Origin: Elsinoe ampelina
Lineage: Eukaryota
DNA: 64,000 nucleotides
Direction of reading: 5' to 3'
Assembly (NCBI GenBank): GCA_010093995.1
Contig: ML992502.1
Span: forward strand, 2,110,541 to 2,174,540
Part shown: piece by piece, positions 1 to 64,000 of the stretch
Layout: every line of letters begins with the position of its first letter
How positions within the stretch are numbered: the stretch's first letter is position 1
Program-made: the position numbers and the translations under genes
Notes under the pieces: generated by a model
Databases searched by the model: none
The model's input: only the letters and a program-made list of their open reading frames with translations
What the model was told of the DNA's origin: nothing

Positions 1-1383
1 TTAGGCTAATAATAGGCAAATAGGTCTTTAAGACTAAGAGGCTTACTAATAGTAAAGTTAAAAGATATAAGGCTTGTTAGACTATAAGGGGCTTTACTTA
101 AAGAGTAGATATTAATTTTGTTAGAACCTTTATACTAACACTAAGAGCTAAAACTAGAAGAGTAATCCTTATATATACTCTTTATTATAACTAGGTTATT
201 ATAATAGTAGATGTAGTTACTATATTCCTTAGACTAGACATTAATATTAAGAACTATATCTCCTACCTAGAAGGTGTACTAATTCCTAGTAAACAGGACA
301 AGCTTATTGTTCTTATAAAGGGCTTATATAGGCTTAAGTAAGCTACTGCCCTCTAGTATAATGCTATAGTTAAGGCACTTCTATTACTTAGTTTTATTAG
401 ATCCTATAGTAATACCTGCCTCTTTATTAATAAGTATTATATAGTTCTTATATATATTAATAACTTTAGGATTATTGCTACTAGGTAGAAGTATATAGAT
501 AAGCTAGTTAAAGATCTTTATCTTAAATTCCTAATAAAGATTATAAACTTAAACCTCTTCCTTAATATTTAACTTTATAGAACTAAGGACATAATTAAGA
601 TTAAGTAATTACACTACTTAAAGGAGAAGCTTAAAGGCTATAATCTTTACTAAGTAAGAACTATAAAGTATTTTATTAACTAACTCTATAAACTAACTAA
701 TAGCTAAGTTAATACTTAATACTATAAGACATTTAATAGAATTATTAGTAAATTGTAATATCTAGCTAACAATATAAGGCCTAATATTAGCTATGCTACT
801 AACTACCTAGCTAAGTTCCTTTAGAATCTAACTATAGCTTATGTAGTTATAGCTAAATAGATCTAGAGATATATTAATAAGACTATTATAAAGGGCTTTA
901 CCTTTAAGAAGACTAATAGACTATTAGTTAATATAATTAAGGCCTACTCTAACTTAGACTTTACTAGAGATAGATTAACTATAAGATCTATATCTAGTAC
1001 TATTATTTATATACTTAGTATACTAGTTATTTAAAAGTTAAAGCTATAGAAGATTATTATGTTATTAAGTACTAAAGCTAAATACCTTACCCTTACTAAG
1101 ACCTATAGAGAGATTAATTAGTTAAGAAATCTTATTATTAAACTTAAGCTACTTACTAATATTTACCTTAGCCTAACTATAGTCCTTATTAATAACAAAT
1201 TAGCTATTAAACTTATAAGAGATTATACTAACTTAAGGAGATCTAAGTATATTAATCTAAAGAATTATTACTATAGAGAGTAGTATAAACTTAGAGTAAT
1301 TAAGCTTAAGTACATTAATATAACTTAGTAATTAGCTAATACACTTATAAAGCCTAAGTCTCCTAATAAGATCCCTAATTAAT
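1..1383 (+). pseudogene. RIP-inactivated Copia pol (reverse transcriptase + RNase H), 5' truncated by the window
   Basis: After reversing C>T/G>A: RYKARW..RGF (~63-97), DVVTAFL (~209-229), KGLYGLKQ (~318-341), IYVDD (~449-463), RPDI (~777-788), GYSDSDF (~941-962), SSTEAEY (~1065-1085), RSKHID (~1239-1256), LADALTK (~1332-1352). Confidence 0.9.
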
Positions 1384-1559
1384 TAGTAAAGGCTAATTAC
1401 TTAGTATATATCTATACTATATACTTATTTAGATTTTATATATATTGTTATTCTAAGTATATTATTTATACTACTACTACTTATTAAGCTATCTTATTTG
1501 TCTAAAGCTTAAACTAAATTACTTTATTATTAAGAAGAGAGAAAGGAAAAGCTATTATA

Positions 1560-2790
1560 ACTCTATTACTAGCTACTTATGCCTAAGCTATATCTACTAC
1601 TTAGTACTATTATTACCTTTAATAATCTCTACCTATCCTCTACCTTAAATTACTTCTTTATAGAAGAAGAACTCCTTCTCTTATTACTACTAGTAGACCT
1701 TATAGAAGTGTTAGATCTAGACCTACTATGCCTTATTAGTGCTAGGCCTAGTATAAAGGCATAAATAGAAGAAAGCTAACTAGAGTAGCTAGTAGCTATA
1801 ATCCTTATAAGCTCTACTATATAGTTTATTACTATAGTAGCTAAGTTATAAACCTTAGTAGTAGTTAGGTTAGTAGAATCTACAAAGTTTATAGGGACTA
1901 CTATAAAGTAGTAAGAGTTAGTATAAGTTATCGAGGTGTTAACTATACCTAATAATGCCCCTAGTATATAGGCCCTTAGTAAGAACCTCTAAGGCAAAGC
2001 ACTACTAAAAGAGATAGATCTAGGAAGCTCTATTAGTAGATATATTAGGCTATATAGAATAGGCTAGGTAATAACCCTTAAGCTACTCGAGGTCCTTATA
2101 GGTTTAGGAGAGCTAATAGGCCTTAGAGTTAGAGTATAGTTAGCTAAGGAATATCTAGCATATTAGTTACTATAAGCATAGCAAGTGTAAGCCTTATTAA
2201 GCTAACTAGGCAAAGTAATACACTTACTAAACTTACTACTTCTACTCTTACTCTAATTATTACTAGAGTTAGATCTCTAACATTTAGTGTAGCGATTAGT
2301 GCTATAGTAGACTACTCTACTAGTAGTACTAGAAGCTATTAAAGTAGTAGAGTAGTTAGTAGATCTAGTAAGGTTAACTTACTTAGTTAGATCCTTAACT
2401 AGAATAGAATTAGTAACTAATAGGTATACACTATAGGTACTAAAGGCCTAGACTACTATAGACCTCTAGATAGAATATAAGTTAGTATAGTTATAATAAC
2501 TAATTATCCTAAGCCTAAGAAGAGTATTCTAGATTATATCAGCTAACTATTAAGTTAAAGTCTAAGTTAATTAGGCTATTAATATTAGCTTATACTATTA
2601 ATACTTTATAGCTACTTACTAAGAGTATTAAGACAAGTAATTAGTCTTATAGTAGTATTATAATTAATATTAGAAGTACTAGGTAACCTTAATAGAGGAT
2701 TTCTCTTCTTGCTACTACCTCCGCTACCTAGTAGACTACTTAGAGCACTAGCACTAGTAGTAATACTACTAATGCCTAGCTATTACTATA
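1560..2790 (-). pseudogene. Antisense accessory ORF in the Copia 3' region with a Cys-rich DUF3716-like domain (RIP-degenerate)
   Basis: Minus-strand de-RIP reading of ~2390-2150: ..NLARSTN.SAALIA..G..NRCTKCQ..GKFGECITLPGQLNKACTCCAYGNQ.ARCS, resembling the DUF3716 pattern C..C...G.F..C....G...AC..C.Y......CS. Gly/Pro-rich N-terminus near 2780-2700. Ends approximate. Confidence 0.55.
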
Positions 2791-2861
2791 CTATAGCGCT
2801 TATGTTATAAGTGTTATTAATATAGTATAGTAAGAAGGTAAAAGTATTATATAAAAGAAAA

Positions 2862-3064
2862 TAATTACGACTAGCAAGATAAGAGGTTAATTATGTCTAT
2901 TCGTTAAGATATTAAGACTTAGAAGAAGAAGAAGAAAAGCTAGTATATAAAGCACGCGTAATATTAAGGGCGGAGCAGCCGGAAGCCTAGGCCGCGATAC
3001 CGAGATTACGTGACTAATCTAAACTAGATCCTAACTAAATCTAGTTCGTATCTATCTTATATTA
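2862..3064 (-). repeat. 3' LTR of Gypsy A1 (203 bp)
   Basis: Near-identical to five other copies in the window. RIP-altered TG...CA ends. Followed on + by CTACCTCCTCTCTTAAG, the reverse complement of the PPT. Confidence 0.93.
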
Positions 3065-6000
3065 CTACCTCCTCTCTTAAGCGTATTTACCCTTAAATAC
3101 TATTATATATTATTTATTAATCTATTTTAGCCTTAGCTTATCTATATAAGAGTCTAGATAGTTACGTAGCACATTAGCTACTCCTTTAAGATTGTTAATT
3201 AGCTACTAGGTAAGATTCTCTAGATAGCCTTTCTAGCTTATATAAGTAACTAGCTTTCCTTGCAGTAAGTATATATTAATTATGTTATTTACCTTATACT
3301 TCTCTTTACCGTTGACCTCTATCGGAGGTAGTTCTTTAAAGGCTTAGCCTAGTAAGGGGTTATTTAGGTGTTTAGTAAGTAGGTCGGCGTAAAACACTAG
3401 ATAAATCCTTTATAGAGAGGCTAGTAAATCGAGCTTATATACTAGTAGTAATTGTTTCTTAAGAATCTTATAGAGACTAACATACTTTAGTAGTAGCTTT
3501 AGATTGCCTTATAGCTAAAGGTTCTTCGTCGATAGCTAAACTAAATCGCTAGCCTCGAACTCTATTAGCTAGCGGTGCTTATTAGCTTGTTCTACTATCC
3601 GTAACTACGTAATAGCAAGGTTAGCCTTAGTAATAGCTAGTGCCTCTTCTAGTTGCTTAGCAAGTGTGCGGATGTCGACCTTATTTAGCTTAGCTCTTGT
3701 TAATAGTATATTAGAAGGGAGCTAAAAGCTTAGCCTTAGCTTATACTCTCTAGTAACCTTAAATAGCAATAACTTAGTACTCTCTAATAGGTTAACGTTA
3801 GCGGAGAATTCTGCTACTAGTAGAACAAGTGTCTAATTACTAAAGCGTATAGCGTATAAATAGATAACTCGCTTAAACTTGCAATTTATAACTTCTAATT
3901 AGCCCGTCACGAAAATCCTAAGCCTAGAAAGCTAGAACTACTAGAACTGCTAGAACTATAGAGTATTTCGCTATTATCGTGCTAGGAGATCTAGTAGTTC
4001 TAGCTTTTCTACGCCTTGCTAGGCCTACTAGACTCGCTAAGTGCCTACTTTAGAACTAGTTTGTCTACGGAAGTAGGTAATTTATAGACATAGTAGGCCT
4101 ATAAAGGTTCTAGGTTATAGGTTTCTATATCGATCTACTTTGTTAGCCGAATTAGATAGGAAGATTACTATATAAAATCTGTAAGACTAGCACTATATAA
4201 CTTAACTAACCTAGCTATTCTAACGTTAGTTATGTCTTTAGCTGCCTTGCTTCTTCTACCTCTTTAAGCTATTTCTCCTCCTACGCTGTATTCTAAAGCA
4301 TGTTATATGTATTAAAATCTGCTATGTTATTAATAAACTTAAGCGAGGAATCTTTAGGAGTATCTTTATCTACTAGTATAACGTGTATAATTAAGTGTAC
4401 TTACGTTAGGGAGTATATCCGCCTACCTCTAAGCGTCCTACCTCTCCCCGCTATAGTTAATACCTAGGGCTTAATTACTATTATACCGTGTATATAGTCT
4501 GCCTTACTATTATGCTTATAAGGCAGAAAAAGGTCTATAAGAACACCGGTGTACTATCGGCAGTAGAGTAGACTAGTACCCTTAATGTCCTCTACTGTTA
4601 GTATATAGCATAGCTTTGCTAGTAACTTACTATCGAAAGCTAGTAACTCTCTCGTCTACTCTTACGAACTAGGTGTTAAGCTAGATTACTATTCCTATAC
4701 CTAGAGCTAGTTATATCTCTAGTTTCCCGGCCGGTTCTACTAGTGCTTAGCGCAACGTATAAACACTTACTCCTTAGCGTTAGAATTGTTAGTATTATTG
4801 CTAGATAGCCGATACATTTATAAAGCTATATAGAGCTTTACTCGTAATAGTAGAGTCTACTTCGAGTCTACTTCGAGGCGGTCTAACCTATCTAAATTGC
4901 TAGTTTATACTTCTCTAATGTCTTAATTGTCTTAACGAATAGTTTAATAACACTTCTATAGGAAAACTACAATTATCTAGGACAGTAACGAGCCTTTTAG
5001 TATTAGAATAAGCCTCTCGAGCTCCTCTACTATTCGCTACTAATCTAGGCCCTTTAAAGGCGTAGACTAATCCGAACGAGCCTATCTAAACGCTATCTAC
5101 ACGTCGACTAGTATAACCGTTAGGGCGGGGTTAGCCCCTTTAGGTTTAGTACTATACTAGGGTTTAGGTTAGCCTCTAGCTAGCGTAGTGCCGCTAAGGG
5201 CTTAGTAGTACTAGCACTAGCTCCGCACCGTAGCTATAATAGCACTACACTAGCACTAGGTATAGGTTAGGTCGTATATATTCTAGACGTAGTATAGTAC
5301 TAGGTTAGGTTAGTAGATAAGTAGTGTAGTGCTATTAAGTCCTTAGCGTACCCTTACTAGCACCGCACTAGAGTTACTATTCTTATAGTAAATTCTTATA
5401 GCAACTGCTATGTCCTATAACTCTTGTTACTTTTCTACTCTAAATACTTAAAGTTATAGTAGGTAAAGGATACTAGAGAGAAGCAAAAGTTATTAATTAT
5501 TAACTCTTATATACAATTACGACCTAATAGTAATTTATAGAAGATTAACCTAATTAACATTATCTATATAACCCCTATAAGCCTATTTTACATACTTAGC
5601 TAGTAAGCCGTATACTACCTAGAACTAATACCTTATTATCTTATTATCTGCTTTATCCGGAGAATATTCTATTCTTAGTAAGTTTACCCTTATATAAATT
5701 ATAACCCTTAACTAGTAAACTAGAGTACTAAAGCTATTAGGCAGAGTCTAAGACTAGAATAATTAGTTCTAGGTAGTTTAGCCTTCCTACTAACTTATAG
5801 TACAGTTGCGGATTGCCTTAATGCTATTAGATTACTAGTTAATAGTAAGTATAAGGCCGTCTAGGGCCTTAATCTCTACCTAAAGGTTATTAATAAATTT
5901 ATAATAAGTAATATTAGCCTAACGAATAATAGAGAGGCAAGTAGTAGATATAGTAGTAGATTTGCTTAAATTCTAGTAACTATTAGTATAAGTTATACTA

Positions 6001-6199
6001 TAGCAATATAAAGGCATACTAGATAGTTGTTTAAATGTTCCTAAGGAGAGAAAGAAGTAACTTAGCTAATAATCTACTTATATCCCTTAGTATAACAATA
6101 GCTATTATTTAATAATAGCTATTGTTAGTATTGTTGTTTTTTTATAATAGACAATAGCTATTGTCTATATTGTCGTTCTTATAATAGGTAACGCTAGAT

Positions 6200-7489
6200 A
6201 TATATACCTTTTAGTTGCTATTTCTTCTTCTTCCTCTTAAATCTCTCTTTCTTGTCGTTTAATACCTCTTTCTATAATGCCTCCTTCTTATACTTAACTC
6301 TACCCTAACCTAGCAGATCTAATCCCCTTTTAGCCTTATAAGATAACTCCTAGCAACCGCACTAGGCCCTTATACCTACGTTAGTATAAAGCCTACATCT
6401 GCTATATAACTCTTATATATCTTAACTTTAATAACAACTACAAAATCTAAGCCGAACATATCTATAATAACTATAGAGGTTTAGTACTTTACTATAAAGC
6501 CTGCCGCACTTATAATACCCCTTATAACTTTATAGGTGTTCCTAATCTAATCTTTCTCTATAATCTAACGAATATTAGTATAATATCTTATAGACTAATA
6601 ACATCTTCGACCTAATTAACATATAGTACACTATTAATTGTCTTATTCTTAACAGAAGAGCAGATCTACTCTTACTCTTTGCTATACGCTATAATGTTAA
6701 ACATAAGTAAGAGAAGTTAAATTATATCGACGATAGTAATAATAGTGTTTCTTCTAACAACTAATCTAATTAAAGTAGCGTAGTTAAAGCGTTAGCGAGC
6801 TAACAGCTTTAGATAGTTATTAATGATATAGACTTATACTTTATAAAGACTTAATTACGTTACCTCTTCCCGTAAGTAACTAAAATTAACTATAATAACG
6901 GCATATATAAGCTCTTAAAGTAGAAGTATTTATATTACCTCCGGCTGCACTAGTAGTTGTATTACTACCCTAGGTAGTACTATTAGTACTAGTAGTAGAA
7001 GCACCTCCCTTGTTGTCCCTTTTACTATTAGTATTATTCTAGAAAGTAACTTAACTATTATTAGGCTTAAACCTAGTAAGGAAGTTAGAAGTATAATAAG
7101 GTAGATATTAGTAATAGCATAGAGAGTAGCGTTAGTAATAAGTTAGCTAAGGTCGTAGGTGCTATAGTAGGGGTAGTTATTAAGGTTAATAATAAGGAAA
7201 GTAGCGCGGAGATTAGTTATAGCTTTAGCCTTTATATTATAGTCGATCTATACAATTTTCTTATTAACGTTTTTGTAAGTGAATCTAGTATAACTAATAT
7301 AGATACGAATATAGTTATATTAAAGATACTAGCGGGCAAGGGAATAAGCTTCCTTAGGGTAGCTAACGAAGGAAGACTATTAGTATTAGTAGGTAGAATT
7401 ATATATAGTAATAGAGAAGGTATACGCGGAAGTACTTTAGAGTAGGTGTTAGTATAGATACTATAAGAGCGTTATTACTCGGAGGCCAT
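6200..7489 (-). pseudogene. Unknown cargo gene of the hAT element (RIP-degenerate)
   Basis: ATGGCCTCC start near 7489. The de-RIP reading is protein-like (SFVGYPKEAYSLARQYLQYDHIRIHIGHTGFTYKNVNEKIVWID..). No recognisable domain; ends approximate. Confidence 0.4.
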
Positions 7490-7534
7490 TAACTAGATAC
7501 GCTTAGAATACTAGCCTCTAACCTTAGTAACGTT

Positions 7535-9950
7535 ATATAGTAGATCTTTGTCCTTATTATGCCCTTCTTCCTCGTTAACCTTTTTGTTACTTAAACTATA
7601 AGTAGTAATATCTCTAAAGTTATTACTTATGCTATCTATCCTGCTATTAGTATTATTATTAGTAGTAGTAAAATTGTCCGTCTTAGCTAATTAAATATTT
7701 TAAAGATTATTTTCTACTAGCTTAGAGACTATAATTTGTCAGATTATCTATAGAAGTAGTCTATACCTTTAATTGCTAATAATATTCTTCGCTATATTAA
7801 AAACATATTTAATATCTACACCGGCGATTAGTATTATAAAAACATTATAAGTAATATAAGCTAGTTATAGGAATAAGTGCTTATTTTCTTTCTACTAAGA
7901 AAGAATATTAAATTCTAATATTTCCTATATAGGCGAAGTTCTAAGGTAATTCTCCCCTTCTATTCTTATTATATAGACGTCGCTCTACTCTTATAAAAGT
8001 ATATTATCTTAGCTAGATACTAGAGGTATAAAGCTACTCCCTGTGTTTAATAAGAAAGGCTTCTTAAACTAGTAAGTAATAGACAAGGCTAGTAGAGGAG
8101 GTAGGAGAGTAGTTTAAGAAGGGTAGGTATTATTATAGTAATTAAGATAGTTAAGGAACTATTTATAGTAAAGTAATTTAAAATATAGTTCCTATAAAGC
8201 ATGCTTATACGTACTAAGTTTCTAAGTTAGATCTAAGATTATACTATAATTAAACAAGAAACCTTAACCTCTACTTATTTACTTATAATACTTAGAAAGC
8301 TTAGTATAACTAGCTTTCGCTACATTTTACACAACTAATAGCTAGTCTAAGTTGTCGTCCTCTTCCTAAGTAGACTTAACTATATTAAGGAAGTCGAAAA
8401 GGGTATTATACATAAGCTATATATATTATACTAATAGCATATAAGACTAACTTAGCTAGTTAGTTATATCCTTAAAATTCTCTAGTATTTAGATAACAAT
8501 CTTTAGATATGTCTATTCGGCGTAGCTAAGGTAAAGACATTTTATATCTATATAATCGATAGATACTATGTCTTAATTAGCTAGCGCTTCGTTAGTTTAG
8601 GGCTTATATATAATTATAATCTCTGCGTTAAGCTGTTTATCGATAATTAGTTAAAGTTTAACAGCTCGCTTATATATATTATATGTTAAGTTCTAATAGG
8701 TATAAATGTCCTAAATAACTAAGAGTCGTTTACGAGGAGGTAAATATACTTAAAGGGATTTAAAGTATTAGTAGCGTTAAGGGGACTAGTTAATTATAAT
8801 ACAAATTACGTAGAGCTTTAAAATTAGTTAAAAAACTATAAGAAAGAACTATAAGAAATATAACTTACTTTATAGAGAGAATTCGGAACTAATAGAGTTA
8901 TTTAAATATTATAGAGATACTACTTCTTAAGCTTATTAGCTTTCTTATTGTCCTTAGTAGTTTCTAGCTATAGGGCTTAAATAATATCTTATATAACAAG
9001 ATTAATTATATAGGCTAGACATAGAATTATATTCTTAATAGAGAACTAGTATATACTCTTCTTCTTAAGACCTTATTATACTTTAGATTATAGAGTGTTA
9101 TTGTTACTTACATTATCTACTATAATAGTAAGAAGGCATATATTAATCTTTTTTTCATTTAGAACTCTTAGTAGTTCTATGCCGAGCGTAACTCTAGTAT
9201 ACCGTCTACTAATTAGTACAAAATCTAGTAGGTACTTATATACTTACTAGTTATTATTAATATAGTATACCTTTATAGCTATAAAACTTAGATAGTTATT
9301 CGTAGACTAGCTGTCTAGTATAATTAAAACTTTTGTCTAACTACTAAGATTAGTAAGAAGATTAGACTAAATGTCCTTATAGTGCTCTTTTAATAGCCCT
9401 AAGGCCTATGTCCGACCTAGAACATTAGTATATAGCTAGAGGAAATATATAAATTAGAGAAAGAAGGAATTATTAACTATTTAGAATAACTAATTACAAT
9501 TAATAAGGACCTTAATAAGCTCTTTTTTAAATTGTTCTAGAGAGAATTATAGTATATAAGATATAGTGCTAGTAGCGTTTACTTTTAATTATATTAGAGC
9601 TATCTAAGCTACTAATTATTTATAGCTAGGAGATTTTATATTCTAGTAGCTTTAGCGTCTAAGATGTTTTATTAGGTGTTTATTACTAATCAAGTTTATT
9701 ATTAGGTGTTATAAAGCTCTACTATAGTAGAGACAATACATAAGAGGTATTCTATTAGTAAGCTTAGTACCTTTATTAAAGTTGGCCTAAATAACTCTAT
9801 AGCGAGTTATAGAATTCTAGTTTAGTAGGTTTCGTATTCCGCTAACCCTTGATTTACTACCTATTAATGTTATAGGCTACTATGTTTTTTAGGCTTATAT
9901 AGCTAGCTATTCTTTAAGTAGTATATTTAGTTAGTAGAGTAGATAGCTAA
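7535..9950 (-). pseudogene. hAT transposase (RIP-degenerate, intron-containing)
   Basis: C-terminal dimerisation domain after de-RIP: DILSWWKENEHLFPQLARIARDVFAIPIAGVDVERVFNMAKDIIGDRRHRL (~7910-7755). Intron GTAAGT...CTAAT..AG at ~8868-8816. 5' end approximate. Confidence 0.85.
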
Positions 9951-10259
9951 CAATTTTAATAGTTTTATAGAATTAAGTAGAGAATAGATTGTCCTAGTAA
10001 TTAATATAGAACTCTTTAAGCTTGTAGGGGAGAGATAGTAGTAGCGTAACAACTTCTAAGAGTATCTATAGTTAAGGATTAACTAAGTCTTTATTAAACA
10101 CTAATATTTTAAGAGTAGAGATATAGAATATTACTAGCTATATAACAAGGAGTAGAAGACTATAAGAATGCTCTATAAAAATCTATTAGCTACTTTTAAT
10201 TTATAGATTAAAAAAATTTTAATAGTGTAGAACTAGAAAGCTACTAAAACTATAGTCTA

Positions 10260-11553
10260 ATTTTCCTAACTTAAGGTTAATCTATTTATTCTTATCTATA
10301 TTGTCCTTACTCTTACTCTTCTTATTATTATTACTACTCTTATCTATTGCCTTATTATTATCTTTATCCTAATTCTCTTTATTAGAATTGTTAAAGTCTC
10401 TAGTAGTAACTACTTTATAGTATATTTTAGCTACTTCCTTAGTCTCGTACTTGTCGGGTTCCTTATTAAAAAGGTCCTTAATCTTAGAGTTATTCTTAAC
10501 TTCTTCTTTAACCTTATTATTACTATACTTAATATAGTAATTATTAGATTTAAGTAAAATATTGTTATTCTTGTACTTAAATTCTAGTTTAGGAGTAGGT
10601 TTATATTTGCTTCGATAGATTAGTATATAACTATAAGAAATAACTATAAGAAATAATATATACCTAATTATTCGCTTATACTACTTAGAGTTTAGTAGGT
10701 GTTATATTCTTAATAAACTTCTTAAACTTAGCTTAGTTACTATTATTATAGTTACTAGTATTATATAGTAAGTTAATACTATTATAGTAGATCTTATAGG
10801 TCTATTTCTTAAGAATTCTACTAGTACTAAGAAGATGTTTTACTTAGCAATTCGAGAATATATTTGTCTCGTTATAGAGCGCCTTCTTTATATAATTAGT
10901 AAGGAGTTACTTATAGCAAAGAAGAGTATTAGCTTTATAGATACTACTCTATTTTTAGTAGATAGATATAAACTTATCCTCTAACTATTCCCCTATATAA
11001 AATTAGTAGATATACTATAAGAATATACTATAAGAAATATACTACTTTACTAGGTATAATAGCAAGTCTCTACTATCTTCTTATATACTATATTAAAGGT
11101 AGCTTCTTTTTCCTTATCGGACATTACTTAGAATTCTTTAGAGTTCTTAAGTTTTGCCTTAAGTATACGTTTTATAGAGCAATTAGCATTACTAGTAGTA
11201 GTAAGGGCTTTCTCCTCTATACTAGCTTATATAGCGTAATTTCTTTACTAAATAGCTTACTAGGTATTACTAAGCTATGCTTTCTACTATAGAATTCTAA
11301 GGGGGTAGCTATAGTAAGGAGTTCTAGTATTCTAAAAGCGATTTTTAATCTAGTATTTAATCTTATTAGCCTCGGAATTAAAACTCTATAGTCTAGTTAG
11401 TATTTAACTATAAGAAGCATCTATAAGAATTACTCCTATTATAGTAAGGATTACTTCCTCTTTCTTAGTTATTTCTTTAGTCTTAATTACTAGAGTATTA
11501 GTTATCTCTTCCTCTTTACTAAAGATTTACTAATCTATAGGATTAGTAGACAT
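10260..11553 (-). pseudogene. Unknown multi-exon cargo gene with acidic N- and C-terminal tracts, divergent from the H3-like gene
   Basis: ATGTCTACT start near 11553 (MSTNPMDQQIFGEEEEM..). Three intron-like gaps near 11430-11390, 11050-10995 and 10662-10610. Asp/Glu-rich tail at ~10380-10300 after de-RIP. Confidence 0.45.
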
Positions 11554-11929
11554 TATAGATTAAGAATTAGTAGTGATTTATAAGAGAAGGTAGAATATTA
11601 AGTATAACAGGGAGTAAGATATAAGATATAAGTTTTATAAGGAAAAGATAAAGAGAGAAGAATTTAGCATTTCTTATACATATAGTAAATAGAGTAGCTA
11701 GAAATATAAGTAATAATAGGTATTAATCCTATTGTTGTACTAATATAAAGTTGTTAATATTGTTAATATAAAGTTGTTATAGTAGAGAATAACAATACAA
11801 AATTCATATTCTATATACTATTATAAATTCCTTAATAAGGCTTAATATCTTACTCTTAGTATTTTTGCCTTACTCTTCTTTACCTTTATAAACAAATTTT
11901 AACAATTAATTTGACAAATTTATATAGCT

Positions 11930-12511
11930 ATAGCTTATAAGAAGCAAGTAACACCTCTAAAAAGGGTAAAGCTAAGGAAGTAAGGCGCTAAGAAAACTGC
12001 TACTAAAAAGCCTACTATAGGTAGTTACGTAACAAAATTTAGACTAGTATTAACTAGATAAATTTGCTAGGTAAAGAGCTATAGGTTTAAGCTAGACAGT
12101 TAGTTTCTTATAGTAAATTCTTATAGTCTTATATCTAATATAGTATAGCTATTACTCTCTAAGAGATTTGTCGCTACTAGAAGACAACTAAACTTCTTAT
12201 ATATAAGCTTCTCTTCTCCTATGTTGTTTATAACATTACGTAAGATATTAAGTTAACACTTATAAGTAGAGATTTACGCTTTACACTAGATGCTATTAAG
12301 TATCTCTAGAAAGTAAGTAAGGTAATACTAGTAGAATATTTTAAAGGTATATTAACTATGTATTTAGAATATATAATACCTTATACTAATAACTATAGTA
12401 GACTATAATCTTAATACTATCTATGCTAAGTATTATACTATTATATAGAAAGACTCTTAGCTTACTAAGAAATATTATAACAAGTACTACTTACTTACTT
12501 TCTCTAATTAG
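11930..12511 (+). pseudogene. Histone H3-like (CenH3-like features) gene, RIP-inactivated, 2-3 introns
   Basis: De-RIP: MARKKQV..PKR.KPRKQGAKKTA.KKP / VK.HRFKPG / [36 protein letters not shown](+5 aa)DLRFTPDAIE.LQEASEA.LVEYFE / D.NL.AIHAKR.TIMQKDSQLA. Colinear with the H3 histone fold. GT..AG introns at ~12099-12148 and ~12348-12401. Confidence 0.9.
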
Positions 12512-15233
12512 TAAGACCTCTCCTCTATAATACTATAAGAATAGACTATAAGAAATAGGCAGGTTTATTTTTACATAGACTAGACTATTAAATTTCCTTT
12601 CTATAGACTTATTACAATACTAAAGTATAGTATAGTAGCTATAGTTACCTTAAAGCCTAACTAAGGCGTAGTACTATAACGTAGTATAATACTAGGATTT
12701 AACTCCGGTACTAATTTAGTATAGTGCTATTATAGTGTAGTATAGCGCTATTATAGTATAGTACTATTCTTACTTAACTACGGTGTAGTACTAGTGCTAG
12801 TGTAGCTCGGCGTAGTACTAGTACTAGTGCTAATATAGTAGAGTGTAGAGCTAGTGCTATTTAGTTTAGTACCGGGTGCTAACCTACTAAGAACAGCTTT
12901 ACACTAGTACTAGGGTCGGCCTTTAGCCGCCCTAACCCCGCCCTAATAGTTACACTAACGTCGATAGCCTAAGTTACTATAATAGAAGCTTCTAGCGCCT
13001 CTCTTCTATTAGCTAGAGTTAATATATATAGTATAAAGCTGCTATCGAAGGCTAATTTAAGGCTAAGTAGACGATAATTATATACTATAACTTAGTCCTT
13101 CTATCTGTTCTTCTTGTTTATTAGCTTAAATAGGTTCTTAATAAACTTAATATAGTTATACTTAGCATAATTAGAATCGAGGTTTAGGGCTACACTAAAG
13201 CGTTAGATAGCTTACACGAAATGCGTTATAGCGTGCTACTTTAGGAAGTTAAAATAATCTACTTTGTCTCTAGTTTAACTACGATATAGATAGTAAATTT
13301 CCTTATATTTATTTAGATAGAAAAGGGCGAGATCTATATACCTTAGCGTGTCTTTATTATAGCTCTTATACATTACAAGTAGTATAAAGTCTACTAATGC
13401 CCTTAGATAATATATAGCTTTCTCTATACATATCTTAGCTAGGAGAGGAATAAATACTAGTAGAAGTTAACGGAGTAAGCTTTTTTACTCCTTTCTAGTC
13501 TATTGCTTAACAGTAGAGAAGTAGCTAAACCTCCGTAGGCCTAGATACGCTAGAATGCCTATAAAACGGCGATTAATAATATTAAGCACACGTTCGGTAG
13601 AGAAGCGCTTATGTCTAGTAATCCTAGCCTACTCCGTAGCTGCCTTAAAGTAGCGTATTTCTAGGGTAGGTATTCTGTCCTATAGTATTAAGGTTGTCTA
13701 TCCGACGACGTATATAAGTACGCCCTTTAAGAGCTAATAGAGGATATCTAGCACTATAGCCTCGTAGATGTTAGTCTACTTATAGCCCTATACGAAGTAA
13801 TCGACATTATATACTAAATCTACACTTGCTATTACGCTCTATTACTATATTTAGATTTGCCTCCGCGTTAATATATAAGTATATAGCTCTACTCTCGCCT
13901 TAAGGTCTTCCCTTAGTTCTAGCTTAATTAGGCAAGTCGTACAATAGTAAAGAGACTTAACGCTAGTAATCTTAACCTACTCGGTATAATCTGTTATAAT
14001 AGCTACTATAATTAGGAAATATCTTCTAGTACTACTGTCCGAATAGACAATATTAACACCTTTACCTCTAACAATTTGCTTAATCGGATCGAAGATTCTC
14101 TTTATATACTTATAATAAACAGTTGCCTTCTATATTATATCGCTATTCTTTATAATAGGTAAGAGCCTTACTAGAAGCTAGCTAGGCTAGGTATTTCTAT
14201 TATAGATATATAAAGGCACATTTCCGATAGAAAGGTAGATAGTATAAGTAGTAAGGTCTCCTTAATAATTAGTTACCTAAGTTTAATCGCTTACGAGGAT
14301 AAGTAGTATAATAGTAGCACTATTAATATTTATACGCTCTTAAGCTTCCTACTACTAGTCTCCTAAAGCTAGGTTATTAAAAATTCACCTAGAGAATTTG
14401 TCTTCTACTACCTCTATAAACGTTTAAAACAGGCTATATACTATATCGTCCTTAAAGCTATAGTGCTAAAGAAAGAATTATATTATATCTATTACATTTA
14501 TATAGTAGAGAGTATAGCCTATAGCTCCTCGATTTATAGGTAGTTAGAATAAAGTCTTTATCTATGCTTCTATCTCCGAATAGTTATCTAATTTGTCTAT
14601 TTAACTACGAAGTTTGTCTAATATCTTAAAACTAAGCTAATCGGTTAAAGGCTAAATATATAAGTTATATAGGAGATAGGTAATAGTATTCTTACTAATC
14701 TTCTCTTCGAAGAGCTATTAAGTAAACATAGTATCTATTTCGTTTCTAAAAACATAGCTATAGTCTAGATCGTCTACGAACTAGACATCTATCTTAGCGG
14801 ACCTAGTCCTATAAGGGATTAGTGTTAGGAGTGTTTATATATGCTCTTTATAGTGCTACCTATACTTATAGTGCCTCCTCTACTCTTTAACTAGTGGCCT
14901 TCTCGTACGTCTATATAAAGTAGACTAACCTTCCTAAAGAAGATAGCTAACTCTTCCTTATTAAGTTCGCTAATAAAATAGAAAGGGCAAAGGCCGAGAT
15001 ATGCCCTTCTATCTCCTTCTTTTTCTCTCTTACGTAGTTCTCTCTGTCGATGCTATACTAGGGGCTAATAGTAGCCTTATCTACACGTGTAAAGCCTCTA
15101 TCTACTTTAGCGTTGCTCTTATTATTAAGGTAGACACCTAGATAGAGAGAGTCTTATACTACTCTTTCTTTACTTTGTTTATCTATGCCTTCTATCTATA
15201 TACCTTCTTCGCTATTTAAAGATATCTCCTCCT

Positions 15234-18200
15234 TAATTACGACTAGTAAGACAAGAGGTTAATTACGTCTATTTATTAAGATATCGAGACTTAGAAGAAG
15301 AGGAAGAAAAACTAGTATATAAAGCATACGTAATATCGAGAGCAAAGCGGCCGGAAGCCTAGGCTACGATACTAAGATTACATAACTAATCTAAACTAGA
15401 TTCTAACTAAATCTAGTTCGTATCTATCTCGTATTACTACTTCCCCTCTTAAGCGTATTTACTCTTAAACGCTATTATATATTATCTATTAATTTATTTC
15501 GGCCTTAGCTTATCTATATAAGAGTTTAGATAGTTATATAGCACGTCGGCTACTCCTTTAAGGTTGTTAATTAGCTACTAGGTAAGATCCTTTAGATAAC
15601 TCTTCTAGCTTATATAAGTAACTAGCTTCTCTCGTAGTAAATATATATTAATTATGTTATTTACCTTATACTTCTCTTTACTATTAACCTCTATCGGAGG
15701 TAGTTCTTTAAAGGCTTAGCCCGGCAAGGCGTTATTTAGGTGCTTAGTAAGCAGGTCGGTATAAACCACTAGGTAGATCCTTTATAGAGAGGCTAGTAAA
15801 TCGAGCTTATATACTAGCAGTAATTGTTTCTTAAGAATCTTACAGGGACTAATATGCTTTAGTAGTAGCTTTAGATTGCCCTATAGCTAGAGGTTCTTCG
15901 TTAATAGCTAAACTAAATCGCTAGTCTCGAACTCTATTAGCTAGCGGTGCTTATTAGCTTATTCTACTATCCGTAACTAGGTAATAGCAAGGTTAGCCTT
16001 AGTAATAGCTAGTGCCTCCTCTAGTTACTTAGTAAGTGCGTAGATGTCTACCTTATTTAGCTTAGCTCTTGTTAATAGCGCGTTAAAAGAGAGCTAGAAG
16101 CTTAGCCTCGGCTTGTATTCTCTAGTAACCTCGAATAGCGATAGCTTAGTACTCTCTAATAGATTAACGTTAGCGGAGAATTCTGCTACTAGTAGAACAA
16201 GTGTCTAATTACTAAAACGTGTAGCATACGAACGAATAACTCGCTCGAACTTACGATTTATAACCTCTAATTAGCTGTCTATTTATAGATACTCTATAGT
16301 AGATAGTTTAGTAGTAATCTTTAGGATTTAGTAGAGCCTCTTCTATACGTCGCTAACGAACTAAGGGCCGCAGTCCGAGGTAATACTATCTAGTAGACTA
16401 TATAGTTTCTACACGTAGAAGAATAATAGCTTAGTAGTCTTAAACGCTAAAGTGCTACCTTCTCCGGAGAAGTATAGAATTAAGTACTATTCCTTAGATA
16501 GGTAGTCGACGACATAGAGCACTACGTTATAGCCGTCTACTAGAGGTAGACTAGTAATAAAGTCTATAGTAATATATTACTATAGTCTTACTAGAATAGG
16601 TAATAGCGATAGGAGGCTAGCTAGTAAGCTATAGCGAGCCTTTAAGCACTTATAGTTATAACAGTTAGCGACGAACCTCTTAACGTTGCTATTGTATCTA
16701 AGGATATAGAAAGTAGACTTAATTATAGTAGCCATTTTAGTAGCTCCTCTATGTGTATAATTCTTTAATGTATAGACTTCTTAGATAACCTTTGCGGCTA
16801 TAGAGAAAGACACGATTAGTTAGCTATCGGCCTATAGTATTCTCTTTTTAATTGTAACATTAGTTAATAGTAACTATTTCCTCTTTAGGAAGGCTTCTAT
16901 TATATAGTAGATGCTACGAACTAACTTAAAGTTAGAGTCTCGCAAGTTAGCTCTAGCTACTTTATCGAATAGTAGTAAAGGTAGCTCTTCTAAGGCTAAG
17001 ATAGGTACTACGTAGATGCCTAGCTCGCGAGCTAAAATAGGCAGCGAAATAGGAGGTGAAATAGGCGGCGAACTAGTTTACGAACTAGATGCTAAACTAG
17101 ATCTTAGTTTAGCTTAAATTAGTAATTAAGTTTAGATACGACCTAGATTTAGTTCGTTAATAATGCGCTAATCTAGCACCTTGTATAGTAATAGCGTCTA
17201 GCGTAGATTAGAGTCTTCCTTCGAGCGTAGTACGTCTCTATTCCTTCTTATAAGTGTGTCGGCCTTACTATTAGCGGCGCTAGGCCTATATATAATCTTA
17301 AAGTTGAATTATGCAAGGTAGAGGGCCTAGCACACTTAGCGGCGTAATAGTTTCTAAGTCTTTATAAAGTGTATTAAGGATTAGTAGTTAGTAAGAACGT
17401 AAATAGCCTTATTAGATTAAGTACTTATAAGCTCGAGAGTCTACTCCTTAAAGGCTTAGACGATAGCTAGTAGTTCCTTGTCGTAGATAGTATAGTTACG
17501 TTCGGCTTTATTTATAGATTTACTAAAAAAGGTAATAGGCTAAAGAATGTTAGACTTGTTATATTATAATAGTTATATTATAATAGAATTCCGGCGGTAG
17601 TAGTGTCGAAGGCGTCTATCTTAAGAACTATCTATTTCGAGCAATCGAAGTGCGCAAGGATAGGCGCGCTTATAATAGTGTACTTTATACAATTAAACGT
17701 AGTAGTACACTTATCGTTCTATAGTATAGTGTCCTTCTTAAGTAGATTGTTTAGCGGCTTAGCGATAGTACTAAATCCCTTAATAAAGCGACGATAGTAG
17801 CTATAGAAGCTAATAAAGCTCCTTACCTAAGTAGTATTACTAGGGGCTAGCTGTTTCTACGCTTATATAGCTTCTACCTTCTTAGGATCTATCTTAACTC
17901 TATCTCGGCTAACGATAATACCGAGGTACTTTACCTCTATTAGGTAGAACTTGCTCTTCTTAATATTAGCGTTTAGGCCTAATTCGTAGAGCCTCTAGAG
18001 TACTAACTTAATATGCTCGGCATGTTCTTAGTAAGAGCTATTAGTGTAGATAAGAATGTTATTAAGATAGATTAACACGAAGCGCTCTAGTATATCGATA
18101 AAGTTGTAATTTATAAACCTCTACTATATAGTAGAGGCGTTAGTAAGGCCGAATAGTATTACTAGCTACTTGAAATTTCCTATGCATATAAAGAACATAG

Positions 18201-21200
18201 TAAGGTCCTTACTATCGATAGAGTTATAGAGGTAGTAGAAGACTTAGCGAATGTTAATCTTGCTAAACTACTTAGCTTTACTTACGCGTATAAGTGTTTC
18301 TTCGATAAGGGGTAGTAGATAGATGTCTCGCTTAGTTACCTTATTAAGGCTATAGTAATTAACGTAAAGATAGAGACTACTACCTAGCTTATAAACAAAG
18401 AGAATAGGCAAGGAATAGCTAGCTGAGCTTAGCGTAATAAAGCCTTTATTAAGGTACTTACGGATAAATAGCTCTACTATATTAAGCTCCTCTAGTAATA
18501 GGTAGCGAAGGAGTTTAGTGCGTAGTAGTTTAGCTCTATCCTTAAGTGTAATTCAATTGTCAAAATCTAGCCGATGTAGAGGGAGCATGTTAGATTACTC
18601 TTTAGAAAAGACATTAGTAAACTCTCGTAGCTTCTCTAGGAGAACTACTATAGAGTCTAGTTTTAGCTTAGAGGCTATCCGGCAGTAGTCCTTAATATTC
18701 TTTACTAAGATTATAAACACCTTATTCTTTTAGTATTTAGCTACTAATATAAAGGCAGTAGCGCTAATAAAAGCAATAGTCGGCTCTTCTTACTTAGTAT
18801 TACTTACGTAGGCAAGTATATAGAAGAACTTATACATTAACTAAGTACTATAGGAGATTAGCTTAAACTCTCTCTAATTTAGCTTAAAGTTCGACCTAAG
18901 AGCTAGTAGTCGATATAGTCTAGTTCGTCCTAACTTAGTAGCTAAGCTAGAGCCTAGTTTATAAGTTAAACTAGAACTAAACTAGTTCTAAACTAGAGTA
19001 GCAGCTTTGCCGAGTTAGATTCCTAGATCTAAGCTAGGCTTAGACCTAGATCCTAGCCTTTTAATTAGCTATAGTAGCTCCTACTTAATAACGACTAGTG
19101 AAAACTCTTCTTTGTACGTAACTTAGCCGTGCTTATAGTCGATAGTAGCTCTATTAGCCTTAAGCTAGCTAAGGCCGAGAATAATGTTAAAACAGCTAAT
19201 ATCTATAATATAGAAGGTAGTAAGAGCGTTTAGCTTGCTAGAGACAGTAGTAGTAAGAGAAACACTATAAGTAACTTACTCTATTAGAACACTATTATAA
19301 GCCTAAAGCTAAATAGAGCTAGCTAACGCTATAGGGTAGCTAAAGCTCTTTAGCTTATTAAGGACGTTATAATTGACTACGGCGCTAATAAGCGCGCTAG
19401 TGTTAATAAAGGCTTAGAGCGTAATAGTATAAGAGCAGTTATAAGAGTCGTAAATAGTAATAGGAGTTATAATAGCGGGGATATAGTAGCTAACGACGCT
19501 ATTTAGTAACTATATACCTCCGGATCTATCTCGAATTACTCTTATTCCGCTAGAGAATAAGACTTGTTCTCTAGCTACTTATTTCTCTAGTTAGAGAGGT
19601 TAGCAGACTTATAGTCCACTTCGGGTTTAAACTAAGGCTAAACTAGATCTAGTTTGTAAGCCGAACTAGTGTCGACTTAGTTGCTTAATTTAGCTAAGCG
19701 ATTCTAGAGCTGTTATATCTCTTCTATAGCACTAATACGTATAGGGCATATAGTAGCGTAAGTAGCCTTCTTTAAGGCGCTAGCTATACACTTAGTAGAG
19801 ATATAGCCGGGCTTACCGCATCTATAACAGGTAAGTGCCTAAGTTAGATAGAAGAGCTATAGAGCTCCTCTAGTAATAGAGTAGAAGGTAGCTAGAGCGG
19901 CAGGTATAGAGGTAGAATAAGACATACAAATTAGTGCTATAGTAGTGTAGCTTATAGCTAGCCTAGCGTATAGAGCTTAAGTACGCTTAGTAATAAGGTT
20001 ACTCTACTAAATGTTATAGTTAGTAGTATAAGCCTTCGCGATAAAGGTAGAGAGGTTATTAGTGTCGAAGTTAATAAGAGTAACACGTAGCTTATTAGAT
20101 ATTTTCTAGTATAGCTAATAGAGCTATTTATCCTTAGCGATCTTAGCATAGAGAGCATACTTATTAAATTCGCTAATAAAGGAGTTAAAAGAGGTATTAC
20201 GCTAGAAGAGGCTAGTAAACTAAGCGCGTATAGTAGCCTTATAGTTTAAATCCTTAAAGCGCTAGGCTAAGAGACTAAAAGCAGCTTTAATATTAAGAGT
20301 GTCGTTACTAGCGAAGTCTATAATAAGAGTATATACTTCGCTAGAGAGACGCGAATAGAGATAGGTAAACTAAGTAGCCTTAGTAAGGAAATAGTTAGTG
20401 TTAGCGCGTATCTTATTCTTTATCTAGTACTTAAAAACCTTAAACTGTTCTAGAGTACTACTAGAGAAGATAGTAGAGTCTAGTATCTTCTCTAATAATA
20501 TAACGCTATATATAGAAGAGGCTAGTATAGCGCGTTCTATCTTAGCTCTTAGCTAAGCTAGTTCGGTTTTAAGTTTACTAATATTAGCGAGATAGTACGC
20601 AGCCTAGGTAGTAAGATTATTAGTAGTACTATTAGCTATATCTAGTTTAATAAGGACGTTATTTAACTAGTTATATAGATTAAGAGTATTAGTATATACT
20701 AAGTTACACGTAGTAACCTATTTATTGTAGGTAGACTTAATAAAGGTAAAGGCCTTACGTAGAGTAGTTATACTATCTATCTCTTATAGCCTCTTCTTAA
20801 GGTTAGTATTGCTAAGGCGAATAAGGTTATAATAGGCCGATTAGACTAGTTCGTTATTATTATTAGTAGGGAGTAGAGGAATCTTACTTACGTAGTAATT
20901 GTCTTTACTATAGTTAGAACGAGCTATACTTAGCATAGTTAGTCGTAAATAAATAGTGTAAAAAGTTAACGCGTAACAAAGAGAATATTAAAAATTTTAG
21001 CTAGTAGTCTACTTCCTTTAAGAGTTATCTATAACTTAACTTATTACCTTCTTCTTATATCTTCGAGGTTTATAGTATTAACCTATATAGTAGCAGCGAG
21101 GATCTATTATAGTGTACGCGGGAACTATAGTTGTAATAGCTTCTTTTTTAATTCTTTAATTCTTTATAAGTAGTAGTTATTAGTAGTTACGTAAGTAGTA

Positions 21201-21466
21201 GAATAACTAGATAATTTAATAGCTCCGTCGCTTAGTTATAGTCGTTTCGAAGTCTCGATATAGTAATTATAACTAGTAAGACAAGAGGTTAATTACGTCT
21301 ATTCGTTAAGATATTAAGACTTAGAAGAAGAGGAAGAAAAACTAGTATATAAAGCACGTGTAATATCGAGAGTAGAGTAGCTAGAAGCCTAGGCTACGAT
21401 ACTAAGATTATATAACTAATCTAAACTAGATCCTAACTAAATCTAGTTCGTATCTATCTCGTATTA
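15234..21466 (-). mobile_element. Gypsy family A, copy A2 (6233 bp, full length, RIP-mutated)
   Basis: LTRs 15234-15436 and 21264-21466. TSD CTCCT at 15229-15233 and 21467-21471. Gag CCHC knuckle, protease, RT, RNase H, integrase and chromodomain remnants on the minus strand. Confidence 0.95.
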
Positions 21467-22063
21467 CTCCTTCTCTGTCTAATATATCTATAGTATTTGT
21501 CTTATACATTAGTTAGATAGTTTAGTATATATATTACTAGCGTTAATATAAGGATACCTTAGCCTAGCCTAAGCTAGTATAGAAGATTAGAAGGAGAGTC
21601 GAGGTAGTCTTAAAGTAGATAAGAGAGAGAGTAGAATATCTAGCTACCGCTACTATAAGAGTAGCTTAGTTAGTATAGCTAGAGTAGAGTTAGAGAAGTT
21701 TCTAATACTAGATTTTTCCGTGCTATAGCTTTAGAGTTATTAAAGTATCTTTCGCTTATGTCGATAGTAGTAGAGAAGGTGTCTATAGTATCTAGATAGA
21801 GTTATATATCTCTTTCTATATGCTTTATATTTACTAGTTACTACTATTATAGTTCGTTCTTGTCGTAAAGAAGAGAAGAGAAAAGTAGTAGGTTTTATAG
21901 TATTTATCTCTAACTTCTACTTCGAGCTAGTTTAGCGTTAGTTAGCACCTAGGAGTAATCTACTTCGTTATACATGTAAATAATCTAATCCGAAAGAGGC
22001 GAGTAAGATACCTTACTACTATAATAAAATCTATTCTCTTAGTGTATACTATACTAATCTTAA

Positions 22064-25000
22064 TTAATCTCGATAGGCACTACGCTCTTTAAGTACTACT
22101 CTTAACTCTGCTTTACTTTCTTAAATATCTTCTCTACTAACCTATAATAAGAATTTATCTATTTATAGACGTTATAGAAGAGGAATATCGAGATAAGTAT
22201 AAAGGCCTTAGTAGTAGTACTTTTCTAAGACTCTACGTTTCTATAGACATAGCTAAGACATTATATAATTTAGCGCCTAAGATACATCGTGTCTAGACTA
22301 ATTATAGCGTTAAATCGTAAGAGGTTAAGGCTAGTCTTAATATATGCTCCTTAGGCAACTAATACCTTTAATTCTTCTTTCTTGTCTATTGCTATATTAA
22401 CTATCTCGCTATACTTTTGTTAATTACTAACTCTACTTAACACAAGATAGATATTATAGTTGTTAAAGTAAATAAGCTTAGCCTCTTTACTCTCTTAGTA
22501 CTAGGTAATATACTATATTAGTTAGTTAAAGCTATAAGGGCTAAAGAGGTATAGGGACTTACTATATATACTAGTATAACTATTATTAGCTTCTAGCTAA
22601 AGACTACTACTTGCCTCTTAATCTTCTTATTATACTTAGTATTTTAGTTAGTTATAGCTACTAGAATTACTACTAATACTTTTATCTAGAGGCTTTTATA
22701 GAACTTATATATATACTACTAGAGAGTACTATTCTTTTCGGCTTTATATAGAGTATTAGCGTGCCTTATATTTATATTGCTAATCTCTTTCTTAACCTCG
22801 GGGTGTTTATTATAGATATCTATTAGAGCAAGGAACATAGATAGTACTATAAGCTTATTAACTATGTCTAGGAAGGATATAGCTTTAGCTAGGCTCTTAA
22901 AGACCTTAACAATGTTAATCTCCTCCTTGTCTACTATTCTCTCTTCTCTCTTAAGGCGCCTCTTATTAATCTTGTCCTTCTAGGCCTTTCTAATCTTGTC
23001 GAAGTAGTTCTTATAGGCGTAGCTAAGATTCTTGTCGTACTTAAAGTCGATTTAGATCTTAAGGTTATATATTGTATATAGAGGGACACTTATAGTAGAT
23101 AATTCTAGTGCTTCCTTAAATAGTAACTATACGTGTCTAGCGCCGACTATTAGGATAACCTCCGCTAGTACCTTGCCCTATTCTTAGTATAGCTAGTAAG
23201 TCTCCTTATCTATATCCTTCTTAGTCTTAGAATTATAGTTGTTAGCGAAAGAGAGTATAGACTAGAAGTTGTTAATGTTTCTTACCTATAACCTAATATG
23301 TATAAAGTTAAGCTTGTTTAGAATACTCTTTCTCTATGTCGGAGTACCTTCCTTAGGCACTATAGCTAGGTTGTCGGCTTAGTGTTTAGAGTTCTAATCT
23401 ATAGCCTATACGTAGCTCTTCGTAGGCTCTACTACTTTCTCTCCTTTATTGTTAACCTTATATAGATTATAGTACTAATACGTAGCATAAATAAAGCTAG
23501 CTACAATGTTTAAGTATCTAGCTACTAGTATACTACTTATATATAACAGGAGAGAATTGTTATAGAGGTAGGCTAACTTCTACTATACTAGCGCGTTATA
23601 AGATATAATAGAATAAAATTCGTTAAAGACAATAATTAAAGCTACAAGTTATATCTATAAAGAGGTGTTATTAACTTTATATTTTCTTAACTAATTCTCC
23701 TCGAAGATAATGTATATTAGACAGTAGCGAATAGTTCTAAGTATAATAAAGATATACTAGTTATTTAGCTATTTACCTCGAGGGAAGTTAGATTTAGAGT
23801 TAAGAAGTCTCTTAGTAGTAATAGTAGCCTTCGGGGTACTATCCTTGTTCTTTAGCTAATAATACTACTTATAGTAGCTCTCCGGCAAGTTATACTCTAT
23901 AATAGTCTTGTTTAGACTATAAGTATAGTTACTAAACATCTAAGTAATCTTTAATATACTTATTAAGCCCTAAGCTATAATAGTCTTCTTCCTCTCTACC
24001 TATATAAACTTAAATAGCTTAAGCACCTACTACGTAAGTGTATTAGACTAGGTAATTATAAGGTTTAGTCCGAACCTTCTTAGGTCTAAGGTAGAATATC
24101 TTAGCTCCGGTACTAGAGTTATTACTTTACTATATACCTCTTATATCTCTAGGAATAGCTTCTTAACTTCTTAAGTCTCTTTAAGGTTACTAAGTATATT
24201 AGCTCTTTCTATAGTTAATACTAAAGCTATTACTGTCTTACTAAGACCTATCTCGTAAGCAAAGACAATAATACTATATCCTTTAAGGTCTTACTTTAAG
24301 GTATAAGTAATAGAATATATCTAGAGAGGGAGGATTAAGTATCTCTAATTCTAGCTAGTAAAGATAACTCTAATAGTTAGTAGATCTACGTCTAGCTTAT
24401 AGCTAAAGAACTTATAGGTGTAGTTCTATAGCTCTTTACTATACTAATCTAGGACTTAACTTTTAAGGATAAAGCTTTACTAGTCTAGAGCTAGTTCGTT
24501 ACTATTTAGTTTTATAACGTCGGAGCTAGTAAGGAACTAGTTAACCTTATATGTTATAATAGTTAGTAGTATAGAAACTCTTAGTGTCTCTCTTATAGTA
24601 GTCCCTTTTATTATTATTTTCTCTAGTAATAGCTAGACTATGTATAGATACTTCTCCTTATCTGCTTTTTGTATTTCGATTTATTCGGGCATAATAAGAA
24701 CATCTACTAGGATGTTTATAATGTTAGTAATGTCTTTGTCTTTAGCCTCTTTCTCCTCTATATCTTTTAGCTCTTCTATACCTATAGTCTTTATAGTTTT
24801 AATAACTCCTATCTACTCTGTAGTTTTAATATCTACTTTAGGAATTATAATATCTACTTCGAGTTCTATATCGTGTTTAACCTTAGGTTAGGTTAGTAAA
24901 AGCAATAGCTACTTAATATCTAGAGAGAGCTAAAATTTATTATCTAGAGGAATATAAAATTCTTTATAGTACTTACGGATATTAACTATTAATATTAATA

Positions 25001-25330
25001 TAGAAATGTATAACGCTAAGTATACTTATAGAGGACATCGAGTAGTACTTATTTAACAATAGTAATGTCCGTATAGATAATAAAGAATATATCGAATATA
25101 CCGACAGGGACGTAAGATGCTAGACCTAAGATAGTAGCGTCTATATCGTATGTGTCTTTAATAAGTATTATATCGAATAGTTCGTTAAAGTCTACGTAAA
25201 ATAGTTTATTATTCTCTTTGCTAAAATTCTAACCTTTAGCTAGCGTCGACTTTAGAGCCTCTAAGCTATACTAGTAATGTCTAGATAATAAGTCTAGTTC
25301 TTTAACTAGTATCGACTATGCCTTAATTAT
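22064..25330 (-). pseudogene. SNF2-family (SF2) helicase/ATPase, cargo of the Plavaka-like element (RIP-degenerate)
   Basis: De-RIP motifs in order: I, FAHEMGLGKT (~24263-24233); II, IVFDEFH (~23633-23612); III, SGTP (~23540-23528); V, GLNL (~22334-22322); VI, QCLGRVHR (~22267-22243). Acidic low-complexity N-terminal part. 5' end uncertain. Confidence 0.78.
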
Positions 25331-26257
25331 ACTTAGACCTCTAGGTTAAACTTTAAAGACCCTTATAACTATAATATTAATATTACTAACAAGTTTATTA
25401 AAGGTAAGTAGCTAATAGAGGTAATTAACTTACTACTAGTATTTATAATTATAGTCGCCTACGCTTATATTTATACCTAATAGTATAGTATATAAGGAGT
25501 TTAGAAAGGAGTATTAAGAATTATTATTATTAGCCGAAGTTCTAGAGGTACGTCTATATCCTAGAGGCTAGGAGTGTTACTAGTAGTTATAGTCTTCTTC
25601 TCTCCTAAGATCTCGCTACTTAGTATTCTTTACCTATAGAATAAATTTCTATATAGCGTATTTGTTATTAAAGCTATTAACTCTACTTAGGGCGTATTCT
25701 TAGAACTAGGTACAATTATAGCAGCTAGGACAATTAACAAAGAGATTTTTGCTTAGTCTAGTAATAAGCTTCTACTCGAGCTAAACTCTAACTATCTTCT
25801 TCTAGGAGTTCTTATTAATGTCTTTTAAGGGATCGAAGCTTAGCTCTCTATATATATTACACTATATAGTTCCGGTATGCTTTATTACCTTCTTAAAGTT
25901 ATCTATAGACTAGTTAAAGATGTTAGTAAAGCATCCTTTAGTTAGTAGTAAACCCTTTACTAGGTATATATTAATTTTGTCTATAGTCTATTCCTTAGCT
26001 AGCTTTTTACTAAAGTTATTAGAATAAGAATTTAATGCTATAATTATATAAGCTTACGCCGTAGGTAAATCTCACAACGGCTATAGTTAAATAATAGATA
26101 AACAGCTAGTATACTTAATTATATATATATTTAAGAGGTATTCTTATAAAAAGCAAAAGTAGAGTAGAAGGTTAAAGATAATAAATAGTAACTAGTAAAC
26201 AAAGAAGATATACTTAGGAGGTTATATAGCGGACTATATGTTATAAGGTCTTTAATT

Positions 26258-26691
26258 TAGGGTGGTTAAGTAGGTAATTACTATACTCTAAAGAGTATAG
26301 TAATTACAATATAACTTTTCGTAAAATTTTCGTGTTTTTTGATATTTTAACGTGCATTAGTAAGCGTATTTTACTGATAAAGATATTTTGTCTATACTAT
26401 TAGAAATTTTGCATTTTTAAGTACTATTTTTGCTTATGTAATCTTAGATCCTGATTTTTAGTAGTGATTTCAAATTTCTTTCTTCTTCTAAAAATCAGGA
26501 TCTAGGATTACGTAAGCGAAAGTAGTACCAAAAAATGTAGATTTTTTTATAGTATAGAAAAAATACTTTAGATTATAAAAGAAGCTTACTAATACACGTA
26601 AAAACATCAAAAAACACGAAAATTTCACGAAAAGTTACATTGTAATTACTATACTCTAAAGAGTATAGTAATTACCCACTCGACCACCCTA
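26258..26691. mobile_element. Foldback MITE-like element (434 bp; ~200-bp inverted arms, ~28-bp spacer)
   Basis: TAGGGTGGTTAAGTAGGTAATTAC... at the left mirrors ...GTAATTACCCACTCGACCACCCTA at the right. Arms pair to ~26460/26489. Flanks GTCTTTAATT / GTCTTTATT look like an imperfect 9-10-bp TSD. Confidence 0.85.
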
Positions 26692-26879
26692 GTCTTTATT
26701 GTTTTAGGAGAAGAGCCGTAAGCGGTTAGAAAATCTATATAAAAGCTAGCTCGGCTACCGAAATAGATAGTGACCTACGTATAGCTATTAGCTATAAATT
26801 TAAAAGGTATATAATAGAATATATCTATTTTGTTATATAAAGTAGACAGTAAAGTAAGTATAGAGTAAGCGTCTAAGTT

Positions 26880-29800
26880 AAATCCAATTACTAAGGTAGT
26901 TAATGTAGTTATAATAGTAATAATAAGAGAGTTAAAGGAAGAATATAGAATTGCTAATAGCTTTATACTATAGTTCTCTACGCGTATAGAAAGGAGAAGC
27001 AGTAGCGATAGAAGCTAGGAGAGTAGTGTACTATAGATATACCACAGCTAGAGTGTAATTACGACCTAGCTTGCTCTATAGTTCTATCTAGATTTGAAGT
27101 AGATATAAAAGAGAATATAGAAAAGATAGACTATAACAATACGTAGTATTAGAAGATACTATATACTAGCTACGCTAAACCTTATAACATTTATTATATA
27201 TAGCAATATCTACTAGGCAGTATAAGCTCTATTACTACGGTATATAAGTACTAGTTAGAGTGTTAAGGTCGACTAGACAAAGAATAATATTTCTAGTCTA
27301 GGCAATTACTAGCTTAACTAGTATACTATCTATTATCTATAGCCTCTCCTCTCTACTATAGGTATACTAATCTATCGGCAGAGCATAGTATAGCTAGAGT
27401 AAGTATTCTATCCTACTTCTCCTAGCCCTTCGAGTTTACTATATTATATGCCTTCTAGTCTATATATATTTATTCTCCTATCTGCCTCTTTCTAGAAAGT
27501 GTAGGCCTATCTAGACGAAGGTTAAGTAGAAGTAAATAACAAAGTAGGCGTTAAGCTATTAAACTAGACAGCCTCGTAGTAATATAAATAAGAGTAAGTA
27601 AATAACTTTTATAAGTTTCTTTTATTAGGTATAACCTTTTACTTAATATTAGAGAATAGCAATAATAAGTAATAGTTTAGGTAATAATAGAGCCTTAATA
27701 GATAGTAGACAAACAATTAAGGCAGGATATAATTATAAATTAGCTAAGTCTAATTAACATTATACTTACTTTATAACTCTACCTTCGCTATAAATCCGTT
27801 TACTTTACCCTTATACTCTCTAGTAGCTATTATTGGCTATAGACATGCCGAGTAAGATTAAGCTACGTAGTACTCTCTTACTACTCTAAATAATTCTACT
27901 ACTTTCTCCTTAGCTTTAATAGTAGCTATAACAACTCTATTCTATCGAGATAATTAAAGACAACCTAGGCCTAGACGACCGAAAGTATAAGAAGATATAT
28001 AGCTTAATTAAGACTATTATATCTTAAAAGAGAATTATCGGAAAGACATTTAGATCTATATTAAACAAGGCATAGATTAAAAGGGAAATAATCTTATTAG
28101 TACTTAATATATGCCTTATAAAGATAAAGTTTCGTAGCACTACTAGTTATATAGAGATAGACAATAGGCAAGTAGTATTCTAAGCGCTTATATATAAGAT
28201 AAGCACGAACTTTCGACATAGATAGTAGTAATAGTACTATTATAGCAACTAGCACGACATCTCTTTCGTCCCCTACTATAGTAGAACTAGCGATATATTA
28301 AAGGCTGTCTCTTCTAAAGGCTTATATTCGCTACTAAGATCCCTCGAAGATTAACTTAATAAAATATTACTCGTGACATAGAAAGATAGAGAAATATACC
28401 TTGTCTACTCGCTATAAGATATTATAGAATATATATTATCTAGAATTAACACTAATAGCACCTTTAATCTAGACTAGCGAGTATTCTCCTTAATACTTTT
28501 AGATAACTATTTTTTCGATTGTTAGGAAGATAGATTAGGCTAGGAGAACAAGTAAACGCTCGAATTTGCCGTCATTAAGAATGCTATATAGCTTAAGGTA
28601 GTTATTCTATCGAAGTAGTTATATAACTAGCCTTTACTTATCTATATTAAAGCTAAGAGCGATAAACATTAAAAGCCGCTATAGACAAGGTATATTTATT
28701 AAAGACATAGAAGAGCGAGATAACTATATATATAACATTACTATAGCTAAACTAGATCGATTCTATCTAGTTTGCCTTTCTTAAACCTAGAATATCTTAA
28801 CCTACTAAGAGCTTGTTAACTTCTACACTATCTAGCTCTATATAGAAGCTATAGTTATAGCTACCTTCTACTCTTTGCTCCTATTACTATTATAGTCTAA
28901 GTTATATTTTAACTGCTCCTTTACGTCCTTAGCTACGCTCTTAAGAGAGTTAAAGGTGTAGTGTCTACTACTAATAGTATAGTCTATCTTGTTATTTAGA
29001 GCAATAAAGTCCTTTATACTAATACCTCTAGATCTAGAAACGTCGCTTAGGCTTCTATACTCTCGGTACTATATTCTTAGCTACTCTAAAATCATGCCGA
29101 GATTAGTTAGACCTTACTTCTTAAGGTACTCTTTAGTAGCTTTAAAATGTATCTTCTAGTGCTACTACTAGTAATCCTCCTATCTATTACTAGGACTTAC
29201 ATCCGGATAACGTTGTTTAGGACCTGCCCTTTATACTTGCTATAACTTAAGGTAAACTAAGATTACTAGGCGTTAAAGAAGCTATGTCTTATACCTCCCT
29301 TACTAACCCGGCTATCCCTCTTAAGGTTACTAACAATAGAGTTATTAAGATTATTAATGTACATCTACTCTATCTACTACTAAGTGTCTACTAATATAAT
29401 ATAATAGTAGTTCCGTTTAAGTGTACTAAGTAGCAAATTCTTACTACTATTAGTTACAATACTTGTGTCGTTTATTAGCTATAGAATAAACCTTTCTATG
29501 CTATTTATATTATTATACACTACATTACTAAAAAGACTAACGAGGCTTTTGTTAAAGTAGATAGTAAGGGGCTACCTTACGCTAAGGCAGATAAACATCT
29601 AGAGATTTTTTAGTATTTACTTTGGTATCTACTTTAGCTATCTAGTTCGTACACCTCCCTAGAAACTAGACAAACTAAACTAGGTCCCTAATACATATTA
29701 CTAAGCTAAACACCTAACTCTATATATAGTTTTCTTATATATCTATTAAATTCCTATACTTATAAAGGTTTAGTATAATAGGCTAGACTTTATAAATTAC

Positions 29801-30157
29801 TTATCTACCTCGATTTATATATATAAGGATAGACGTAGTTCCTAATAACGTTTAGTATATACCTCTTTCTAATTCTATAAGCCCTTATCTAGGTTAGCTA
29901 GGATATATCTTGCTTTTTCTAGACAAAGAGAAGAGTAACTAGGGTAGCTATCTCCCCTTTCTAGCCTCTAACCCCTCGCCTATATAGGATAGTACTAATA
30001 AGACAGGTTACTAATATAGGGATATAGCTCCTCCTAAGTTCTCTAGCGTTATCGAGGCTATTTAGGTACACGAGGAACTACTATAAAGCCTTATATAGAG
30101 GCTTATTAACTTAGAATAGCGCCTGTATATCGTAGTAGAGAGTAGCACTTATTACTC
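26880..30157. pseudogene. Several unidentified RIP-degenerate gene-like segments inside the Plavaka-like element
   Basis: Protein-like de-RIP readings with starts ATGCCGAGT (~27845) and ATGCCGAGA (~29094) on +, and a minus-strand segment cut by Gypsy A3. No family recognised. Confidence 0.35.
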
Positions 30158-30162
30158 CGAAG

Positions 30163-33100
30163 TGATATAAGATAGATACGAACTAGATTTAGTTAGGATC
30201 TAGTTTAGATTAGTTACGTAATCTCGGTATTATAGCCTAGGCTTCCGGCCGCTTTGCTCTCGATATTATATATGCTTTATATACTAGCTTTTCTTCTTCT
30301 TCTTCTAAGTCTTAATATCTTAACGAATAGACGTAATTAACCTCTTATCTTACTAGTTGTAATTACTATATCGAGACTTTATAACGACCGTAACTAAGCG
30401 ATAGAGCTATTAAATTATCTAGTTATTCTACTACTTATATAACTACTAATAACTATCACTTACGAAGAATTAAAGAATTAAAGAAGAAGCTATTATAACT
30501 ATAGTTCCCGCGTATACTATAATAGATCCTTACTACTACTATATAGGTTAATACCGCGAACCTCGAAGATATAAGAAAAAGATAATAAGTCGAGTTATAG
30601 ATAACTCTTAAAGGAAGTAAGCTACTAGCTAAAAATTTTAATATTCCCTTTATTACGTATTAACGTTTTACACTGTTTTATTTACAACTAACTACGCTAA
30701 GTATAGCTCGATCTAACTATAGCGACGAAGAGCGCTACTAAAGTAAGCTACCTTAACCTATTTCTAATAATAATAACGCTCCTATCTACTCTCTCTACTA
30801 TAATCTTTTTACCCTCTCTAACGCTATACTCCTTAAGAAGCTATAGGAAGAGCATAGTATATAGGCACTAAGAGACGTATTTAACTATATTAAGTCCTTC
30901 TATAATAAGTAGACTACGTAGGTAAAAGGCACTTATACTAACGCTCTCTACTATTACTATAAGTTAGATACTACTTAGGCCTAGCTCGGCAACCTCTAAT
31001 CCGAACTAGACGTATCTTAGTCCTATGCCGATAGTGTTACTACCTAAGCTACTCGCTACCTTGACAAAATCTAAGAGCTTAAGGCTAAGGTAAACTAACT
31101 AAAAAACGAGATAGGGCGTAGTATACTAGCCCTTTCTATACGCGGCTTTACCTTATTAGAAAAGATACTAGACCTTGCCGTCTTTAGCATAGGTACACTA
31201 GAGTAGTTCGAGGTCTTTAAGCACTAGATAAGGAACAAAATACGCGCTAATATAGATCGTTTCTCTATAAGAGATACCTAGTTTACCTATCTATACTTAC
31301 GTCTCTCTAGAGAAGCCTATACCCTTGTTATAGACTTAGCTAGTAATAACGTTATTAGCGTCGAAGAGGTCCTTACTCTCCTAGCCTAGCGCTTCGAGGA
31401 TTCTAACTATAGAGCTACTATACGTACTTAGTTCGCTAACCTCTTTTAGTATAATAGTACATTTAACTCCTTTATTAGCAAGTTTAATAAGTATGCCCTT
31501 TACGCTAAGATTGCTAAAGAGGAGTAGCTATACTAGATCTACTAGAAGATATTTAATAAGCTACGTAATACTCTAGTTAACTATAACACTAACAACCTTA
31601 CTACTTTTATTACTAAGGCCTACGCTACTAACTATAATATCCAATAGAATAACCTTATTACTAAGCGCACTTAGGCTTTACGTTCTATGCTAGCTATAAG
31701 CTACGCCGCTACTATACCTACTTATATATCTTATTCTACCTTTACGCCTATAGCTCCGCCTACCTTTCGCTCTATTACTAGAGGTACTCCGTAGCCTTTC
31801 TATCTAGCTCTAGTACTTACCTATTATATATGTGGTAAGCCTAGACATATCTCTACTAAGTGTATAGCTAGCGCCTTAGAGAAGGCTACTTACGCCGCTA
31901 TACGCCTTATACGTATTAGCGCTATAGAGGAGATATAGTAGCTTTAGGATTACTTAGCCGAATTAAGTAACTAGGTCGACACTAGTTCGGCCTACGAACT
32001 AGATCTAGTTTAGCCTTAGTTTAACCCCGAAATAGACTACGAGTCTACTAGCTACTCTAGCTAAAGAAACAAGTAGCTAGAGAACAAGTTCTATTCTCTA
32101 GCGGAATAAGAGTAATTCGAGATAGATCCGGAGGTATATAGTTACTAAATAGCGTCGTTAGCTACTACATCCCTGCTATTATAACTCCTATTACTATTTA
32201 CGACCCTTATAACTACTCTTATACTATTACACTTTAAGCCTTTATTAACACTAGCGCGCTTATTAGCGCTATAGTTAATTATAACGTTCTTAATAAGCTA
32301 AAGAGCTTCGGCTACCTCGTAGTACTAGCTAGCTCTATTTAGCTTTAAGCCTATAATAGTGTTTTAATAGAGCAAGTTATATATAGTATTCCCCTTACTA
32401 CTACTGTTTCTAGTAAGCTAAATAACCTTACTACCTTTCGTATTATAGATATTAGCTAATTCGATATTATTCTTGGCCTTAGCTAGCTTAAGGCTAATAG
32501 AGCCACTATCGACTATAAGTATATCTAAGTTACGTACAAAGAAGAGTTTTTACTAGTCGTTATTAAGTAGGAGCTGCTATAGCTAATTAAAAGGCTAGAA
32601 TCTAGATCTAAGCCTAGCTTAGATCTAGAAATCTAGCTCGGCAAAATCCCTGTTCTAGTTTAGAACTAGTTCGGTTCTAGTTTAGCTTACTAACTAAATT
32701 CTAGCTTAGCTACTAAGTTAGGACAAACTAGACTATATCGGCTACTAGCTCTTAGGTTAAACTTTAAGCTAAATTAGAGAGAGTTTAAGCTAATCTCCTA
32801 TAGCACTTAGTTAATACATAAGTTCTCCTATATACCTACTTACGTAAGTAATACTAAACAAGAAAAGCCGACTATCGCCTTTATTAGCGTAGCTGCCTTT
32901 ATATTAGTAGCTAAATACTAAAAGAATAAGGTGTTTATAATCTTAGTAAAGAATATTAAAGACTACTACTAGATAGCTTCTAAGCTAGAACTAGATTCTA
33001 TAGTAGTTCTCCTAGAGGAGTTATAGAAGTTTACTAACGTCTTCTCTAAAGAATAATCTAATACGCTCCCTTAGCATCGGCTAGATTTTAACAACTATAT

Positions 33101-36100
33101 TACACTTAAAGATAGCGCTAAGCTACTACGTATAGAGCCTTTACGCTACCTATCGCTAGAAGAACTTAATATAGTAGAACAATTTATCTAAGAATATCTT
33201 AATAAAGGCTTTATTATACTAAGTTCCGCTAGCTATTCCTTACCTATTCTCTTTATTTATAAGCTAGGTAGAGAACTCTATCTCTACGTTAACTACTATA
33301 GCCTTAATAAGGTAACTAAGCGAGATGTCTATCCTCTACCCCTTATTAAAGAAACACTTACGCGCGTAAGTAAGGCTAAATAGTTTAGTAAGATTAACAT
33401 CTATTAAGTCTTCTACTATCTCTATAACTCTATTAACAGTAAAGATCTTACTATGTTCTCTATATATATAGGTAACTTTAAGTAGCTAGTAATACTATTC
33501 GGCCTTACTAATACCTCTATAGTCTAGTAGAGGTTTATAAATTACAACTTTGTTAATATACTAGAGCGCTTTATATCGATCTACCTAGATAATATTCTTA
33601 TTTATATAAACGGCTTCTACTAAGAGCACGCTAAGTATATTAAGCTAGTACTCTAGAGGCTCTACGAATTAGGCCTAAACGCTAATATTAAGAAGAGTAA
33701 GTTCTACCTAACAGAGGTAAAGTATCTTAGTATTATTATTAGCTAAGATAGAGTTAAAATAGATCTAAAGAAGATAGAAGCTATATAAGCCTAGAAATAG
33801 CTAGCTTCTAGTAACACTACTTAGGTAAGAAGCTTTATTAGTTTCTATAGCTACTATCACTACTTTATTAAGGGATTTAGCACTATTACTAAGCTGTTAA
33901 ACGACCTACTTAAGAAGGATACTACGCTATAGAACGACAAATACACTGCTACTTTTAACTATATAAAGTACACTATTATAAGTGTGTCTATCCTTACGTA
34001 TTTCGATTGCTTAAAGTAGATAGTCCTCGAGACTAACGCTTCTAATACTACTACTACGGGAATTCTATTATAATATAATAAGTCTAATATTCTCTAGCCT
34101 ATTACCTTTTTTAGTAAGTCTATAAACAAAGCTAAGCGTAACTATGCTATCTACGACAAGGAGCTACTAGCTATTATCTAAGCCTTTAAAGAGTAGGCCT
34201 CTAAGCTTATAAGCACTTAATCTAATAAGGCTATTTACGTCCTTACTAACTACTAATCCTTAATACACTTTATAAAGACTTAGAAGCTATTACGCTACTA
34301 AGTATACTAGGCTCTCTACCTTACGTAGTTTAACTTTAAAATTATATATAGGCCTAGCGTAGCTAATAGCAAAGCCGACGCCCTTATAAGGAGAAATAGA
34401 GATATACTACGCTCGAAGGAGAACTCTAACTTACGCTAGACGCTATTACTATATAAAGTGCTCAATTAGTGTATTATTAACGAACTAAATCTAGGCTATA
34501 TCTAAACTAGATTTGTAACTTAAGCTAAACTAAGAACTAGTTCGTTATCTAGTTTACTACCTATACTACTATCTAGTTTAGCTTCCGAACTAGGACCTAG
34601 TTTAGGAACTAGTTCGCCGCCTATTTCGGCTTACGAGCTAAGCACCTATATAGCACCTATTTCGACCTTAGGAGAGTAAACTTTACTATTGTTTAACGAA
34701 GTAGCTAAAGCTAACTTATAAGACTCTAACTTTGAAATAGTTCGCGGCATCTACTATATAATAGGGGCCTTCCTAAAGAGGAAATAGCTACTATTAACTA
34801 ATGTTACAATCGAGAAGGAAATACTATAGGCCGATAGCTAATTAATCGTGCCTTTCTCTATAGCTATAAAAGTTATCTAAGAGGTTTACACATTAAAAGA
34901 CTATATGTATAAGGGAGCTACTAAGACGTCTACTATAATTAAAACTACCTTCTATATTTCTAGATATAATAGTAACATAAAGAGGTTTATCGCTAACTAC
35001 TATAACTATAAATAGTCAAAGGCTCGCTATAGTCTACTAGCTAGTCTCCTCTCTCTATTACCTATTCCGGTAAGACTATAGTAATATATTACTATAGACT
35101 TTGTTACTAGTCTGCCCTTAGTAGATAGTTACAACGTAGTGCTCTATGTCGTTAACTACCTATCTAAGAAACAGCACTTAATCCTATACTTCTCTAGAGA
35201 AGGTAGCACTTTAGCGTTTAAGACTGCTAAGCTATTATTCTTCTACTTGTAGAAACTATATAGTCTACTAGATAGTATCACCTCGGATTATAGCTCTTAG
35301 TTCGTTAGTAACGTATAAAAGAGGCTCTACTAAATCTTAAAGATTACTACTAAACTGTCTACTATAGGGCATCTATAAATAGACAGCTAATTAGAGGTTA
35401 TAAATTGTAAGTTTAAGCGAGTTATTCGTTCGTACGCTATACACTTTAGCAATTAGACACTTGTTCTACTAGTTATAGAATTCTCCGCTAATGTTAATCT
35501 ATTAGAGAGTACTAAGTTGTTACTATTTAAGGTTACTAGAGAGTATAAGCTAAGGCTAAGCTTCTAGCTCTCTTCTAACGCACCGTTAACAAGAGCTAAG
35601 CTAAATAAGGTCGACATCCGCGTACTTACTAAGCAACTAGAAGAGGCACTAGCTATTACTAAGGCTAACCTTGCTATTACGTAGTTACGGATAGTAAAAT
35701 AAGCTAATAAGCACCGCTAGCTAATAGAGTTCAAGGCTAGCGATTTAGTTTAGCTATCGACGAAGAACCTCTAGCTATAAGGCAATCTAAAGCTACTACT
35801 AAAGCATGTTAGTCCCTATAAGATCCTTAAGAAACAATTACTACTAGTATATAAGCTTAATTTACTAGCCTCTCTATAAAGGATTTACTTAGTGTTTTAC
35901 GCTAACCTACTTACTAAATACCCGAATAACCCCTTACTAGGCTAAGCCTTTAAAGAACTACCTCCGATAGAGGTCGATAGTAAAGAGAAGTATAAGGTAG
36001 ACGATATAATTAATATACACTTACTATAAGGAAAGCTAGTTACTTATATAAGCTAGAAAGGCTATCCGGAGAATCTTACCTAGTAGCTAATTAACAATCT

Positions 36101-36427
36101 TAAAGGAGTAGCTAATATGCTACGTAACTATCTAGACTCTTATATAGATAAGCTAAGACCGAAATAGATTAATAAATAATGTATAATAGCGTTTAAGGGC
36201 AAATACGCTTAAGAGAGAAAGTAGTAATATAAGATAGATACGAACTAGATTTAGTTAGGATCTAGTTTAGATTAGTTACGTAATCTTAGTATCGTAGCCT
36301 AGGCTTCCGGCTGCTCTACCCTTAATATTACGCGTGCTTTGTATATTAGCTTTTCTTCTTCTTCTTCTAAGTCTTAATATCTTAACGAATAGACATAATT
36401 AACCTCTTGTCTTACTAGTCGTAATTA
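30163..36427 (+). mobile_element. Gypsy family A, copy A3 (6265 bp, full length, RIP-mutated)
   Basis: LTRs 30163-30365 and 36225-36427. TSD CGAAG at 30158-30162 and 36428-36432. CGKPGHISTKC knuckle (~31831-31863), AFIDTGA protease (~32238), IYLDDIL RT (~33579), GHPQTDGQSE integrase (~35367), YEVDDI..WKGY..TW chromodomain (~35990-36085), PPT before the 3' LTR. Confidence 0.95.
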
Positions 36428-36432
36428 CGAAG

Positions 36433-39400
36433 AACAACTAGTATATTATAATAGAGTTCGCTAGCTGTATAATCTAACACCGCTAGTGCACTACTACTCT
36501 GTCTATACGTTAGAGAAGTATTTAGTATAGTACTAGGGAAGTAGAGGATAGGCTAGAGGTTAACTAAGAGTAGGTTAAGGAATAGTATAAGATTAAGCTC
36601 TATAAACTAGATATCTTACCTAGATCTAGTTCGGCTCTAGCGTCTAACGTCCTAGATAAGCTTATAAACGGGCTCCTATATAGTACTAAGTCCTAGAATC
36701 GAGTAGAAGAGTTAATATAGAAATAAGTATCTTATAATGTAGTATAGCCTTCTCCTATTTACTATAAAACGCACTATTATAGTCCGATACTATCTAAGCT
36801 ATTAGTTAATGTCGCTAAAGCCTATACTATTTTAAAGAAGTAAGGAGACAACTAGTAATTATAGTAGCATTAGTAATATAATTGCCCTTATGCTATTACG
36901 CTAAGACTTAATCTATTTCGTAAGGCAAAGTAAATACGACAAGCTAGTTAGACTAGAGAGAGAGCACGACAGCCTTATAGTATAAGATTAGCTAGACGTA
37001 ACTACTATCCCTATATATGGATTTAATAACTCTATTAATTAGAGAGTTACTAAAATTATTTATAGAATAAGCTATTATACTTTTGTCTACTATTAAACAC
37101 TGCTAATAACTATAAGTAATTATATATAACTATCTTAACTTACTAATGTGCGTATCCTACTAATCTAACTACTATAGCTAGATATTTAGTTATATCTAGC
37201 AAAAGACTAAGCAACGACGAAGAAGAAGATAAGAGCTTTTATAATTTAACCTTAATAGGTAGTTTATAATAGGGAGAAACGTAAGCTTATCGCTGTCTTT
37301 CGAAAGCCTATAGCTAATAGTATAAGAATAATAAGTACCTATAGCTACAAACGGCAACGACCTACTACCGATAGTAACATCGACTCTCGTCTTTAAACCG
37401 AAAGCCTCTATAATCTATAGGTAGAAGATTTAGGGGAGATAGATATTAACACTAAGTTTTAAATCTCTACTAGTATACGAGACCTTACTATTAACACTAT
37501 TGCTCTCTTAAATACAGTTACTATAACTAGAGTAATAAGGTATAAGAATATAAACCTAATAGTAGACGAAGAGTAGTACAAGTGTAGTATTATCTACTAC
37601 TAGTAATAGACTAGGACTTTATATATAGAGACTAACTCTAAGAAGAAATATCTATTAGTCCTTTCCTTAAAAGTTATAGAAAAAGTAAGTCTAGTTTATA
37701 CTAAGGTATAGTAGCTAAATAACGAAGTAGATTAGGAAAGCATTATACAAATATTATAATAGCACTATAGACCGTATTAGGAGAGCTATAGAAGTATAGC
37801 TAGGGAGTTAAATACGGAGCTTAACTAAGACAATAGAATAGGCAAAGGAGTAGCTAGAGAATAGTAGCTATAAATATAAGAACGAGAAAGTAGTAAGTAC
37901 ATTCTCTACTTACCTTAATACTAGGTTATTTAGTAGATTAGAATAGAAGATATTTAGGTAGCCTCCTCGTTACTGCCTTCGGTACTACTTACTATAGATA
38001 TTATAGTCTTATACTACCTCTAAGAACAAGGTAGTACTTTATCTCTCCTTCTGTTTTTCTTATTATATTACTCTTAGTAACTATCTATAATGTCTTATTT
38101 ATTATATCCTAGAGATTCTCCGGCTTAAATAAAGATCTCTAGCTAAGATATAATTGCTATAACTTTATTAATCTATATAAGCTCTTCTGCTAAATCGACT
38201 ATGTCTTTTGTTTATAATATAAAGGTCAAAGATTAAGGCTTATATAGAAGCTAGGTCGAAGAATAAGTAATCTAGCCGACAGTCGATATAACCTGTCTTA
38301 GAGGATAATTATCGAGAGTAATATTACCTTATACGCTAATATACTTAATAGACTAGAAGATAATAGCGAAGAAGATACTTCTATACCGTCTTAGACAGGG
38401 CTAAAGAGGGTAAAATACACAACTAACGGAATAGATAAGACAGGGCACGTATTAATAACCCTTTAATATAAGTAACAATATAGAAGGTATATATATCGAC
38501 TTATATAATAATAGTGCCTTATATAATATCTTAACCTACTTCGCTTCCTAGACAAGCTAGTTCGTATATCTACTTCTTATCTTAAAATGCTAAGTAGTAT
38601 AGGTAGTTCGTCTAGCATATAGATAGGCCTACCTATAACAATAAGCACCCCGTACTAATCTACTTCGCTACTAATTGATTCTAGTTTGTATTACTATCCT
38701 CCGACAATATAAGCGCTAAGTAATTATAGAATTACTATCTAATAAGAAGTATAGGGAGATAGGTTTAAGTAACCTTAGACTAGCTAGTAAGTTCTATACC
38801 GAGTTTATAGCCCCTAAACTACGCTTGCTTATTAGAATAGCCTTAGTTACAAGCACGGCTACTCCTATAGTAGCTATAGATAAAGAGTAAAGACAACGTA
38901 GAAGACATATAGACGGTGAATTAGAGGTAATCTGCCGTATAGTAATAAGTATAATATTAAGAAAGTTATAGACTACTATCTTAACTATAGTCTTAAAGCG
39001 ACTTAGCCCCGTAGATAATCGCGTGCTACTATAGTATAAGGTCGAGAGAGATAGAGGTAGAGGAGATTAGATAGTTAAATAGAGTAATAAGGTGTTTAAT
39101 AAGCTAGTCTTTAAGGAGCTAGTACGCCTATAACGCCTCGTAGGGAAGAGTAAGCTATTTATGTCTATAGAGCGTATTAGCGATAATATATACCGCTCCC
39201 TAATTAACAATTAATGCTCTATATTATCTATCTACGTCTAAGACTGTCTAATATAGAACAACCTCTACACTAAACGTGTTAAGTCTATAAAATACTAAGG
39301 CGAAGTAGATAATTAGCCTTACGAAGTAGGCAGCTACATATTACGCTAGTACTAGCTATAATATAGAATCTATATCGGCTTATAAAGTAGACCTATATTT
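36433..39400. pseudogene. Further unidentified RIP-degenerate gene-like segments of the Plavaka-like element
   Basis: Unique RIP-mutated sequence between A3 and the right TIR with protein-like de-RIP readings. No family recognised. Confidence 0.3.
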
Positions 39401-41766
39401 ATGTCGCTATAATAGCCAACCTAGTTCGGTTAGTATAGTCTGCCTTTTATAACTTTATTTACACTTTTATAGCTCTTAATTACTATACGTAGCAATATAG
39501 ATAGTAATAACAAGGACTACTAGCAAGACTAGCGAGCGCTAGGGCGATTAGCGAGACTAGCGATTGCTAGGGCAATTAGTAAGACTAGTAATAGTTAAGA
39601 CATAGAGCAAGCTAGAAATACTAGAAACGCTAGAACTACTAGCGATTACTAGTAGTTCTAGCGTTTCTACGCCCTAGAATTTTCGTAACGCTGTCTATTT
39701 ATAGATGCCCTATAGTAGACAGTTTAGTAGTAATCTTTAAGATTTAGTAGAGCCTCTTCTACACGTTGCTAACGAACTAAGAGCTATAATCCGAGGTGAT
39801 ACTATCTAGTAGACTATATAGTTTCTACACGTAGAAGAATAATAGCTTAGTAGTCTTAAACGCTAAAGTACTACCTTCTCTAGAGAAGTATAGGATTAAG
39901 TACTATTCCTTAGATAGGTAGTTAACAACATAGAGTACTACGTTATAACTATCTACTAAGAGTAGACTAGTAATAAAGTCTATAGTAATATGTTGCTATA
40001 GTCTTACCGGAATAGGCAATAGAGAGAGGAGACTAGCTAGTAGGCCGTAGCGAGCCTTTGACTATTTATAGTTATAGTAGTTAGTAATAAACCTCTTTAC
40101 ATTACTATTGTATCTAGGAATATAGAAGGTAGTTTTAATTATAGTAGACATCTTAGTAGCTCCCCTATATACGTAGTCTTTTAATGTGTAAACCCCTTAG
40201 ATAACTTTTATAGCTATAGAGAAAGGCACGATTAATTAGCTATCGGCCTATAGTATTCTCTTCTTAATTATAACATTAGTCGATAGTAGCTATTTCCTCT
40301 TTAGGAAGGCCCCTATTATATAGTAAATGCCGCAAACTGTTTTAAAGTTAGAGTCTTATAAGTTAGCTTTAGCTACTTTATTAAACAATAGTAAAGTTTG
40401 CTCTCCTAAGGTCGAAATAGGTGCTATATAGGTGCCTAGCTTATAAGCCGAAATAGGCGGCGAACTAGTTCCTAAACTAGGTCCTAGTTCGGAAGCTAAA
40501 CTAGATAGTAGTATAGGTAGTAAACTAGATAATGAACTAGTTCTTAGTTTAGCTTAAGTTACAAATCTAGTTCGGATACGGCCTAGATTTAGTTCGTTAA
40601 TAATGCACTAATCGAGCACTTTATATAGTAATAGCGTCTAGCATAAGTTAAGGTCCTCCTTCGAGCGTAGTATGTCTCTATTCCTCCTTATAAGAGCGTT
40701 AGCTTTACCGTTAGCTACGCTAGGCCTATATATAATTTTAAAGTTAAACTACGTAAGGTAAAGAGCCTAGCGTACTTAGCGGCGTAATAGCTTCTAAGTC
40801 TTTATAAAGTGCATTAAGGATTAGTAGTTAATAAGGACATAGATAGCCTTATCGGATTAAGTACTTATAAGCTTAGAGGCCTACTCTTTAAAGGCTTAGA
40901 CGATAGCTAGTAGCTCCTTGTCGTAGATAGCGTAGTTATACTTAGCTTTGTTTATAGACTTACTAAAAAAGGTAATAGGCTAGAGAATGTTAGACTTATT
41001 ATATTATAATAGAATTCCCGCAGTAGTAGTGTTAGAAGCGTTAGTCTTAAGAACTATCTACTTTAAGTAATTAAAATACGTAAGGATAGACACACTTATA
41101 ATAGTGTACTTTATACAGTTAAAGGTAGTAGTGTATTTATCGTTCTATAGCGTAGTATCCTTCTTAAGCAGGTCGTTTAATAGCTTAGCGATAGTACTAA
41201 ATCCCTTAATAAAGTAGTAATAGTAGCTATAGAAACTAATAAAGCTTCTTACCTAAGTAGTATTACTAGGAGCTAGCTATTTCTAGGCTTATATAGCTTC
41301 TATCTTCTTTAGATCTATTTTAACTTTATCTTAGCTAATAATAATACTAAGATACTTTACCTCTGTTAGGTAGAACTTACTCTTCTTAATATTAGTATTT
41401 AGGCCTAATTCGTAGAGCCTCTAGAGCACTAGCTTAATATACTTAGCATGCTCTTAGTAGAAGCCGTTCGTGTAGATAAGGATATTATCTAGGTAGATCG
41501 ACACGAAGCGCTTTAGTATATTAACGAAGTTGTAATTTATAAACCTCTACTAGACTATAGAGGCATTAGTAAGGCCGAATAGCATTACTAGCTACTTAAA
41601 GTTACCTATACGTGTAGAGAATATAGTAAGATCTTTACTATCGATAGAGTTATAGAGATAGTAGAAGGCTTAATAGATGTTAATCTTACTAAACTATTTA
41701 GCCTTACTTACGCGCGTAAGTGTTTCTTTAATAAGGGGTAGAGGATAGATGTCTCGCTTAGTTACC

Positions 41767-44700
41767 TATTACGAACTGTCTAAATATAGTCTACGCTAGT
41801 AGTCTAAGCTAAGCTAAGAACGAGGTAGTTCTACTTCTATAGTAGTATAGTACTAAGGTAAGAGTTAGAGAAGATATATCTTATAGATAATAAAGTATAA
41901 TTAGAAAGTATTATAAAGGCTAGCCTTAGTAATACTAGTGTTCGCTATCTAAACTAGGGTAACTATAGTACTTATATAAGGTAAGAACTATTCCTATATA
42001 TATATATTCTTTACTATGTACTCTATATACTCTATATACTCTATAGTAAGAGTTAGGAGTAATATAGAGTACTTATCTACTAGTAACCTATACGCTCTAT
42101 AGTTTCTAGAGTAGAGCTACTAGGGAAGATAGAGAACTAGGTAAATATTAGGCTAGGTTACGTAATAACCTTAGTAGTTTAATTAGTCCTAATGTCTCTA
42201 TACTCTAGCTATTCTACTAGTTTGTAACATTACTCTCCTTCTTTAATTAAGTTATCCTAATAAGTAAGTATTCTTTCTTGTCCTTATATACTATATACTA
42301 AATATGCCTCCTAGTTGTCGAAGATATAGTAAATCTAGTATATCTATATAAAAGAACCTCTCGGAGTTTATTAAGTTATTTAGAACTAATATGCTATAAG
42401 CTTACTCTTGTTATAAGTTAAAAGGGCTAGACTATAAAGTCTATATTTAGTCGGGTATTTATAGCTAGTATATTATAAGTAACTACTTAGGTTATAATAT
42501 TTAAGTAACAAAATTAGAATAGTAGCGTCTCTAGTCTAAGTATATTTATTTACGAAAGGAATTAGTTATAGCTAAGGCTACTAGAAAAAAAGCTAAAGAA
42601 GCTTATAAAAAGGCAAAAGAGACTTATTAAAGAGCTATAGGTAATAAGCTTTACCTATATAAAGAGATATAGAAATTAGAGAATAAAGTAAAGAAAGTAA
42701 TTTCTCTAGAGGAAACCTGTATTTAAGTTCTAGAGCAAGAAGAAATACTATTATTAGTAAATCTTATTCTCCTATAGGATTAGTAATTATTTATGCCTAA
42801 CTCTAATTAGAGTTCCTTATTTAGTAACAATTAAAGTACTTCTATCGGCTAAGTAGTTTTCCTTAGGTATTCTTATTTTTGTTTAGTATTAGTAGTATTA
42901 GGCCTATCTAGTTAGTTTACTTAGGATAGGTTTTTAGTCTAGTAATCTAGAATTACTTATAAGGTAAAGTGTTCCTCTAGTTCCTATATTGCCTTACTAT
43001 ACTAATGTCCTTTCTAGTAGATAAGATAGTAACGCTTTTCCTTTATAAATTTATAACGTAAAACTCTTTTAATCTTATACTATAGCTCCTATATCTCTTT
43101 ATCTAGTTTAATAGGTCCGGGTATAGCGTTCTATAGTGCTTTCTCTAGTAGAGATATATAAAAGACTAGATAGATCCTTATATGCCTTAGTAGCTCTAGT
43201 TTATATACGTTTTTGTTTTTCTTTTCTAGGATCTTAAAAGGTTCTAGCTTAGTATAGTCTAGTTTCTTACTTAGTCTCTTAGTCTTAATATTCTTACTAA
43301 GGAGATAAACTTTCTCTCTCTCCTTTAGAATTAGTCTCTTAATTCTCTTCTAGTTAGTAAATTTAGCTATTCTTTATAATATAAATACTATATTATAGTA
43401 TAGCTAGTTATATAGTTTCTTAATATTAGCTACTAGTATATTTATATCTTTAGATATTAGCTTAATCCTAAGTATATTATAGTATAAATCTAGGTATATA
43501 CTATAATTAGTATAGAATAGTAATACTCTATTTACTAACTTTCTATTGTTAATAGCGAGTTTAGCTAGTAGAAGTAATAATACCTATAAGTCTTATTTAT
43601 AGTTAAGGTAACACTATAAGTATTATTCTAGTATTTAATTAGCTTACTCTATCTATCTATCTATTTATAGGTAGAAAGATATTAATAGCTTATATTTAAC
43701 TTCTAATAGGTCTATAAATAACTACTAATATTATAATATAAATAGTTTATCCCTGTTAGTAATTAGATCTTATAGTACTCTATACTATAAAACAATTATT
43801 CGGAGAAAGGCGAAGGCTATATCCTCTATAGTTGCTATTATTTTATATAGTATAAAGTAGTAATACTTTATAAACCTATCTACTAGGACTAGAATGCTAT
43901 TATACTTTATACTTATAAAAGGTTCTTCTAATAGTAGTAGAGGTCCTATAAAGTCTATCGTAACTAATTACTATAGTTTGTCTAGTGGTAGTAAGACTTA
44001 TAATAGGCTATATAGCTTATATTATAAGTGCCTAGACTTATAGTATATATTATATATAGTAATATATGTCTTAATATTGTTTTAGAGTTCTTTCTAGAGG
44101 TAGTTTTATATAATAAGTTTAATAGTCTTATTAATCCCGCTATGTCCTACTATTAGGTTATTATAGTATATTTAAATAACTTCTTATTTCTGTTCTTACG
44201 TAAGCTCCTAGGTAAGGCTATATAACTACTCTACCTTCGGGTGCTTATAGACTAAAGTGCTATTTTACTACTTTAGTATAGAGGCCTTTATAATTGTTAT
44301 ATTCTTTAAGTAATTTAGCTATCGGCTAAGAGTATTTACTTTACTATTCTCTAATTCCTTAATATAGTAGATCTAAAAGTTATAGCTTATAAGTGTTTCT
44401 AACTATTAAACCTATTATCTATTAAGAACCTTAGTTATTATCTAATATAATAGGTTCTTATAGTTAATATAGACTTATATAGGTAAGGTTATTCCTTCTA
44501 GGTATACCCTCTACTTATAGAATACTTTTATAATTGTAAGTAACTTCTTATTATATATATTATAGTTAAGTTTAGGTCTAGTCATTTTTCGTAAGTAATA
44601 TATAATTAGATAGTGTTATTCTTCTATATCCTTCTACGCTAGACATGCTTCTATTATAAAGTCTAAGACATTTATCTCTAGTAGTGCTTATTAGTCTAGG

Positions 44701-47700
44701 TTAAAGAGTACTAGGATAAGTACTATTATAAGTCTAAGCTTTAGCTCCTTAAAGGCCTACCTATATCTCTTATTAAAGATAAAGCTAGTTTTCTTTTTTG
44801 TAAGGTTAGATATTAGTATAGCTACTTTAGAGAACCTCTTAACAAACTTATAGTAGTAGTTAAAGAATCCTAGTAGTGCTTAAACCTCCTTAACTATAGT
44901 AGGTTCCGGCTAGTTATTTACTAACTTAATCTTCTTCGGATCGGGTCTAATACTATTAGTAGATATAATATAGCTTAGAAATTATATCTTATATTTATAA
45001 AACTTATACTTAGAGAGCTTTACTAGTAGGTCTTTTTCTTTTAGTTTCTATAGTACCTTATAAATATGTCTTATATATTTATTATACGTCTTTAAGAAGA
45101 TAATAATATTATCTAAATATACTAAGATAAAGTTATTAAGGTATTCTTATAGAGTATTATTAATTAACTCTTAGAAGGTTATAGGAGTATTAGTTAACCT
45201 AAAGAGTATAATAAGGTACTTATATAAACTCTATTATATCCTAAAAGCTGTTTTTTACTCCTTACTCTCCTTTATTTATACTTAATAATAAGCGTCCCTA
45301 ATATTAATTATAGTAAACTATTTAGCTCTAAGTAGTTAGTCTTAAAGTTTATTAATCCTTAGTAGGGGATAGTAATTCTTCCTAGTAAGTATATTAAGTT
45401 TCTAGTAATTAATATATATTTATAATATTCTATCCTTTTTAGGTATAAAAAGCACTCTATACGTAATAGGTAATTTTAATAGTTATATAAATCCTTTAAG
45501 TAAGTACTTATTAATATAGTTCTTAAGGACATTCTCTTCTTATTTTAATAGTAGTATAAGACCTTAATAGTATATTAGGGATTTACTCTCTTTAAAGAGT
45601 ATTTTATAATTCTATAGTTTATATTAGAGTAAGGCTATAATACCTTTTCTTTCTTTAAATAAGTCCTTAAAGTCTTTATATTCTAGTAGAAGTACTTAAT
45701 TACTTACGCTAGTAATAGCTCTAACTATTAGTTATACCTATACTATCCTTATAGTTAGTATCTATAGAGCTAATTATACTCTCTACGTCCTATAATTACA
45801 CTTAGGGAATTTAAGTGTTTCTTTAATCTAGTCTACGTCTGGATTATATTATTAAAGCTAGTCTATGCTAAGTACTATATTATACTATATATCTACTATA
45901 TTAATTAATTGTTTTTCTATATATGTTTTAATTTTAATTATAATATTTTATAGTTCTTAAGTAACTTTCCTATTCTTTCCTATAGGGATTCTATCTACTA
46001 TAGTAAGTAGGTAAGGTAACTCCTTCTAGTATTAATAAGGTTTAAGCTAATTAGCAACTATTATAGAGACGTAGCTATAGTTAGCTCTTAAATCTATTAT
46101 TGCTCTTACCTTATTTCCTTATATCTAGACTTCTAGTATAAAGTAATTTAACATATAGATCTTTATTATATTAAGGCTTTAGCTAGTATTATTGTCTTAC
46201 CTTATTAGGTAATAACTAGCTAGTTTTTTATTATTGTAGCTCCTTAGATAAGTAGCTAATCCCTTCCTATACGTATCTACTATTAGTACTATATCTATTA
46301 GGCAAGTTATGTTTTGTTATTGTTTAATATAGCAAGGTAAACTTCTAGCGCCTAAGTCCCTTAGTAACTATAAAGTCTAATAATTCTCTACTAGTTATAC
46401 TAAGTAGTGTCGTATACTTATATTAGTATAACTATTCCTTCTAGGTATAGCTAGGTATTAGTATTAAAGATAAAAGTAAGTTATATAGATTTGTCTTATT
46501 ATGTCCTATTCTAGTAGTAGGTATATATTATTATATAATTCCTCTATATCTCTATAAGGTATACTTTAAGTTATCTGCCTAGTAGTAGTATATTGTCGTT
46601 GTTAGATAAGTTCTTATTTATATTATTATACTATAGTTATTTAGTGTATTTTTTGTTATATTTCTCTTCGTCGCTACTACCTCTAGTATAGTTATAGTTA
46701 GTAAGGCTATACTAAGTATACTCTTGTACTTAGCTATAGGAAATAGTACTACCTATTTTAAATACTAAGAAGTCTATAGTATATTTAAGACTAATAGTGT
46801 CTTCTCTAAGTATATTATATAAGTAGATAGTATAGTACTATTTATAATCTAGATTTATACATTTCTAGAGCGATATATAATATACCTTTCCTTATAGTTC
46901 GCTATAAGAGCTAAAGGTAAAGTTACTATATTATTATATAGTACTTATGTCCTAATACTTCGTTTTAATAATTATATATTAGTAGTTGTTACTAACTATC
47001 TTCTAAGGTTAGTCAATATTACTACTAATTATAGAGAGCTTTTCTAGGTTAAACTTCTAGTCTAGCTATTTCGTTAGTTACTTACGTTTAGATAGCTTAT
47101 ATAGAAACTAACTAGATCCTTGCTTATCTAATAAGTAAATATAATAAGAGTTATTATAACATACTATCTATAATAGCGTTATATAATAGCTTTATTGTTT
47201 ATTATTAGTTATAGAGATATTAAGTATAACATCTAGAGAGAGTTCTATTATCTCTTAAGTTATTATAGACTTCTTCTATATTTTCTTACCTACGCTAAAG
47301 GTTATTAGGTCTTCTATAGTAGTATTAGCCTTTTTCTCTACTAGCCTAGTAACTATTATATATAATCTATTAGCTAGCGCCCCTTATCGGTAGTTCCTAG
47401 CTTAATATCTAAGTCTTTTATATTTAAAATATAGATTGTCTTATCTATACTTCTCTCTCTCTTTTCTACTAAGGAACTTTCCTCTATAGCCTTAGCCTTA
47501 TACCTATAAGAGGCAACCTTTGTATATAGCGTTAAGTTCTATAGAGTCTCTATAGTTTCGAGAGAAACGCGTATATCTAGTATTTACCTTATATTCTCTA
47601 TAACGTTCTATGTGTCGTTTATAGAGTTAGTTATTAATAGTAATTATAGTGTCTACTAGTTCTTATAGACTATTAGGTAGCTTAGGTATTATCTAGTCTT

Positions 47701-48781
47701 TAACTAAGTCGCTTAGTCCTTAGTAGAATACTAAATATTTAGTACTATTATTCTAGTCTAGGTGTATTACGAGTTATTAGAACTAGGAATAGTACTAGGC
47801 TATAGACCTATATTATTGTAGTTATTAAATCTTTGTTATAGTAATATACTTCTTATTAGATATATTAAAGACTTGCCTAATCTTTGCCTAGAAGATACTA
47901 AAGCTCTTAAAGATAGCCTTTATATCTAGGCTTAGTTATCTATCTAGGTAGCTACTTATAGAAGCCTTAAACTACCTAAAGGTAGCGCCTTTAAGGTGTA
48001 TCCTAACATAGAGGACCTTTACTATGTCGTTAGTATACTTATCTCTCTCTAGAGTAAAGAAGGCCTTAAGTTAAACAAGGAAGTGCCTTAAGTAAGTATA
48101 GTCCCTATAGAAGAGTTCTACTTCTAACTTAGGCCTACTCTATCCTTCCCCTATACTAAGAGACCTTCTATATTTACCTAAGGTTAAACTAGTAGTAGAC
48201 ATATTATTAATAGTAAGCTTTCTTAGCTTACTAGTAATTAAAGATACTAATAGTAACTTAGAGTAAGAGTTACTTATTAACCTTGTAGCGTGCTATGCTA
48301 TAGTAAGGATAGTTAAAGTGTTATAAACCGTCTAAATATAGTCTATACTAGTAGTCTAAGCTAAGCTAAGAATAAGGTAGTTCTACTTCTATAGTAGTAT
48401 AGCACTAAGATAAGAGTTAGAGAAGGTATGTCTTATAGATAATAAAGTACAATTAGATAGTATTATAAAGGCTAGCCTTAATAATACTAGTATTTACTAT
48501 CTAGACTAGAGTAACTATAGTACTTATATAAGGTAAGAACTATTCTTATATATATATATTCTTTACTATGTACTTTATATACTCTATATACTCTATAGCG
48601 AGAGTTAAGAGTAATATAGAGTACTTATCTACTAGTAACCTATATACTCTATAGTTTCTAGAGTAGAGCTACTAAGGAAGATAGAGAACTAAGTAAATAT
48701 TAGGCTAGGTCACGTAATAACCTTAGTAGTTTAATTAGTTCTAACGTCTCTATACTCTAGCTGTCCTACTAGTTCGTAATA
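41767..48781 (-). mobile_element. Gypsy (chromovirus-type) family B, 7015 bp, inserted in the RT of A1
   Basis: 463-bp LTRs at 41767-42229 and 48319-48781 (TGTTA...TAACA type ends). TSD TTACC at 41762-41766 and 48782-48786. PPT at 42230-42246. RT YLDD (~45120-45108) and chromodomain LIHWKG....ATWEPEEH (~43030-42965) on the minus strand. Confidence 0.95.
42304..42834 (+). pseudogene. Antisense accessory ORF of Gypsy B: six-Cys Zn-cluster-like motif plus coiled coil
   Basis: ATG at 42304 and one frame with only RIP-type stops. De-RIP: MPPSRRR...MPQACSRCKSKGLDCKVHIQSGICGQCIVSNHSGCDIQVTKSEWQRLQSERIRLRKEL..KKAEEAHEKAKE..LRLRKEMQKLE..LEQEE. 3' end uncertain. Confidence 0.7.
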
Positions 48782-51711
48782 TTACCTTATTAAGGCTATA
48801 GTAGTTAACGTAGAGATAGAGTTCTCCGCCTAGCTTATAAATAAAGAGAATAGGTAAGGAATAGCTAGCGGAACTTAGTATAATAAAGCCTTTATTAAGA
48901 TATTCTTAGATAAATTATTCTACTATATTAAGTTCTTCTAGCGATAGGCGGCGTAAAAGCTCTATACGTAGTAGCTTAGCGCTATCTTTAAGTATAATAT
49001 AGTTATTAAAATCCGGCCGATGCTAAGGGAGCGTATTAAATTATTCTTTAGAGAAGACATTAGTAAACTCCTATAACTCCTCTAGGAGAACTACTATAGA
49101 ATCTAGTTCTAGCTCGGAGGCTATCTAGTAGTAGTCTTTAATATTCTTTACTAAGATTATAAACACCTTATTCTCTTAGTATTTAGCTACTAATATAAAG
49201 GCAGCTATACTAATAAAGGCAATAGTTAGCTCTTCTTATTTAGCGTTACTTACGTAGGTAGGTACATAGGAGAACTTATGTATTAACTAAGTACTATAGG
49301 AGATTAGCTTAAACTCTCCCTAATTTAGCTTAAAGTTTAACCTAAGAGCTAGCAGCTAATATAGTCTAGTTTGTCCTAACTTAGTAGCCGAGCTAGAATC
49401 TAGTTAGCGAGCTAAACTAGAACTAAACTAGTTCTAAACTAGAATAGGGATTTTACTAAGCTAGATTTCTAGATCTAAGCCTAGCTTAGATCTAGATCCT
49501 AGCCTTTTAATTAGCTACGGTAGCTCCTACTTAATAACAACTAGTAAAAACTCTTCTTTATACGTAACTTAGCTATACTTATAGTCGATAGTAGCCCTAT
49601 TAGCCTTAAGCTAACTAAGGCCAAGAATAATGTTAAAACGGCTAATATCTATAATACGGAAAGTAGTAAGAGTATTTAGCTTACTAGAGACAGTAGTAGT
49701 AAGGGGGACACTATATGTAACTTGTTCTATTAGAACGCTATTATAAGCTTAAAGCTAAATAGGGCTAGCTAACGCTACAGGGCAGCTAAAGCTCTTTAGC
49801 TTATTAAGAATATTATAATTAACTACGGCGCTAATAAGCGCACTAGTGTCGATAAAGACTTAGAGCATAATAGTGTAAGAGCAGTTATAAGGGTCGTAAA
49901 TAGTAATAGGAGTTATAATAGCAGGGATATAGTAGCTAACAATGCTATTTATTAAACGTATACCTCCTCTAGATTTATCTCGAATTGCCCTTATTCCGCT
50001 AGAGAATAGAACTTGTCCTCTAGCTACTTGTTTCTCTAGCTAGAGAAACTAGTAGGTTTATAGTCCATTTCGGGGTCGAACTAAGGCTAAACTAGATCTA
50101 GTTTATAAGCCGAACTAGTATTGACTTAGTTGCTTAACTCGGCTAAGCGATCCTAGAGCTACTATATTTCTTCTATAGCACTAATACGTGCGAGGCGTAT
50201 AGTAGCGTAGGTAGCCTTCTCTAAGGTGCTAGCTATACACTTAGTAGAGATATAGCTAGGCTTGCCGCATATATAATAGGTAAGTGTCTAAGTTAGATAG
50301 AAAGGCTATAGAGCGCCTCTAGTAATAAGGCAAAAGGTAGCTAAAGTAGTAGATATAGAAGTAGAATAAGGTACGCGAATTAGTGCCGTAGTAGCGTAGC
50401 TTATAGCTAGACTAGAGTATAAGGCTTAAGTACGCTTAGTGATAAGGTTACTCTATTAGATGTTATAGTTAGTAGCGTAGGCCTTTCTAATAAAAGTAGT
50501 AAGGTTATTAGTATTAAAGTTAATAAGGGCGATATATAGTTTATTAGATATCTTCTAATAGATCTAGTATAGCTACTCCTCCTTAGCAATCTTAGCGTAA
50601 AGGGCATACTTATTAAACTTGCTAATAAAGGAGTTAAACGTACTATTATACTAGAAGAGGTTAATAAACTAAGTACGTATAGTAGCTCTATAGTTAGGAT
50701 CCTCGAAGCGCTAGGCTAGAAGAGTAAGGACCTCTTTAACGCTAATAACGTTGTTACTAGCTAAGTCTATAATAAGGGTATAGGCTTCTCTAGAGAGGCG
50801 TAAGTATAGATAGGTAAACTAAGTGGCCTCGGTAAGGAAGTAGTTAGTGTTAGTGTATATCTTATTCTTTATCTAATATTTAAAGACCTTAAACTATTCT
50901 AGAGTACTACTAGAGAAGATAGCGAGGTCTAGTATCTTCTCTAATAATATAACGCCGCGTGTAGAAGGAGCTAGTATAGCGTATCCTATCTCGGCTCTTA
51001 GCTAAGCTAGTTCGGTTTTAAGTTTACTAATGTTAGTAAGGTAGCGCGTAGCCTAGGTAGTAAGATTGTTAGTAGTACTATTAGCTGTATCTAGTTTAAT
51101 AAGGACGTTATCTAACTAGTTATATAGATCGAGAGTATTAGTATATACTAAGTTATATATAGTAACCTATTTATTATAGGTAGACTCGATAAAGGTAAAG
51201 GCCTTACATAGAGTAATTATACTATTTAACTCTTATAATCTCTTCTTTAGGTTAGAGTTATTAAGGCAGATAAGGTCGTAATAGAATAACTAGATAGGTT
51301 TATTATTGTTATTAGTAGAGGATAGAGGGATCTTACTTACGTAATAGTCGTCGTTACTATAGTTAGAGCGAGCTATACTTAGTATAGTTAGTTGTAAATA
51401 GAATAGTATAAAAAGTTAGCGCGTAATAAAGGGAATATTAAAATCTTTAGCTAGTAGCCTACTTTCTTTAAGAGTCGTCTATAACTTAACTTATTATCTT
51501 CTTCTTATATTTGTAGTTTATAGTATTAACCTATATAGTAGTAGCAAGGATCTATTATAGTGTACGTAAGAACTATAGTTATAATAGCTTCTTCTTTAAT
51601 TCTTTAATTCTTTATAAGTAGTAGTTATTAGTAGTTACGTAAGTAGTAGAATAACTAGATAATTTAATAGCTCTATTACTTAGTTATAGTTATTATAAAG
51701 TCTCGATATAG

Positions 51712-51914
51712 TAATTACAACTAGTAAGATAAGAGGTTAATTATGTCTATTTATTAAGATATTAAGACTTAGAAGAAGAAGAAGAAAAGCTAGTATATAA
51801 AGCACATATAATATCGAGGGTAGAGTAGCTAGAAGCCTAGGCTATAATACTAAGATTACGTAACTAATCTAAACTAGATCCTAACTAAATCTAGTTTATA
51901 TCTATCTCGCATTA
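51712..51914 (-). repeat. 5' LTR of Gypsy A1
   Basis: Matches the other family A LTRs and is followed by TSD GAAAA. Confidence 0.93.
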
Positions 51915-52221
51915 GAAAAGGCTACTACTATAAGTGTAATAAAGGAAGGAGAAATTATAAAGAGGCTAGTTAGATACTTATATCTCTTTAATTAAGACTT
52001 ATAAGCTAGTCTATTTATATAAATAATAGCTGCTAGGCTATTGTTAATAGTTACTATTGTTGCTAGCAATTATAAGCTAAACTAATAGTGAATTCTTACT
52101 AATAATTAGCTAACACTAACAATTATAAGCAATTATAAAGAGATAAAGTAATAAGCTAATTACTTTACTTATATATAACAGGACAGTTCTCTAGCTTTAA
52201 CAATCTATACTAGAGGGGGAG

Positions 52222-52363
52222 TGTTATAATAGAAGGCTAGTACAGCTTCTCTGGTACTAAAGAACTAGCACTGATGAGTCAGCGCACGCACAGTAGATAA
52301 ATCGGTTACTGTAACTCTCTGAATGAAACACACGTCTCTTGATCCGATTTGCCAGTTACAACA
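52222..52363 (+). repeat. 3' LTR of the left Copia element (142 bp)
   Basis: Directly follows PPT GAGGGGGAG. Termini TGTTATAA...TTACAACA form an inverted pair allowing one G>A change. Confidence 0.75.
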
Positions 52364-52456
52364 GATGAAGTGAGCACCGGCCTTGGCATTGACATCCCAC
52401 TTTACCGTCATTGCTCCGTCCCCACTTCAAGACATCAAGTTGCACACATAGCCACC

Positions 52457-54927
52457 ATGGAGTCGATTTCGAGGGTGTCGACTCTACTGGAAGCAGGTCA
52501 GTCGATCAGTCACTCTCACAACGCAGCCATTGACCATTCATAGCTCGGGAGCTCACCCTCGAAGCCTCTCGCGATGCCTCTTCGGCGAGACGGCCACTCC
52601 GGCCTCTACCACCGGCGCAGATCCAGAAGCTGCTCGATAGCAGATCAGAAAGAGAAGTCCTGGAAGGTCTTAGAAGGGTCATCGCCATGCAGTACACCGC
52701 CTCTCTTGCGACCACGTTACCATTCTTTCCGGCTGTCCTGAAGACCCTCTCGCATCCCACGAGCTCGACTCGTCCTCTGGTCTACGCGTATCTGGTACAC
52801 CATGCAGAAGCAGACCCGGATACCGCACTACTCGCGGTTAACACCATACAAAAGTCCCTGTCCGATTCAAATCCACGAGTACGGTCGTTGGCATTGAAGA
52901 CCATGTCTGCTCTCCGTATGCCAGTCCTAAGTCAGATCATCTCGCTGGCCATCAAGAAGGGCGTGGCAGACATGGCACCCCTCGTGCGAAGGACAGCTGC
53001 GTTCGCGTGTGTCAAATGTATTCGGCTGGACCCATCTACCTTGCCACAAGTTACCGAGTATCTGGCGCAACTTATTGGAGATCCTCAATACTACGTCGCC
53101 GGCGCTGCTGTAGCAGCCTTCATGGAGGTCTGCCCTGAGAGACTAGATCTTGTCCACAAGCATTATCGAAGTCTCGTCAAGAAGCTCGTGGACATGGACG
53201 AATGGGGTCAACTTGCAACACTGAGACTCTTGACTATCTATTCCAGGAAGTGCTTCACGTATCGGACGCAACAAGTCCCGAGGACGCAGCCTACTCAAAC
53301 AGACAAGTCGAATTCGTTCTACGATGAAGAGACGGCCCAGGACGAGAATGCAGATCATGTCTCCCAACAAGTCCTCGACTCTGACTTGTCACTCTTTCTG
53401 GATTCTACATTACCACTCTTGCAATCGCGAACATCTGCTGTCATACTGTCTGTCGCGAATACGTACCTTTCTCTGGCACCATCTTTGTACCTGCATCATG
53501 CAATCCGCCCGCTTGTGGCGCTACTGCGAGCGCCGGAGGATATTCGACCTATTGCGCTTCACAACATCGTACTCGTAGCACTCACTGTACCTCAACTCTT
53601 CGTCCGTTACCATCGTCACTTCACCCTCCATCATACCGACTCTCCACAGGTCTTCGGTCTGAAGCTGGAGATACTCACGTTGATCTTTCCACACTGTAGT
53701 ACTTCGATCCAAAGTCTGACACTGGCCGACTTGGAGCACTTCTCTCGTTCGCACGATGCCAATATAGTGAAACAGGCAGTACGAGCTATAGGGAGATGCG
53801 CGCAAGCTTCTTCGGCTCAAACCTCAGCACGATGTTTGAGACTACTGCTGAGACAGATCAACAGCGCAGACGATACACTTGTTGCTGAAGCCCTGGAGAC
53901 CATACGACATCTGATACAACAAGATCCATCGAGACACAAAAAAACTGTGGTGCGACTGGCGAAGAAGTTGGATGAGCTCAAGAGCGACAAAGCTCGAGCA
54001 AGTGTCATCTGGCTGGTAGGCGAGTTCGCAGGTCTGGCCAAGCTGGAAGAAAGTGTAGCGCCGGACATGCTGCGCATCCTTGTCAGAGGATACGCCGACG
54101 AAGGGGATGAAGTCAAAGGCCAGATTGTATTGTTGGCAGCCAAGATCTACTGCATTTGGTGTCGAGAAGAGAACGAGAAGAAGAAATCAAATGGCGAGAT
54201 CGCGAAGGAACACCAAAGAGTGGGCGAGGACTTTTCCGCAGCACTGCAAGAAGACGAGAATGGGTTTGCCGAGGCCAATACTCAGGAAGATGGCAAACCG
54301 GCGCCTGGAAGCGAGGGCAAGCACGCAGTTGAGCTTTTGTGGCAGCACGTGCTGTTACTTGCACGATATACATCCAGCTACGACCTCCGCGACCGAGCGA
54401 GGCTGTTCCGCGCTCTGCTCTCGGTATCGTCCAGCACAGATCTGGCTTCCCTGCTACTTCTGGCGCCCAAGCCAGTTCCACAGGCGCCCAGTCCCAGCGA
54501 GCGCAGAAAAGGCTTCCAGCTCGGCAGCGCAAGCCTGATCATCGGCGAAGACGCTGGCGTGCATGGGCTCAAGGGCTACGAAGCTCTACCGGACTGGGTC
54601 AAAGAAGGCGAGGAACCTGATCCACGTTTGAGGAACGCAGAAGGCGAAAGAAGAGAGTATGCGGCACCTCGACCAACGGCAGGCAGGATGCTGGATGACG
54701 CGCTCAAAGAACGAGGTAGTGGTAGCAATGCCTCGAGCTTCAAGGAGAAGGCACCGGTCAGTCTCGATGACTGGCTCAATGAGGAGCCAAAGAAGGTAGA
54801 GAGCGAGGCTAGCGGGGAGAGCGAGTATGAGACGGACGAGGAAGAGACTGAGTATGAGACCGATAGTGAGGAGGAGGAAAGTGATTCCGACGAAATTGTT
54901 GCAGAGAGAAGGCAATTGGTTAGCTAG
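52457..54927 (+). CDS. APL6: AP-3 adaptor complex beta subunit (beta-3 adaptin), ~807 aa; exons 52457-52496 and 52544-54927
   Basis: GCCACCATGG start. A 47-nt GT..AG intron gives MESISRVSTLLEAARELTLEA, in frame with the 746-aa ORF. Adaptin N-terminal signatures (ALLAVNTIQKSLSDSNPRVRSLALKTMS, LVDMDEWGQ, YDLRDRAR). Acidic C-terminus. Confidence 0.93.
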
Positions 54928-55519
54928 ATACCTATAGTAATGCATATGCTCGATATCAGTCGCCTGGGTTGATCAGGACGAACAGATGGCCTGCCACCCT
55001 CGAAATGCGACGCTAACAGCCGACTTTGGACTCGCGTAGCTGGAGAGAAATATAACATACAACACCCAAACCAAAGACCATGCCAACATTGCCGTCGTCG
55101 TCCCCTGTGACGATCTACACCCGGAAGTCGGCATCGAAACAAGCATCCCCGCACGGCGCTATGCAAAAGCTTCGCAAGATCGGCAATGCTTGTGTCTATC
55201 ACCCTGGTATTTTCACCATCATATCCCGCCATGAGTGGATCTCGTTTCCTGCTCGGCCCTATACGCGTCGTCATTCCTTAGTGGAGTCAGAGAGGAATGG
55301 CTAATCCATATGCCGCGGCCGTTAATGCCACCTCATCTCCCCTCTTCGTTGAAAAGGTATACAAAGCATACATCTCCTCTCACGCTCTTTCTCTATACTT
55401 CTCTCTCGGATAATTCAAACAACCTCTCTCCTTCCATCTCCTCCCTCCTCTACCCTCTCCCCCACTTCCCACCATAACCACTCCTCAACCCCGACTACCG
55501 CCACCCCTCCGCCGCCACC

Positions 55520-57016
55520 ATGTCCCCCTCCCACTCCTCTCCTCCTCCCCCACCCCTCGAATCTCGCATCCTCCGCAAGCTAGACACCAACCTCCTCCCC
55601 CTCGTCTGCGCCCTCTTCCTCCTCTCCTTCCTCGACCGCTCCAACGTAGGCAACGCCCGCACCGCCGGCATGGAACGCGATCTCCACTTCTCCCCCAACG
55701 GCAAAGGGGCACACACCTACGACTGGCTGCTCACGATCTTCTACATCAGCTACATCTGCTTCGAGCCACTGATCCTCGGGTGGAAGGTCGTCAAACCGCA
55801 CATCTGGGGTGCCGGCGTCACTTTCTCCTGGGGACTGATATCTACGCTCCAAGCCGTCACGACGTCCTGGTCAGGCATGATGGCATTGCGTTTCCTGCTT
55901 GGAGCAGCAGAGGCTGCGTACGGGCCAGGAATAATCTATTTATTGACATTTTTCTACTTGCGAAGGGAAATCGGGCTGCGTATCGGGGTGTTCCTCTCCA
56001 TGGCCCCCCTAGCAACCTGCTTCGCCGGCGCCCTCGCCTACGCCATCACCCGCGAACAAAGCAGCGTAGCCCCCTGGCGCCTCCTCTTCATCGTCGAAGG
56101 CATCCCCACCGTCCTCATGTCAGTCGTGGTCTGGCTCTTCCTCCCGGACGGCCCACACAGCGCTCGCTTCCTCACCGCAGAGGAGCAGGCCGTCGCGGCG
56201 GACAGAGAAGTGAGGCAGGTCGGCACGACGGCGCGCATCGGCGGCCTGAAGTGGACGGACGCCAAGGAGAGTTTCCTCGACGTCAAGTCGTGGTTGCAAG
56301 CGCTGATGTACTTCTCGTGCAACACTGCGTACGGGAGTCTGCCGGTTTTTCTGCCGACGTTTTTGCAGGAGAGTTTGGGGTTTGGTAGTATTGATGCGCA
56401 GAGATTGACGGCGCCGCCGTATTTCTTGTCGTTTGTGATTACGATTTTGACGCCTTGGGTCGCGGATAGGTTGCAGCAGAGGGGGTGGATGATTGTGTTG
56501 CTGTCGTGTGTCGGGGCCGTGGGATATGTGTTGTTGGCCACCGTGGAGGATGTGTGGGTGAGGTATTTCGCGGTGTTTCTGGCGGCGGGAGGCGTGTTCC
56601 CTGCGATTTCGAATGTGTTGCCTTGGGTGACGAATAATCAGGGGAGTGAGACGGGGAGAGGAGTGGCGGTCGTGGTGTTGAATCTGGTTGGGCAGTGTGG
56701 GCCGGTGCTCGGGACGAGGGTCTATCCTACGAACGAAGGGCCGAGGTATATCAAGGGCCATGCTATCTGTGCTGGTTTCTTGTTCTTCAATGCTTTTGTC
56801 GCACTGGTGTTGAGGACGTATTTGAAGTGGCAGAATGGAAAGTGGGATCGACAATTTGGGACGGTAGAGGAGCAGAAGGCGAGAGGAGTGCAGAGGGAGA
56901 CAGTGATCGAAGAGAAGCAAGAGGCTTTGGCAGAAGAGAAAGGAGAGGAGAAGGGGGCAGTGAATGAAGAAGTGGGAACGGAGAACTACGGGCCTCTGTA
57001 TAGATACGTACTATAG
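55520..57016 (+). CDS. MFS transporter, anion:cation symporter (Dal5/Tna1-like) family, 498 aa, intronless
   Basis: RKLD..LLP, FLDRSNVGNA, LRFLLGAAEA, PWRLLFIVEG, LPDGP..ARFLT; about 12 hydrophobic segments. Confidence 0.93.
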   Translation: MSPSHSSPPPPPLESRILRKLDTNLLPLVCALFLLSFLDRSNVGNARTAGMERDLHFSPNGKGAHTYDWLLTIFYISYICFEPLILGWKVVKPHIWGAGVTFSWGLISTLQAVTTSWSGMMALRFLLGAAEAAYGPGIIYLLTFFYLRREIGLRIGVFLSMAPLATCFAGALAYAITREQSSVAPWRLLFIVEGIPTVLMSVVVWLFLPDGPHSARFLTAEEQAVAADREVRQVGTTARIGGLKWTDAKESFLDVKSWLQALMYFSCNTAYGSLPVFLPTFLQESLGFGSIDAQRLTAPPYFLSFVITILTPWVADRLQQRGWMIVLLSCVGAVGYVLLATVEDVWVRYFAVFLAAGGVFPAISNVLPWVTNNQGSETGRGVAVVVLNLVGQCGPVLGTRVYPTNEGPRYIKGHAICAGFLFFNAFVALVLRTYLKWQNGKWDRQFGTVEEQKARGVQRETVIEEKQEALAEEKGEEKGAVNEEVGTENYGPLYRYVL

Positions 57017-57073
57017 GGACCGCACTCAATCTCACTTCTTCTCACATGTCTTGCTCTTCCCCTGTGGATACTC

Positions 57074-58646
57074 TCAAGCCTTCCTCGGTCTAACCTTGAC
57101 CTTCAAATTAGTCTGCTTCACAAACCAATTATTCTCCGTCCTCAACCCGCCCTCCCTTGCTACCTCCCCTACCAGCTCGTAATCAAACCTCACCACCAAC
57201 TCTGGTACCAGCTTGCCTATCTCCAACAACGAGATGTTCTTTCCGATGCATGTCCTACTCCCAGCGCCAAACGCCATAAAGTACCGCTCCATAGTGCTGC
57301 TACGTTCTGCGCTCTGCAACCACCGCTCCGGTACATAGTCATCGGCATCGGCACCAAAAATGCGCTTGTTATGGTGAGCCACCCATGAGTTGACGCCGAC
57401 TTCAGTGCCAGCTGGGAAGAAGACACCGGCTATGGTCGCGCCTCCTGCTGGGACGACGCGCATCATTGGGAGACCGGTGGCGGGATGGAGGCGGAGACCT
57501 TCTTTGATGCAGGCCTGGAGGTAGGGAAGTGCTTGGGCCTGTTGGTGAGTTGGGATGGGCGACAGATGACCGTTGGCGCGGGCTGCATCAAGCTCAGCAC
57601 GGAGGAGAGCAAGCTTGGTAGGATTACGCAGGAGATGGTAGAGGATGCCAGACAGGGAGACGGATGTAGTGTCAGAGCCAGCGCCGATATTGGTGAGACA
57701 GGTGCCGAAGACTTCCTTTTGGAACTTCTCAGGTTCGCGCAGCATTTTGGAAAGGAAGTCGTCGCCGTCTTGTTCGGAGATCTTCTCACTGTTCGGTTGG
57801 GCGTGACGTTCGGATATATTCTGAGCGGTGAAACCAATCAGGTAACCCATACCACCCCCCGAAAGACGATTGTAGAGACCGAAGAGGTACGGATGTAGCC
57901 AAGAGTAGACACCTACGTTCGAGCCATAGATGACATACTGGTGCAATGCATGGAAGATGCCACCTATTTCTTTCCCTTCGTCGAGGAAGCCGAAGCGTTT
58001 GGCAAAGGTGATCATGCCAATCGTGTCAAAGGCATAGCACTGAAGCCAGTGTTGGAGGTCAATCACCTCGTTGGTTTGTGAGAGACGTTCAAAGTGGTCA
58101 AGCAAAAGGTTTGTGCAAGTCTCGACAAAGGGTTCCAGAGGCAGCAGGTTTGTCATGGAGTACAAATTGGCAACCTTGCGTCGCAGCTCAGAGTGGCGCT
58201 TTGGATTCAGGTCTGTGAAGAGATCGTGCACGCGATCGTCCGGGTTACCACTTGCATAGTACCAGCTGTTCTACAATGACAGTAGACTTGTTCCATTTCC
58301 AGGGGATTTCCATTCGACGTACCTTTACAAAGGCTGTACCATGCCCATAGATGATTCGTATGGCTTCAAGATCATCTACCGAGTACTGGTCCGGTGCAAT
58401 CTTGACAATCGGGCCGAATTCTTTGTGTAGTGCAATATTTGTCTTTTCGTAACTACCACTCCACACGTTCCTGAGATACCATAACTTTGTGAAGCGCGCG
58501 AGAAAGGGACCGGGTACTCGGCGAAGGGGTGATGAATATGTCTTGATGAGGGTAAAGAGGATATAGAAGAAAGGAAGGGATAGAAAGAATGGTATGAGAA
58601 GTCCTGATTGTCTGATGCCGTCCAGTAGTTCGGTTACTTTTGCCAT
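57074..58646 (-). CDS. Cytochrome P450 monooxygenase (pisatin-demethylase-like), ~506 aa; exons 58646-58323 and 58270-57074
   Basis: N-terminal membrane anchor and PGPFLARFT; AGSDTT I-helix; KEGLR (ExxR); PERW; heme motif FGAGSRTCIG. A 52-nt GT..AG intron joins the two ORFs in frame. Confidence 0.93.
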
Positions 58647-59512
58647 CTTGCGACAGGATACAAGCAGATCAAAGAGACAAAATAGAAGTGGACGAGGGGG
58701 AAAGCTTCAAACTTACCTTTGTACAACTGACCCTCAGAAGGATGTAATCTTGGCAGGCAAGGAACGGTCGATGGGGTATGGACCGGGGAGGATGTCGAAT
58801 GAGTGGTTTCGAGCAGCGTGGAGGATGAACTTGTGTCCAACCTCCACATTGATCGGTCCGACAGTGTCTGCGTGCTGTTCCTCCATCTGTTGTCGTCTCA
58901 TTTCCCTTGCCCTTGATGCCGAGATAGGTCATGTGAGACACAGACAATTCTATTGACCTGCCGTAGGACGTCTTTCTTGGGTGAAGACGCTGCCGTCCAT
59001 CACACTGGTCTGCTTCCATTGTGCTTGTTGAAGACGAAGGGCTCTTCGTCGACGTTATATGGTGTGGTCTGGATGTGGAGAAACAAAACGCCACAATCTG
59101 GAGAAAATGGGGGGTATCCCGCGGGTTCCTCTCCATGCTGCCTTCACTGCAACTTCATGCTGTAACTACTACGCAAGCCCAGTGAATGGACTGCAGACAA
59201 CGTGGATCCTGTAGAAGCTGCCAAAATGGCGGCGAAATATAGGGGAACGGACTGCTGTGTGGCGCGGTTCAACATGCACATTGGAGATAGACACTACCAG
59301 GCCAACGAGTGTATGCCGACGTTGCTCAGATCGACCGCGTGCTCGATATGCAACAGCTCATGCTGTGTGTTCAATGATTCGGGCCGACTATCGTATTTTC
59401 TACTTTTTCAACATGTCGAATGCTCCGGGCCGTTTGCGCTTGCCGGTCTGTCAGCCGTGGCTATGCTTGCATATTTCATCTCGTTCATCAAACAGGGCGT
59501 AGGTGAGCGGGA

Positions 59513-60307
59513 CTACTCGACCTCCTGGATCTTCGCGCTTGAGCCTGACGCAGCGCCTTCCTTTTTATCTTCGCCCTCGAGCTCGGGCATCTCGTCGTCA
59601 TCGTCATCATCGTCATCACCGTCATCGCCTGCGCCGCCAAAGTCCATGCCGTCCATGCCAGGCATACCACCTCCTCCTGCACCGAGCTTGGAGAAGTCAA
59701 TGCCGCCGAAGCCACCGTCGCCGCCGCCCATACCGCCCATACCTCCCATACCTGGCATACCGCCCATCCTGCTCATGTAGTCATCGTCCTCGACGACCTC
59801 GTTCTGCTCGTCCTCATCCACCCACTGATATACTGTCAGTATAGCACACGAGTCCTATAGTCGTCACACGTACCTTGTCAAAGTTGGTCTTGAGGAAGTG
59901 TGCGCGCGACTTGTCCTTGAGTAAGCGAGGCCAGTACTCTTCCTTCAGCTCTTTCTTGCGCAAAACCAGCTCGACGTCGCGGGGAGTGTGGTGGATCTTG
60001 CTCTCCTTCGGGTCGATCTCGTCGAAGAACTCGAGCTTCACAGCATAGGTTGCCTTTTTCGTTTCCGAGTAGCCCTTGAAGTCGAGGTATGTCGGCTGAA
60101 TGTCTAGCTTGATCTGTTTCGGGTCGACATCAGGTACGGAGATGGTGAGATAGACGTGATTCTTCTCGGCCTCGGTGCTGCTAGACCGTTGCGCCCAAGT
60201 TACTGCAAATTGTGAGCCGCGGGATCCTTCACGAGCTGATGTGACCTACCCTCGGGGGTGATCTGCTTGAGACCCGCAGTGTCTGTTGTATTCGTCGGTT
60301 GCTGCAT
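59513..60307 (-). CDS. SBA1: Hsp90 co-chaperone p23 (Sba1/Wos2), ~232 aa; exons 60307-60250, 60202-59874, 59824-59513
   Basis: Spliced product TPEVTWAQRSS..YLTISVPD..YWPRLLK..FLKTNFDKWVDEDEQ followed by a GGM-rich acidic tail. Canonical GT..AG introns. Confidence 0.93.
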
Positions 60308-60796
60308 GGTGAAGTGTGTGTTGTGCTGTGGGATGTGTGAGTGTGAAGTGAACAAGCTTGCAAGGTTTTAGTCGTACAATAAGCGTCGGCTTCGACTTGT
60401 GGAAGCTTTGGGAATGCTGTCGAAATGTGAGTTTCTTATCCTTGCGTATTTGTCTTTCTGGCAGAGGTTTCCTACTTTGATTGTGGAACCAAGTTAATTC
60501 AGGTCTTCTGCATCAGAATTGATATTCAATCTCTCACAATATTGTTGTATATGAGCTCGAGGCAGGCTCTTGTGTGCAGCAAACGAAAATCACAGTTGAA
60601 GCTTTGCCCGGCAAAAGTGACGTTGTGCGCCCGCCCCGCCAAGCCAAGACCAGGCATCGTTCATTGATGCATCCAACCTCCCGGGACGAACAGGTTCACA
60701 TGCGTCCAGATCTTATTCACTCAAATCATGGCAACAAATCAATCATAGTAGTGCAACCATGACTGCGCCGCTACAGTCTGCGCACACATCACAACA

Positions 60797-61524
60797 ATGC
60801 AGACCGTGAAGCACATGCTTTGGGGCCCTAGCCCCGAAGAGCAGGTCAGTGAGCAGTTCGGCGCAAACTACATGAGCTGATGTTTGTGAAGAAGAGGAAA
60901 TGTAACACCCTTGTTCGCCAGAATATCCGGAAACTTGACCGCGACATCAATCAGCTCAAGCAACTCGAAGGCAAGACAAAGACATACATTCAGCAAGCCG
61001 CCAAGCGAGCAGAACGCAATCCATCGCAAGGGAAGCAGGCCGCAAAGGAGACGAGGACCTTCGCAAAAGAGTTGATCAAGATTCGGAAACAAGGCCAAAG
61101 GTTGAACACGTCCAAGGCCCAACTCCAGAGTGTCGGCATGCAAGTCAACGAAGCCTTCTCAGTACGAAAGATCGAAGGAAGCATCAAGGCGAGCACAGGG
61201 ATTATGAAGGATGTCAACACTCTCGTAAAGCTGCCGGAGCTCACTGGAACCATGCGCGAGCTCAGTCAAGAGCTGATGAAGGCTGGCATCATCGAAGAAA
61301 TGGTCGGAGATACTTTGGATGCTCAGGAAGGATTGGAAGAAGACGAAGAAGCCGAAGAAGAAGTCGAGAAAGTATTGGGCGAGATATTGAAGGACAAGCT
61401 ACCGCCATCTGCTGCTCAAGGAGAGCTTGCCCCCGTCGAGCCCGTCGAGGCCACAGAAGAGGAAGAAGACCAGGAGGAGGTGCTTGCAGCCATGAGAGGA
61501 CGGTTAGAGGCTCTCAAGAGCTGA
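60797..61524 (+). CDS. VPS24: ESCRT-III subunit Vps24 (CHMP3, Snf7 family), ~226 aa; exons 60797-60844 and 60892-61524
   Basis: MQTVKHMLWGPSPEEQ/KRKCNTLVRQNIRKLDRDI; SKAQLQSVGMQVNEAFSVRKIEGS; ELMKAGIIEEMV; C-terminal MRGRLEALKS. 47-nt intron with GCTGA branch site. Confidence 0.92.
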
Positions 61525-61740
61525 ATTTCAATTTTGGATTGTAGAGCGATCTCCCTTGCTGCTTTTGTAATCACCAGGCGGCCTTTCCAGATGGAGGGAC
61601 AGAATAATACAGCAACGTCCATTATTGAAACGCTCAGCATGATGCATCACAAGGAGATGTTGCGAAATGTACAAATATTCATGTGCCTCTGCGCTTTATT
61701 GACTATGGTGTTTTGTTGTCCCTCTTTCAGAGTTGCCTGA

Positions 61741-64000
61741 TGTCAACCGAGGTATAAGCTGGAGCGCCAAGAAAGACCCTGATTCAGTTCACCCACAGTT
61801 GAACTCAGTCAGTATCTACCACAACCTTAATTCATGATCAATTTGGATCATTCTAGTGTCAGTTTGAAGCTATTAAGGAGTTCACTTGATTTATCTAACT
61901 TATAGTGCACTAAGTTAAGTATTTATGTAGTTACAACCTACTAAACTTTAGTAGAGTAGGCAGTAATTAATTCTTTTTCCTCCCCTATATAAGTTAACAG
62001 TTATAAGCCCGGTATAACTACCCCTGCACAAGCATATCACTTAGTTGCTTAGCTACTCTATTTATTAGTTAATTCTCTATTATCTCGCATTTTAAGCATT
62101 AGAATCTGTTAAGAACTGCCTTAATTATAACTATAGGATTTAGGTGTTAATAAAGGGATAAATAACTATAGATACTAACACCTTAATAGCTAGAACACCT
62201 ATCATTCTTACTATATTAGCTGAATAGGCTAGCTAGCTATATATTATTAAGATAAGAGCTTTAAACACTAAGATATAGGACCTTATTAATCCCTAGAAGA
62301 CTATTAAGCTAGAGAGTCTCCCTAAGCCTTAGAGACTAGAAGTAGTAAATGTTAACTTCTTAGCACTCTTCTAGATATATAAGGAGGAACAAGCATAACA
62401 TAATAAATAGTATAAGGCCTTAGCTAATTTAGCTAGCCTTATTTAGTTATTAATTATACTACAAGTTCTTACTATTATTTAGCTAGAAGAGGATCCTTAT
62501 CTATAGGCTATCCTTCGAGCCTTAAAGAACAGATTTGCTCTATCTAATGTAGCTATATAGCTTAAGGTTAAAGCACTCTAGAGGAAATAACTCTCTAGTT
62601 CTTCTCTATAGAATATAGACTATTAGCTTTAGTAATAGGAAGAGGTTATAGATAAGGCTAGGAACTATAATCTACTAGAAGCTTAAGGCTTAAGGCTATA
62701 AAGAGACTTCTTGCTCTCTATCTCTAAGACTAAACTAGCATTTACTAATAAGTACCTTATTAATCTAGATTTACTAACTCTACTAACTATACTTAAACTA
62801 ATTACTAAATTTAGACAGTTCTATAAACTTTATAAGCTATACAACAACATAAAGACTAGTAAGGGGGCTATAGCCTTCTCTATAGCTACTAAGGATATTC
62901 TTTATAAGAAACCTAGTCCTATTAGAGAGCCTAAATATATATATTAAGGCTAGCATAAGTAGAGTAAGTGCTATTACTTGAATAAGTATATAAGGCTAGA
63001 TAGATAGATACTAAACTAGTAGACTATAAAGGAGGTTAGATAGAGGCTAAATAATAAGACTCTTAAAGAGAGAATTAATACTATCCTTACTAAGGAAGTA
63101 TAATATTAGAAGGGGTTAACTCTACTAGTACTAATTAATATAGCTATAACTATTAGATTATACTTAGTATTTATCTTAGCTACTACCAATATCTTAAGCT
63201 TATAGATACTAGATTCTAGAGTAACTAATTATATCTATAATTACACTATAAAGGATAGATATAAGATTACTAGAATTATAGAACCTTATAAGAAGCTATT
63301 CTATAGTAATACCTTACTTAGTATTAAGAGTTAGAGAACTATTAATATTATAGCTCTTTATAAAGGAAAGCCTATAACTATCTATCTTATAAAGGTAGCC
63401 TATATACTATTAATTATAACTAATCTAGTTAGCCTTAGGAGGTTTGTTAATAGTAGAGTCTATTAGAACACTTAAACTATAGAAATTAGCTATAAAGGAA
63501 GAGTACTCTTCTTAGTTATACTAAAGTATAACTAATATATACTAGAGAATAACTCTAAAGCTCTCTATGTTACTATTACATTAAGGGAAGATAATCCTTA
63601 ACTATTAGCCTTTACTATAGTTACTATAAGGACTAATTAATCTTAGTATAAGGTTATAGACTATCTAAGCCTAGAATCTGTTAATTACCTTCTAACTACT
63701 ATAGTTAGTAGTGAACTAACTCTAACTAAGCCTAGTTTAGTAGCTTAACTAATTTATCTTAGGTCTCTATATTAGACTTATAAGCTATTAAATACTTAGC
63801 AGATTATATTAAGGAGCTCTAACACTAAACTTGCTATATTAAAGCTATTTAAGAGAACTACCTTTAATATTATTATTAATAGATTCACTAGCTATAATAA
63901 GGTAAGATATATAAGCTACTTTACTTATAGGACTACTAACTATTAACTAGTTGCTACCTATGCTTATAGATATAAGATTAATAAAATCTATATTAAGATA
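61741..64000 (+). mobile_element. Second Ty1/Copia element, 5' part (LTR, gag, protease, start of integrase), RIP-mutated, runs off the window
   Basis: Putative LTR 61741-61999 (TGTCAAC...GTTAACA) followed by GTTATAAGCCC, a RIP form of the GTTATGAGCCC often seen after fungal Copia 5' LTRs. Knuckle C.C...H.WS.CYYLN (~62936-62983). Protease WILDSG.TDHIC (~63205-63240). LTR start less certain. Confidence 0.8.

What the first reader, a model, noticed from the sequence alone, without database searches (positions are those of the whole stretch)
5380..12554. Eight paired 9-bp motifs with an invariant 13-bp period mark the introns and non-coding DNA of the histone-carrying hAT
Seen: CTATAAGAA-N4-CTATAAGAA starts at 8836/8849, 10160/10173 (second copy CTATAAAAA), 10631/10644, 11015/11028, 11408/11421 and 12533/12546. 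The reverse form TTCTTATAG-N4-TTCTTATAG starts at 5380/5393 and 12105/12118. Five pairs lie in predicted introns (one in the transposase, three in the acidic cargo gene, one in the H3-like gene), always reading TTCTTATAG on the sense strand. The two outermost pairs face each other. The N4 spacers vary, which argues for a selected binding site rather than a recent duplication. Known analogy: Arabidopsis VANDAL elements use VANC proteins that bind short motifs in their own non-coding regions for sequence-specific anti-silencing. Inference: this may be an undescribed fungal TE self-recognition system, or a splicing-control motif. The pre-RIP sequence cannot be fixed from one copy.
Basis: partly seen in the sequence, partly recalled or inferred. 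Interest (0 to 1): 0.88.

Follow-up and report, generated by a model that had tools for sequence, protein, structure and literature searches.

The report
Paired 13-bp motif in fungal transposon
A family of fungal jumping genes that carries its own histone gene has the same short sequence, written twice exactly 13 bases apart, in almost every intron, gene leader and end region; it looks like an address label read by one of the element's own proteins.

Summary
They lie in a 7,849-bp, heavily RIP-mutated hAT transposon (5109-12957). It has TIRs and an 8-bp target duplication, and one public contig shows the empty site.

The element belongs to the known histone-H3-like-carrying hAT family of Pyrenophora tritici-repentis.

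Five little-mutated relatives from metagenomes and the published Ptr consensus carry the same pairs at the same places. These are almost every intron, the leader of each gene and both end regions. There the motif reads TTATCACAG, with 13-nt spacing in 47 of 50 neighbour distances. The window's TTCTTATAG is therefore RIP-mutated TTCTCACAG. Its third base is C in 15 of 16 half-sites here but A in 74 of 78 in relatives, a concerted, lineage-specific change.

Related H3-hAT families carry 13-bp-unit arrays of other motifs (read by eye).

Best reading (about 0.5): binding sites in a fixed 13-bp register for an element-encoded DNA-binding protein, like VANC or TnpA motif arrays. Minimal introns would serve as carriers. 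An RNA-level role in splicing or expression remains a serious rival. The searched literature does not describe the motif.

The parts
5101..5108 (.). left copy of the 8-bp target-site duplication (ACGTCGAC)
   Evidence: Read. A run X1 contig joins 5102 to 12960, skipping 7857 = 7849 + 8 (table 5).
5109..5134 (+). left terminal inverted repeat
   Evidence: I12: 26 nt, 88% complementary to 12932-12957
5380..5401 (+). outermost pair, reads TTCTTATAG-TAAA-TTCTTATAG on the + strand (inward-facing), 271 nt from the left end
   Evidence: Homologous inward-facing pairs near that end in L001, L002, L005.
7700..10090 (-). hAT transposase gene (RIP-broken). Limits approximate. One intron; the second family intron is absent here.
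   Evidence: Pfam Dimer_Tnp_hAT E=4.4e-5. HMMER best hit is the P. tritici-repentis transposase. tblastn of P0005/P0080 covers 9816-8866 and 8821-7721.
8816..8868 (-). transposase intron 1 (53 nt): GTAAGT, 5 nt, pair 8836-8857, 8 nt, CTAAT, AAG
   Evidence: Frame change between the two tblastn pieces. The spliced junction in P0080 and a retained 48-nt intron in P0005 lie at the same place.
10160..10181 (-). pair between the central-gene stop and the transposase start (first sense copy TTTTTATAG)
   Evidence: Counterparts in L001 (2852, 3098) and L005 (3106).
10282..11553 (-). central gene of unknown function (acidic C-terminus), RIP-broken, three introns
   Evidence: tblastn of P0088/P0089: 11283-11131 and 10611-10378. 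Family found with L001 exon 2.
10610..10663 (-). central-gene intron 3 (54 nt) holding pair 10631-10652
   Evidence: Exon 4 homology starts at 10611/10609. Same position as L001 intron 3.
10993..11042 (-). central-gene intron 2 (50 nt) holding pair 11015-11036; the 5' splice site abuts the pair
   Evidence: Conserved E-W-L block follows the intron as in L001. Sequence read.
11386..11433 (-). central-gene intron 1 (48 nt) holding pair 11408-11429; GTAA runs straight into the first copy, as in L001
   Evidence: exon 2 homology at 11283-11074
11930..12511 (+). histone H3-like gene (RIP-broken). The start ATA is presumed to be a mutated ATG (inference).
   Evidence: Pfam Histone E=0.011, below cut-off. 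tblastn of P0091/P0093/P0096: 12151-12345 and 12401-12472.
12024..12148 (+). H3-like intron 1 (125 nt) holding pair 12105-12126, then CTAAT and TAG
   Evidence: Same codon position (G-T|V-A-L) as the 48-nt pair-bearing intron of L001. Phase worked out.
12346..12400 (+). H3-like intron 2 (55 nt), the one intron without a pair
   Evidence: Gap between tblastn pieces. The L001 counterpart (47 nt) also lacks a pair.
12533..12554 (-). outermost pair, reads TTCTTATAG on the - strand (inward-facing), 22 nt after the H3-like stop and 403 nt from the right end
   Evidence: Counterparts L001 277, L002 262, L005 array 466-540 and in Ptr_cons.
12932..12957 (-). right terminal inverted repeat
   Evidence: I12
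12958..12965 (.). right copy of the target-site duplication (ACGTCGAT, one C-to-T difference)

Best explanation
The pairs are cis-acting recognition sites of the transposon family. The 9-bp site is TTNTCACAG (here TTCTCACAG before RIP), set in a fixed 13-bp head-to-tail register. I think an element-encoded, sequence-specific protein most likely reads them on double-stranded DNA.

The element is compact and almost all coding. The sites therefore sit in the only free DNA: the roughly 25-nt filler of minimal 44-54-nt introns, the short gene leaders, and the stretches just inside the subterminal repeats.

The reader protein would bind cooperatively to adjacent sites and so mark the whole element as self. 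I infer that this regulates the element's own chromatin, transcription or transposition, as VANC does in VANDAL elements and TnpA in Spm.

Shown: the sites, their register, their placement, their conservation and their lineage-specific change. Inferred: that the reading is on DNA, which protein reads (the transposase N-terminus with its Cys/His pattern, or the central-gene protein), and the effect of binding.
For: 1. Conservation of the sites against diverged spacers and flanks. In 39 pairs from L001-L005, information is 0.9-2.0 bits in motif columns, 0.3-0.8 in the four spacer columns and 0.03-0.44 in the flanks. The motif columns other than column 3 were part of the search pattern.
2. The register is nearly invariant: 47 of 50 neighbour distances of 40 nt or less are exactly 13, or 36 of 39 without L006, which repeats L005. 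By contrast, the distance from 5' splice site to pair is 0-12 nt and from pair to branch point 0-9 nt.
3. Column 3 was left free in the search. It is A in 74 of 78 half-sites of relatives, with no C, but C in 15 of 16 here. A concerted change of this kind suggests a co-evolving reader.
4. The sites also occur outside introns: 8-45 nt before each start codon, after the central-gene stop, facing inward at both ends, and as a 6-7-unit array of TTATCACAGATAT at one end of L005/L006.
5. The published Ptr consensus has 11 pairs in the same layout (by eye).
6. Other H3-hAT consensus records hold arrays of different motifs with the same 13-bp unit: TCCGGCTACAGAT about 9 times, GCCGTAGCCGGCA about 11, GCTACTATCGCGA about 7, GATATAGCTAGCG about 15 (counted by eye). 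A constant register with changing sequence fits a protein of fixed geometry.
7. VANC21 shows the same layout: 9-nt motifs, one orientation, in introns, intergenic and terminal non-coding regions.
8. The central-gene protein family has an invariant [RK]-G-R-P and an invariant basic stretch that begins a long predicted helix. That these resemble an AT-hook and a basic DNA-binding region is recalled, not tested.
Against: All intragenic sites are in the sense orientation: 6 intron positions, 3 leaders and the central-gene 3' side in L001. A double-strand reader does not require this. It could reflect splicing compatibility or descent by duplication, but it is what an RNA element would show.

The pairs sit at a fixed place in the intron, between the 5' splice site and the branch point.

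No DNA-binding domain was detected by Pfam in the central protein or in the transposase N-terminus. The structure model of the central protein is poor (pLDDT 57).

A 13-bp step puts successive sites on different faces of the helix. No binding data exist. The Mycosphaerellaceae arrays were read by eye from printed passages only.
Confidence: 0.5

Rival explanations
1. The pair is read in the RNA. It would be a cis element in the leaders and introns of the element's pre-mRNAs, bound by an element-encoded or host RNA-binding protein. That protein would control splicing or intron retention, or boost expression from transcribed sequence, like the intron-mediated-enhancement motifs of plants.
For: Every intragenic pair is in the sense orientation. 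In relatives, 6 of 7 introns carry it, between the 5' splice site and the branch point; in five window introns the branch motif follows at a constant 8-9 nt. Each gene leader carries it 8-45 nt before the ATG.
Against: Strict 13-nt spacing and long tandem arrays are unusual for RNA-protein sites. The terminal pairs lie after the stops of the outward-reading H3-like and transposase genes in the antisense orientation. A host reader would not explain the concerted A-to-C difference. The 13-bp arrays of other motifs in related families are up to about 15 units long, too long for these introns.
Confidence: 0.25
2. The sites are host transcription-factor sites that the element has collected to drive its three genes, for example for stage-specific expression.
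For: Pairs lie close upstream of all three start codons. L001 has a triplicated promoter module, each copy with a pair. The relatives' reverse form CTGTGATAA contains a GATA-like core (recalled).
Against: The GATA-like core is lost in this window's lineage (CTGTGAGAA before RIP) and in the TTGTCACAG units of L005. All 16 half-sites changed together, which a conserved host factor does not predict. Most sites are in introns far from promoters.
Confidence: 0.08
3. Sense copies (leaders, introns) and antisense copies (3' ends of the two terminal genes) base-pair with each other in the transcripts. Two 9-bp helices would loop or circularise the RNA.
For: The H3-like and transposase transcription units each carry sense pairs and an antisense pair after the stop codon. 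In the window, 12104-12133 and 12526-12555 are 90% complementary over 30 nt (I5). The column-3 change keeps complementarity.
Against: The central gene has only sense copies. Spacers are mostly not complementary: 2 of 4 positions match for the window's 12105/12533 pair and none do in L001. Changing all copies together is hard under pairing alone. Tandem arrays are not explained.
Confidence: 0.05
4. The pairs are a relic. One short intron cassette spread within the element (introner-like) and the shared core has no function of its own.
For: The introns are nearly nothing but 5' splice site, pair, branch point and 3' splice site.
Against: A relic would decay like the spacers and flanks, but the core is kept across 55-69%-identical transposase lineages. 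Pairs also occur without splice signals in leaders and end regions. Intron positions are old and shared.
Confidence: 0.05

Closest known systems
H3-like (H3L)-carrying hAT transposon of Pyrenophora tritici-repentis (Manning et al. 2013, PMC3538342; consensus 'Ptr_cons' in Dhillon et al. 2019, PMC6710886, Additional file 2)
   Same: Three genes between TIRs: hAT transposase, central ORF of unknown function and a histone H3-like gene (passages). The best HMMER hit of the window's transposase is the Ptr protein. Central-ORF relatives occur in Pyrenophora and Alternaria. G-rich subterminal repeats are shared. There are 11 pairs in the same layout.
   Different: The window copy is RIP-dead. It is 7.85 kb against about 5.6 kb, with about 2.2 kb of extra DNA at 5402-7700. 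It lacks transposase intron 2, and its motif has C instead of A at position 3. Neither paper mentions the paired motif (text searches).
VANC anti-silencing proteins and their motif arrays in Arabidopsis VANDAL21 (Hosaka et al. 2017, PMC5735166; passages read)
   Same: A 9-nt motif enriched in one TE family, arrayed in one orientation in introns, intergenic and terminal non-coding regions. The arrays are often tandem repeats, and the motifs differ between related families.
   Different: VANDAL is a Mutator-superfamily element of plants. No VANC-like protein was recognised in the central gene product or the transposase N-terminus, the only products screened against Pfam. Here the sites come as pairs in a strict 13-bp register inside minimal fungal introns. 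Binding and any effect on silencing are untested.
Subterminal binding motifs of plant transposons: the 12-bp TnpA motif of En/Spm and AAACGG of Ac (recalled; the abstract of preprint 10.64898/2026.08.24.746577 was read for TnpA as a transcriptional regulator)
   Same: Short motifs repeated in direct and inverted order, inverted between the two ends, and read by an element-encoded protein that also regulates the element's promoter.
   Different: Those motifs cluster in the terminal few hundred bp. Here that zone is filled by G-rich repeats, and the pairs are spread over the whole element, mostly in introns.
H3-carrying hAT families of Mycosphaerellaceae (Dhillon et al. 2019, PMC6710886; Results read)
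   Same: hAT with 8-bp TSD and captured H3-like sequence, RIP-inactivated, living in AT-rich blocks. Their consensus records hold tandem arrays with a 13-bp unit (by eye), and one has GGGTTGGGTT-type ends.
   Different: Other motifs (for example CCGGCTACAG) and long arrays rather than pairs. The window's motif and its 8 other possible pre-RIP forms, both strands, are absent apart from one TTCTTATAG. The authors found no nucleotide similarity to the Ptr element.
Introner-like elements of fungi (van der Burgt/Collemare; search listing and abstracts only)
   Same: Several introns share a sequence core.
   Different: By their abstracts, ILEs are longer than regular introns, have stable predicted structures and occur in hundreds of host genes. 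These introns are 44-54 nt, lie inside one transposon, and share only a 22-nt core that also occurs outside introns.

Membership tests
hAT superfamily DNA transposon | 8-bp target-site duplication | tested here: met
   ACGTCGAC / ACGTCGAT flank the element. An empty-site contig skips 7857 = 7849 + 8.
hAT superfamily DNA transposon | short terminal inverted repeats | tested here: met
   26 nt, 88% complementary (I12)
hAT superfamily DNA transposon | transposase with hAT C-terminal dimerisation domain | tested here: met
   PF05699 E=4.4e-5, 23.6 bits against a cut-off of 21.4, on the stop-masked frame
H3L-carrying hAT of Pleosporales (Manning 2013) | transposase, central ORF and histone H3-like gene between the TIRs | tested here: met
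   The Histone Pfam hit alone is below cut-off (16.5 against 26.4 bits), but tblastn with H3-like proteins covers two exons.
H3L-carrying hAT of Pleosporales (Manning 2013) | closest transposase relatives are the Ptr element's | tested here: met
   Best of 66 HMMER hits is P0002 (E=3.3e-45), named as a P. tritici-repentis Dimer-Tnp-hAT protein.
VANC-type sequence-specific anti-silencing system | family-specific short motif arrayed in non-coding parts of the element | tested here: met
VANC-type sequence-specific anti-silencing system | element-encoded VANC-family protein in a Mutator-superfamily element | tested here: not met
   The element is a hAT. The central protein has no Pfam family and no informative Atlas neighbour.
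VANC-type sequence-specific anti-silencing system | protein binds the motif and removes silencing marks | not testable with these tools
   needs EMSA, DAP-seq, ChIP and methylation or H3K9me3 profiling
Introner-like elements | longer than regular introns, stable structure, many copies in host genes | tested here: not met
   Introns are 44-54 nt, with one of 125 nt. Spread into host genes could not be tested because no genome is held.
Ac/Spm-type subterminal transposase-binding repeats | motif copies clustered within a few hundred bp of both ends | tested here: not met
   Only 2 of 8 pairs here, 3 of 14 non-coding pairs in L001 (16 rows less two antisense matches in coding sequence), are near ends. 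The terminal 250-400 bp hold other, G-rich repeats.

The most novel reading that the evidence does not exclude
The H3-carrying hATs of Dothideomycetes encode a self-contained chromatin-marking system. The central-gene protein has a conserved GRP/basic segment and an acidic, chaperone-like tail. It reads the 13-bp-register sites that the element has planted in every free stretch of its DNA, using minimal introns as carriers. It then loads the element's own divergent histone H3 there, which shields the element from heterochromatin or other genome defence. On this reading the histone is not a captured passenger but a working part. The constant 13-bp register with changing motifs records a long co-evolution of reader and sites.
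Probability: 0.12. Interest if true: 0.95.

Novelty: new variant of a known kind. Interest (0 to 1): 0.75.

Why it matters
Transposon-encoded self-recognition through short motif arrays is documented in plants (TnpA, VANC) but, as far as my searches show, not in fungi. This family is old and widespread in Dothideomycetes. It always travels with a histone H3-like gene whose role is unknown. It still has near-identical, expressed copies in a culturable species.

A conserved site set with a strict register gives a concrete handle:
- it predicts a specific reader protein;
- it offers a direct test of DNA reading against RNA reading;
- it may explain why the element keeps a histone and an unknown central gene.

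It is also a striking case of intron sequence under strong constraint. Nearly the whole free part of six of seven introns is one conserved 22-nt module. That bears on what short fungal introns can be used for.

Tried and rejected
The other 44 kb of RIP DNA in the window served as control.
- No second copy of the element lies in the window.
- Sequencing runs: no RNA holder was listed. The two runs guessed to be RNA (X4, X7) laid nothing, which says nothing about expression. The 'other letters' table shows 40 of 422 variable places, none in a motif. That is too few to judge motif variation among copies.
- Pfam found nothing for the central protein, the transposase N-terminus (the Cys/His pattern was seen by eye only) or the extra ORF-like stretch 6277-7263 (one search used a wrong frame).
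- ESM Atlas gave no usable neighbour for the central protein. Its AlphaFold model is poor (pLDDT 57, pTM 0.24), so I made no fold search.
- Complex prediction (central protein with H3-like) was not run. No cognate unspliced pair of sequences was at hand, and a histone without H4 is a poor test.
- Earlier-findings look-ups returned nothing.
- The idea that the motif copies the TIR tip was rejected. The TIRs (TAGGCTGGTAAATGGG-type in relatives) do not resemble CTGTGATAA.
- Resemblances to 3' splice sites, 5' splice sites (reverse form), PUF sites and the U6 ACAGAG box were weighed by eye and dropped as untestable or not fitting.
- Two pair-like matches inside coding sequence were not counted as sites. 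They are L001 3759/L002 3552/L003 624, which encode V-I-I-T-R-Y-K, and L002 3874.
- Literature: motif strings found only unrelated primer-type hits among the 25 papers listed, of 1,535 that hold a string. Searches for the H3-hAT and text searches of the two key papers found no mention of the motif. The supplementary PDFs of Manning 2013, including the element figures, could not be seen and might show the introns.

Full report
**What is in the window**

The eight pairs exist exactly as reported (0 in 100 shuffles). Of the 20 copies of the 9-mer in the window, 15 lie in them, against 5.2 copies expected.

The DNA around them is strongly RIP-mutated. TpA/ApT is 1.87 and (CpA+TpG)/(ApC+GpT) is 0.26 in the element. 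The GC-rich end of the window gives 0.72 and 1.21.

The pairs lie in one element, 5109-12957. It has 26-nt TIRs and an 8-bp target duplication. A contig of public run X1 joins 5102 to 12960, skipping element plus duplication, so the ends are fixed by an empty site.

The family is multi-copy in two organisms. Run X1 laid 3,631 contig pieces, whose differences are transitions at all but one of 355 places. Run X3, from a second organism, laid 12,040.

No other copy lies in the window. The other 44 kb of RIP DNA holds no pair of comparable quality, and period 13 is not a favoured repeat length there (3 of 43 TRF rows).

**What the element is**

With stops masked as X, the minus strand gives the hAT dimerisation domain. 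The plus strand gives a weak histone match.

A HMMER search with the masked transposase exon found 66 relatives. The best is named as a Pyrenophora tritici-repentis hAT protein. [quoted passage not shown] H3-carrying hATs of Mycosphaerellaceae were described in 2019.

So the histone-carrying hAT is known. What has to be judged is the motif.

**Gene models in the window**

- Transposase. tblastn with intact relatives puts it at about 10090-7700 on the minus strand. Pieces 9816-8866 and 8821-7721 lie in different frames. The gap is a 53-nt intron, 8816-8868. It starts GTAAGT and holds the pair, then CTAAT. P0080 is spliced at exactly this point, and P0005 retains a 48-nt intron there.
- Central gene. 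Its conserved exon-2 block lies between the 11408 and 11015 pairs. Its exon-4 block starts right after the 10631 pair.
- H3-like gene. The pair lies in intron 1, at the same codon as in relatives. Intron 2 has no pair.

**Relatives**

An alignment of six transposase relatives was used to scan metagenome contigs. It returned six loci with 55-69% identity, five of them about 6 kb long, the size of whole elements, with little or moderate RIP.

They carry pairs at the same 13-nt offset with the motif TTATCACAG. The window's TTCTTATAG is thus TTCTCACAG with both CpA dinucleotides changed by RIP.

In L001, removing three introns of 45, 48 and 48 nt, each holding a pair, gives an intact 350-residue central protein. 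The H3-like gene has a 48-nt intron with a pair and a 47-nt intron without.

Transposase introns 1 and 2 were located from tblastn boundaries without reference to the motif. They hold a pair in 10 of 10 cases in L001-L005, two of them degenerate.

These introns are little more than 5' splice site, pair, branch point and 3' splice site.

Pairs also lie in other places:
- 8-45 nt before each of the three start codons;
- about 30 nt after the central-gene stop;
- just inside the G-rich subterminal repeats at both ends, facing inward;
- at one end of L005/L006, as a 6-7-unit array of TTATCACAGATAT.

L006 repeats L005, with the same list shifted by 393 nt.

The published Ptr consensus is the last record of Dhillon's Additional file 2, headed Ptr_cons. 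It shows 11 pairs in the same layout (read by eye).

By hand back-translation, the retained introns in proteins P0005 and P0085 are also compatible with a pair. This is inference only.

**Constraint**

Single sites are about five times commoner than in shuffles: 29, 24 and 27 against means of 5.5, 5.3 and 5.9.

Of 50 neighbour distances of 40 nt or less, 47 are exactly 13. The distances to the splice signals vary.

Spacer and flank columns carry little information.

Column 3, which my search pattern left free, is A in 74 of 78 half-sites of relatives and never C. In the window it is C in 15 of 16, with one T that RIP explains. Sixteen sites differ from their counterparts in the same way, so the sites have followed a lineage-specific reader or are renewed from one another.

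**Wider family**

Other consensus records in the same supplementary file belong to the Mycosphaerellaceae H3-hATs. They contain tandem arrays whose unit is also 13 bp but whose sequence differs:
- TCCGGCTACAGAT, about 9 units;
- GCCGTAGCCGGCA, about 11 units;
- GCTACTATCGCGA, about 7 units;
- GATATAGCTAGCG, about 15 units.

I counted these by eye in printed passages and could not load the records into a script. If this holds, the register is older than any one motif.

**How it most likely works**

The strict register, the arrays, the sites outside introns, the inverted end copies and the lineage-specific change point to a protein of fixed geometry that belongs to the element. I put reading on DNA at about 0.5.

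The layout matches what was shown for VANC21. That is a 9-nt motif arrayed in one orientation in introns, intergenic and terminal non-coding DNA, differing between related families.

Candidate readers:
- The transposase N-terminus. It has a Cys/His pattern seen by eye, but Pfam gave no zinc-finger hit.
- The central-gene protein. It has an invariant [RK]GRP, an invariant basic segment that starts a long predicted helix, and an acidic tail. Pfam found no family.

**Evidence against**

The uniform sense orientation inside genes and the fixed place in the intron are what an RNA element would show. I keep that rival at 0.25. The antisense copies after the stops of the two terminal genes fit neither reading simply.

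**Novelty**

Neither key paper's text mentions the motif, subterminal repeats or binding sites. Searches for the motif strings and for follow-up work found nothing relevant. Supplementary PDFs of the 2013 paper could not be seen.

The kind of thing, transposon-borne arrays of short recognition sites, is known. The fungal setting, the 13-bp pair filling minimal introns and the link with a histone cargo are new.

Noticed in passing
window 5402-7700: About 2.2 kb between the transposase 3' end and the left pair has no counterpart in the ~6-kb relatives. It holds three copies of a palindrome-like ACAATAGCTATTGT motif (6093-6160; one search shows the 35-nt self-complement) and an ORF-like stretch from ATG 6277 with few stops. 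No Pfam family was found.
   Followed up: partly
L001 1-270 and 5990-6110; L002 and L005 ends; window 5125-5175 and 12900-12950: The subterminal regions are built of G-rich, telomere-repeat-like units (GGGTTGGGGTTGGG, GGGTTAGGG), partly in ~33-nt higher-order repeats. The Peu_cons record of the 2019 paper starts with similar units. They may be the true end-binding sites.
   Followed up: no
window 8207-8150: Relatives have a second transposase intron, after A-Y-E. The window's reading frame runs through that point without one, so it is a precise intron loss here or a gain in the others.
   Followed up: partly
window 11417 joined to 10645/10647 in run X3 (table 5c): Low-depth contigs of the second organism join the pair of central-gene intron 1 to the pair of intron 3. 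This is what unequal recombination between the repeated pairs would produce.
   Followed up: no
L001 960-1460: The H3-like upstream region is a threefold repeat of a ~210-nt module. Each copy has a pair preceded by an ATCGCACAAT-like motif, which itself resembles a site with one extra G.
   Followed up: no
window 11741-11791: A 23-nt direct repeat (AATATAAAGTTGTTAATAT...) and several ATTGTT/AACAAT words lie in the divergent promoter region between the central gene and the H3-like gene.
   Followed up: no
window 52000-62000: A sharp switch from 25-38% GC RIP DNA to a 47-58% GC block without RIP signature. The window spans an AT-isochore/gene-region border.
   Followed up: no
L001 944-353 (minus strand): The element's H3-like protein (163 residues after splicing) has a long, lysine-rich N-terminal tail. 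By my recollection of canonical H3, it lacks the usual A-R-K-S context around K9. Comparison with canonical H3 was not run.
   Followed up: no

Follow-up and report, generated by a model that had tools for sequence, protein, structure and literature searches.

Positions 3905 to 39690 of the window (the whole 64-kb stretch of DNA that we analyzed) hold what we take, at a probability of about 85%, to be a dead copy of an autonomous ascomycete Plavaka DNA transposon, one whose DDE transposase is related to those of CMC/EnSpm elements. Read in the direction of its transposase (right to left), the element consists of the right TIR, approximately 4.5 kb without recognized content, a possible gene (sense), a 'third gene' (antisense), a SNF2/Rad54-like ATPase gene (sense), the Plavaka transposase (sense), about 380 bp, and the left TIR. 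Below we describe the boundaries, the nested insertions, the transposase and the passenger genes, and compare the element with the Plavaka elements already described.

Boundaries and insertion site

The interval is a single TIR-bounded insertion, and the transposon splits the integrase region of a host Gypsy element. The left TIR (3905 to 3950, plus strand) begins CGTCACGAAAATCCTAAG, and subterminal repeats of the CTAGAAC type come after it, as far as about position 4110. The right TIR (39646 to 39690, minus strand) begins, as its reverse complement, CGTTACGAAAATTCTAGG; on that side the subterminal repeats set in at about 39485. The inverted repeat is some 45 nt long if two small indels are allowed. 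A degenerate TIR 18-mer (CGTYACGAAAATYCTARG, with at most two mismatches) has two matches in the 64-kb window, both at the element ends (0.03 expected by chance; two matches reached in 0 of 100 shuffles), which bears out the TIRs proposed in the original prediction. The subterminal repeats that it described are equally evident, the two 250-bp bins that hold the ends being the two richest in CTAGAA[AC]/[GT]TTCTAG motifs (5 and 4 motifs; the average bin of the window has 0.23).

The host Gypsy pieces on either side (2862 to 3903 and 39690 to 41771) align colinearly with two other copies of this Gypsy that are unbroken, and the split of the integrase is clean. The left piece lies on the minus strand and resumes at 39690 to 41771 and at 48782 to 51914 (TSD of the host element, GAAAA); the unbroken target site is AATTAGCTGTCT in both other copies, and the insertion site lies about 120 codons past the integrase zinc-binding matches in the Gypsy reading frame. 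Comparison with the two unbroken copies gives a TSD of 2 bp, the length originally proposed, in an ambiguous register: the left copy, within 3902 to 3904, is either GC at 3902-3903, an exact match to GC at 39690-39691 that leaves the ends asymmetric, or CC at 3903-3904, paired with CT at 39691-39692, which yields the symmetric ends at 3905 and 39690 that were originally given. The termini are CGT..ACG, one transition away from those of PlavakaA, and the C at position 1 is original because RIP cannot create C or G.

Nested insertions and net length

Four further insertions lie within the element, the number originally claimed. Gypsy copy B (15234 to 21466, coding on the minus strand) is flanked by the 5-bp TSD CTCCT (15229-15233 and 21467-21471), and Gypsy copy C (30163 to 36427, plus strand, inverted with respect to B) by CGAAG (30158-30162 and 36428-36432). 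The other two, a hAT element nested in the transposase gene (5380 to 12554, TIR TTCTTATAGT..ATTCTTATAG) and a 444-bp MITE-like foldback (26248 to 26691, a palindrome over 26258 to 26691 with ends TAGGGTGG), are independent insertions. The hAT carries a dimerization domain (PF05699, at about 7726 to 7960 on the minus strand; 23.5 bits against a cut-off of 21.4), and we saw no clean 8-bp TSD at its ends; the palindrome was the sole find when six-frame translations were compared with themselves for paralogues.

Contigs from the same sample include arrangements that lack two of these insertions: one joins 30157 to 36428, that is, without Gypsy copy C, and one passes from 26247 to 26692, exactly without the foldback. 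Other, diverged copies of the element interior are also present among these contigs (interior sequence only), and contigs diverged by 8-11% overlap exact ones at 23004 to 23406 and at 23499 to 23814. Subtracting the four insertions from the full interval (35786 - 6238 - 6270 - ~7180 - 444) gives a net length of about 15.65 kb, which revises the 15.0 kb given originally; with both Gypsy copies removed, and the hAT and the foldback still in place, the stretch measures 23.3 kb.

The transposase

The main part of the Plavaka transposase, with the DDE core, lies at 12890 to 14770 on the minus strand (60 stops in 778 codons read from 15233), and a RIP-degraded C-terminal part was located on the same strand at 4284 to 4904 by tblastn of intact relatives (matched by P0004 amino acids 650-868, P0002 amino acids 851-934, and amino acids 732-888 of the L001 ORF). 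Because the relatives match 14770 to 12890 and then 4904 to 4284, with the hAT between, the gene is split by the nested element. Without the hAT its homology covers about 3.3 kb, which grows to 3.8 kb should it reach 15233, in good agreement with the earlier estimate of about 3.5 kb.

With stops read as X, the transposase matches PF18759 at 104.4 bits (E = 9.3e-30, cut-off 26.3), establishing the Plavaka identity that had been proposed for it, and the same family is present in all 17 of the transposase relatives scanned. A word-based protein search with the RIP-mutated sequence returned zero matches and a HMMER search was needed to find relatives: phmmer against 1.84 billion representatives gave 998 matches at E <= 1e-3 (28 of them at E <= 1e-30), the best at E = 2.3e-102 and 39% identity. 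Alignment with intact relatives pairs up the motifs SDxT, GDL..YLSIGN, DY.E, C(2)C and H(3)H, and the last two are kept, YCTTC and HAITH aligning with HCTxC and HAxTH. Both D positions of the DDE triad are retained and the catalytic E column reads K. The density of stops, the change from E to K and the split by the hAT mark this as a dead copy, and are not an argument against Plavaka membership.

The best named relatives come from Polychaeton citri and Aureobasidium pullulans, both of them Dothideomycetes by the lineages that we checked; four species are named among the best relatives, and by name each belongs to Pezizomycotina. The RIP indices are extreme (TA/AT of 1.8-2.3; (CA+TG)/(AC+GT) of 0.21-0.32). 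Together, indices and names uphold the ascomycete setting put forward originally.

Passenger genes in intact relatives

Two metagenome contigs, L004 and L001, hold intact relatives of the element (GC content 0.51-0.53, ORFs open, free of RIP mutation), whose transposases are 31-34% identical to the remnant in the window. In L004 an ORF of 1370 amino acids, co-oriented with the transposase and upstream of it, matches Helicase_C at 34.2 bits (cut-off 23.5) and SNF2-rel_dom at 23.1 bits (just below the Pfam cut-off of 24.9), and its nearest solved structure is Rad54 (1z3i, E = 7e-4). In L001 the intact transposase ORF, of 934 amino acids, has a Helicase_C ORF on its upstream side. Used as queries in word-based searches, the SNF2-like protein and the third gene of L004 each recovered itself alone, a PDB search with the third gene gave nothing below E = 0.4, and an AlphaFold2 model of it, made without an alignment, had a mean pLDDT of 35 and was unusable. 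The TIR motif is absent from the contigs of the relatives (L001 to L005), none of which includes both ends; those of L004 and L001 stop before either TIR.

Passenger gene remnants in the window copy

Pfam recognizes none of the passengers in the degraded copy: with stops read as X it found zero domains in the approximately 11.5 kb upstream of the transposase, and no families on both strands of 21474 to 30160 and 36429 to 39690, on the plus strand of 3905 to 12600, or, at a maximum E-value of 10, in the best frame of 21602 to 24899. A phmmer search of the PDB with the minus strand of 22502 to 24599 gave only two chance matches (E of about 0.6), and no TET/JBP domain was found among the passengers. 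We compared the window with the intact relatives by RIP-tolerant alignment (recentered scoring with shuffled controls).

One SNF2-like remnant was found in the element, a SNF2/Rad54-like ATPase gene at 22126 to 24944 on the minus strand with colinear HMM matches. Its helicase C lobe (22440 to 22126) scored 76.9 against the L001 ORF (shuffle maximum 63.1; 0 of 200 shuffles attained the observed score); the match of the N-terminal ATPase lobe 1 is weak, its score being reached by 5 of 200 and 1 of 60 shuffles. We take AYEIGLSKT, at about 24353 to 24186, to be Walker-A-like and NEFY to be the DExH motif. Stop density per frame gives a hint of one long minus-strand frame at 22.0 to 24.8 kb, a measure that discriminates poorly even in the transposase.

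The third gene remnant (27944 to 28672, plus strand, antisense to the transposase) is homologous to L004:1016-2017(-), with a phmmer score of 26.2 bits (best of 40 shuffles, 4.5) and a RIP-tolerant score of 123.1 (shuffle maximum 68.2; 0 of 200 reach it). A possible further gene remnant (29122 to 29751, minus strand), homologous to L004:28-801(+) and colinear with it in strand and position, scored 62.6, which none of 200 shuffles reached, but was picked among 52 tests. The internal sequence by the right end (36433 to 39480) is without recognized content, gave no Pfam match in any of the six frames, and gave zero accepted matches to L004 ORFs; one match, of L004:2256-2675 to about 37.2 kb (z = 6.1, on a high baseline), was rejected as non-colinear and is probably compositional.

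Third gene, SNF2-like gene and transposase stand in the same order and on the same strands in L004 as in the window, and the distance from the third gene to ATPase motif I is nearly the same (3156 nt in the window, with the foldback removed, against 3171 nt in L004). Judged by alignment, the passenger remnants are homologous to and colinear with their counterparts in the intact relatives, in order, strand and spacing, and the multi-gene unit originally envisaged accordingly stands, with the SNF2-like gene and two other gene remnants as its passengers.

This conservation bears on the alternative that the element is an accidental composite, its ends derived from two neighboring or partial Plavaka copies with unrelated DNA between them, the SNF2-like remnant among it, which moved once or never. 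A single copy is seen in the window, and summed contig depth (which is not a copy number) is about 260-360 at 21.6 to 26.2 kb against about 690-905 at 26.9 to 39.2 kb, as such a composite might show; but the clean Gypsy split and the 2-bp duplication are as expected of a single insertion, the gene order recurs with its strands and spacing in the independent L004, and the helicase-transposase pair is present again in L001 and L003. We therefore regard a composite as very improbable, and keep to a single autonomous Plavaka element.

Comparison with known elements

CACTA/EnSpm elements are defined by 5'-CACTA termini and a 3-bp TSD, and Starships by a tyrosine-recombinase 'captain' (DUF3435) at one end. 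A canonical CACTA/EnSpm or Starship-type giant element in place of Plavaka might be suggested by the EnSpm kinship of Plavaka transposases (as described in PMC12730594), the large size and the passenger genes aboard, but is less credible still, given termini of CGT..ACG rather than CACTA, a TSD of 2 bp rather than 3 bp, PF18759 as the sole transposase family matched, and no tyrosine-recombinase/DUF3435 captain detected by Pfam in the frames scanned (12600 to 15233 in the transposase frame only).

Among Plavaka elements, PlavakaA and PlavakaB, which the cited sections of Kojima 2025 (PMC12730594) reconstruct from Agaricomycotina only, share with ours TIRs, a 2-bp TSD (2 bp in PlavakaA, 2 or 3 bp in PlavakaB) and a DDE transposase of the PF18759 type in which C(2)C and H(3-4)H motifs occur; some of them also have a passenger that acts in chromatin or DNA modification (TET/JBP in PlavakaB). 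As described there, their termini are TGT..ACA in PlavakaA and CATCA..TGATG in PlavakaB; our element differs from them in its ascomycete host, its CGT..ACG termini, and its SNF2/Rad54-like and other passengers in place of TET/JBP. The Plavaka elements reported from the Chinese white truffle (Tuber; PMC12581995) are likewise from an ascomycete and have TIRs and 2-bp TSDs; the TIR motif is given there as 5'-CATAC-3', the cited passage names no accessory genes, and the host belongs to another class (Pezizomycetes, as against Dothideomycete-like relatives in our case). In red algae, giant Plavaka elements (17-19 kb; bioRxiv 10.1101/2025.02.11.637652) resemble ours in carrying several DNA- or chromatin-aimed accessory genes beside the transposase; they belong to a different kingdom, and the cited part of that preprint gives their PAG1-3 as a methylase/SET protein, a ParB/2OG-oxygenase and an unknown protein, with no SNF2-like ATPase among them. 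The original suggestion that such ends are poorly documented thus fails for the 2-bp TSD, which is published (PMC12730594, PMC12581995), and holds for CGT..ACG, which is unlike the published TGT..ACA, CATCA..TGATG and CATAC. We found neither CGT..ACG Plavaka termini nor a SNF2-like Plavaka passenger in the published literature.

Proposed history and significance

From its anatomy, the element would have arrived by cut-and-paste insertion into the Gypsy integrase region, making a 2-bp target duplication; two Gypsy copies, the hAT and the small foldback would then have landed inside it, and RIP would have come last, with C-to-T and G-to-A changes throughout. In living copies the transposase would recognize the CGT..ACG TIRs and the CTAGAAC subterminal repeats, and the gene for the SNF2-like ATPase is probably, like the other passengers, an accessory gene carried along by the element. 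The task of these genes may be to open chromatin, or remodel it, at either the donor or the target site, or else to work against silencing, as is proposed for TET/JBP and other chromatin-directed passengers in other Plavaka elements.

Beyond the single copy, we lean, with some caution, toward an undescribed Plavaka lineage in Dothideomycete-like ascomycetes, with CGT..ACG termini and a 2-bp TSD, in which a highly divergent SNF2/Rad54-like ATPase, as a chromatin motor, and two genes of no known family would be conserved, and of which L004 and L001 would represent intact, possibly active copies in environmental fungi. Transposons carrying chromatin- or DNA-modifying passengers are, to our knowledge, rare, VANC in VANDAL being a further known case, and such passengers offer a route to how mobile DNA escapes host silencing. 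The main value of the dead copy is as a precisely bounded template (both ends, the empty site and the gene order) for finding and testing intact relatives. If our reading is correct, RIP-active ascomycetes would join the hosts in which Plavaka elements have been fully delimited, and a SNF2-type remodeler traveling with a Plavaka transposase would be a new kind of passenger: a Plavaka element with its own chromatin motor, which may open chromatin for excision or integration, or resist silencing.

Genomic setting and ends of the element

Over its first 52 kb the window consists of AT-rich repeats (GC 0.23-0.38), and the RIP indices of this repeat block are extreme (TA/AT 1.8-2.3; (CA+TG)/(AC+GT) 0.21-0.32), as compared with 0.63 and 1.23, respectively, for the genes in GC-rich DNA at 52.5-61.5 kb. 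The island directly after the repeat block (52000-62000; GC 0.47-0.58) is apparently genic and free of RIP mutation. Self-comparison of the window delimits a host Gypsy LTR retrotransposon at 2862-51914 (target-site duplication [TSD] GAAAA), which is broken at 3903/39690 by the Plavaka stretch (3905-39690) and at 41772-48781 by a second, nested LTR element, whose 460-bp LTRs (41774-42233 and 48326-48785) are 93% identical. The Gypsy frame contains integrase zinc-binding matches slightly below the cut-off (Integrase_H2C2, 23.1 bits; zf-H2C2, 23.4 bits); the Plavaka insertion site lies about 120 codons past them, a point that, by our reading of the translation, would fall within the integrase core.

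The uninterrupted Gypsy target, supplied by two further Gypsy copies (B and C) nested in the Plavaka element, reads AATTAGCTGTCT. The left end of the Plavaka stretch starts CGTCACGAAAATCCTAAG and the right end, in reverse complement, starts CGTTACGAAAATTCTAGG. A degenerate terminal 18-mer has two matches in the window, at the two ends of the stretch and nowhere else (0.03 expected by chance; two matches reached in 0 of 100 shuffles), and the inverted repeat is approximately 45 nt long when two small indels are allowed. When CTAGAAC-type repeats are counted in 250-bp bins, the bins at the two ends of the stretch contain five and four, compared with 0.23 on average. The terminal inverted repeats (TIRs) and subterminal repeats of the original prediction are thereby recovered, as is its split of the Gypsy with a 2-bp TSD, seen against the unbroken copies B and C, although the register of this duplication is ambiguous: the GC/GC register gives an exact duplication but leaves the element ends asymmetric by two bases, whereas the CC/CT register gives symmetric CGT..ACG ends at the cost of one T/C difference that RIP does not account for.

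Nested insertions and net length

Four insertions are nested in the element. Gypsy copies B (15234-21466; TSD CTCCT) and C (30163-36427, inverted; TSD CGAAG) belong to the same Gypsy as the host. A 7.2-kb hAT element (5380-12554) lies within the Plavaka transposase gene; this AT-rich block, which separates the transposase parts, contains a hAT dimerisation domain (PF05699, 23.5 bits) and is bounded at 5380 and 12554 by the inverted repeats TTCTTATAGT..ATTCTTATAG, with no clean 8-bp TSD seen at its ends. Subterminal repeats of the ACTATAAGAA type (families D6, I11 and I12 of the window self-comparison) are also abundant in it. The fourth insertion is a 444-bp foldback (26248-26691); it is palindromic over nearly its whole length (26258-26691), its arms being 83% complementary, its ends read TAGGGTGG, and GTCTTTA repeats flank it. 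The predicted number of insertions thus stands, but the predicted net length of about 15.0 kb does not: the computed value (35786 - 6238 - 6270 - ~7180 - 444) is approximately 15.65 kb.

Transposase

Read with stops as X on the minus strand from 15233, the sequence matches PF18759 (Plavaka) at 104.4 bits (E 9.3e-30), in agreement with the predicted identity of the transposase. A word-based protein search with the RIP-mutated transposase gave no match. A HMMER search of 1.84 billion representatives returned 998 matches with E <= 1e-3, of which 321 had E <= 1e-10 and 28 had E <= 1e-30; the top relative had an E of 2.3e-102 and 39% identity. Names were found for four of the ten clusters looked up (Polychaeton citri, Aureobasidium pullulans, Podosphaera aphanis and Ciborinia camelliae). 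Checked lineages place P. citri and A. pullulans in the Dothideomycetes. PF18759 was present in all 17 relatives scanned. In the predictions for three distant Plavaka proteins (P0047, P0085 and P0084), the Plavaka part is fused to another domain (a Ulp1 protease domain, PF02902; DUF913; or DUF6830), which may represent an additional passenger or result from merged gene models.

The relatives match 14770-12890 and then, with their C-terminal 150-220 residues, 4904-4284, and because these blocks are separated the transposase gene is split. With the hAT removed, about 810 nt (4905-5379 plus 12555-12890) still separate the two matches, where the relatives have 21-220 residues; a linker of variable length, an intron or another small insertion could account for this gap. 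Aligning the copy with intact relatives still reveals the SDxT, GDL..YLSIGN, DY.E, C(2)C and H(3)H motifs. Stops occupy 60 of 778 codons, and the column of the catalytic E holds K, a RIP-type change; this Plavaka copy is dead.

Passenger module

The closest intact transposases were aligned and used to scan metagenome contigs, which gave five loci, two of which (L004 and L001) were informative. In L004 the transposase is preceded, on its own strand, by a 1370-aa open frame that matches Helicase_C (34.2 bits) and, slightly below the cut-off, SNF2-rel_dom (23.1 bits); the nearest solved chain to this SNF2-like protein is Rad54 (1z3i; E 7e-4). Two more frames, one antisense (334 aa) and one sense (258 aa or longer), lie farther upstream, and neither matches a Pfam family. 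In L001, a Helicase_C frame likewise precedes an intact transposase frame of 934 aa.

In the window copy, Pfam (stops as X) found no family on either strand in 21474-30160 or 36429-39690. The roughly 4.5 kb adjoining the right end has no recognised content. Lenient Pfam settings gave no family for the most gene-like passenger frame, and a PDB sequence search with the passenger region gave chance matches only. We then compared the passenger proteins of L001, L003 (another of the five loci) and L004 with six-frame translations of this region. By phmmer, the third gene of L004, a passenger of no named family, matched 27953-28231 (+) at 26.2 bits (the highest-scoring of 40 shuffles reached 4.5), and the L001 helicase frame matched 22168-22515 (-) at 7.5 bits (shuffle maximum 2.5). 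By hmmsearch, a three-protein SNF2-like profile matched 22410-22168 (-) with its positions 1200-1280 (4.6 for the full sequence; shuffle maximum -0.2) and 24353-24186 (-) with its positions 579-635 (domain score 3.4 bits; the frame as a whole scored -3.9, below the shuffle maximum of -0.2). The latter match covers AYEIGLSKT, which we take to be a Walker A motif.

We also used a RIP-tolerant alignment, in which each codon scores as the best among its possible pre-RIP codons, with scores recentred to a negative expectation and calibrated by codon shuffling; the transposase, used as a positive control, reached 1157, and its shuffles did not exceed 97. The third gene (27944-28672 (+); 123.1 against a maximum of 68.2) and the helicase C lobe (22440-22126 (-); 76.9 against 63.1) were each reached in 0 of 200 shuffles. 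The SNF2 N part (L003 query; 24944-24219 (-); 83.3) was reached in 5 of 200, and the SNF2-like ORF (L004 query; 24716-23427 (-); 93.2) in 1 of 60. L004:28-801 scored 62.6 at 29751-29122 (-) (maximum 58.5; 0 of 200), a match picked from 52 tests. The N lobe of the ATPase and the fourth gene, that of the L004:28-801 query, are weakly indicated in this copy.

The order and strand of the remnants match L004 throughout, and ATPase motif I lies 3156 nt from the third-gene match in this copy (foldback removed) versus 3171 nt in L004. From these remnants and their agreement in strand, order and spacing, we conclude that this copy carried the same gene module as its intact relatives, in line with the predicted multi-gene unit.

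Other copies in same-sample contigs

Contigs from two runs of one sample were aligned to 21000-40500 at 80% likeness. One joins 30157 to 36428 (a copy without Gypsy C) and another joins 26247 to 26692 (a copy without the foldback), indicating that both are secondary insertions. Contigs 8-11% divergent overlap exact contigs at 23004-23406 and 23499-23814; together with the contigs that lack Gypsy C or the foldback, they indicate that the element interior is repeated in that genome. Directly upstream of the transposase (21681-22324), one contig has 561 other letters for these 642 nt, and another element copy therefore differs by a replacement here. Summed contig depth, which is not a copy number, is approximately 4900 in the foldback bin versus 300-800 in adjoining bins, and the foldback may be a high-copy MITE. 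Within 21651-39227 this depth rises about 2.5-fold at the foldback (from ~260-360 on the left to ~690-905 on the right), a step that could reflect deletion derivatives in which the right-hand portion is retained, or copies that have diverged unevenly.

Comparison with published Plavaka elements

Kojima 2025 (PMC12730594) distinguishes two groups, all members of which were reconstructed from Agaricomycotina: in PlavakaA the TSD is 2 bp and the ends are TGT..ACA, and in PlavakaB the TSD is 2-3 bp, the ends are CATCA..TGATG and some members carry TET/JBP. A truffle genome paper (PMC12581995) describes ascomycete Plavaka whose TSDs are 2 bp long and whose TIRs are of the CATAC type, and a preprint describes red-alga Plavaka elements of 17-19 kb with three accessory genes (10.1101/2025.02.11.637652). 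Ascomycete Plavaka, the 2-bp TSD and multi-gene Plavaka are therefore already in print. Of the end structure predicted to be poorly documented, the 2-bp TSD is thus known (PMC12730594, PMC12581995), whereas a CGT..ACG Plavaka terminus was not found in the literature searched, supplementary files aside. Within the same limits no SNF2-like Plavaka passenger was found, the one co-mention of Plavaka and SNF2 being unrelated; none of the three red-alga accessory genes is SNF2-like (10.1101/2025.02.11.637652). Overall, the analysis bears out the original observation and, with the corrections given above, supports its interpretation. The element is a Plavaka copy killed by RIP, and its accessory module is conserved.

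Follow-up and report, generated by a model that had tools for sequence, protein, structure and literature searches.

A probable RIP-inactivated copy of a hAT transposon family in Elsinoe ampelina carries a divergent histone H3-like gene

Histone H3-like genes have been described within hAT transposons of Dothideomycetes on two occasions. In Pyrenophora tritici-repentis, the accessible portion of the paper by Manning et al. (2013; PMC3538342) describes a 5.6-kb hAT element with a transposase, a central ORF and an H3-like gene (H3L), present as 26 near-identical copies that are expressed and free of repeat-induced point mutation (RIP). The H3L of this species (PTRG_00559) is altered in both the N-terminal tail and the helices of the fold, and a figure legend in the same portion of the text mentions introns in EST alignments (PMC3538342). 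The second system is that of Dhillon et al. (2019; PMC6710886), where, in the part of the article available, hAT elements of approximately 9.5 kb with RIP-killed, intronless H3-like copies are reported from six Mycosphaerellaceae: Pseudocercospora fijiensis, P. musae, P. eumusae, Cercospora zeae-maydis, Sphaerulina musiva and S. populicola. P. fijiensis has 784 copies, the numbers across the Mycosphaerellaceae range from tens to hundreds, and the H3-like copies are viewed by those authors as passengers that have turned into pseudogenes (PMC6710886). A preliminary description of the locus analysed here had pointed to the P. tritici-repentis precedent, which is real, and had overlooked the one in Mycosphaerellaceae. 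The literature searched contained no report of such a hAT-H3 element in Elsinoe, and the words 'hAT' and 'histone' have 0 occurrences in the accessible part of the Elsinoe genome paper (PMC7259788).

The window that we analysed is a stretch of 64,000 nucleotides from Elsinoe ampelina (assembly GCA_010093995.1, contig ML992502.1, positions 2,110,541 to 2,174,540). Its first 52 kb are AT-rich, with 23-38% GC per kb and extreme RIP indices (TpA/ApT 1.98, (CpA+TpG)/(ApC+GpT) 0.24), and a GC-rich gene island follows at 52.5-61.5 kb. An intact MFS transporter gene lies at 55520-57013; its product is of ascomycete type and falls into a 90%-identity cluster together with a protein named Elsinoe batatas.

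A search for TIRs and an 8-bp TSD that tolerated transitions returned one outstanding candidate, a hAT element of 7,849 bp at 5109-12957. The left TSD, ACGTCGAC (5101-5108), equals the right TSD, ACGTCGAT (12958-12965), save for one C>T change, and the 26-nt TIRs, TAGTATAACCGTTAGGGCGGGGTTAG at the left end (5109-5134, plus strand) and its counterpart at the right end (12932-12957, minus strand), agree at 23 positions and differ by transitions at the other 3. Both ends conform to the YARNG-type consensus of the short TIRs of hAT elements, the left one starting with TAGTA and the right one with TAGTG. Public contigs from three sets (X1, X2 and X3, the last from a second organism, hereafter organism B) were aligned to 4500-13500 at 80% likeness. 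One contig each in X1 and X2 joins 5102 to 12960 and omits 7,857 nt, which is the 7,849 nt of the element plus the 8 nt of one TSD. These public contigs contain two versions of the flank, one with 0 and the other with 13 differences per 152 nt, and the contig joint therefore represents an empty paralogous site. A fourth set, X4, presumed to derive from RNA, contributed a single unrelated contig to the left flank and nothing to the element, a result with no bearing on expression.

The minus strand at 7727-7960 encodes the C-terminal hAT dimerisation domain of a RIP-degraded transposase gene (Pfam PF05699, Dimer_Tnp_hAT; E 7.6e-5, 22.9 bits against a cut-off of 21.4, covering profile positions 1-79 of 84). 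For the remainder of the transposase, an RNase H-like core or a BED finger was sought on the minus strand of 8000-11929; this heavily RIP-degraded sequence gave 0 Pfam matches, even at E 10. The H3-like gene, for which we also use the name H3L, is oriented opposite to the transposase and lies approximately 450 bp inside the right element end. An intron-split H3-fold gene within hAT TIRs and an 8-bp TSD was what the preliminary description had proposed, and the TIRs, the TSD, the empty-site contigs and the frame-shifting gaps described below all agree with it.

The element belongs to a multi-copy family. Summed contig depth in X1, which does not equal copy number and is taken here solely to mean many copies with the H3L region included, is 5,220-9,904 in 26 of 26 element bins against 234-457 in the four flank bins. 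At the left end it rises from 234-319 in the flank (previous bin 4801-5101) to at least 5,508 at bin 5102-5402, and at the right end it falls between bins 12627-12927 and 12928-13228, being back to 457 in the latter. The bins that contain H3L (11724-12626) have a depth of 6,404-8,996, comparable to the remainder of the element. One deletion derivative without 11205-12390 also exists among the contigs. In organism B (X3) the depth across the H3L bins is 15,327-42,913, and the family is at high depth over 5102-12626. Both the source organism and the second organism contain many copies of the family, H3L region included. Within the window, a blastn search for other copies of the element gave only four low-complexity matches of 35-59 nt, and a metagenome scan with a degenerate TIR pattern gave 0 matches.

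The imprint of RIP on the family is strong. Variable places in X1 comprise 478 transitions and 3 transversions, a RIP signature, and the RIP indices of the element (TpA/ApT 1.86, (CpA+TpG)/(ApC+GpT) 0.26) can be set beside those of the GC-rich block (0.63 and 1.23, respectively). We conclude that the interval 5109-12957 is very probably a single copy, inactivated by RIP, of a multi-copy hAT family that has H3L as its standard cargo.

H3L extends over 11930-12511 of the plus strand. Exon 1 (11930-12028) covers the N-terminal tail; its start codon is now ATA and it contains one TAA stop. The 42 nt that follow (12029-12070; GTAACA..TAG, with a branch-like TATTAAC) are either a possible intron 1 or an in-frame insertion in the tail. 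The branch site and acceptor are good and the donor is poor, an alternative donor at 12021 leads to the wrong phase, and when read through the segment stays in frame with 2 stops; its assignment as an intron is doubtful, and a tail insertion is the alternative. Exon 2 (12071-12098) reads V-K-S-Y-R-F-K-L-D plus the first base of the T45 codon and matches VKKPHRYKPGT. Intron 2 (12099-12148; 50 nt, GTTAGT..TCTAAT..TAG) holds one TTCTTATAG-N4-TTCTTATAG module, and splicing it out gives back K-P-G-T-V-A-L-R-E exactly. Exon 3 (12149-12346) spans alpha-N to alpha-2, with PF(S/P)R, a 5-residue insertion in loop 1, DLRF and four TAA/TAG stops. It is followed by intron 3 (12347-12401; 55 nt, GTATAT..TACTAAT..TAG), across which the frame differs between exons 3 and 4 and the removal of which gives back F-(E/K)-D-x-N-L. 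Both gaps are in phase 1, intron 2 within the T45 codon and intron 3 within that of D107. Exon 4 (12402-12511) encodes the end of alpha-2, alpha-3 and a C-terminal tail about 6 residues longer than that of H3, and has two internal TAG codons before the terminal TAG. The homology to H3 shifts frame across the two GT..AG gaps at 12099-12148 and 12347-12401, and H3L is interrupted by at least two gaps of predicted spliceosomal type.

The locus has the arrangement known from other Dothideomycetes, a multi-copy hAT element whose TIRs enclose an H3-like coding sequence. It shares with the P. tritici-repentis element, as described in the accessible text of PMC3538342, a multi-copy hAT with TIRs, a dimerisation domain and an H3-like ORF between the ends; set beside it by description, that element is 5.6 kb long, unRIPped and expressed, whereas the one in Elsinoe is 7.85 kb long and RIP-killed. 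The resemblance to the Mycosphaerellaceae elements, going by the available part of PMC6710886, lies in the hAT affiliation, the 8-bp TSD, the AT-rich RIPped blocks and the H3-like copies stopped by RIP. The copies there are, however, intronless retrocopies, one or two per element, in elements with no recognisable dimerisation domain (PMC6710886), whereas here a single, split H3L sits in a 7.85-kb element that has this domain, and the two frame-changing GT..AG gaps place H3L outside the intronless-retrocopy type. The TIR starts also differ past TAG, with TAGACCCCGTAG given for Pfi and TAGAGGTTAGAA for Czm in the published sequences available, compared to TAGT(A/G)TAACC in the Elsinoe element. 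Fourteen motifs of 11-13 nt from the ends and from H3L, some of them as reverse complements, have 0 matches in the six published consensuses as available, exact words being a weak probe for diverged DNA. Since the combination of hAT and H3 has already been published twice, the Elsinoe copy alone is not a discovery.

Several searches address the relationship of H3L to H3. The raw translation, with stops written as X, matches the Pfam Histone profile (PF00125) at 12154-12342 with an E of 0.018, under the gathering score. A phmmer search of the PDB with exon 3 (12151-12345) gave 158 matches, of which the best 60 are all canonical H3 (E 1.7e-5 to 5.4e-5), headed by H3.2 (E 1.7e-5), and the alignment places the 5-residue insertion between DIK and DLRF, in loop 1. 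A local HMM built from 36 H3 proteins detects exon 3 with an i-E of 3.6e-10 and exon 4 with 0.065; it finds no further H3-like piece in the window, the single extra match (45066-45134, E 6) being considered noise. The raw translation of exon 4 has no H3 match in the PDB, and its homology becomes visible only with RIP-aware scoring: 22 of 28 codons are RIP-compatible with H3 residues 108-135, a level reached by 1 of 103,832 background windows, which is the gene itself. At the other end of the gene, 5 of the first 6 codons of exon 1 are RIP-compatible with MARTKQ, as is likewise found in 21 of 103,964 background windows.

A search of representative proteins with exon 3 gave 20 matches at E<=0.001, mostly to fused or tandem canonical H3. 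Three among them (P0015, P0017 and P0020) are divergent H3-like proteins. The near-complete folds of P0015 and P0020 have 36-38 incompatible positions, a poorer fit than canonical H3, and P0017, a fragment of 79 aa, has 20 incompatible positions with 22 gap columns. By length class, no homologue of exon 3 was found among longer proteins (6 candidates, 0 scored) or proteins of near length (0 candidates). A profile of P0020, exon 3 and P0017 retrieved 7,901 H3-type proteins; canonical H3 makes up most of the 120 that were listed, and none of these 120 is a named P. tritici-repentis H3L or CenH3. A metagenome scan with a back-translated DLRFTLDAIK pattern gave 2 matches, both to unrelated proteins. 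Judged by sequence comparison, H3L is homologous to H3 across the tail and the fold.

To read H3L through the RIP damage, each codon was assigned the residues that it could have encoded earlier, obtained by changing T back to C and A back to G. Compared with an H3.2 reference of the animal/plant type, which was reassembled from the fused protein P0003 and is not the host's own H3, the 133 aligned positions divide into 54 identical, 47 RIP-compatible and 32 incompatible ones. The copy in the window is dead: its ATG has become ATA and it has seven internal stops, so that no protein can be made from it. All seven are TAA or TAG, with five at positions that are Q in H3, one at R50 and one at the position of P122, and all changes that disable H3L are transitions of the C>T or G>A type. 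The preliminary description made no mention of the death of the copy.

The remaining differences are of another kind. Over the 90 positions of the fold, comparison with the best-fitting full-length H3, chosen from a set of 137 proteins among those with a length of 100-200 aa, gives 41 identical, 32-33 compatible and 16-17 incompatible positions, on top of which comes the 5-codon insertion in loop 1; for the named fungal H3s compared, which are from basidiomycetes and zygomycetes, the number of incompatible fold positions is 19-20. The residue at Q69 is encoded by TCC, which yields S or P only, Q being unreachable by de-RIP, and at T108 (EDTNL) there is TAT, whose possible ancestors are limited to codons for Y, H, C and R. 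R9, K10, S11 and R27 are RIP-incompatible and neither ARKS motif is recoverable by undoing RIP, the K9 context reading P-(P/L)-K-R and the K27 context A-(T/A)-K-K. Canonical H3 is near-invariant in sequence, including ARKS at K9 and K27, and H3L falls outside it. K4, the PRKQ block, GVK(36) and DLRF are retained, and the RIP-compatible readings include PF(S/P)R, DLRF and the start M-A-(R)-K-K-Q...P-R-K-Q. Most of the residues singled out in the preliminary description thus stand, namely the replacement of PFQR, about five extra residues in loop 1, a preserved DLRF and H3-like start, and K9 and K27 contexts in which ARKS is unrecognisable. Its use of TIMQKD as a CenH3 feature does not, this being one of several readings: in TI(M)QKD the ATA can come from I, M, V, T or A codons and the TAG from Q, W or R, and the aligned animal/plant-type H3 chains read TIMPKD.

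The timing of these differences can be constrained. RIP is unable to erase a stop codon, as follows from the genetic code, and the extension of the C-terminal tail is therefore original and older than RIP. Because transversions among the family copies are nearly absent, the non-RIP differences should predate amplification. The alignment gaps in exons 3 and 4 consist only of the in-frame loop-1 insertion, with no non-RIP stop or exon frameshift. Among the differences listed between the copies of the source organism and those of organism B, two transversions fall within H3L (V/L at 12071 and, before RIP, D/E at 12234), both of them conservative, and the listed indels of the organism B copies concentrate at 12378-12383, within intron 3; the contig comparison comprises a further 547 differences and 20 indels beyond those listed. 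Since about a quarter of the residues differ in ways inaccessible to RIP, without a non-RIP stop or exon frameshift, we infer from this one copy and the variants listed that the progenitor had an open reading frame, was spliced and encoded an already divergent H3 variant. During the spread of the family H3L would have been intact, with no ARKS at K9 or K27, with PF(S/P)R, a loop 1 longer by 5 residues, a residue other than T at 108 and a longer C-terminal tail, and it would then have died along with the transposase through repeat-induced point mutation. It most likely originated by transduplication of an H3-type gene, and not of a CenH3 gene, into a hAT element, an event of the type published for P. 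tritici-repentis and the Mycosphaerellaceae.

One of the gaps in H3L has relatives elsewhere in the element. The TTCTTATAG-N4-TTCTTATAG doublet of intron 2 occurs 7 times in the window, all within the element, where 0 are expected. Five of the 7 doublets have a GTNNGT-type site 3-5 nt upstream and CTAAY 7-8 nt downstream, followed by AG. Each of these five is oriented in the sense direction of the gene around it: intron 2 of H3L (plus strand) holds one, and four lie at 8.8-11.4 kb on the transposase strand. The remaining two are at 5380 (plus strand) and 12533 (minus strand), the latter just 3' of the H3L stop. The copies located at 12104-12133 and 12526-12555 form a 30-nt inverted pair, 90% complementary, that flanks exons 3-4. 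Approximately 45 nt in length, the module combines a donor of the GTNNGT type with two TTCTTATAG units at a spacing of 13 nt and a branch-like CTAAY site. Dothideomycetes reportedly contain introner-like elements, described by van der Burgt et al. in 2012. The module resembles them in that it is shared by intron 2 of H3L and at least four other sites in the element with predicted splice signals; it differs in being seen only in this transposon, with no copies in the host genes of the window. It looks like an element-specific, introner-like family of putative introns, but may equally well be a protein-binding repeat. Given that its module recurs at other places in the element, intron 2 may not be an inherited H3 intron, which weakens the argument that the introns of H3L prove capture of a genomic H3 gene.

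The H3 variant might have been kept because it helped the transposon, a histone without ARKS diluting or blocking silencing by H3K9me3 and H3K27me3 or marking the chromatin for insertion. Such a benefit is compatible with the explanation given above, because it is a statement about the function of the progenitor. It would fit with the loss of both ARKS motifs by a route other than RIP, with a frame that stayed open through approximately 24% protein divergence (no non-RIP stops, and the in-frame loop-1 insertion as the only gap in exons 3-4), with the conservative nature of the two listed transversions between the copies of the source organism and those of organism B, and with the occurrence of H3-like hAT cargo in what is now a third Dothideomycete lineage. 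However, the family has been thoroughly RIPped in the Elsinoe genome all the same, two substitutions are too few for a test of selection, and the available text of PMC6710886 treats the Mycosphaerellaceae copies as passenger pseudogenes. We therefore consider it unlikely that a silencing benefit preserved the variant. A broader form of the proposal, in which H3L would belong to an old, transposon-maintained lineage of H3 variants in the hATs of Dothideomycetes (Pleosporales, Mycosphaerellales and Myriangiales), kept for blunting silencing by H3K9/K27 methylation and with introner-like intron gain, appears to us quite unlikely.

We also considered whether the cargo is a captured host CenH3, the odd traits of which are simply those of CenH3. 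The accessible part of PMC4359364 names as criteria for CenH3 a longer loop 1, a lack of Q69, F85 and T118, a tail that is highly divergent, and placement with CenH3 in a tree. Which threonine is meant by the last of the three residues is ambiguous there, and both candidates were scored, T108 being replaced and the T of RVTI kept. Two of the five criteria scored point to CenH3, the extended loop 1 and the loss of Q69 to S or P, both of which are diagnostic in that source. The replacement of T108 and a C-terminal tail that runs about 6 residues beyond the end of H3 would also suit a CenH3. The other three criteria point away from it: F85 is kept (TTT, in DLRF), the RVTI T is kept (ACT), and the N-terminal tail is alignable with H3 from M1 to T45, with MAR-KQ, PRKQ and (T)GG-VK-(H)RFK(P)(G)T as RIP-compatible readings, whereas CenH3 tails are highly divergent (PMC4359364). 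The closest solved chains, those of the 60 top-ranking matches out of 158 in the PDB, all belong to canonical H3 and include no CENP-A or Cse4 chain, and H3L resides in a transposon instead of a host locus. For the H3L of P. tritici-repentis, Manning et al. reached the verdict 'neither H3 nor CenH3' in the text available (PMC3538342). Capture of a host CenH3 is thus very unlikely. The term CenH3-like, as applied in the preliminary description, holds for the long loop 1 and the missing Q69 and fails for F85, the RVTI T and the tail; the predicted product of H3L is an H3-like variant with some CenH3-like traits, not a CenH3.

That H3L is a recent transduplicate of an ordinary host H3, with every oddity the result of decay after RIP, is scarcely credible: the region is heavily RIPped and RIP alone accounts for 47 of the 79 aligned positions that differ, but the 32 incompatible positions of 133, the 15-nt in-frame insertion and the C-terminal extension are beyond the reach of C>T and G>A changes, the extension is older than RIP, and with 3 transversions among 481 variable places in X1 any non-RIP decay since amplification is negligible. 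Host H3 with neutral decay, which the preliminary description had offered as the result that would overturn it, is rejected on the same grounds, as the RIP-incompatible differences predate amplification.

The preferred reading, that of a divergent H3-type cargo gene amplified by a hAT family and then killed by RIP, makes Elsinoe a third Dothideomycete lineage with an H3-carrying hAT, with TIRs and a gene structure unlike those of the published families. The recurrence of such cargo poses the question of whether H3 is useful to hAT elements or is just easily captured. An intron-like module common to the H3L gene and the transposase strand bears on how introns may spread. The variant itself would once have been an open frame that had lost both ARKS motifs and acquired a CenH3-like loop 1, and the idea that it acted against silencing is worth testing on less damaged copies.

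Contigs assembled from two public sequencing runs (X1 and X2) join position 11205 to position 12390 with 22 other letters in between. This joint belongs to a deletion derivative of the hAT family, from which most of H3L, the histone H3-like cargo gene (11930–12511, plus strand), is missing. In the copy present in the window, exons 3 and 4 of the gene (12149–12346 and 12402–12511) are flanked on both sides by an inverted pair of 30 nt, 12104–12133 and 12526–12555, with 90% complementarity; one arm lies inside intron 2 of H3L and the other immediately 3' of its stop codon.

Public contigs also show that the DNA flanking the hAT element (4500–5100 and 12966–13500) occurs in two RIP-diverged versions, with 0 versus 11–17 differences per 140–172 nt. 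The second version is found without the hAT insertion, and is therefore a natural empty site. About 750 bp past the right end of the element lies a RIP-degraded remnant of a Plavaka-type transposase (13716–14525, minus strand; PF18759, E = 1e-28). A RIP-degraded Ty3/gypsy-type polyprotein (about 15740–18330, minus strand) is identified by Pfam matches to RVT_1 (E = 9.1e-11), RT_RNaseH (1.1e-9) and Integrase_H2C2 (6.1e-4), together with a weak match to Tf2-1 SH3.

A small set of H3-like fragments of 79 aa (P0017, P0031, P0032 and P0034) comes from public contigs of 365–640 bp. In P0017, the one member of the four whose sequence was inspected, there are RIP-type changes (EICHYQKSTKLLIYKLLF), loop 1 is long, and RF is replaced by RW. 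Public data therefore contain RIP-damaged H3-like copies of another family.

The module TTCTTATAG-N4-TTCTTATAG is present in seven copies, against an expected count of 0, and every copy is within the hAT element (5380–5401, 8836–8857, 10631–10652, 11015–11036, 11408–11429, 12105–12126 and 12533–12554). Donor-like, branch-like and acceptor-like sites accompany five of the seven, in the same orientation as the local gene. Two readings fit the doublet module: a family of introner-like introns, or a repeated binding site.

Follow-up and report, generated by a model that had tools for sequence, protein, structure and literature searches.

A RIP-inactivated SNF2-like ATPase gene relic upstream of a Plavaka transposase relic in Elsinoe ampelina

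Results

Two gene relics in a mosaic of nested insertions

The window analysed here is a 64,000-nt stretch of the Elsinoe ampelina contig ML992502.1. A minus-strand gene relic at 22064–25330 is real, and the copy found here is non-functional, wrecked by RIP. The features around it were as follows.

12713..15233, minus strand: Plavaka (EnSpm/CACTA-superfamily) DDE transposase gene relic, recognised by PF18759
15234..21466, minus strand: Ty3/gypsy LTR retrotransposon of 6.2 kb with LTRs of about 215 nt, a later insertion between the two genes
21472..22063, minus strand: 3′ end of the ATPase relic and spacer toward the transposase, joined to 15233 before the gypsy insertion
22064..25330, minus strand: RIP-inactivated SNF2-like (DExH, SF2) ATPase gene relic, recognised by its frame, its motifs and its alignment with protein P0002
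25331..30162, no strand assigned: older RIP-degraded DNA, continuous with the upstream side of the gene and repeated in the source sample
26255..26698, no strand assigned: foldback, MITE-like insertion of 444 bp with inverted arms and the 7-nt direct repeat GTCTTTA
30163..36427, plus strand: second gypsy copy, in the opposite orientation to the first, a simple insertion outlined by its repeat pairs

The transposase was identified by a PF18759 match with an E value of 1.1e-29 (score of 104.2 bits, where the cut-off is 26.3) that covered profile positions 41–317 of 325; the core lies at about 13716–14525 on the minus strand, corresponding to residues 235–504 of the minus translation of 12300–15227, and the stop-poor frame reaches down to about 12713. 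With RIP marking the genome as fungal and a PF18759 transposase present, the locus falls among fungal En/Spm-descended transposons.

Two gypsy elements interrupt the older DNA. The first encodes RT_RNaseH (E 4.3e-10) and Integrase_H2C2 (E 2.6e-4) domains and is flanked by an intact 5-bp target duplication, CTCCT, at 15229–15233 and 21467–21471, while the second is flanked by CGAAG at 30158–30162 and 36428–36432. Because both are simple insertions with 5-bp duplications, the stretches at 12.3–15.2 kb, at 21.5–30.2 kb and from 36.4 kb onward were once one sequence. The original prediction had placed the ATPase gene just upstream of the transposase on the same strand; the strand and the order were confirmed, and adjacency was regained only by taking out the 6.2-kb gypsy, after which the ATPase gene stands about 1.3 kb upstream of the transposase, head-to-tail. 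This intergenic stretch of about 1.3 kb showed neither a break nor a duplication except for the gypsy and the clean target duplication that flanks it.

About 8 kb of the older DNA (25331–30162, and 36433–39700 in minus frames only) gave no Pfam match in nine frames; for 25331–30162, the minus frames yielded nothing at E≤10 and the plus frames nothing meaningful at E≤1. An Integrase_Zn row in the Pfam searches of 25331–30160 and 36433–39700 had an E value of 0.26 and was discarded as meaningless. The block as a whole is a nested mosaic that comprises two and a half copies of gypsy, a further LTR element, the foldback and a hAT. On its left side the Plavaka element meets hAT-like subterminal repeats near 12.7 kb, and on its right side more nested repeats follow. 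According to the accessible literature, Plavaka elements end in terminal inverted repeats of the TGT..ACA, CATCA..TGATG or CATAC type and make a 2–3-bp target duplication. Reading the borders of the element revealed no such ends or duplication; RIP blurs motifs of 5 nt, which in DNA mutated in this way do not stand out from background unless other copies are compared.

Reading frame and damage of the ATPase relic

The frame that carries the helicase motifs is frame 1 of the minus strand of 21900–25400 (translation P0001). Of its 1088 codons, 79 are stops, as compared with 142 (of 1089) and 132 (of 1088) in the remaining minus frames, and stops are sparse between about 25220 and about 22200. 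The raw, RIP-damaged P0001 matched no family in Pfam at E≤10; likewise, no match was found in PHROGs, PADLOC or NCBIfam, and the PDB sequences returned two chance rows with E>1 and nothing more.

Within the window the gene is present once. A self-comparison in the RY alphabet found no second copy, and when P0002 was scanned against 246 tiles of the window, a score of 282 was obtained at the relic, with 73 as the next best and a median of 45. Comparison of the gene with 25401–30160 gave no significant match, whichever frame and setting were used. A candidate for a second helicase-like relic, near 28452, scored 47 against 41 ± 3, which is not significant, and was rejected.

Helicase motifs I to III in one frame

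The motifs were sought in six frames of 1–52000, about 104,000 positions. The patterns were family consensus sequences (xxDEMGLGKT type for motif I, DExH for motif II, SGTP type for motif III) rather than library entries, and the sole change permitted was the reversal of TpA to CpA or TpG. The following stretches were located.

24234..24266, minus strand: motif I (Walker A), observed as VFAYEIGLSKT
23613..23636, minus strand: motif II (DExH box), observed as IIVFNEFY
23517..23546, minus strand: motif III-like, observed as LYISSILVAR
22590..22613, minus strand: motif IV-like, observed as QVVVFS*K and noticed in the translation

With TpA reversal, motif I agreed with its pattern at 11 of 11 positions and motif II at 8 of 8, each being the sole such site, among 103,936 and 103,954 positions, respectively. 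Motif III agreed at 7 of 9 positions, a score equalled at 9 of 103,942 positions, while the motif IV-like stretch agreed at 6 of 8 and is not rare alone, its score being equalled at 55 of 103,954 positions. With TpA reversal allowed, motifs I, II and III lie in order within one minus frame, and the concern that the motifs might sit in different frames is thereby removed for these three. The divergent forms FAHEMGLGKT and DEFH, read earlier from the letters, also agree with the TpA-reverted scans of motifs I and II. Of the ordered series I, II, III, V and VI that had been claimed, however, only the first three stood, as the best matches to the consensus patterns of motifs V and VI in 1–52000 were at chance level. 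A better look-alike of motif VI was found in the wrong frame, inside the transposase core, and was dismissed.

An orphan relative and the affinity to SNF2

In a phmmer search of P0001 against 1.84 billion representatives, a single match was obtained, P0002 (E 1.5e-4), and BLASTP of the two proteins gave a colinear alignment (E 1e-8). A RIP-aware alignment of the relic to P0002 scored 282, compared with 51.4 ± 5.7 for codon shuffles and 56.4 ± 8.6 for query shuffles (100 each), 50 for the reversed query, and 45 and 40 for the other two frames. The alignment takes in about 530 codons, with 24704 to 22563 as the aligned part of the relic, and pairs motif I of the relic with GHDMGLGKT of P0002, motif II with VVVDEIH, motif III with IYMSGTYVEK, and the motif IV-like stretch with KVVVVAF at the end of P0002. 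P0002 is intact and shows GHDMGLGKT, DEIH and MSGTY; only about 50 residues separate its motifs I and II, and it ends before the C-lobe. A Helicase_C (PF00271) lobe was not confirmed in the relic.

Neither P0001 nor P0002 reached the curated cut-off of SNF2-rel_dom (PF00176). RIP damage explains the blank of P0001 in Pfam, but does not account for P0002, which remained below threshold with SNF2-rel_dom (E 0.027, 14 bits where 24.9 are required) and with ResIII (E 0.0066). P0002 matched phrog_62, annotated as 'DNA helicase', at E 2e-5. In the Atlas, its ten best family-bearing clusters all belonged to the SNF2-rel_dom or ResIII family or clan, with a top score of 0.93, while unnamed clusters scored only 0.84–0.86; several of its neighbours there were viral clusters. 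The best PDB match of P0002, non-significant at E 1.1 and covering motif I only, was the small-subunit helicase of vaccinia VETF.

Other searches from P0002 returned little. A 'longer' search found no further relatives and a 'near' search returned P0002 alone; metagenome and viral contigs held no relative, and phage records gave three rows at E 2, all from Aeromonas phage 65 or its close relative 65.2. Alignment with E. coli RapA, a bona fide SNF2 protein, scored 64, not above the null of 57 ± 8. The AlphaFold2 model of P0002 was useless (mean pLDDT 32.3).

Judged from its motifs and the P0002 alignment, the relic is a very divergent SNF2-like (superfamily 2, DExH) ATPase gene. It could instead derive from a generic superfamily-2 DExH helicase or ATPase of ResIII/DEAD or viral type whose motif I merely resembles that of SNF2, since ResIII beats SNF2-rel_dom on P0002 (E 0.0066 vs. 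0.027), motifs V and VI were not found in the relic, and vaccinia VETF and viral clusters are among the neighbours of P0002. We consider this very unlikely, because the ten best family-bearing Atlas hits carry SNF2-rel_dom or share its clan, because GLGKT preceded by an acidic pair, a DExH box and an SGT-type motif III form the usual SNF2 combination, and because an SNF2 helicase has been named in print, albeit briefly, for the fungal transposons called Entons. The SNF2-like assignment is therefore kept, and we infer that the encoded ATPase was a true SNF2 translocase.

RIP and further copies of the gene

Every 2-kb bin of 1–52000 was strongly RIP-like, with TpA/ApT of 1.72–2.38 and (CpA+TpG)/(ApC+GpT) of 0.15–0.34; the corresponding values in the GC-rich bins of 52001–62000 were 0.62–0.96 and 1.07–1.40. 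Further copies were sought in contigs of two runs, X1 and X2, which represent one sample, maybe the source of the window itself, and show copy number rather than spread. Over the gene, equal-length contigs occurred in pairs, one identical to the window and one diverged. The diverged contig differed from the window at 43 of 403 positions in 23004–23406 and at 27 of 316 in 23499–23814, and the differing places were transitions in 652 of 676 cases (run X1) and 738 of 768 (run X2). The copies differ almost only by transitions, which makes the ATPase gene part of a repeat affected by RIP. These results bear out the claim that the gene is as RIP-mutated as its surroundings and part of a repeated unit, and the possibility that it occurs only in this copy is answered by the further diverged copies in this one sample.

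Diverged contigs also cover 25331–30162. In another copy the foldback is absent, as the contig joins 26247 to 26692, and in a contig of another copy 21682–22323 is replaced by 561 unlike letters. A contig of another copy spans the 3′ part of the ATPase gene down to 21511, 40 nt from the gypsy site.

Summed contig depth, which is not copy number, was about 230–440 over the gene and 590–940 at 26982–30160. Some contigs break at 25634/25673.

One reading of the block is that two repeats lie side by side, the ATPase gene being part of a different, unrecognised mobile or repeated element situated within the Plavaka relic or next to it. The block being a mosaic of nested elements, the unevenness of the summed depth and the contig breaks would all suit such an arrangement; nevertheless, the stretch of about 1.3 kb between the genes showed no break except the gypsy, the contig that reaches 21511 continues from the 3′ part of the gene to 40 nt from the gypsy site, and summed depth does not equal copy number. 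We regard a juxtaposition of two repeats as quite unlikely, and would place the ATPase and transposase genes inside one pair of transposon ends.

Discussion

A proposed standing gene of a large transposon

The reading that we favour, at slightly better than even odds (about 0.55), is that both genes were standing genes of one large, multi-copy EnSpm/Plavaka transposon of the Enton kind, and that gypsy elements, a foldback and RIP came later. Under this reading, a large multi-copy transposon would have carried the ATPase and transposase genes together; a Ty3/gypsy element would then have inserted between them, a second gypsy and the foldback would have entered upstream, and RIP would have ruined everything. 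The precedent of the Entons points to a regular gene of the element and not to a passenger taken up by chance.

The ATPase gene might alternatively be a passenger or a duplicated host gene, or gene cluster, that was repeated, hit by RIP, and lay beside or was picked up by a Plavaka element with no part in transposition. The RIP-affected repeat X3X3R8 of Stagonospora nodorum, which contains helicase genes, was read as an endogenous gene cluster in the accessible text of its report (PMC3017866), and Plavaka-group transposons are described in the parts available of two papers as capturing genes, namely TET/JBP and PAG1–3 (PMC12730594; bioRxiv 10.1101/2025.02.11.637652); in addition, the borders here yielded no element ends. 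Against a passenger stand the absence of detectable likeness to host SNF2 families, Pfam being blank and phmmer giving only the orphan, and the mere 14 bits on SNF2-rel_dom of P0002, which is itself un-mutated. The close same-strand spacing with the transposase fits a co-expressed pair, and the Rad6-type HPN motif was not found in 1–52000. The term cargo, used in the original prediction, is not supported in the sense of a captured host gene, as the sole relative recovered is itself distant from host SNF2 families. On balance, a passenger or duplicated host gene is unlikely, and the discussion below proceeds from a standing gene of the transposon.

A mode of action for such an ATPase, including chromatin remodelling or counter-silencing, can be proposed. 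The ATPase would be made together with the transposase; its ATP-driven movement along double-stranded DNA would clear or shift nucleosomes or bound proteins at the element ends or at targets, and the cleared chromatin would let the transposase assemble, cut and paste. An anti-silencing role, which had been raised alongside aid to insertion in the original prediction, would be a version of this proposal with less in its favour.

In the usual view, a cut-and-paste transposon requires the transposase alone. If an element supplies an ATP-driven DNA motor of its own, it would reveal how transposons deal with chromatin, and could offer a compact remodeller–transposase pair for study. Dead copies like the present one place the kind in RIP-active ascomycetes; this copy adds a locus and an anatomy, and no mechanism.

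Comparison with known systems

Tn7 TnsC and Mu MuB are partner ATPases of bacterial transposons, are AAA+ proteins, and act on naked bacterial DNA. The likeness to the present locus is one of analogy, that is, a DDE transposase accompanied by an ATPase, encoded by the element itself, that controls how targets are used or how the complex is assembled; in contrast, the ATPase here is of the SF2/SNF2 type, and no homology is claimed. The Tn7 proteins are listed in PMC3627910.

Plavaka has been placed in EnSpm/CACTA (bioRxiv 10.1101/2025.02.11.637652; PMC12730594, accessible portions), and two groups of Plavaka elements with accessory genes are described in those portions, the TET/JBP-carrying PlavakaB of Agaricomycetes (PMC12730594) and the giant 17–19-kb Plavakas of red algae with PAG1–3 (bioRxiv 10.1101/2025.02.11.637652). 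Like the locus described here, they combine a PF18759 transposase with chromatin- or DNA-related genes on the same element and are large, but their extra genes encode a dioxygenase, a methylase/SET protein and unknowns. In the available text, PMC12730594 contains no 'SNF2', and its single 'helicase' concerns Helitrons, so that it names no element-borne SNF2; that of bioRxiv 10.1101/2025.02.11.637652 contains no 'helicase', and its single 'SNF2' concerns host gene families.

The repeat X3X3R8 of Stagonospora (Parastagonospora) nodorum SN15 is 26 kb long and present in nine copies (Hane & Oliver 2010, PMC3017866), with three Rad5/SNF2-like helicase genes, a Rad6-like gene and two unknown genes, according to the portion of that report available (PMC3017866). 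Both it and the present locus are RIP-affected, multi-copy ascomycete repeats with SNF2-like helicase genes, accompanied in X3X3R8 by unknown genes. They differ in that its helicases are Rad5-like with strong hits to annotated genes, and in that the same portion reports no transposase (PMC3017866). Moreover, whereas X3X3R8 has a Rad6-like gene, the Rad6/UBC HPN motif was found at 0 positions at a score of at least 11 of 12 in six frames of 1–52000. Dead copies such as the present one also suggest that some published fungal 'helicase gene cluster' repeats are the same thing as the locus described here. A bolder proposal, which we hold to be doubtful, is that a divergent SNF2-like clade is exclusive to giant fungal EnSpm/Plavaka ('Enton') transposons and serves as the obligatory partner of their transposase, a eukaryotic, chromatin-age counterpart of MuB or TnsC that makes nucleosomal DNA accessible or selects targets for cut-and-paste transposition, with X3X3R8 being such a transposon misread in 2010.

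[quoted passage not shown] They are known solely from that meeting report and one further sentence, and no paper describing them was found in the literature searched. Unlike the Entons, which can be compared by their brief description only, the present locus has two recognisable genes, hence only 2 of the 'five to six' proteins, and is dead and split by insertions. Like them, it has a fungal host and an EnSpm/CACTA transposase (here of the Plavaka lineage), together with a helicase gene of SNF2 type and indications of a large element with several genes. The locus thus adds an inactive new case to a kind that has hardly been described, an SNF2-type gene beside an EnSpm/Plavaka transposase.

A decayed ATPase gene in a RIP-mutated block

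Over its first 52 kb, the window is AT-rich (GC 23–38%) and carries a RIP signature throughout, with TpA/ApT of 1.72–2.38 and (CpA+TpG)/(ApC+GpT) of 0.15–0.34 in every 2-kb bin of 1–52000, vs. 0.62–0.96 and 1.07–1.40 in the GC-rich bins of 52001–62000. This AT-rich block includes the SNF2-like ATPase gene relic (25330–22064, minus strand).

No helicase-type signal was found on the plus strand of 22064–25330. On the minus strand, one frame of window:21900-25400:-, translated with stops read as X (P0001), contained 79 stops in 1088 codons, vs. 142/1089 and 132/1088 in the other two minus frames, and was stop-poor from ~25220 to ~22200. Motifs were scored with only the typical RIP change reversible (TpA to CpA or TpG), against general consensus patterns of SNF2 motifs I–III rather than library profiles.

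Motifs in the ATPase relic frame, as observed
24266, minus strand: motif I, VFAYEIGLSKT
23636, minus strand: motif II, IIVFNEFY
23546, minus strand: motif III, LYISSILVAR

With TpA reversal, 11/11, 8/8 and 7/9 positions of the consensus were matched by motifs I, II and III, respectively. Among ~104,000 positions in six frames of 1–52000, no other position scored as high as motif I or as high as motif II, and the score of motif III was reached by nine positions. These three motifs are real and lie in the same frame, in the correct order, on the minus strand. The prediction of ordered helicase motifs in one frame therefore stood for motifs I–III and was not confirmed for motifs V and VI, for which the best pattern matches in the scan with TpA reversal were at chance level. 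One candidate for motif VI, SYYNRLYRVG* (13972–14004, minus), fitted 9/10 positions of a general SNF2 pattern with TpA reversal, but it is out of frame inside the Plavaka transposase core and was rejected as a chance look-alike, a caution for reading motifs in RIP-mutated DNA. In a 928-nt contig of another copy, which matches 21511–21681 and 22324–22519, 561 unlike letters replace the 642 of 21682–22323, indicating that the 3′ end of the relic varies among copies; this variation may explain the failure to read motifs V and VI in the window copy.

Relatives of the ATPase relic

The RIP-mutated P0001 matched no Pfam family at E ≤ 10 and nothing in PHROGs, PADLOC or NCBIfam, and a PDB sequence search returned chance rows only. 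When compared by phmmer with 1.84 billion representative proteins, its sole match was P0002, a 553-residue protein without RIP damage (E 1.5e-4). BLASTP aligned the two colinearly across 369 residues (E 1e-8), a second alignment spanning motif I. In a RIP-aware Smith-Waterman comparison, a codon could also be read in its TpA-reverted forms, each reverted base costing 2. P0002 scored 282 on the relic frame (residues 12–551, window 24704–22563). Against this, 100 codon shuffles gave 51.4±5.7 and 100 query shuffles 56.4±8.6, the reversed query reached 50, and the two remaining frames reached 45 and 40. Among 526 aligned pairs, 117 were identical as observed and at most 199 with reversal, the latter an upper bound as the best option was picked each time.

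P0002 carries GHDMGLGKT, VVVDEIH and MSGTY and is itself an outlier. Its match to SNF2-rel_dom (E 0.027, 14 bits) fell below the cut-off of 24.9, while ResIII gave E 0.0066 and phrog_62 'DNA helicase' E 2e-5. The best PDB row, the vaccinia VETF small-subunit helicase, was non-significant (E 1.1), and a structure model was unusable (pLDDT 32). In P0002, ~50 residues separate motifs I and II and the protein stops before the second lobe; the relic has ~170 codons more between these motifs, including a motif Ia-like LVPxxL. A superfamily-2 helicase of a non-SNF2 kind is a competing reading. RapA of E. coli, a well-established SNF2 protein, scored 64 on the relic, not above its null of 57±8. In the protein atlas, the best ten named clusters for P0002, scoring up to 0.93, all fall into the family of SNF2-rel_dom/ResIII or its clan. 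Judged from sequence, we read the gene as a real superfamily-2 DExH ATPase relic that appears SNF2-like in its first lobe.

Copies of the gene region

A RY-alphabet self-comparison found no second copy of the relic within the window, and in a P0002 scan of 246 window tiles the relic scored 282; the runner-up reached 73, and the median was 45. The stretch is contained in two public DNA runs (X1 and X2) of one sample, possibly the window's own source. When run contigs were placed on 21472–30160 at ≥80% likeness, the same places were covered by equal-length pairs, one identical to the window and one diverged.

Diverged contigs over the ATPase relic
23004–23406: 43 differences in 403
23499–23814: 27 differences in 316
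22611–22902: 22 differences in 292

Transitions made up 652/676 of the differing places in X1 and 738/768 in X2. Since nearly all differences are transitions, as in RIP-hit sister copies, the gene region is present in two or more diverged copies, and the claim that it is part of a repeated unit was borne out in this sample, a single one being uninformative on spread.

Upstream lies a MITE-like element bordered by the 7-nt direct repeat GTCTTTA.

26255–26698: foldback, 444 bp, arms 26258–26464 and 26485–26691, 84% complementary

Summed contig depth, which does not equal copy number, was 2,684–8,318 over the foldback vs. ~230–440 over the relic. A contig of another copy omits exactly these 444 bp, indicating a private later insertion here.

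At ~28410–28452 (minus), VLILDNIYSIISY resembles the motif II region of the relic, LIIVFNEFYSIISY. The similarity was not significant (47 vs. null 41±3; P0002 score 60, the 95th percentile), and the place might represent a tandem paralogue in a much more advanced state of decay.

The neighbouring transposase and nested insertions

The ~6.3-kb inverted-orientation repeat flanking the stretch is a Ty3/gypsy LTR retrotransposon (LTRs ~215 nt; RT_RNaseH E 4.3e-10, Integrase_H2C2 E 2.6e-4).

Elements around the ATPase relic
~14525–13716, minus strand: Plavaka transposase core, PF18759, E 1.1e-29, 104.2 bits vs. cut-off 26.3
15234–21466: left gypsy copy, 5-bp target duplication CTCCT at 15229–15233 and 21467–21471
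30163–36427: right gypsy copy, duplication CGAAG at 30158–30162 and 36428–36432

The target duplications indicate that both gypsy copies inserted later, as simple events, into a single older sequence, once continuous through 12.3–15.2 kb, 21.5–30.2 kb and 36.4 kb onward. In a rival reading, the ATPase gene and Plavaka would be two unrelated repeats that adjoin. The left gypsy copy intervenes in the present sequence, where the predicted position 'just upstream' of the transposase does not hold. It does hold in the ancestral sequence: with gypsy removed, the predicted gene end (22064) is ~1.3 kb away from the transposase core, which lies on the older sequence, downstream of the relic and on its strand.

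No Pfam family was found in six frames of the 4.8 kb upstream of the relic, or in three minus frames of the 3.3 kb past the second gypsy. The stop-poor transposase frame extends down to ~12713, and the repeats of a hAT element start left of ~12.7 kb. Short repeated motifs of the type GTAGTGCTATTA / TAGTATAGT flank this hAT on both sides (12600–12800 and 5250–5350). As they begin where the transposase frame ends, hAT may have removed the 3′ terminal part of the Plavaka element. Farther on, direct repeats of at least 300 nt (41769–42068 and 48321–48620; 92% alike, 6,552 nt apart) lie inside a third gypsy copy, and 41769–48620 (GC 23–29%) resembles a further LTR element inserted into that copy.

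The simplest and most likely account is a dead, large, multi-gene EnSpm/Plavaka-type DNA transposon with its own SNF2-like ATPase gene beside the transposase, which would later have been invaded by two gypsy elements and one foldback, and would adjoin hAT. The original observation was confirmed in part, the second lobe not being confirmed. The transposon-cargo interpretation was supported in part, by a divergent SNF2-like relic, a transposase on the same strand and repetition. The window copy is non-functional. In an active element, the ATPase would be an ATP-driven double-strand DNA translocase, produced together with the transposase, that may clear nucleosomes or bound proteins at element ends or targets; in a weaker variant of this idea, it might counter silencing. 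Bacterial Tn7 and Mu, each with a partner ATPase, offer a loose analogy. In intact relatives, the divergent ATPase may be a standing transposase partner.

Comparison with known elements

Plavaka has already been published from an ascomycete, a truffle. In two papers, accessory genes are TET/JBP for fungal PlavakaB (PMC12730594) and PAG1-3 for red-algal giant Plavaka (bioRxiv 10.1101/2025.02.11.637652). Term searches of both returned no element-borne SNF2 or helicase: the former has zero 'SNF2' and a single 'helicase', referring to Helitrons, and the latter no 'helicase' and a single 'SNF2', referring to host families.

Kapitonov's fungal 'Entons' and 'Intons' appear in a 2012 meeting report (PMC3520738), Entons being En/Spm-derived transposons with 5–6 proteins including a SNF2 helicase; our literature search, which also covered EnSpm in combination with SNF2, found no further paper on either. 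The ATPase gene might also be a passive passenger or a duplicated host cluster, and Hane and Oliver (2010; PMC3017866) read X3X3R8 of S. nodorum as an endogenous cluster. This RIP-affected repeat (26 kb, nine copies) holds three Rad5/SNF2-like helicase genes, one Rad6-like and two unknown; with six genes in 26 kb, it seems Enton-like to us. The window differs from X3X3R8 as described there: a Rad6-type motif was looked for in six frames of 1–52000 and not found, and against three helicase genes stands a second helicase-like relic (~28452) that is non-significant. On two Enton features, compared with the published description rather than by sequence, the ATPase/transposase relic is filed as a new dead example of this known, barely documented kind of element.
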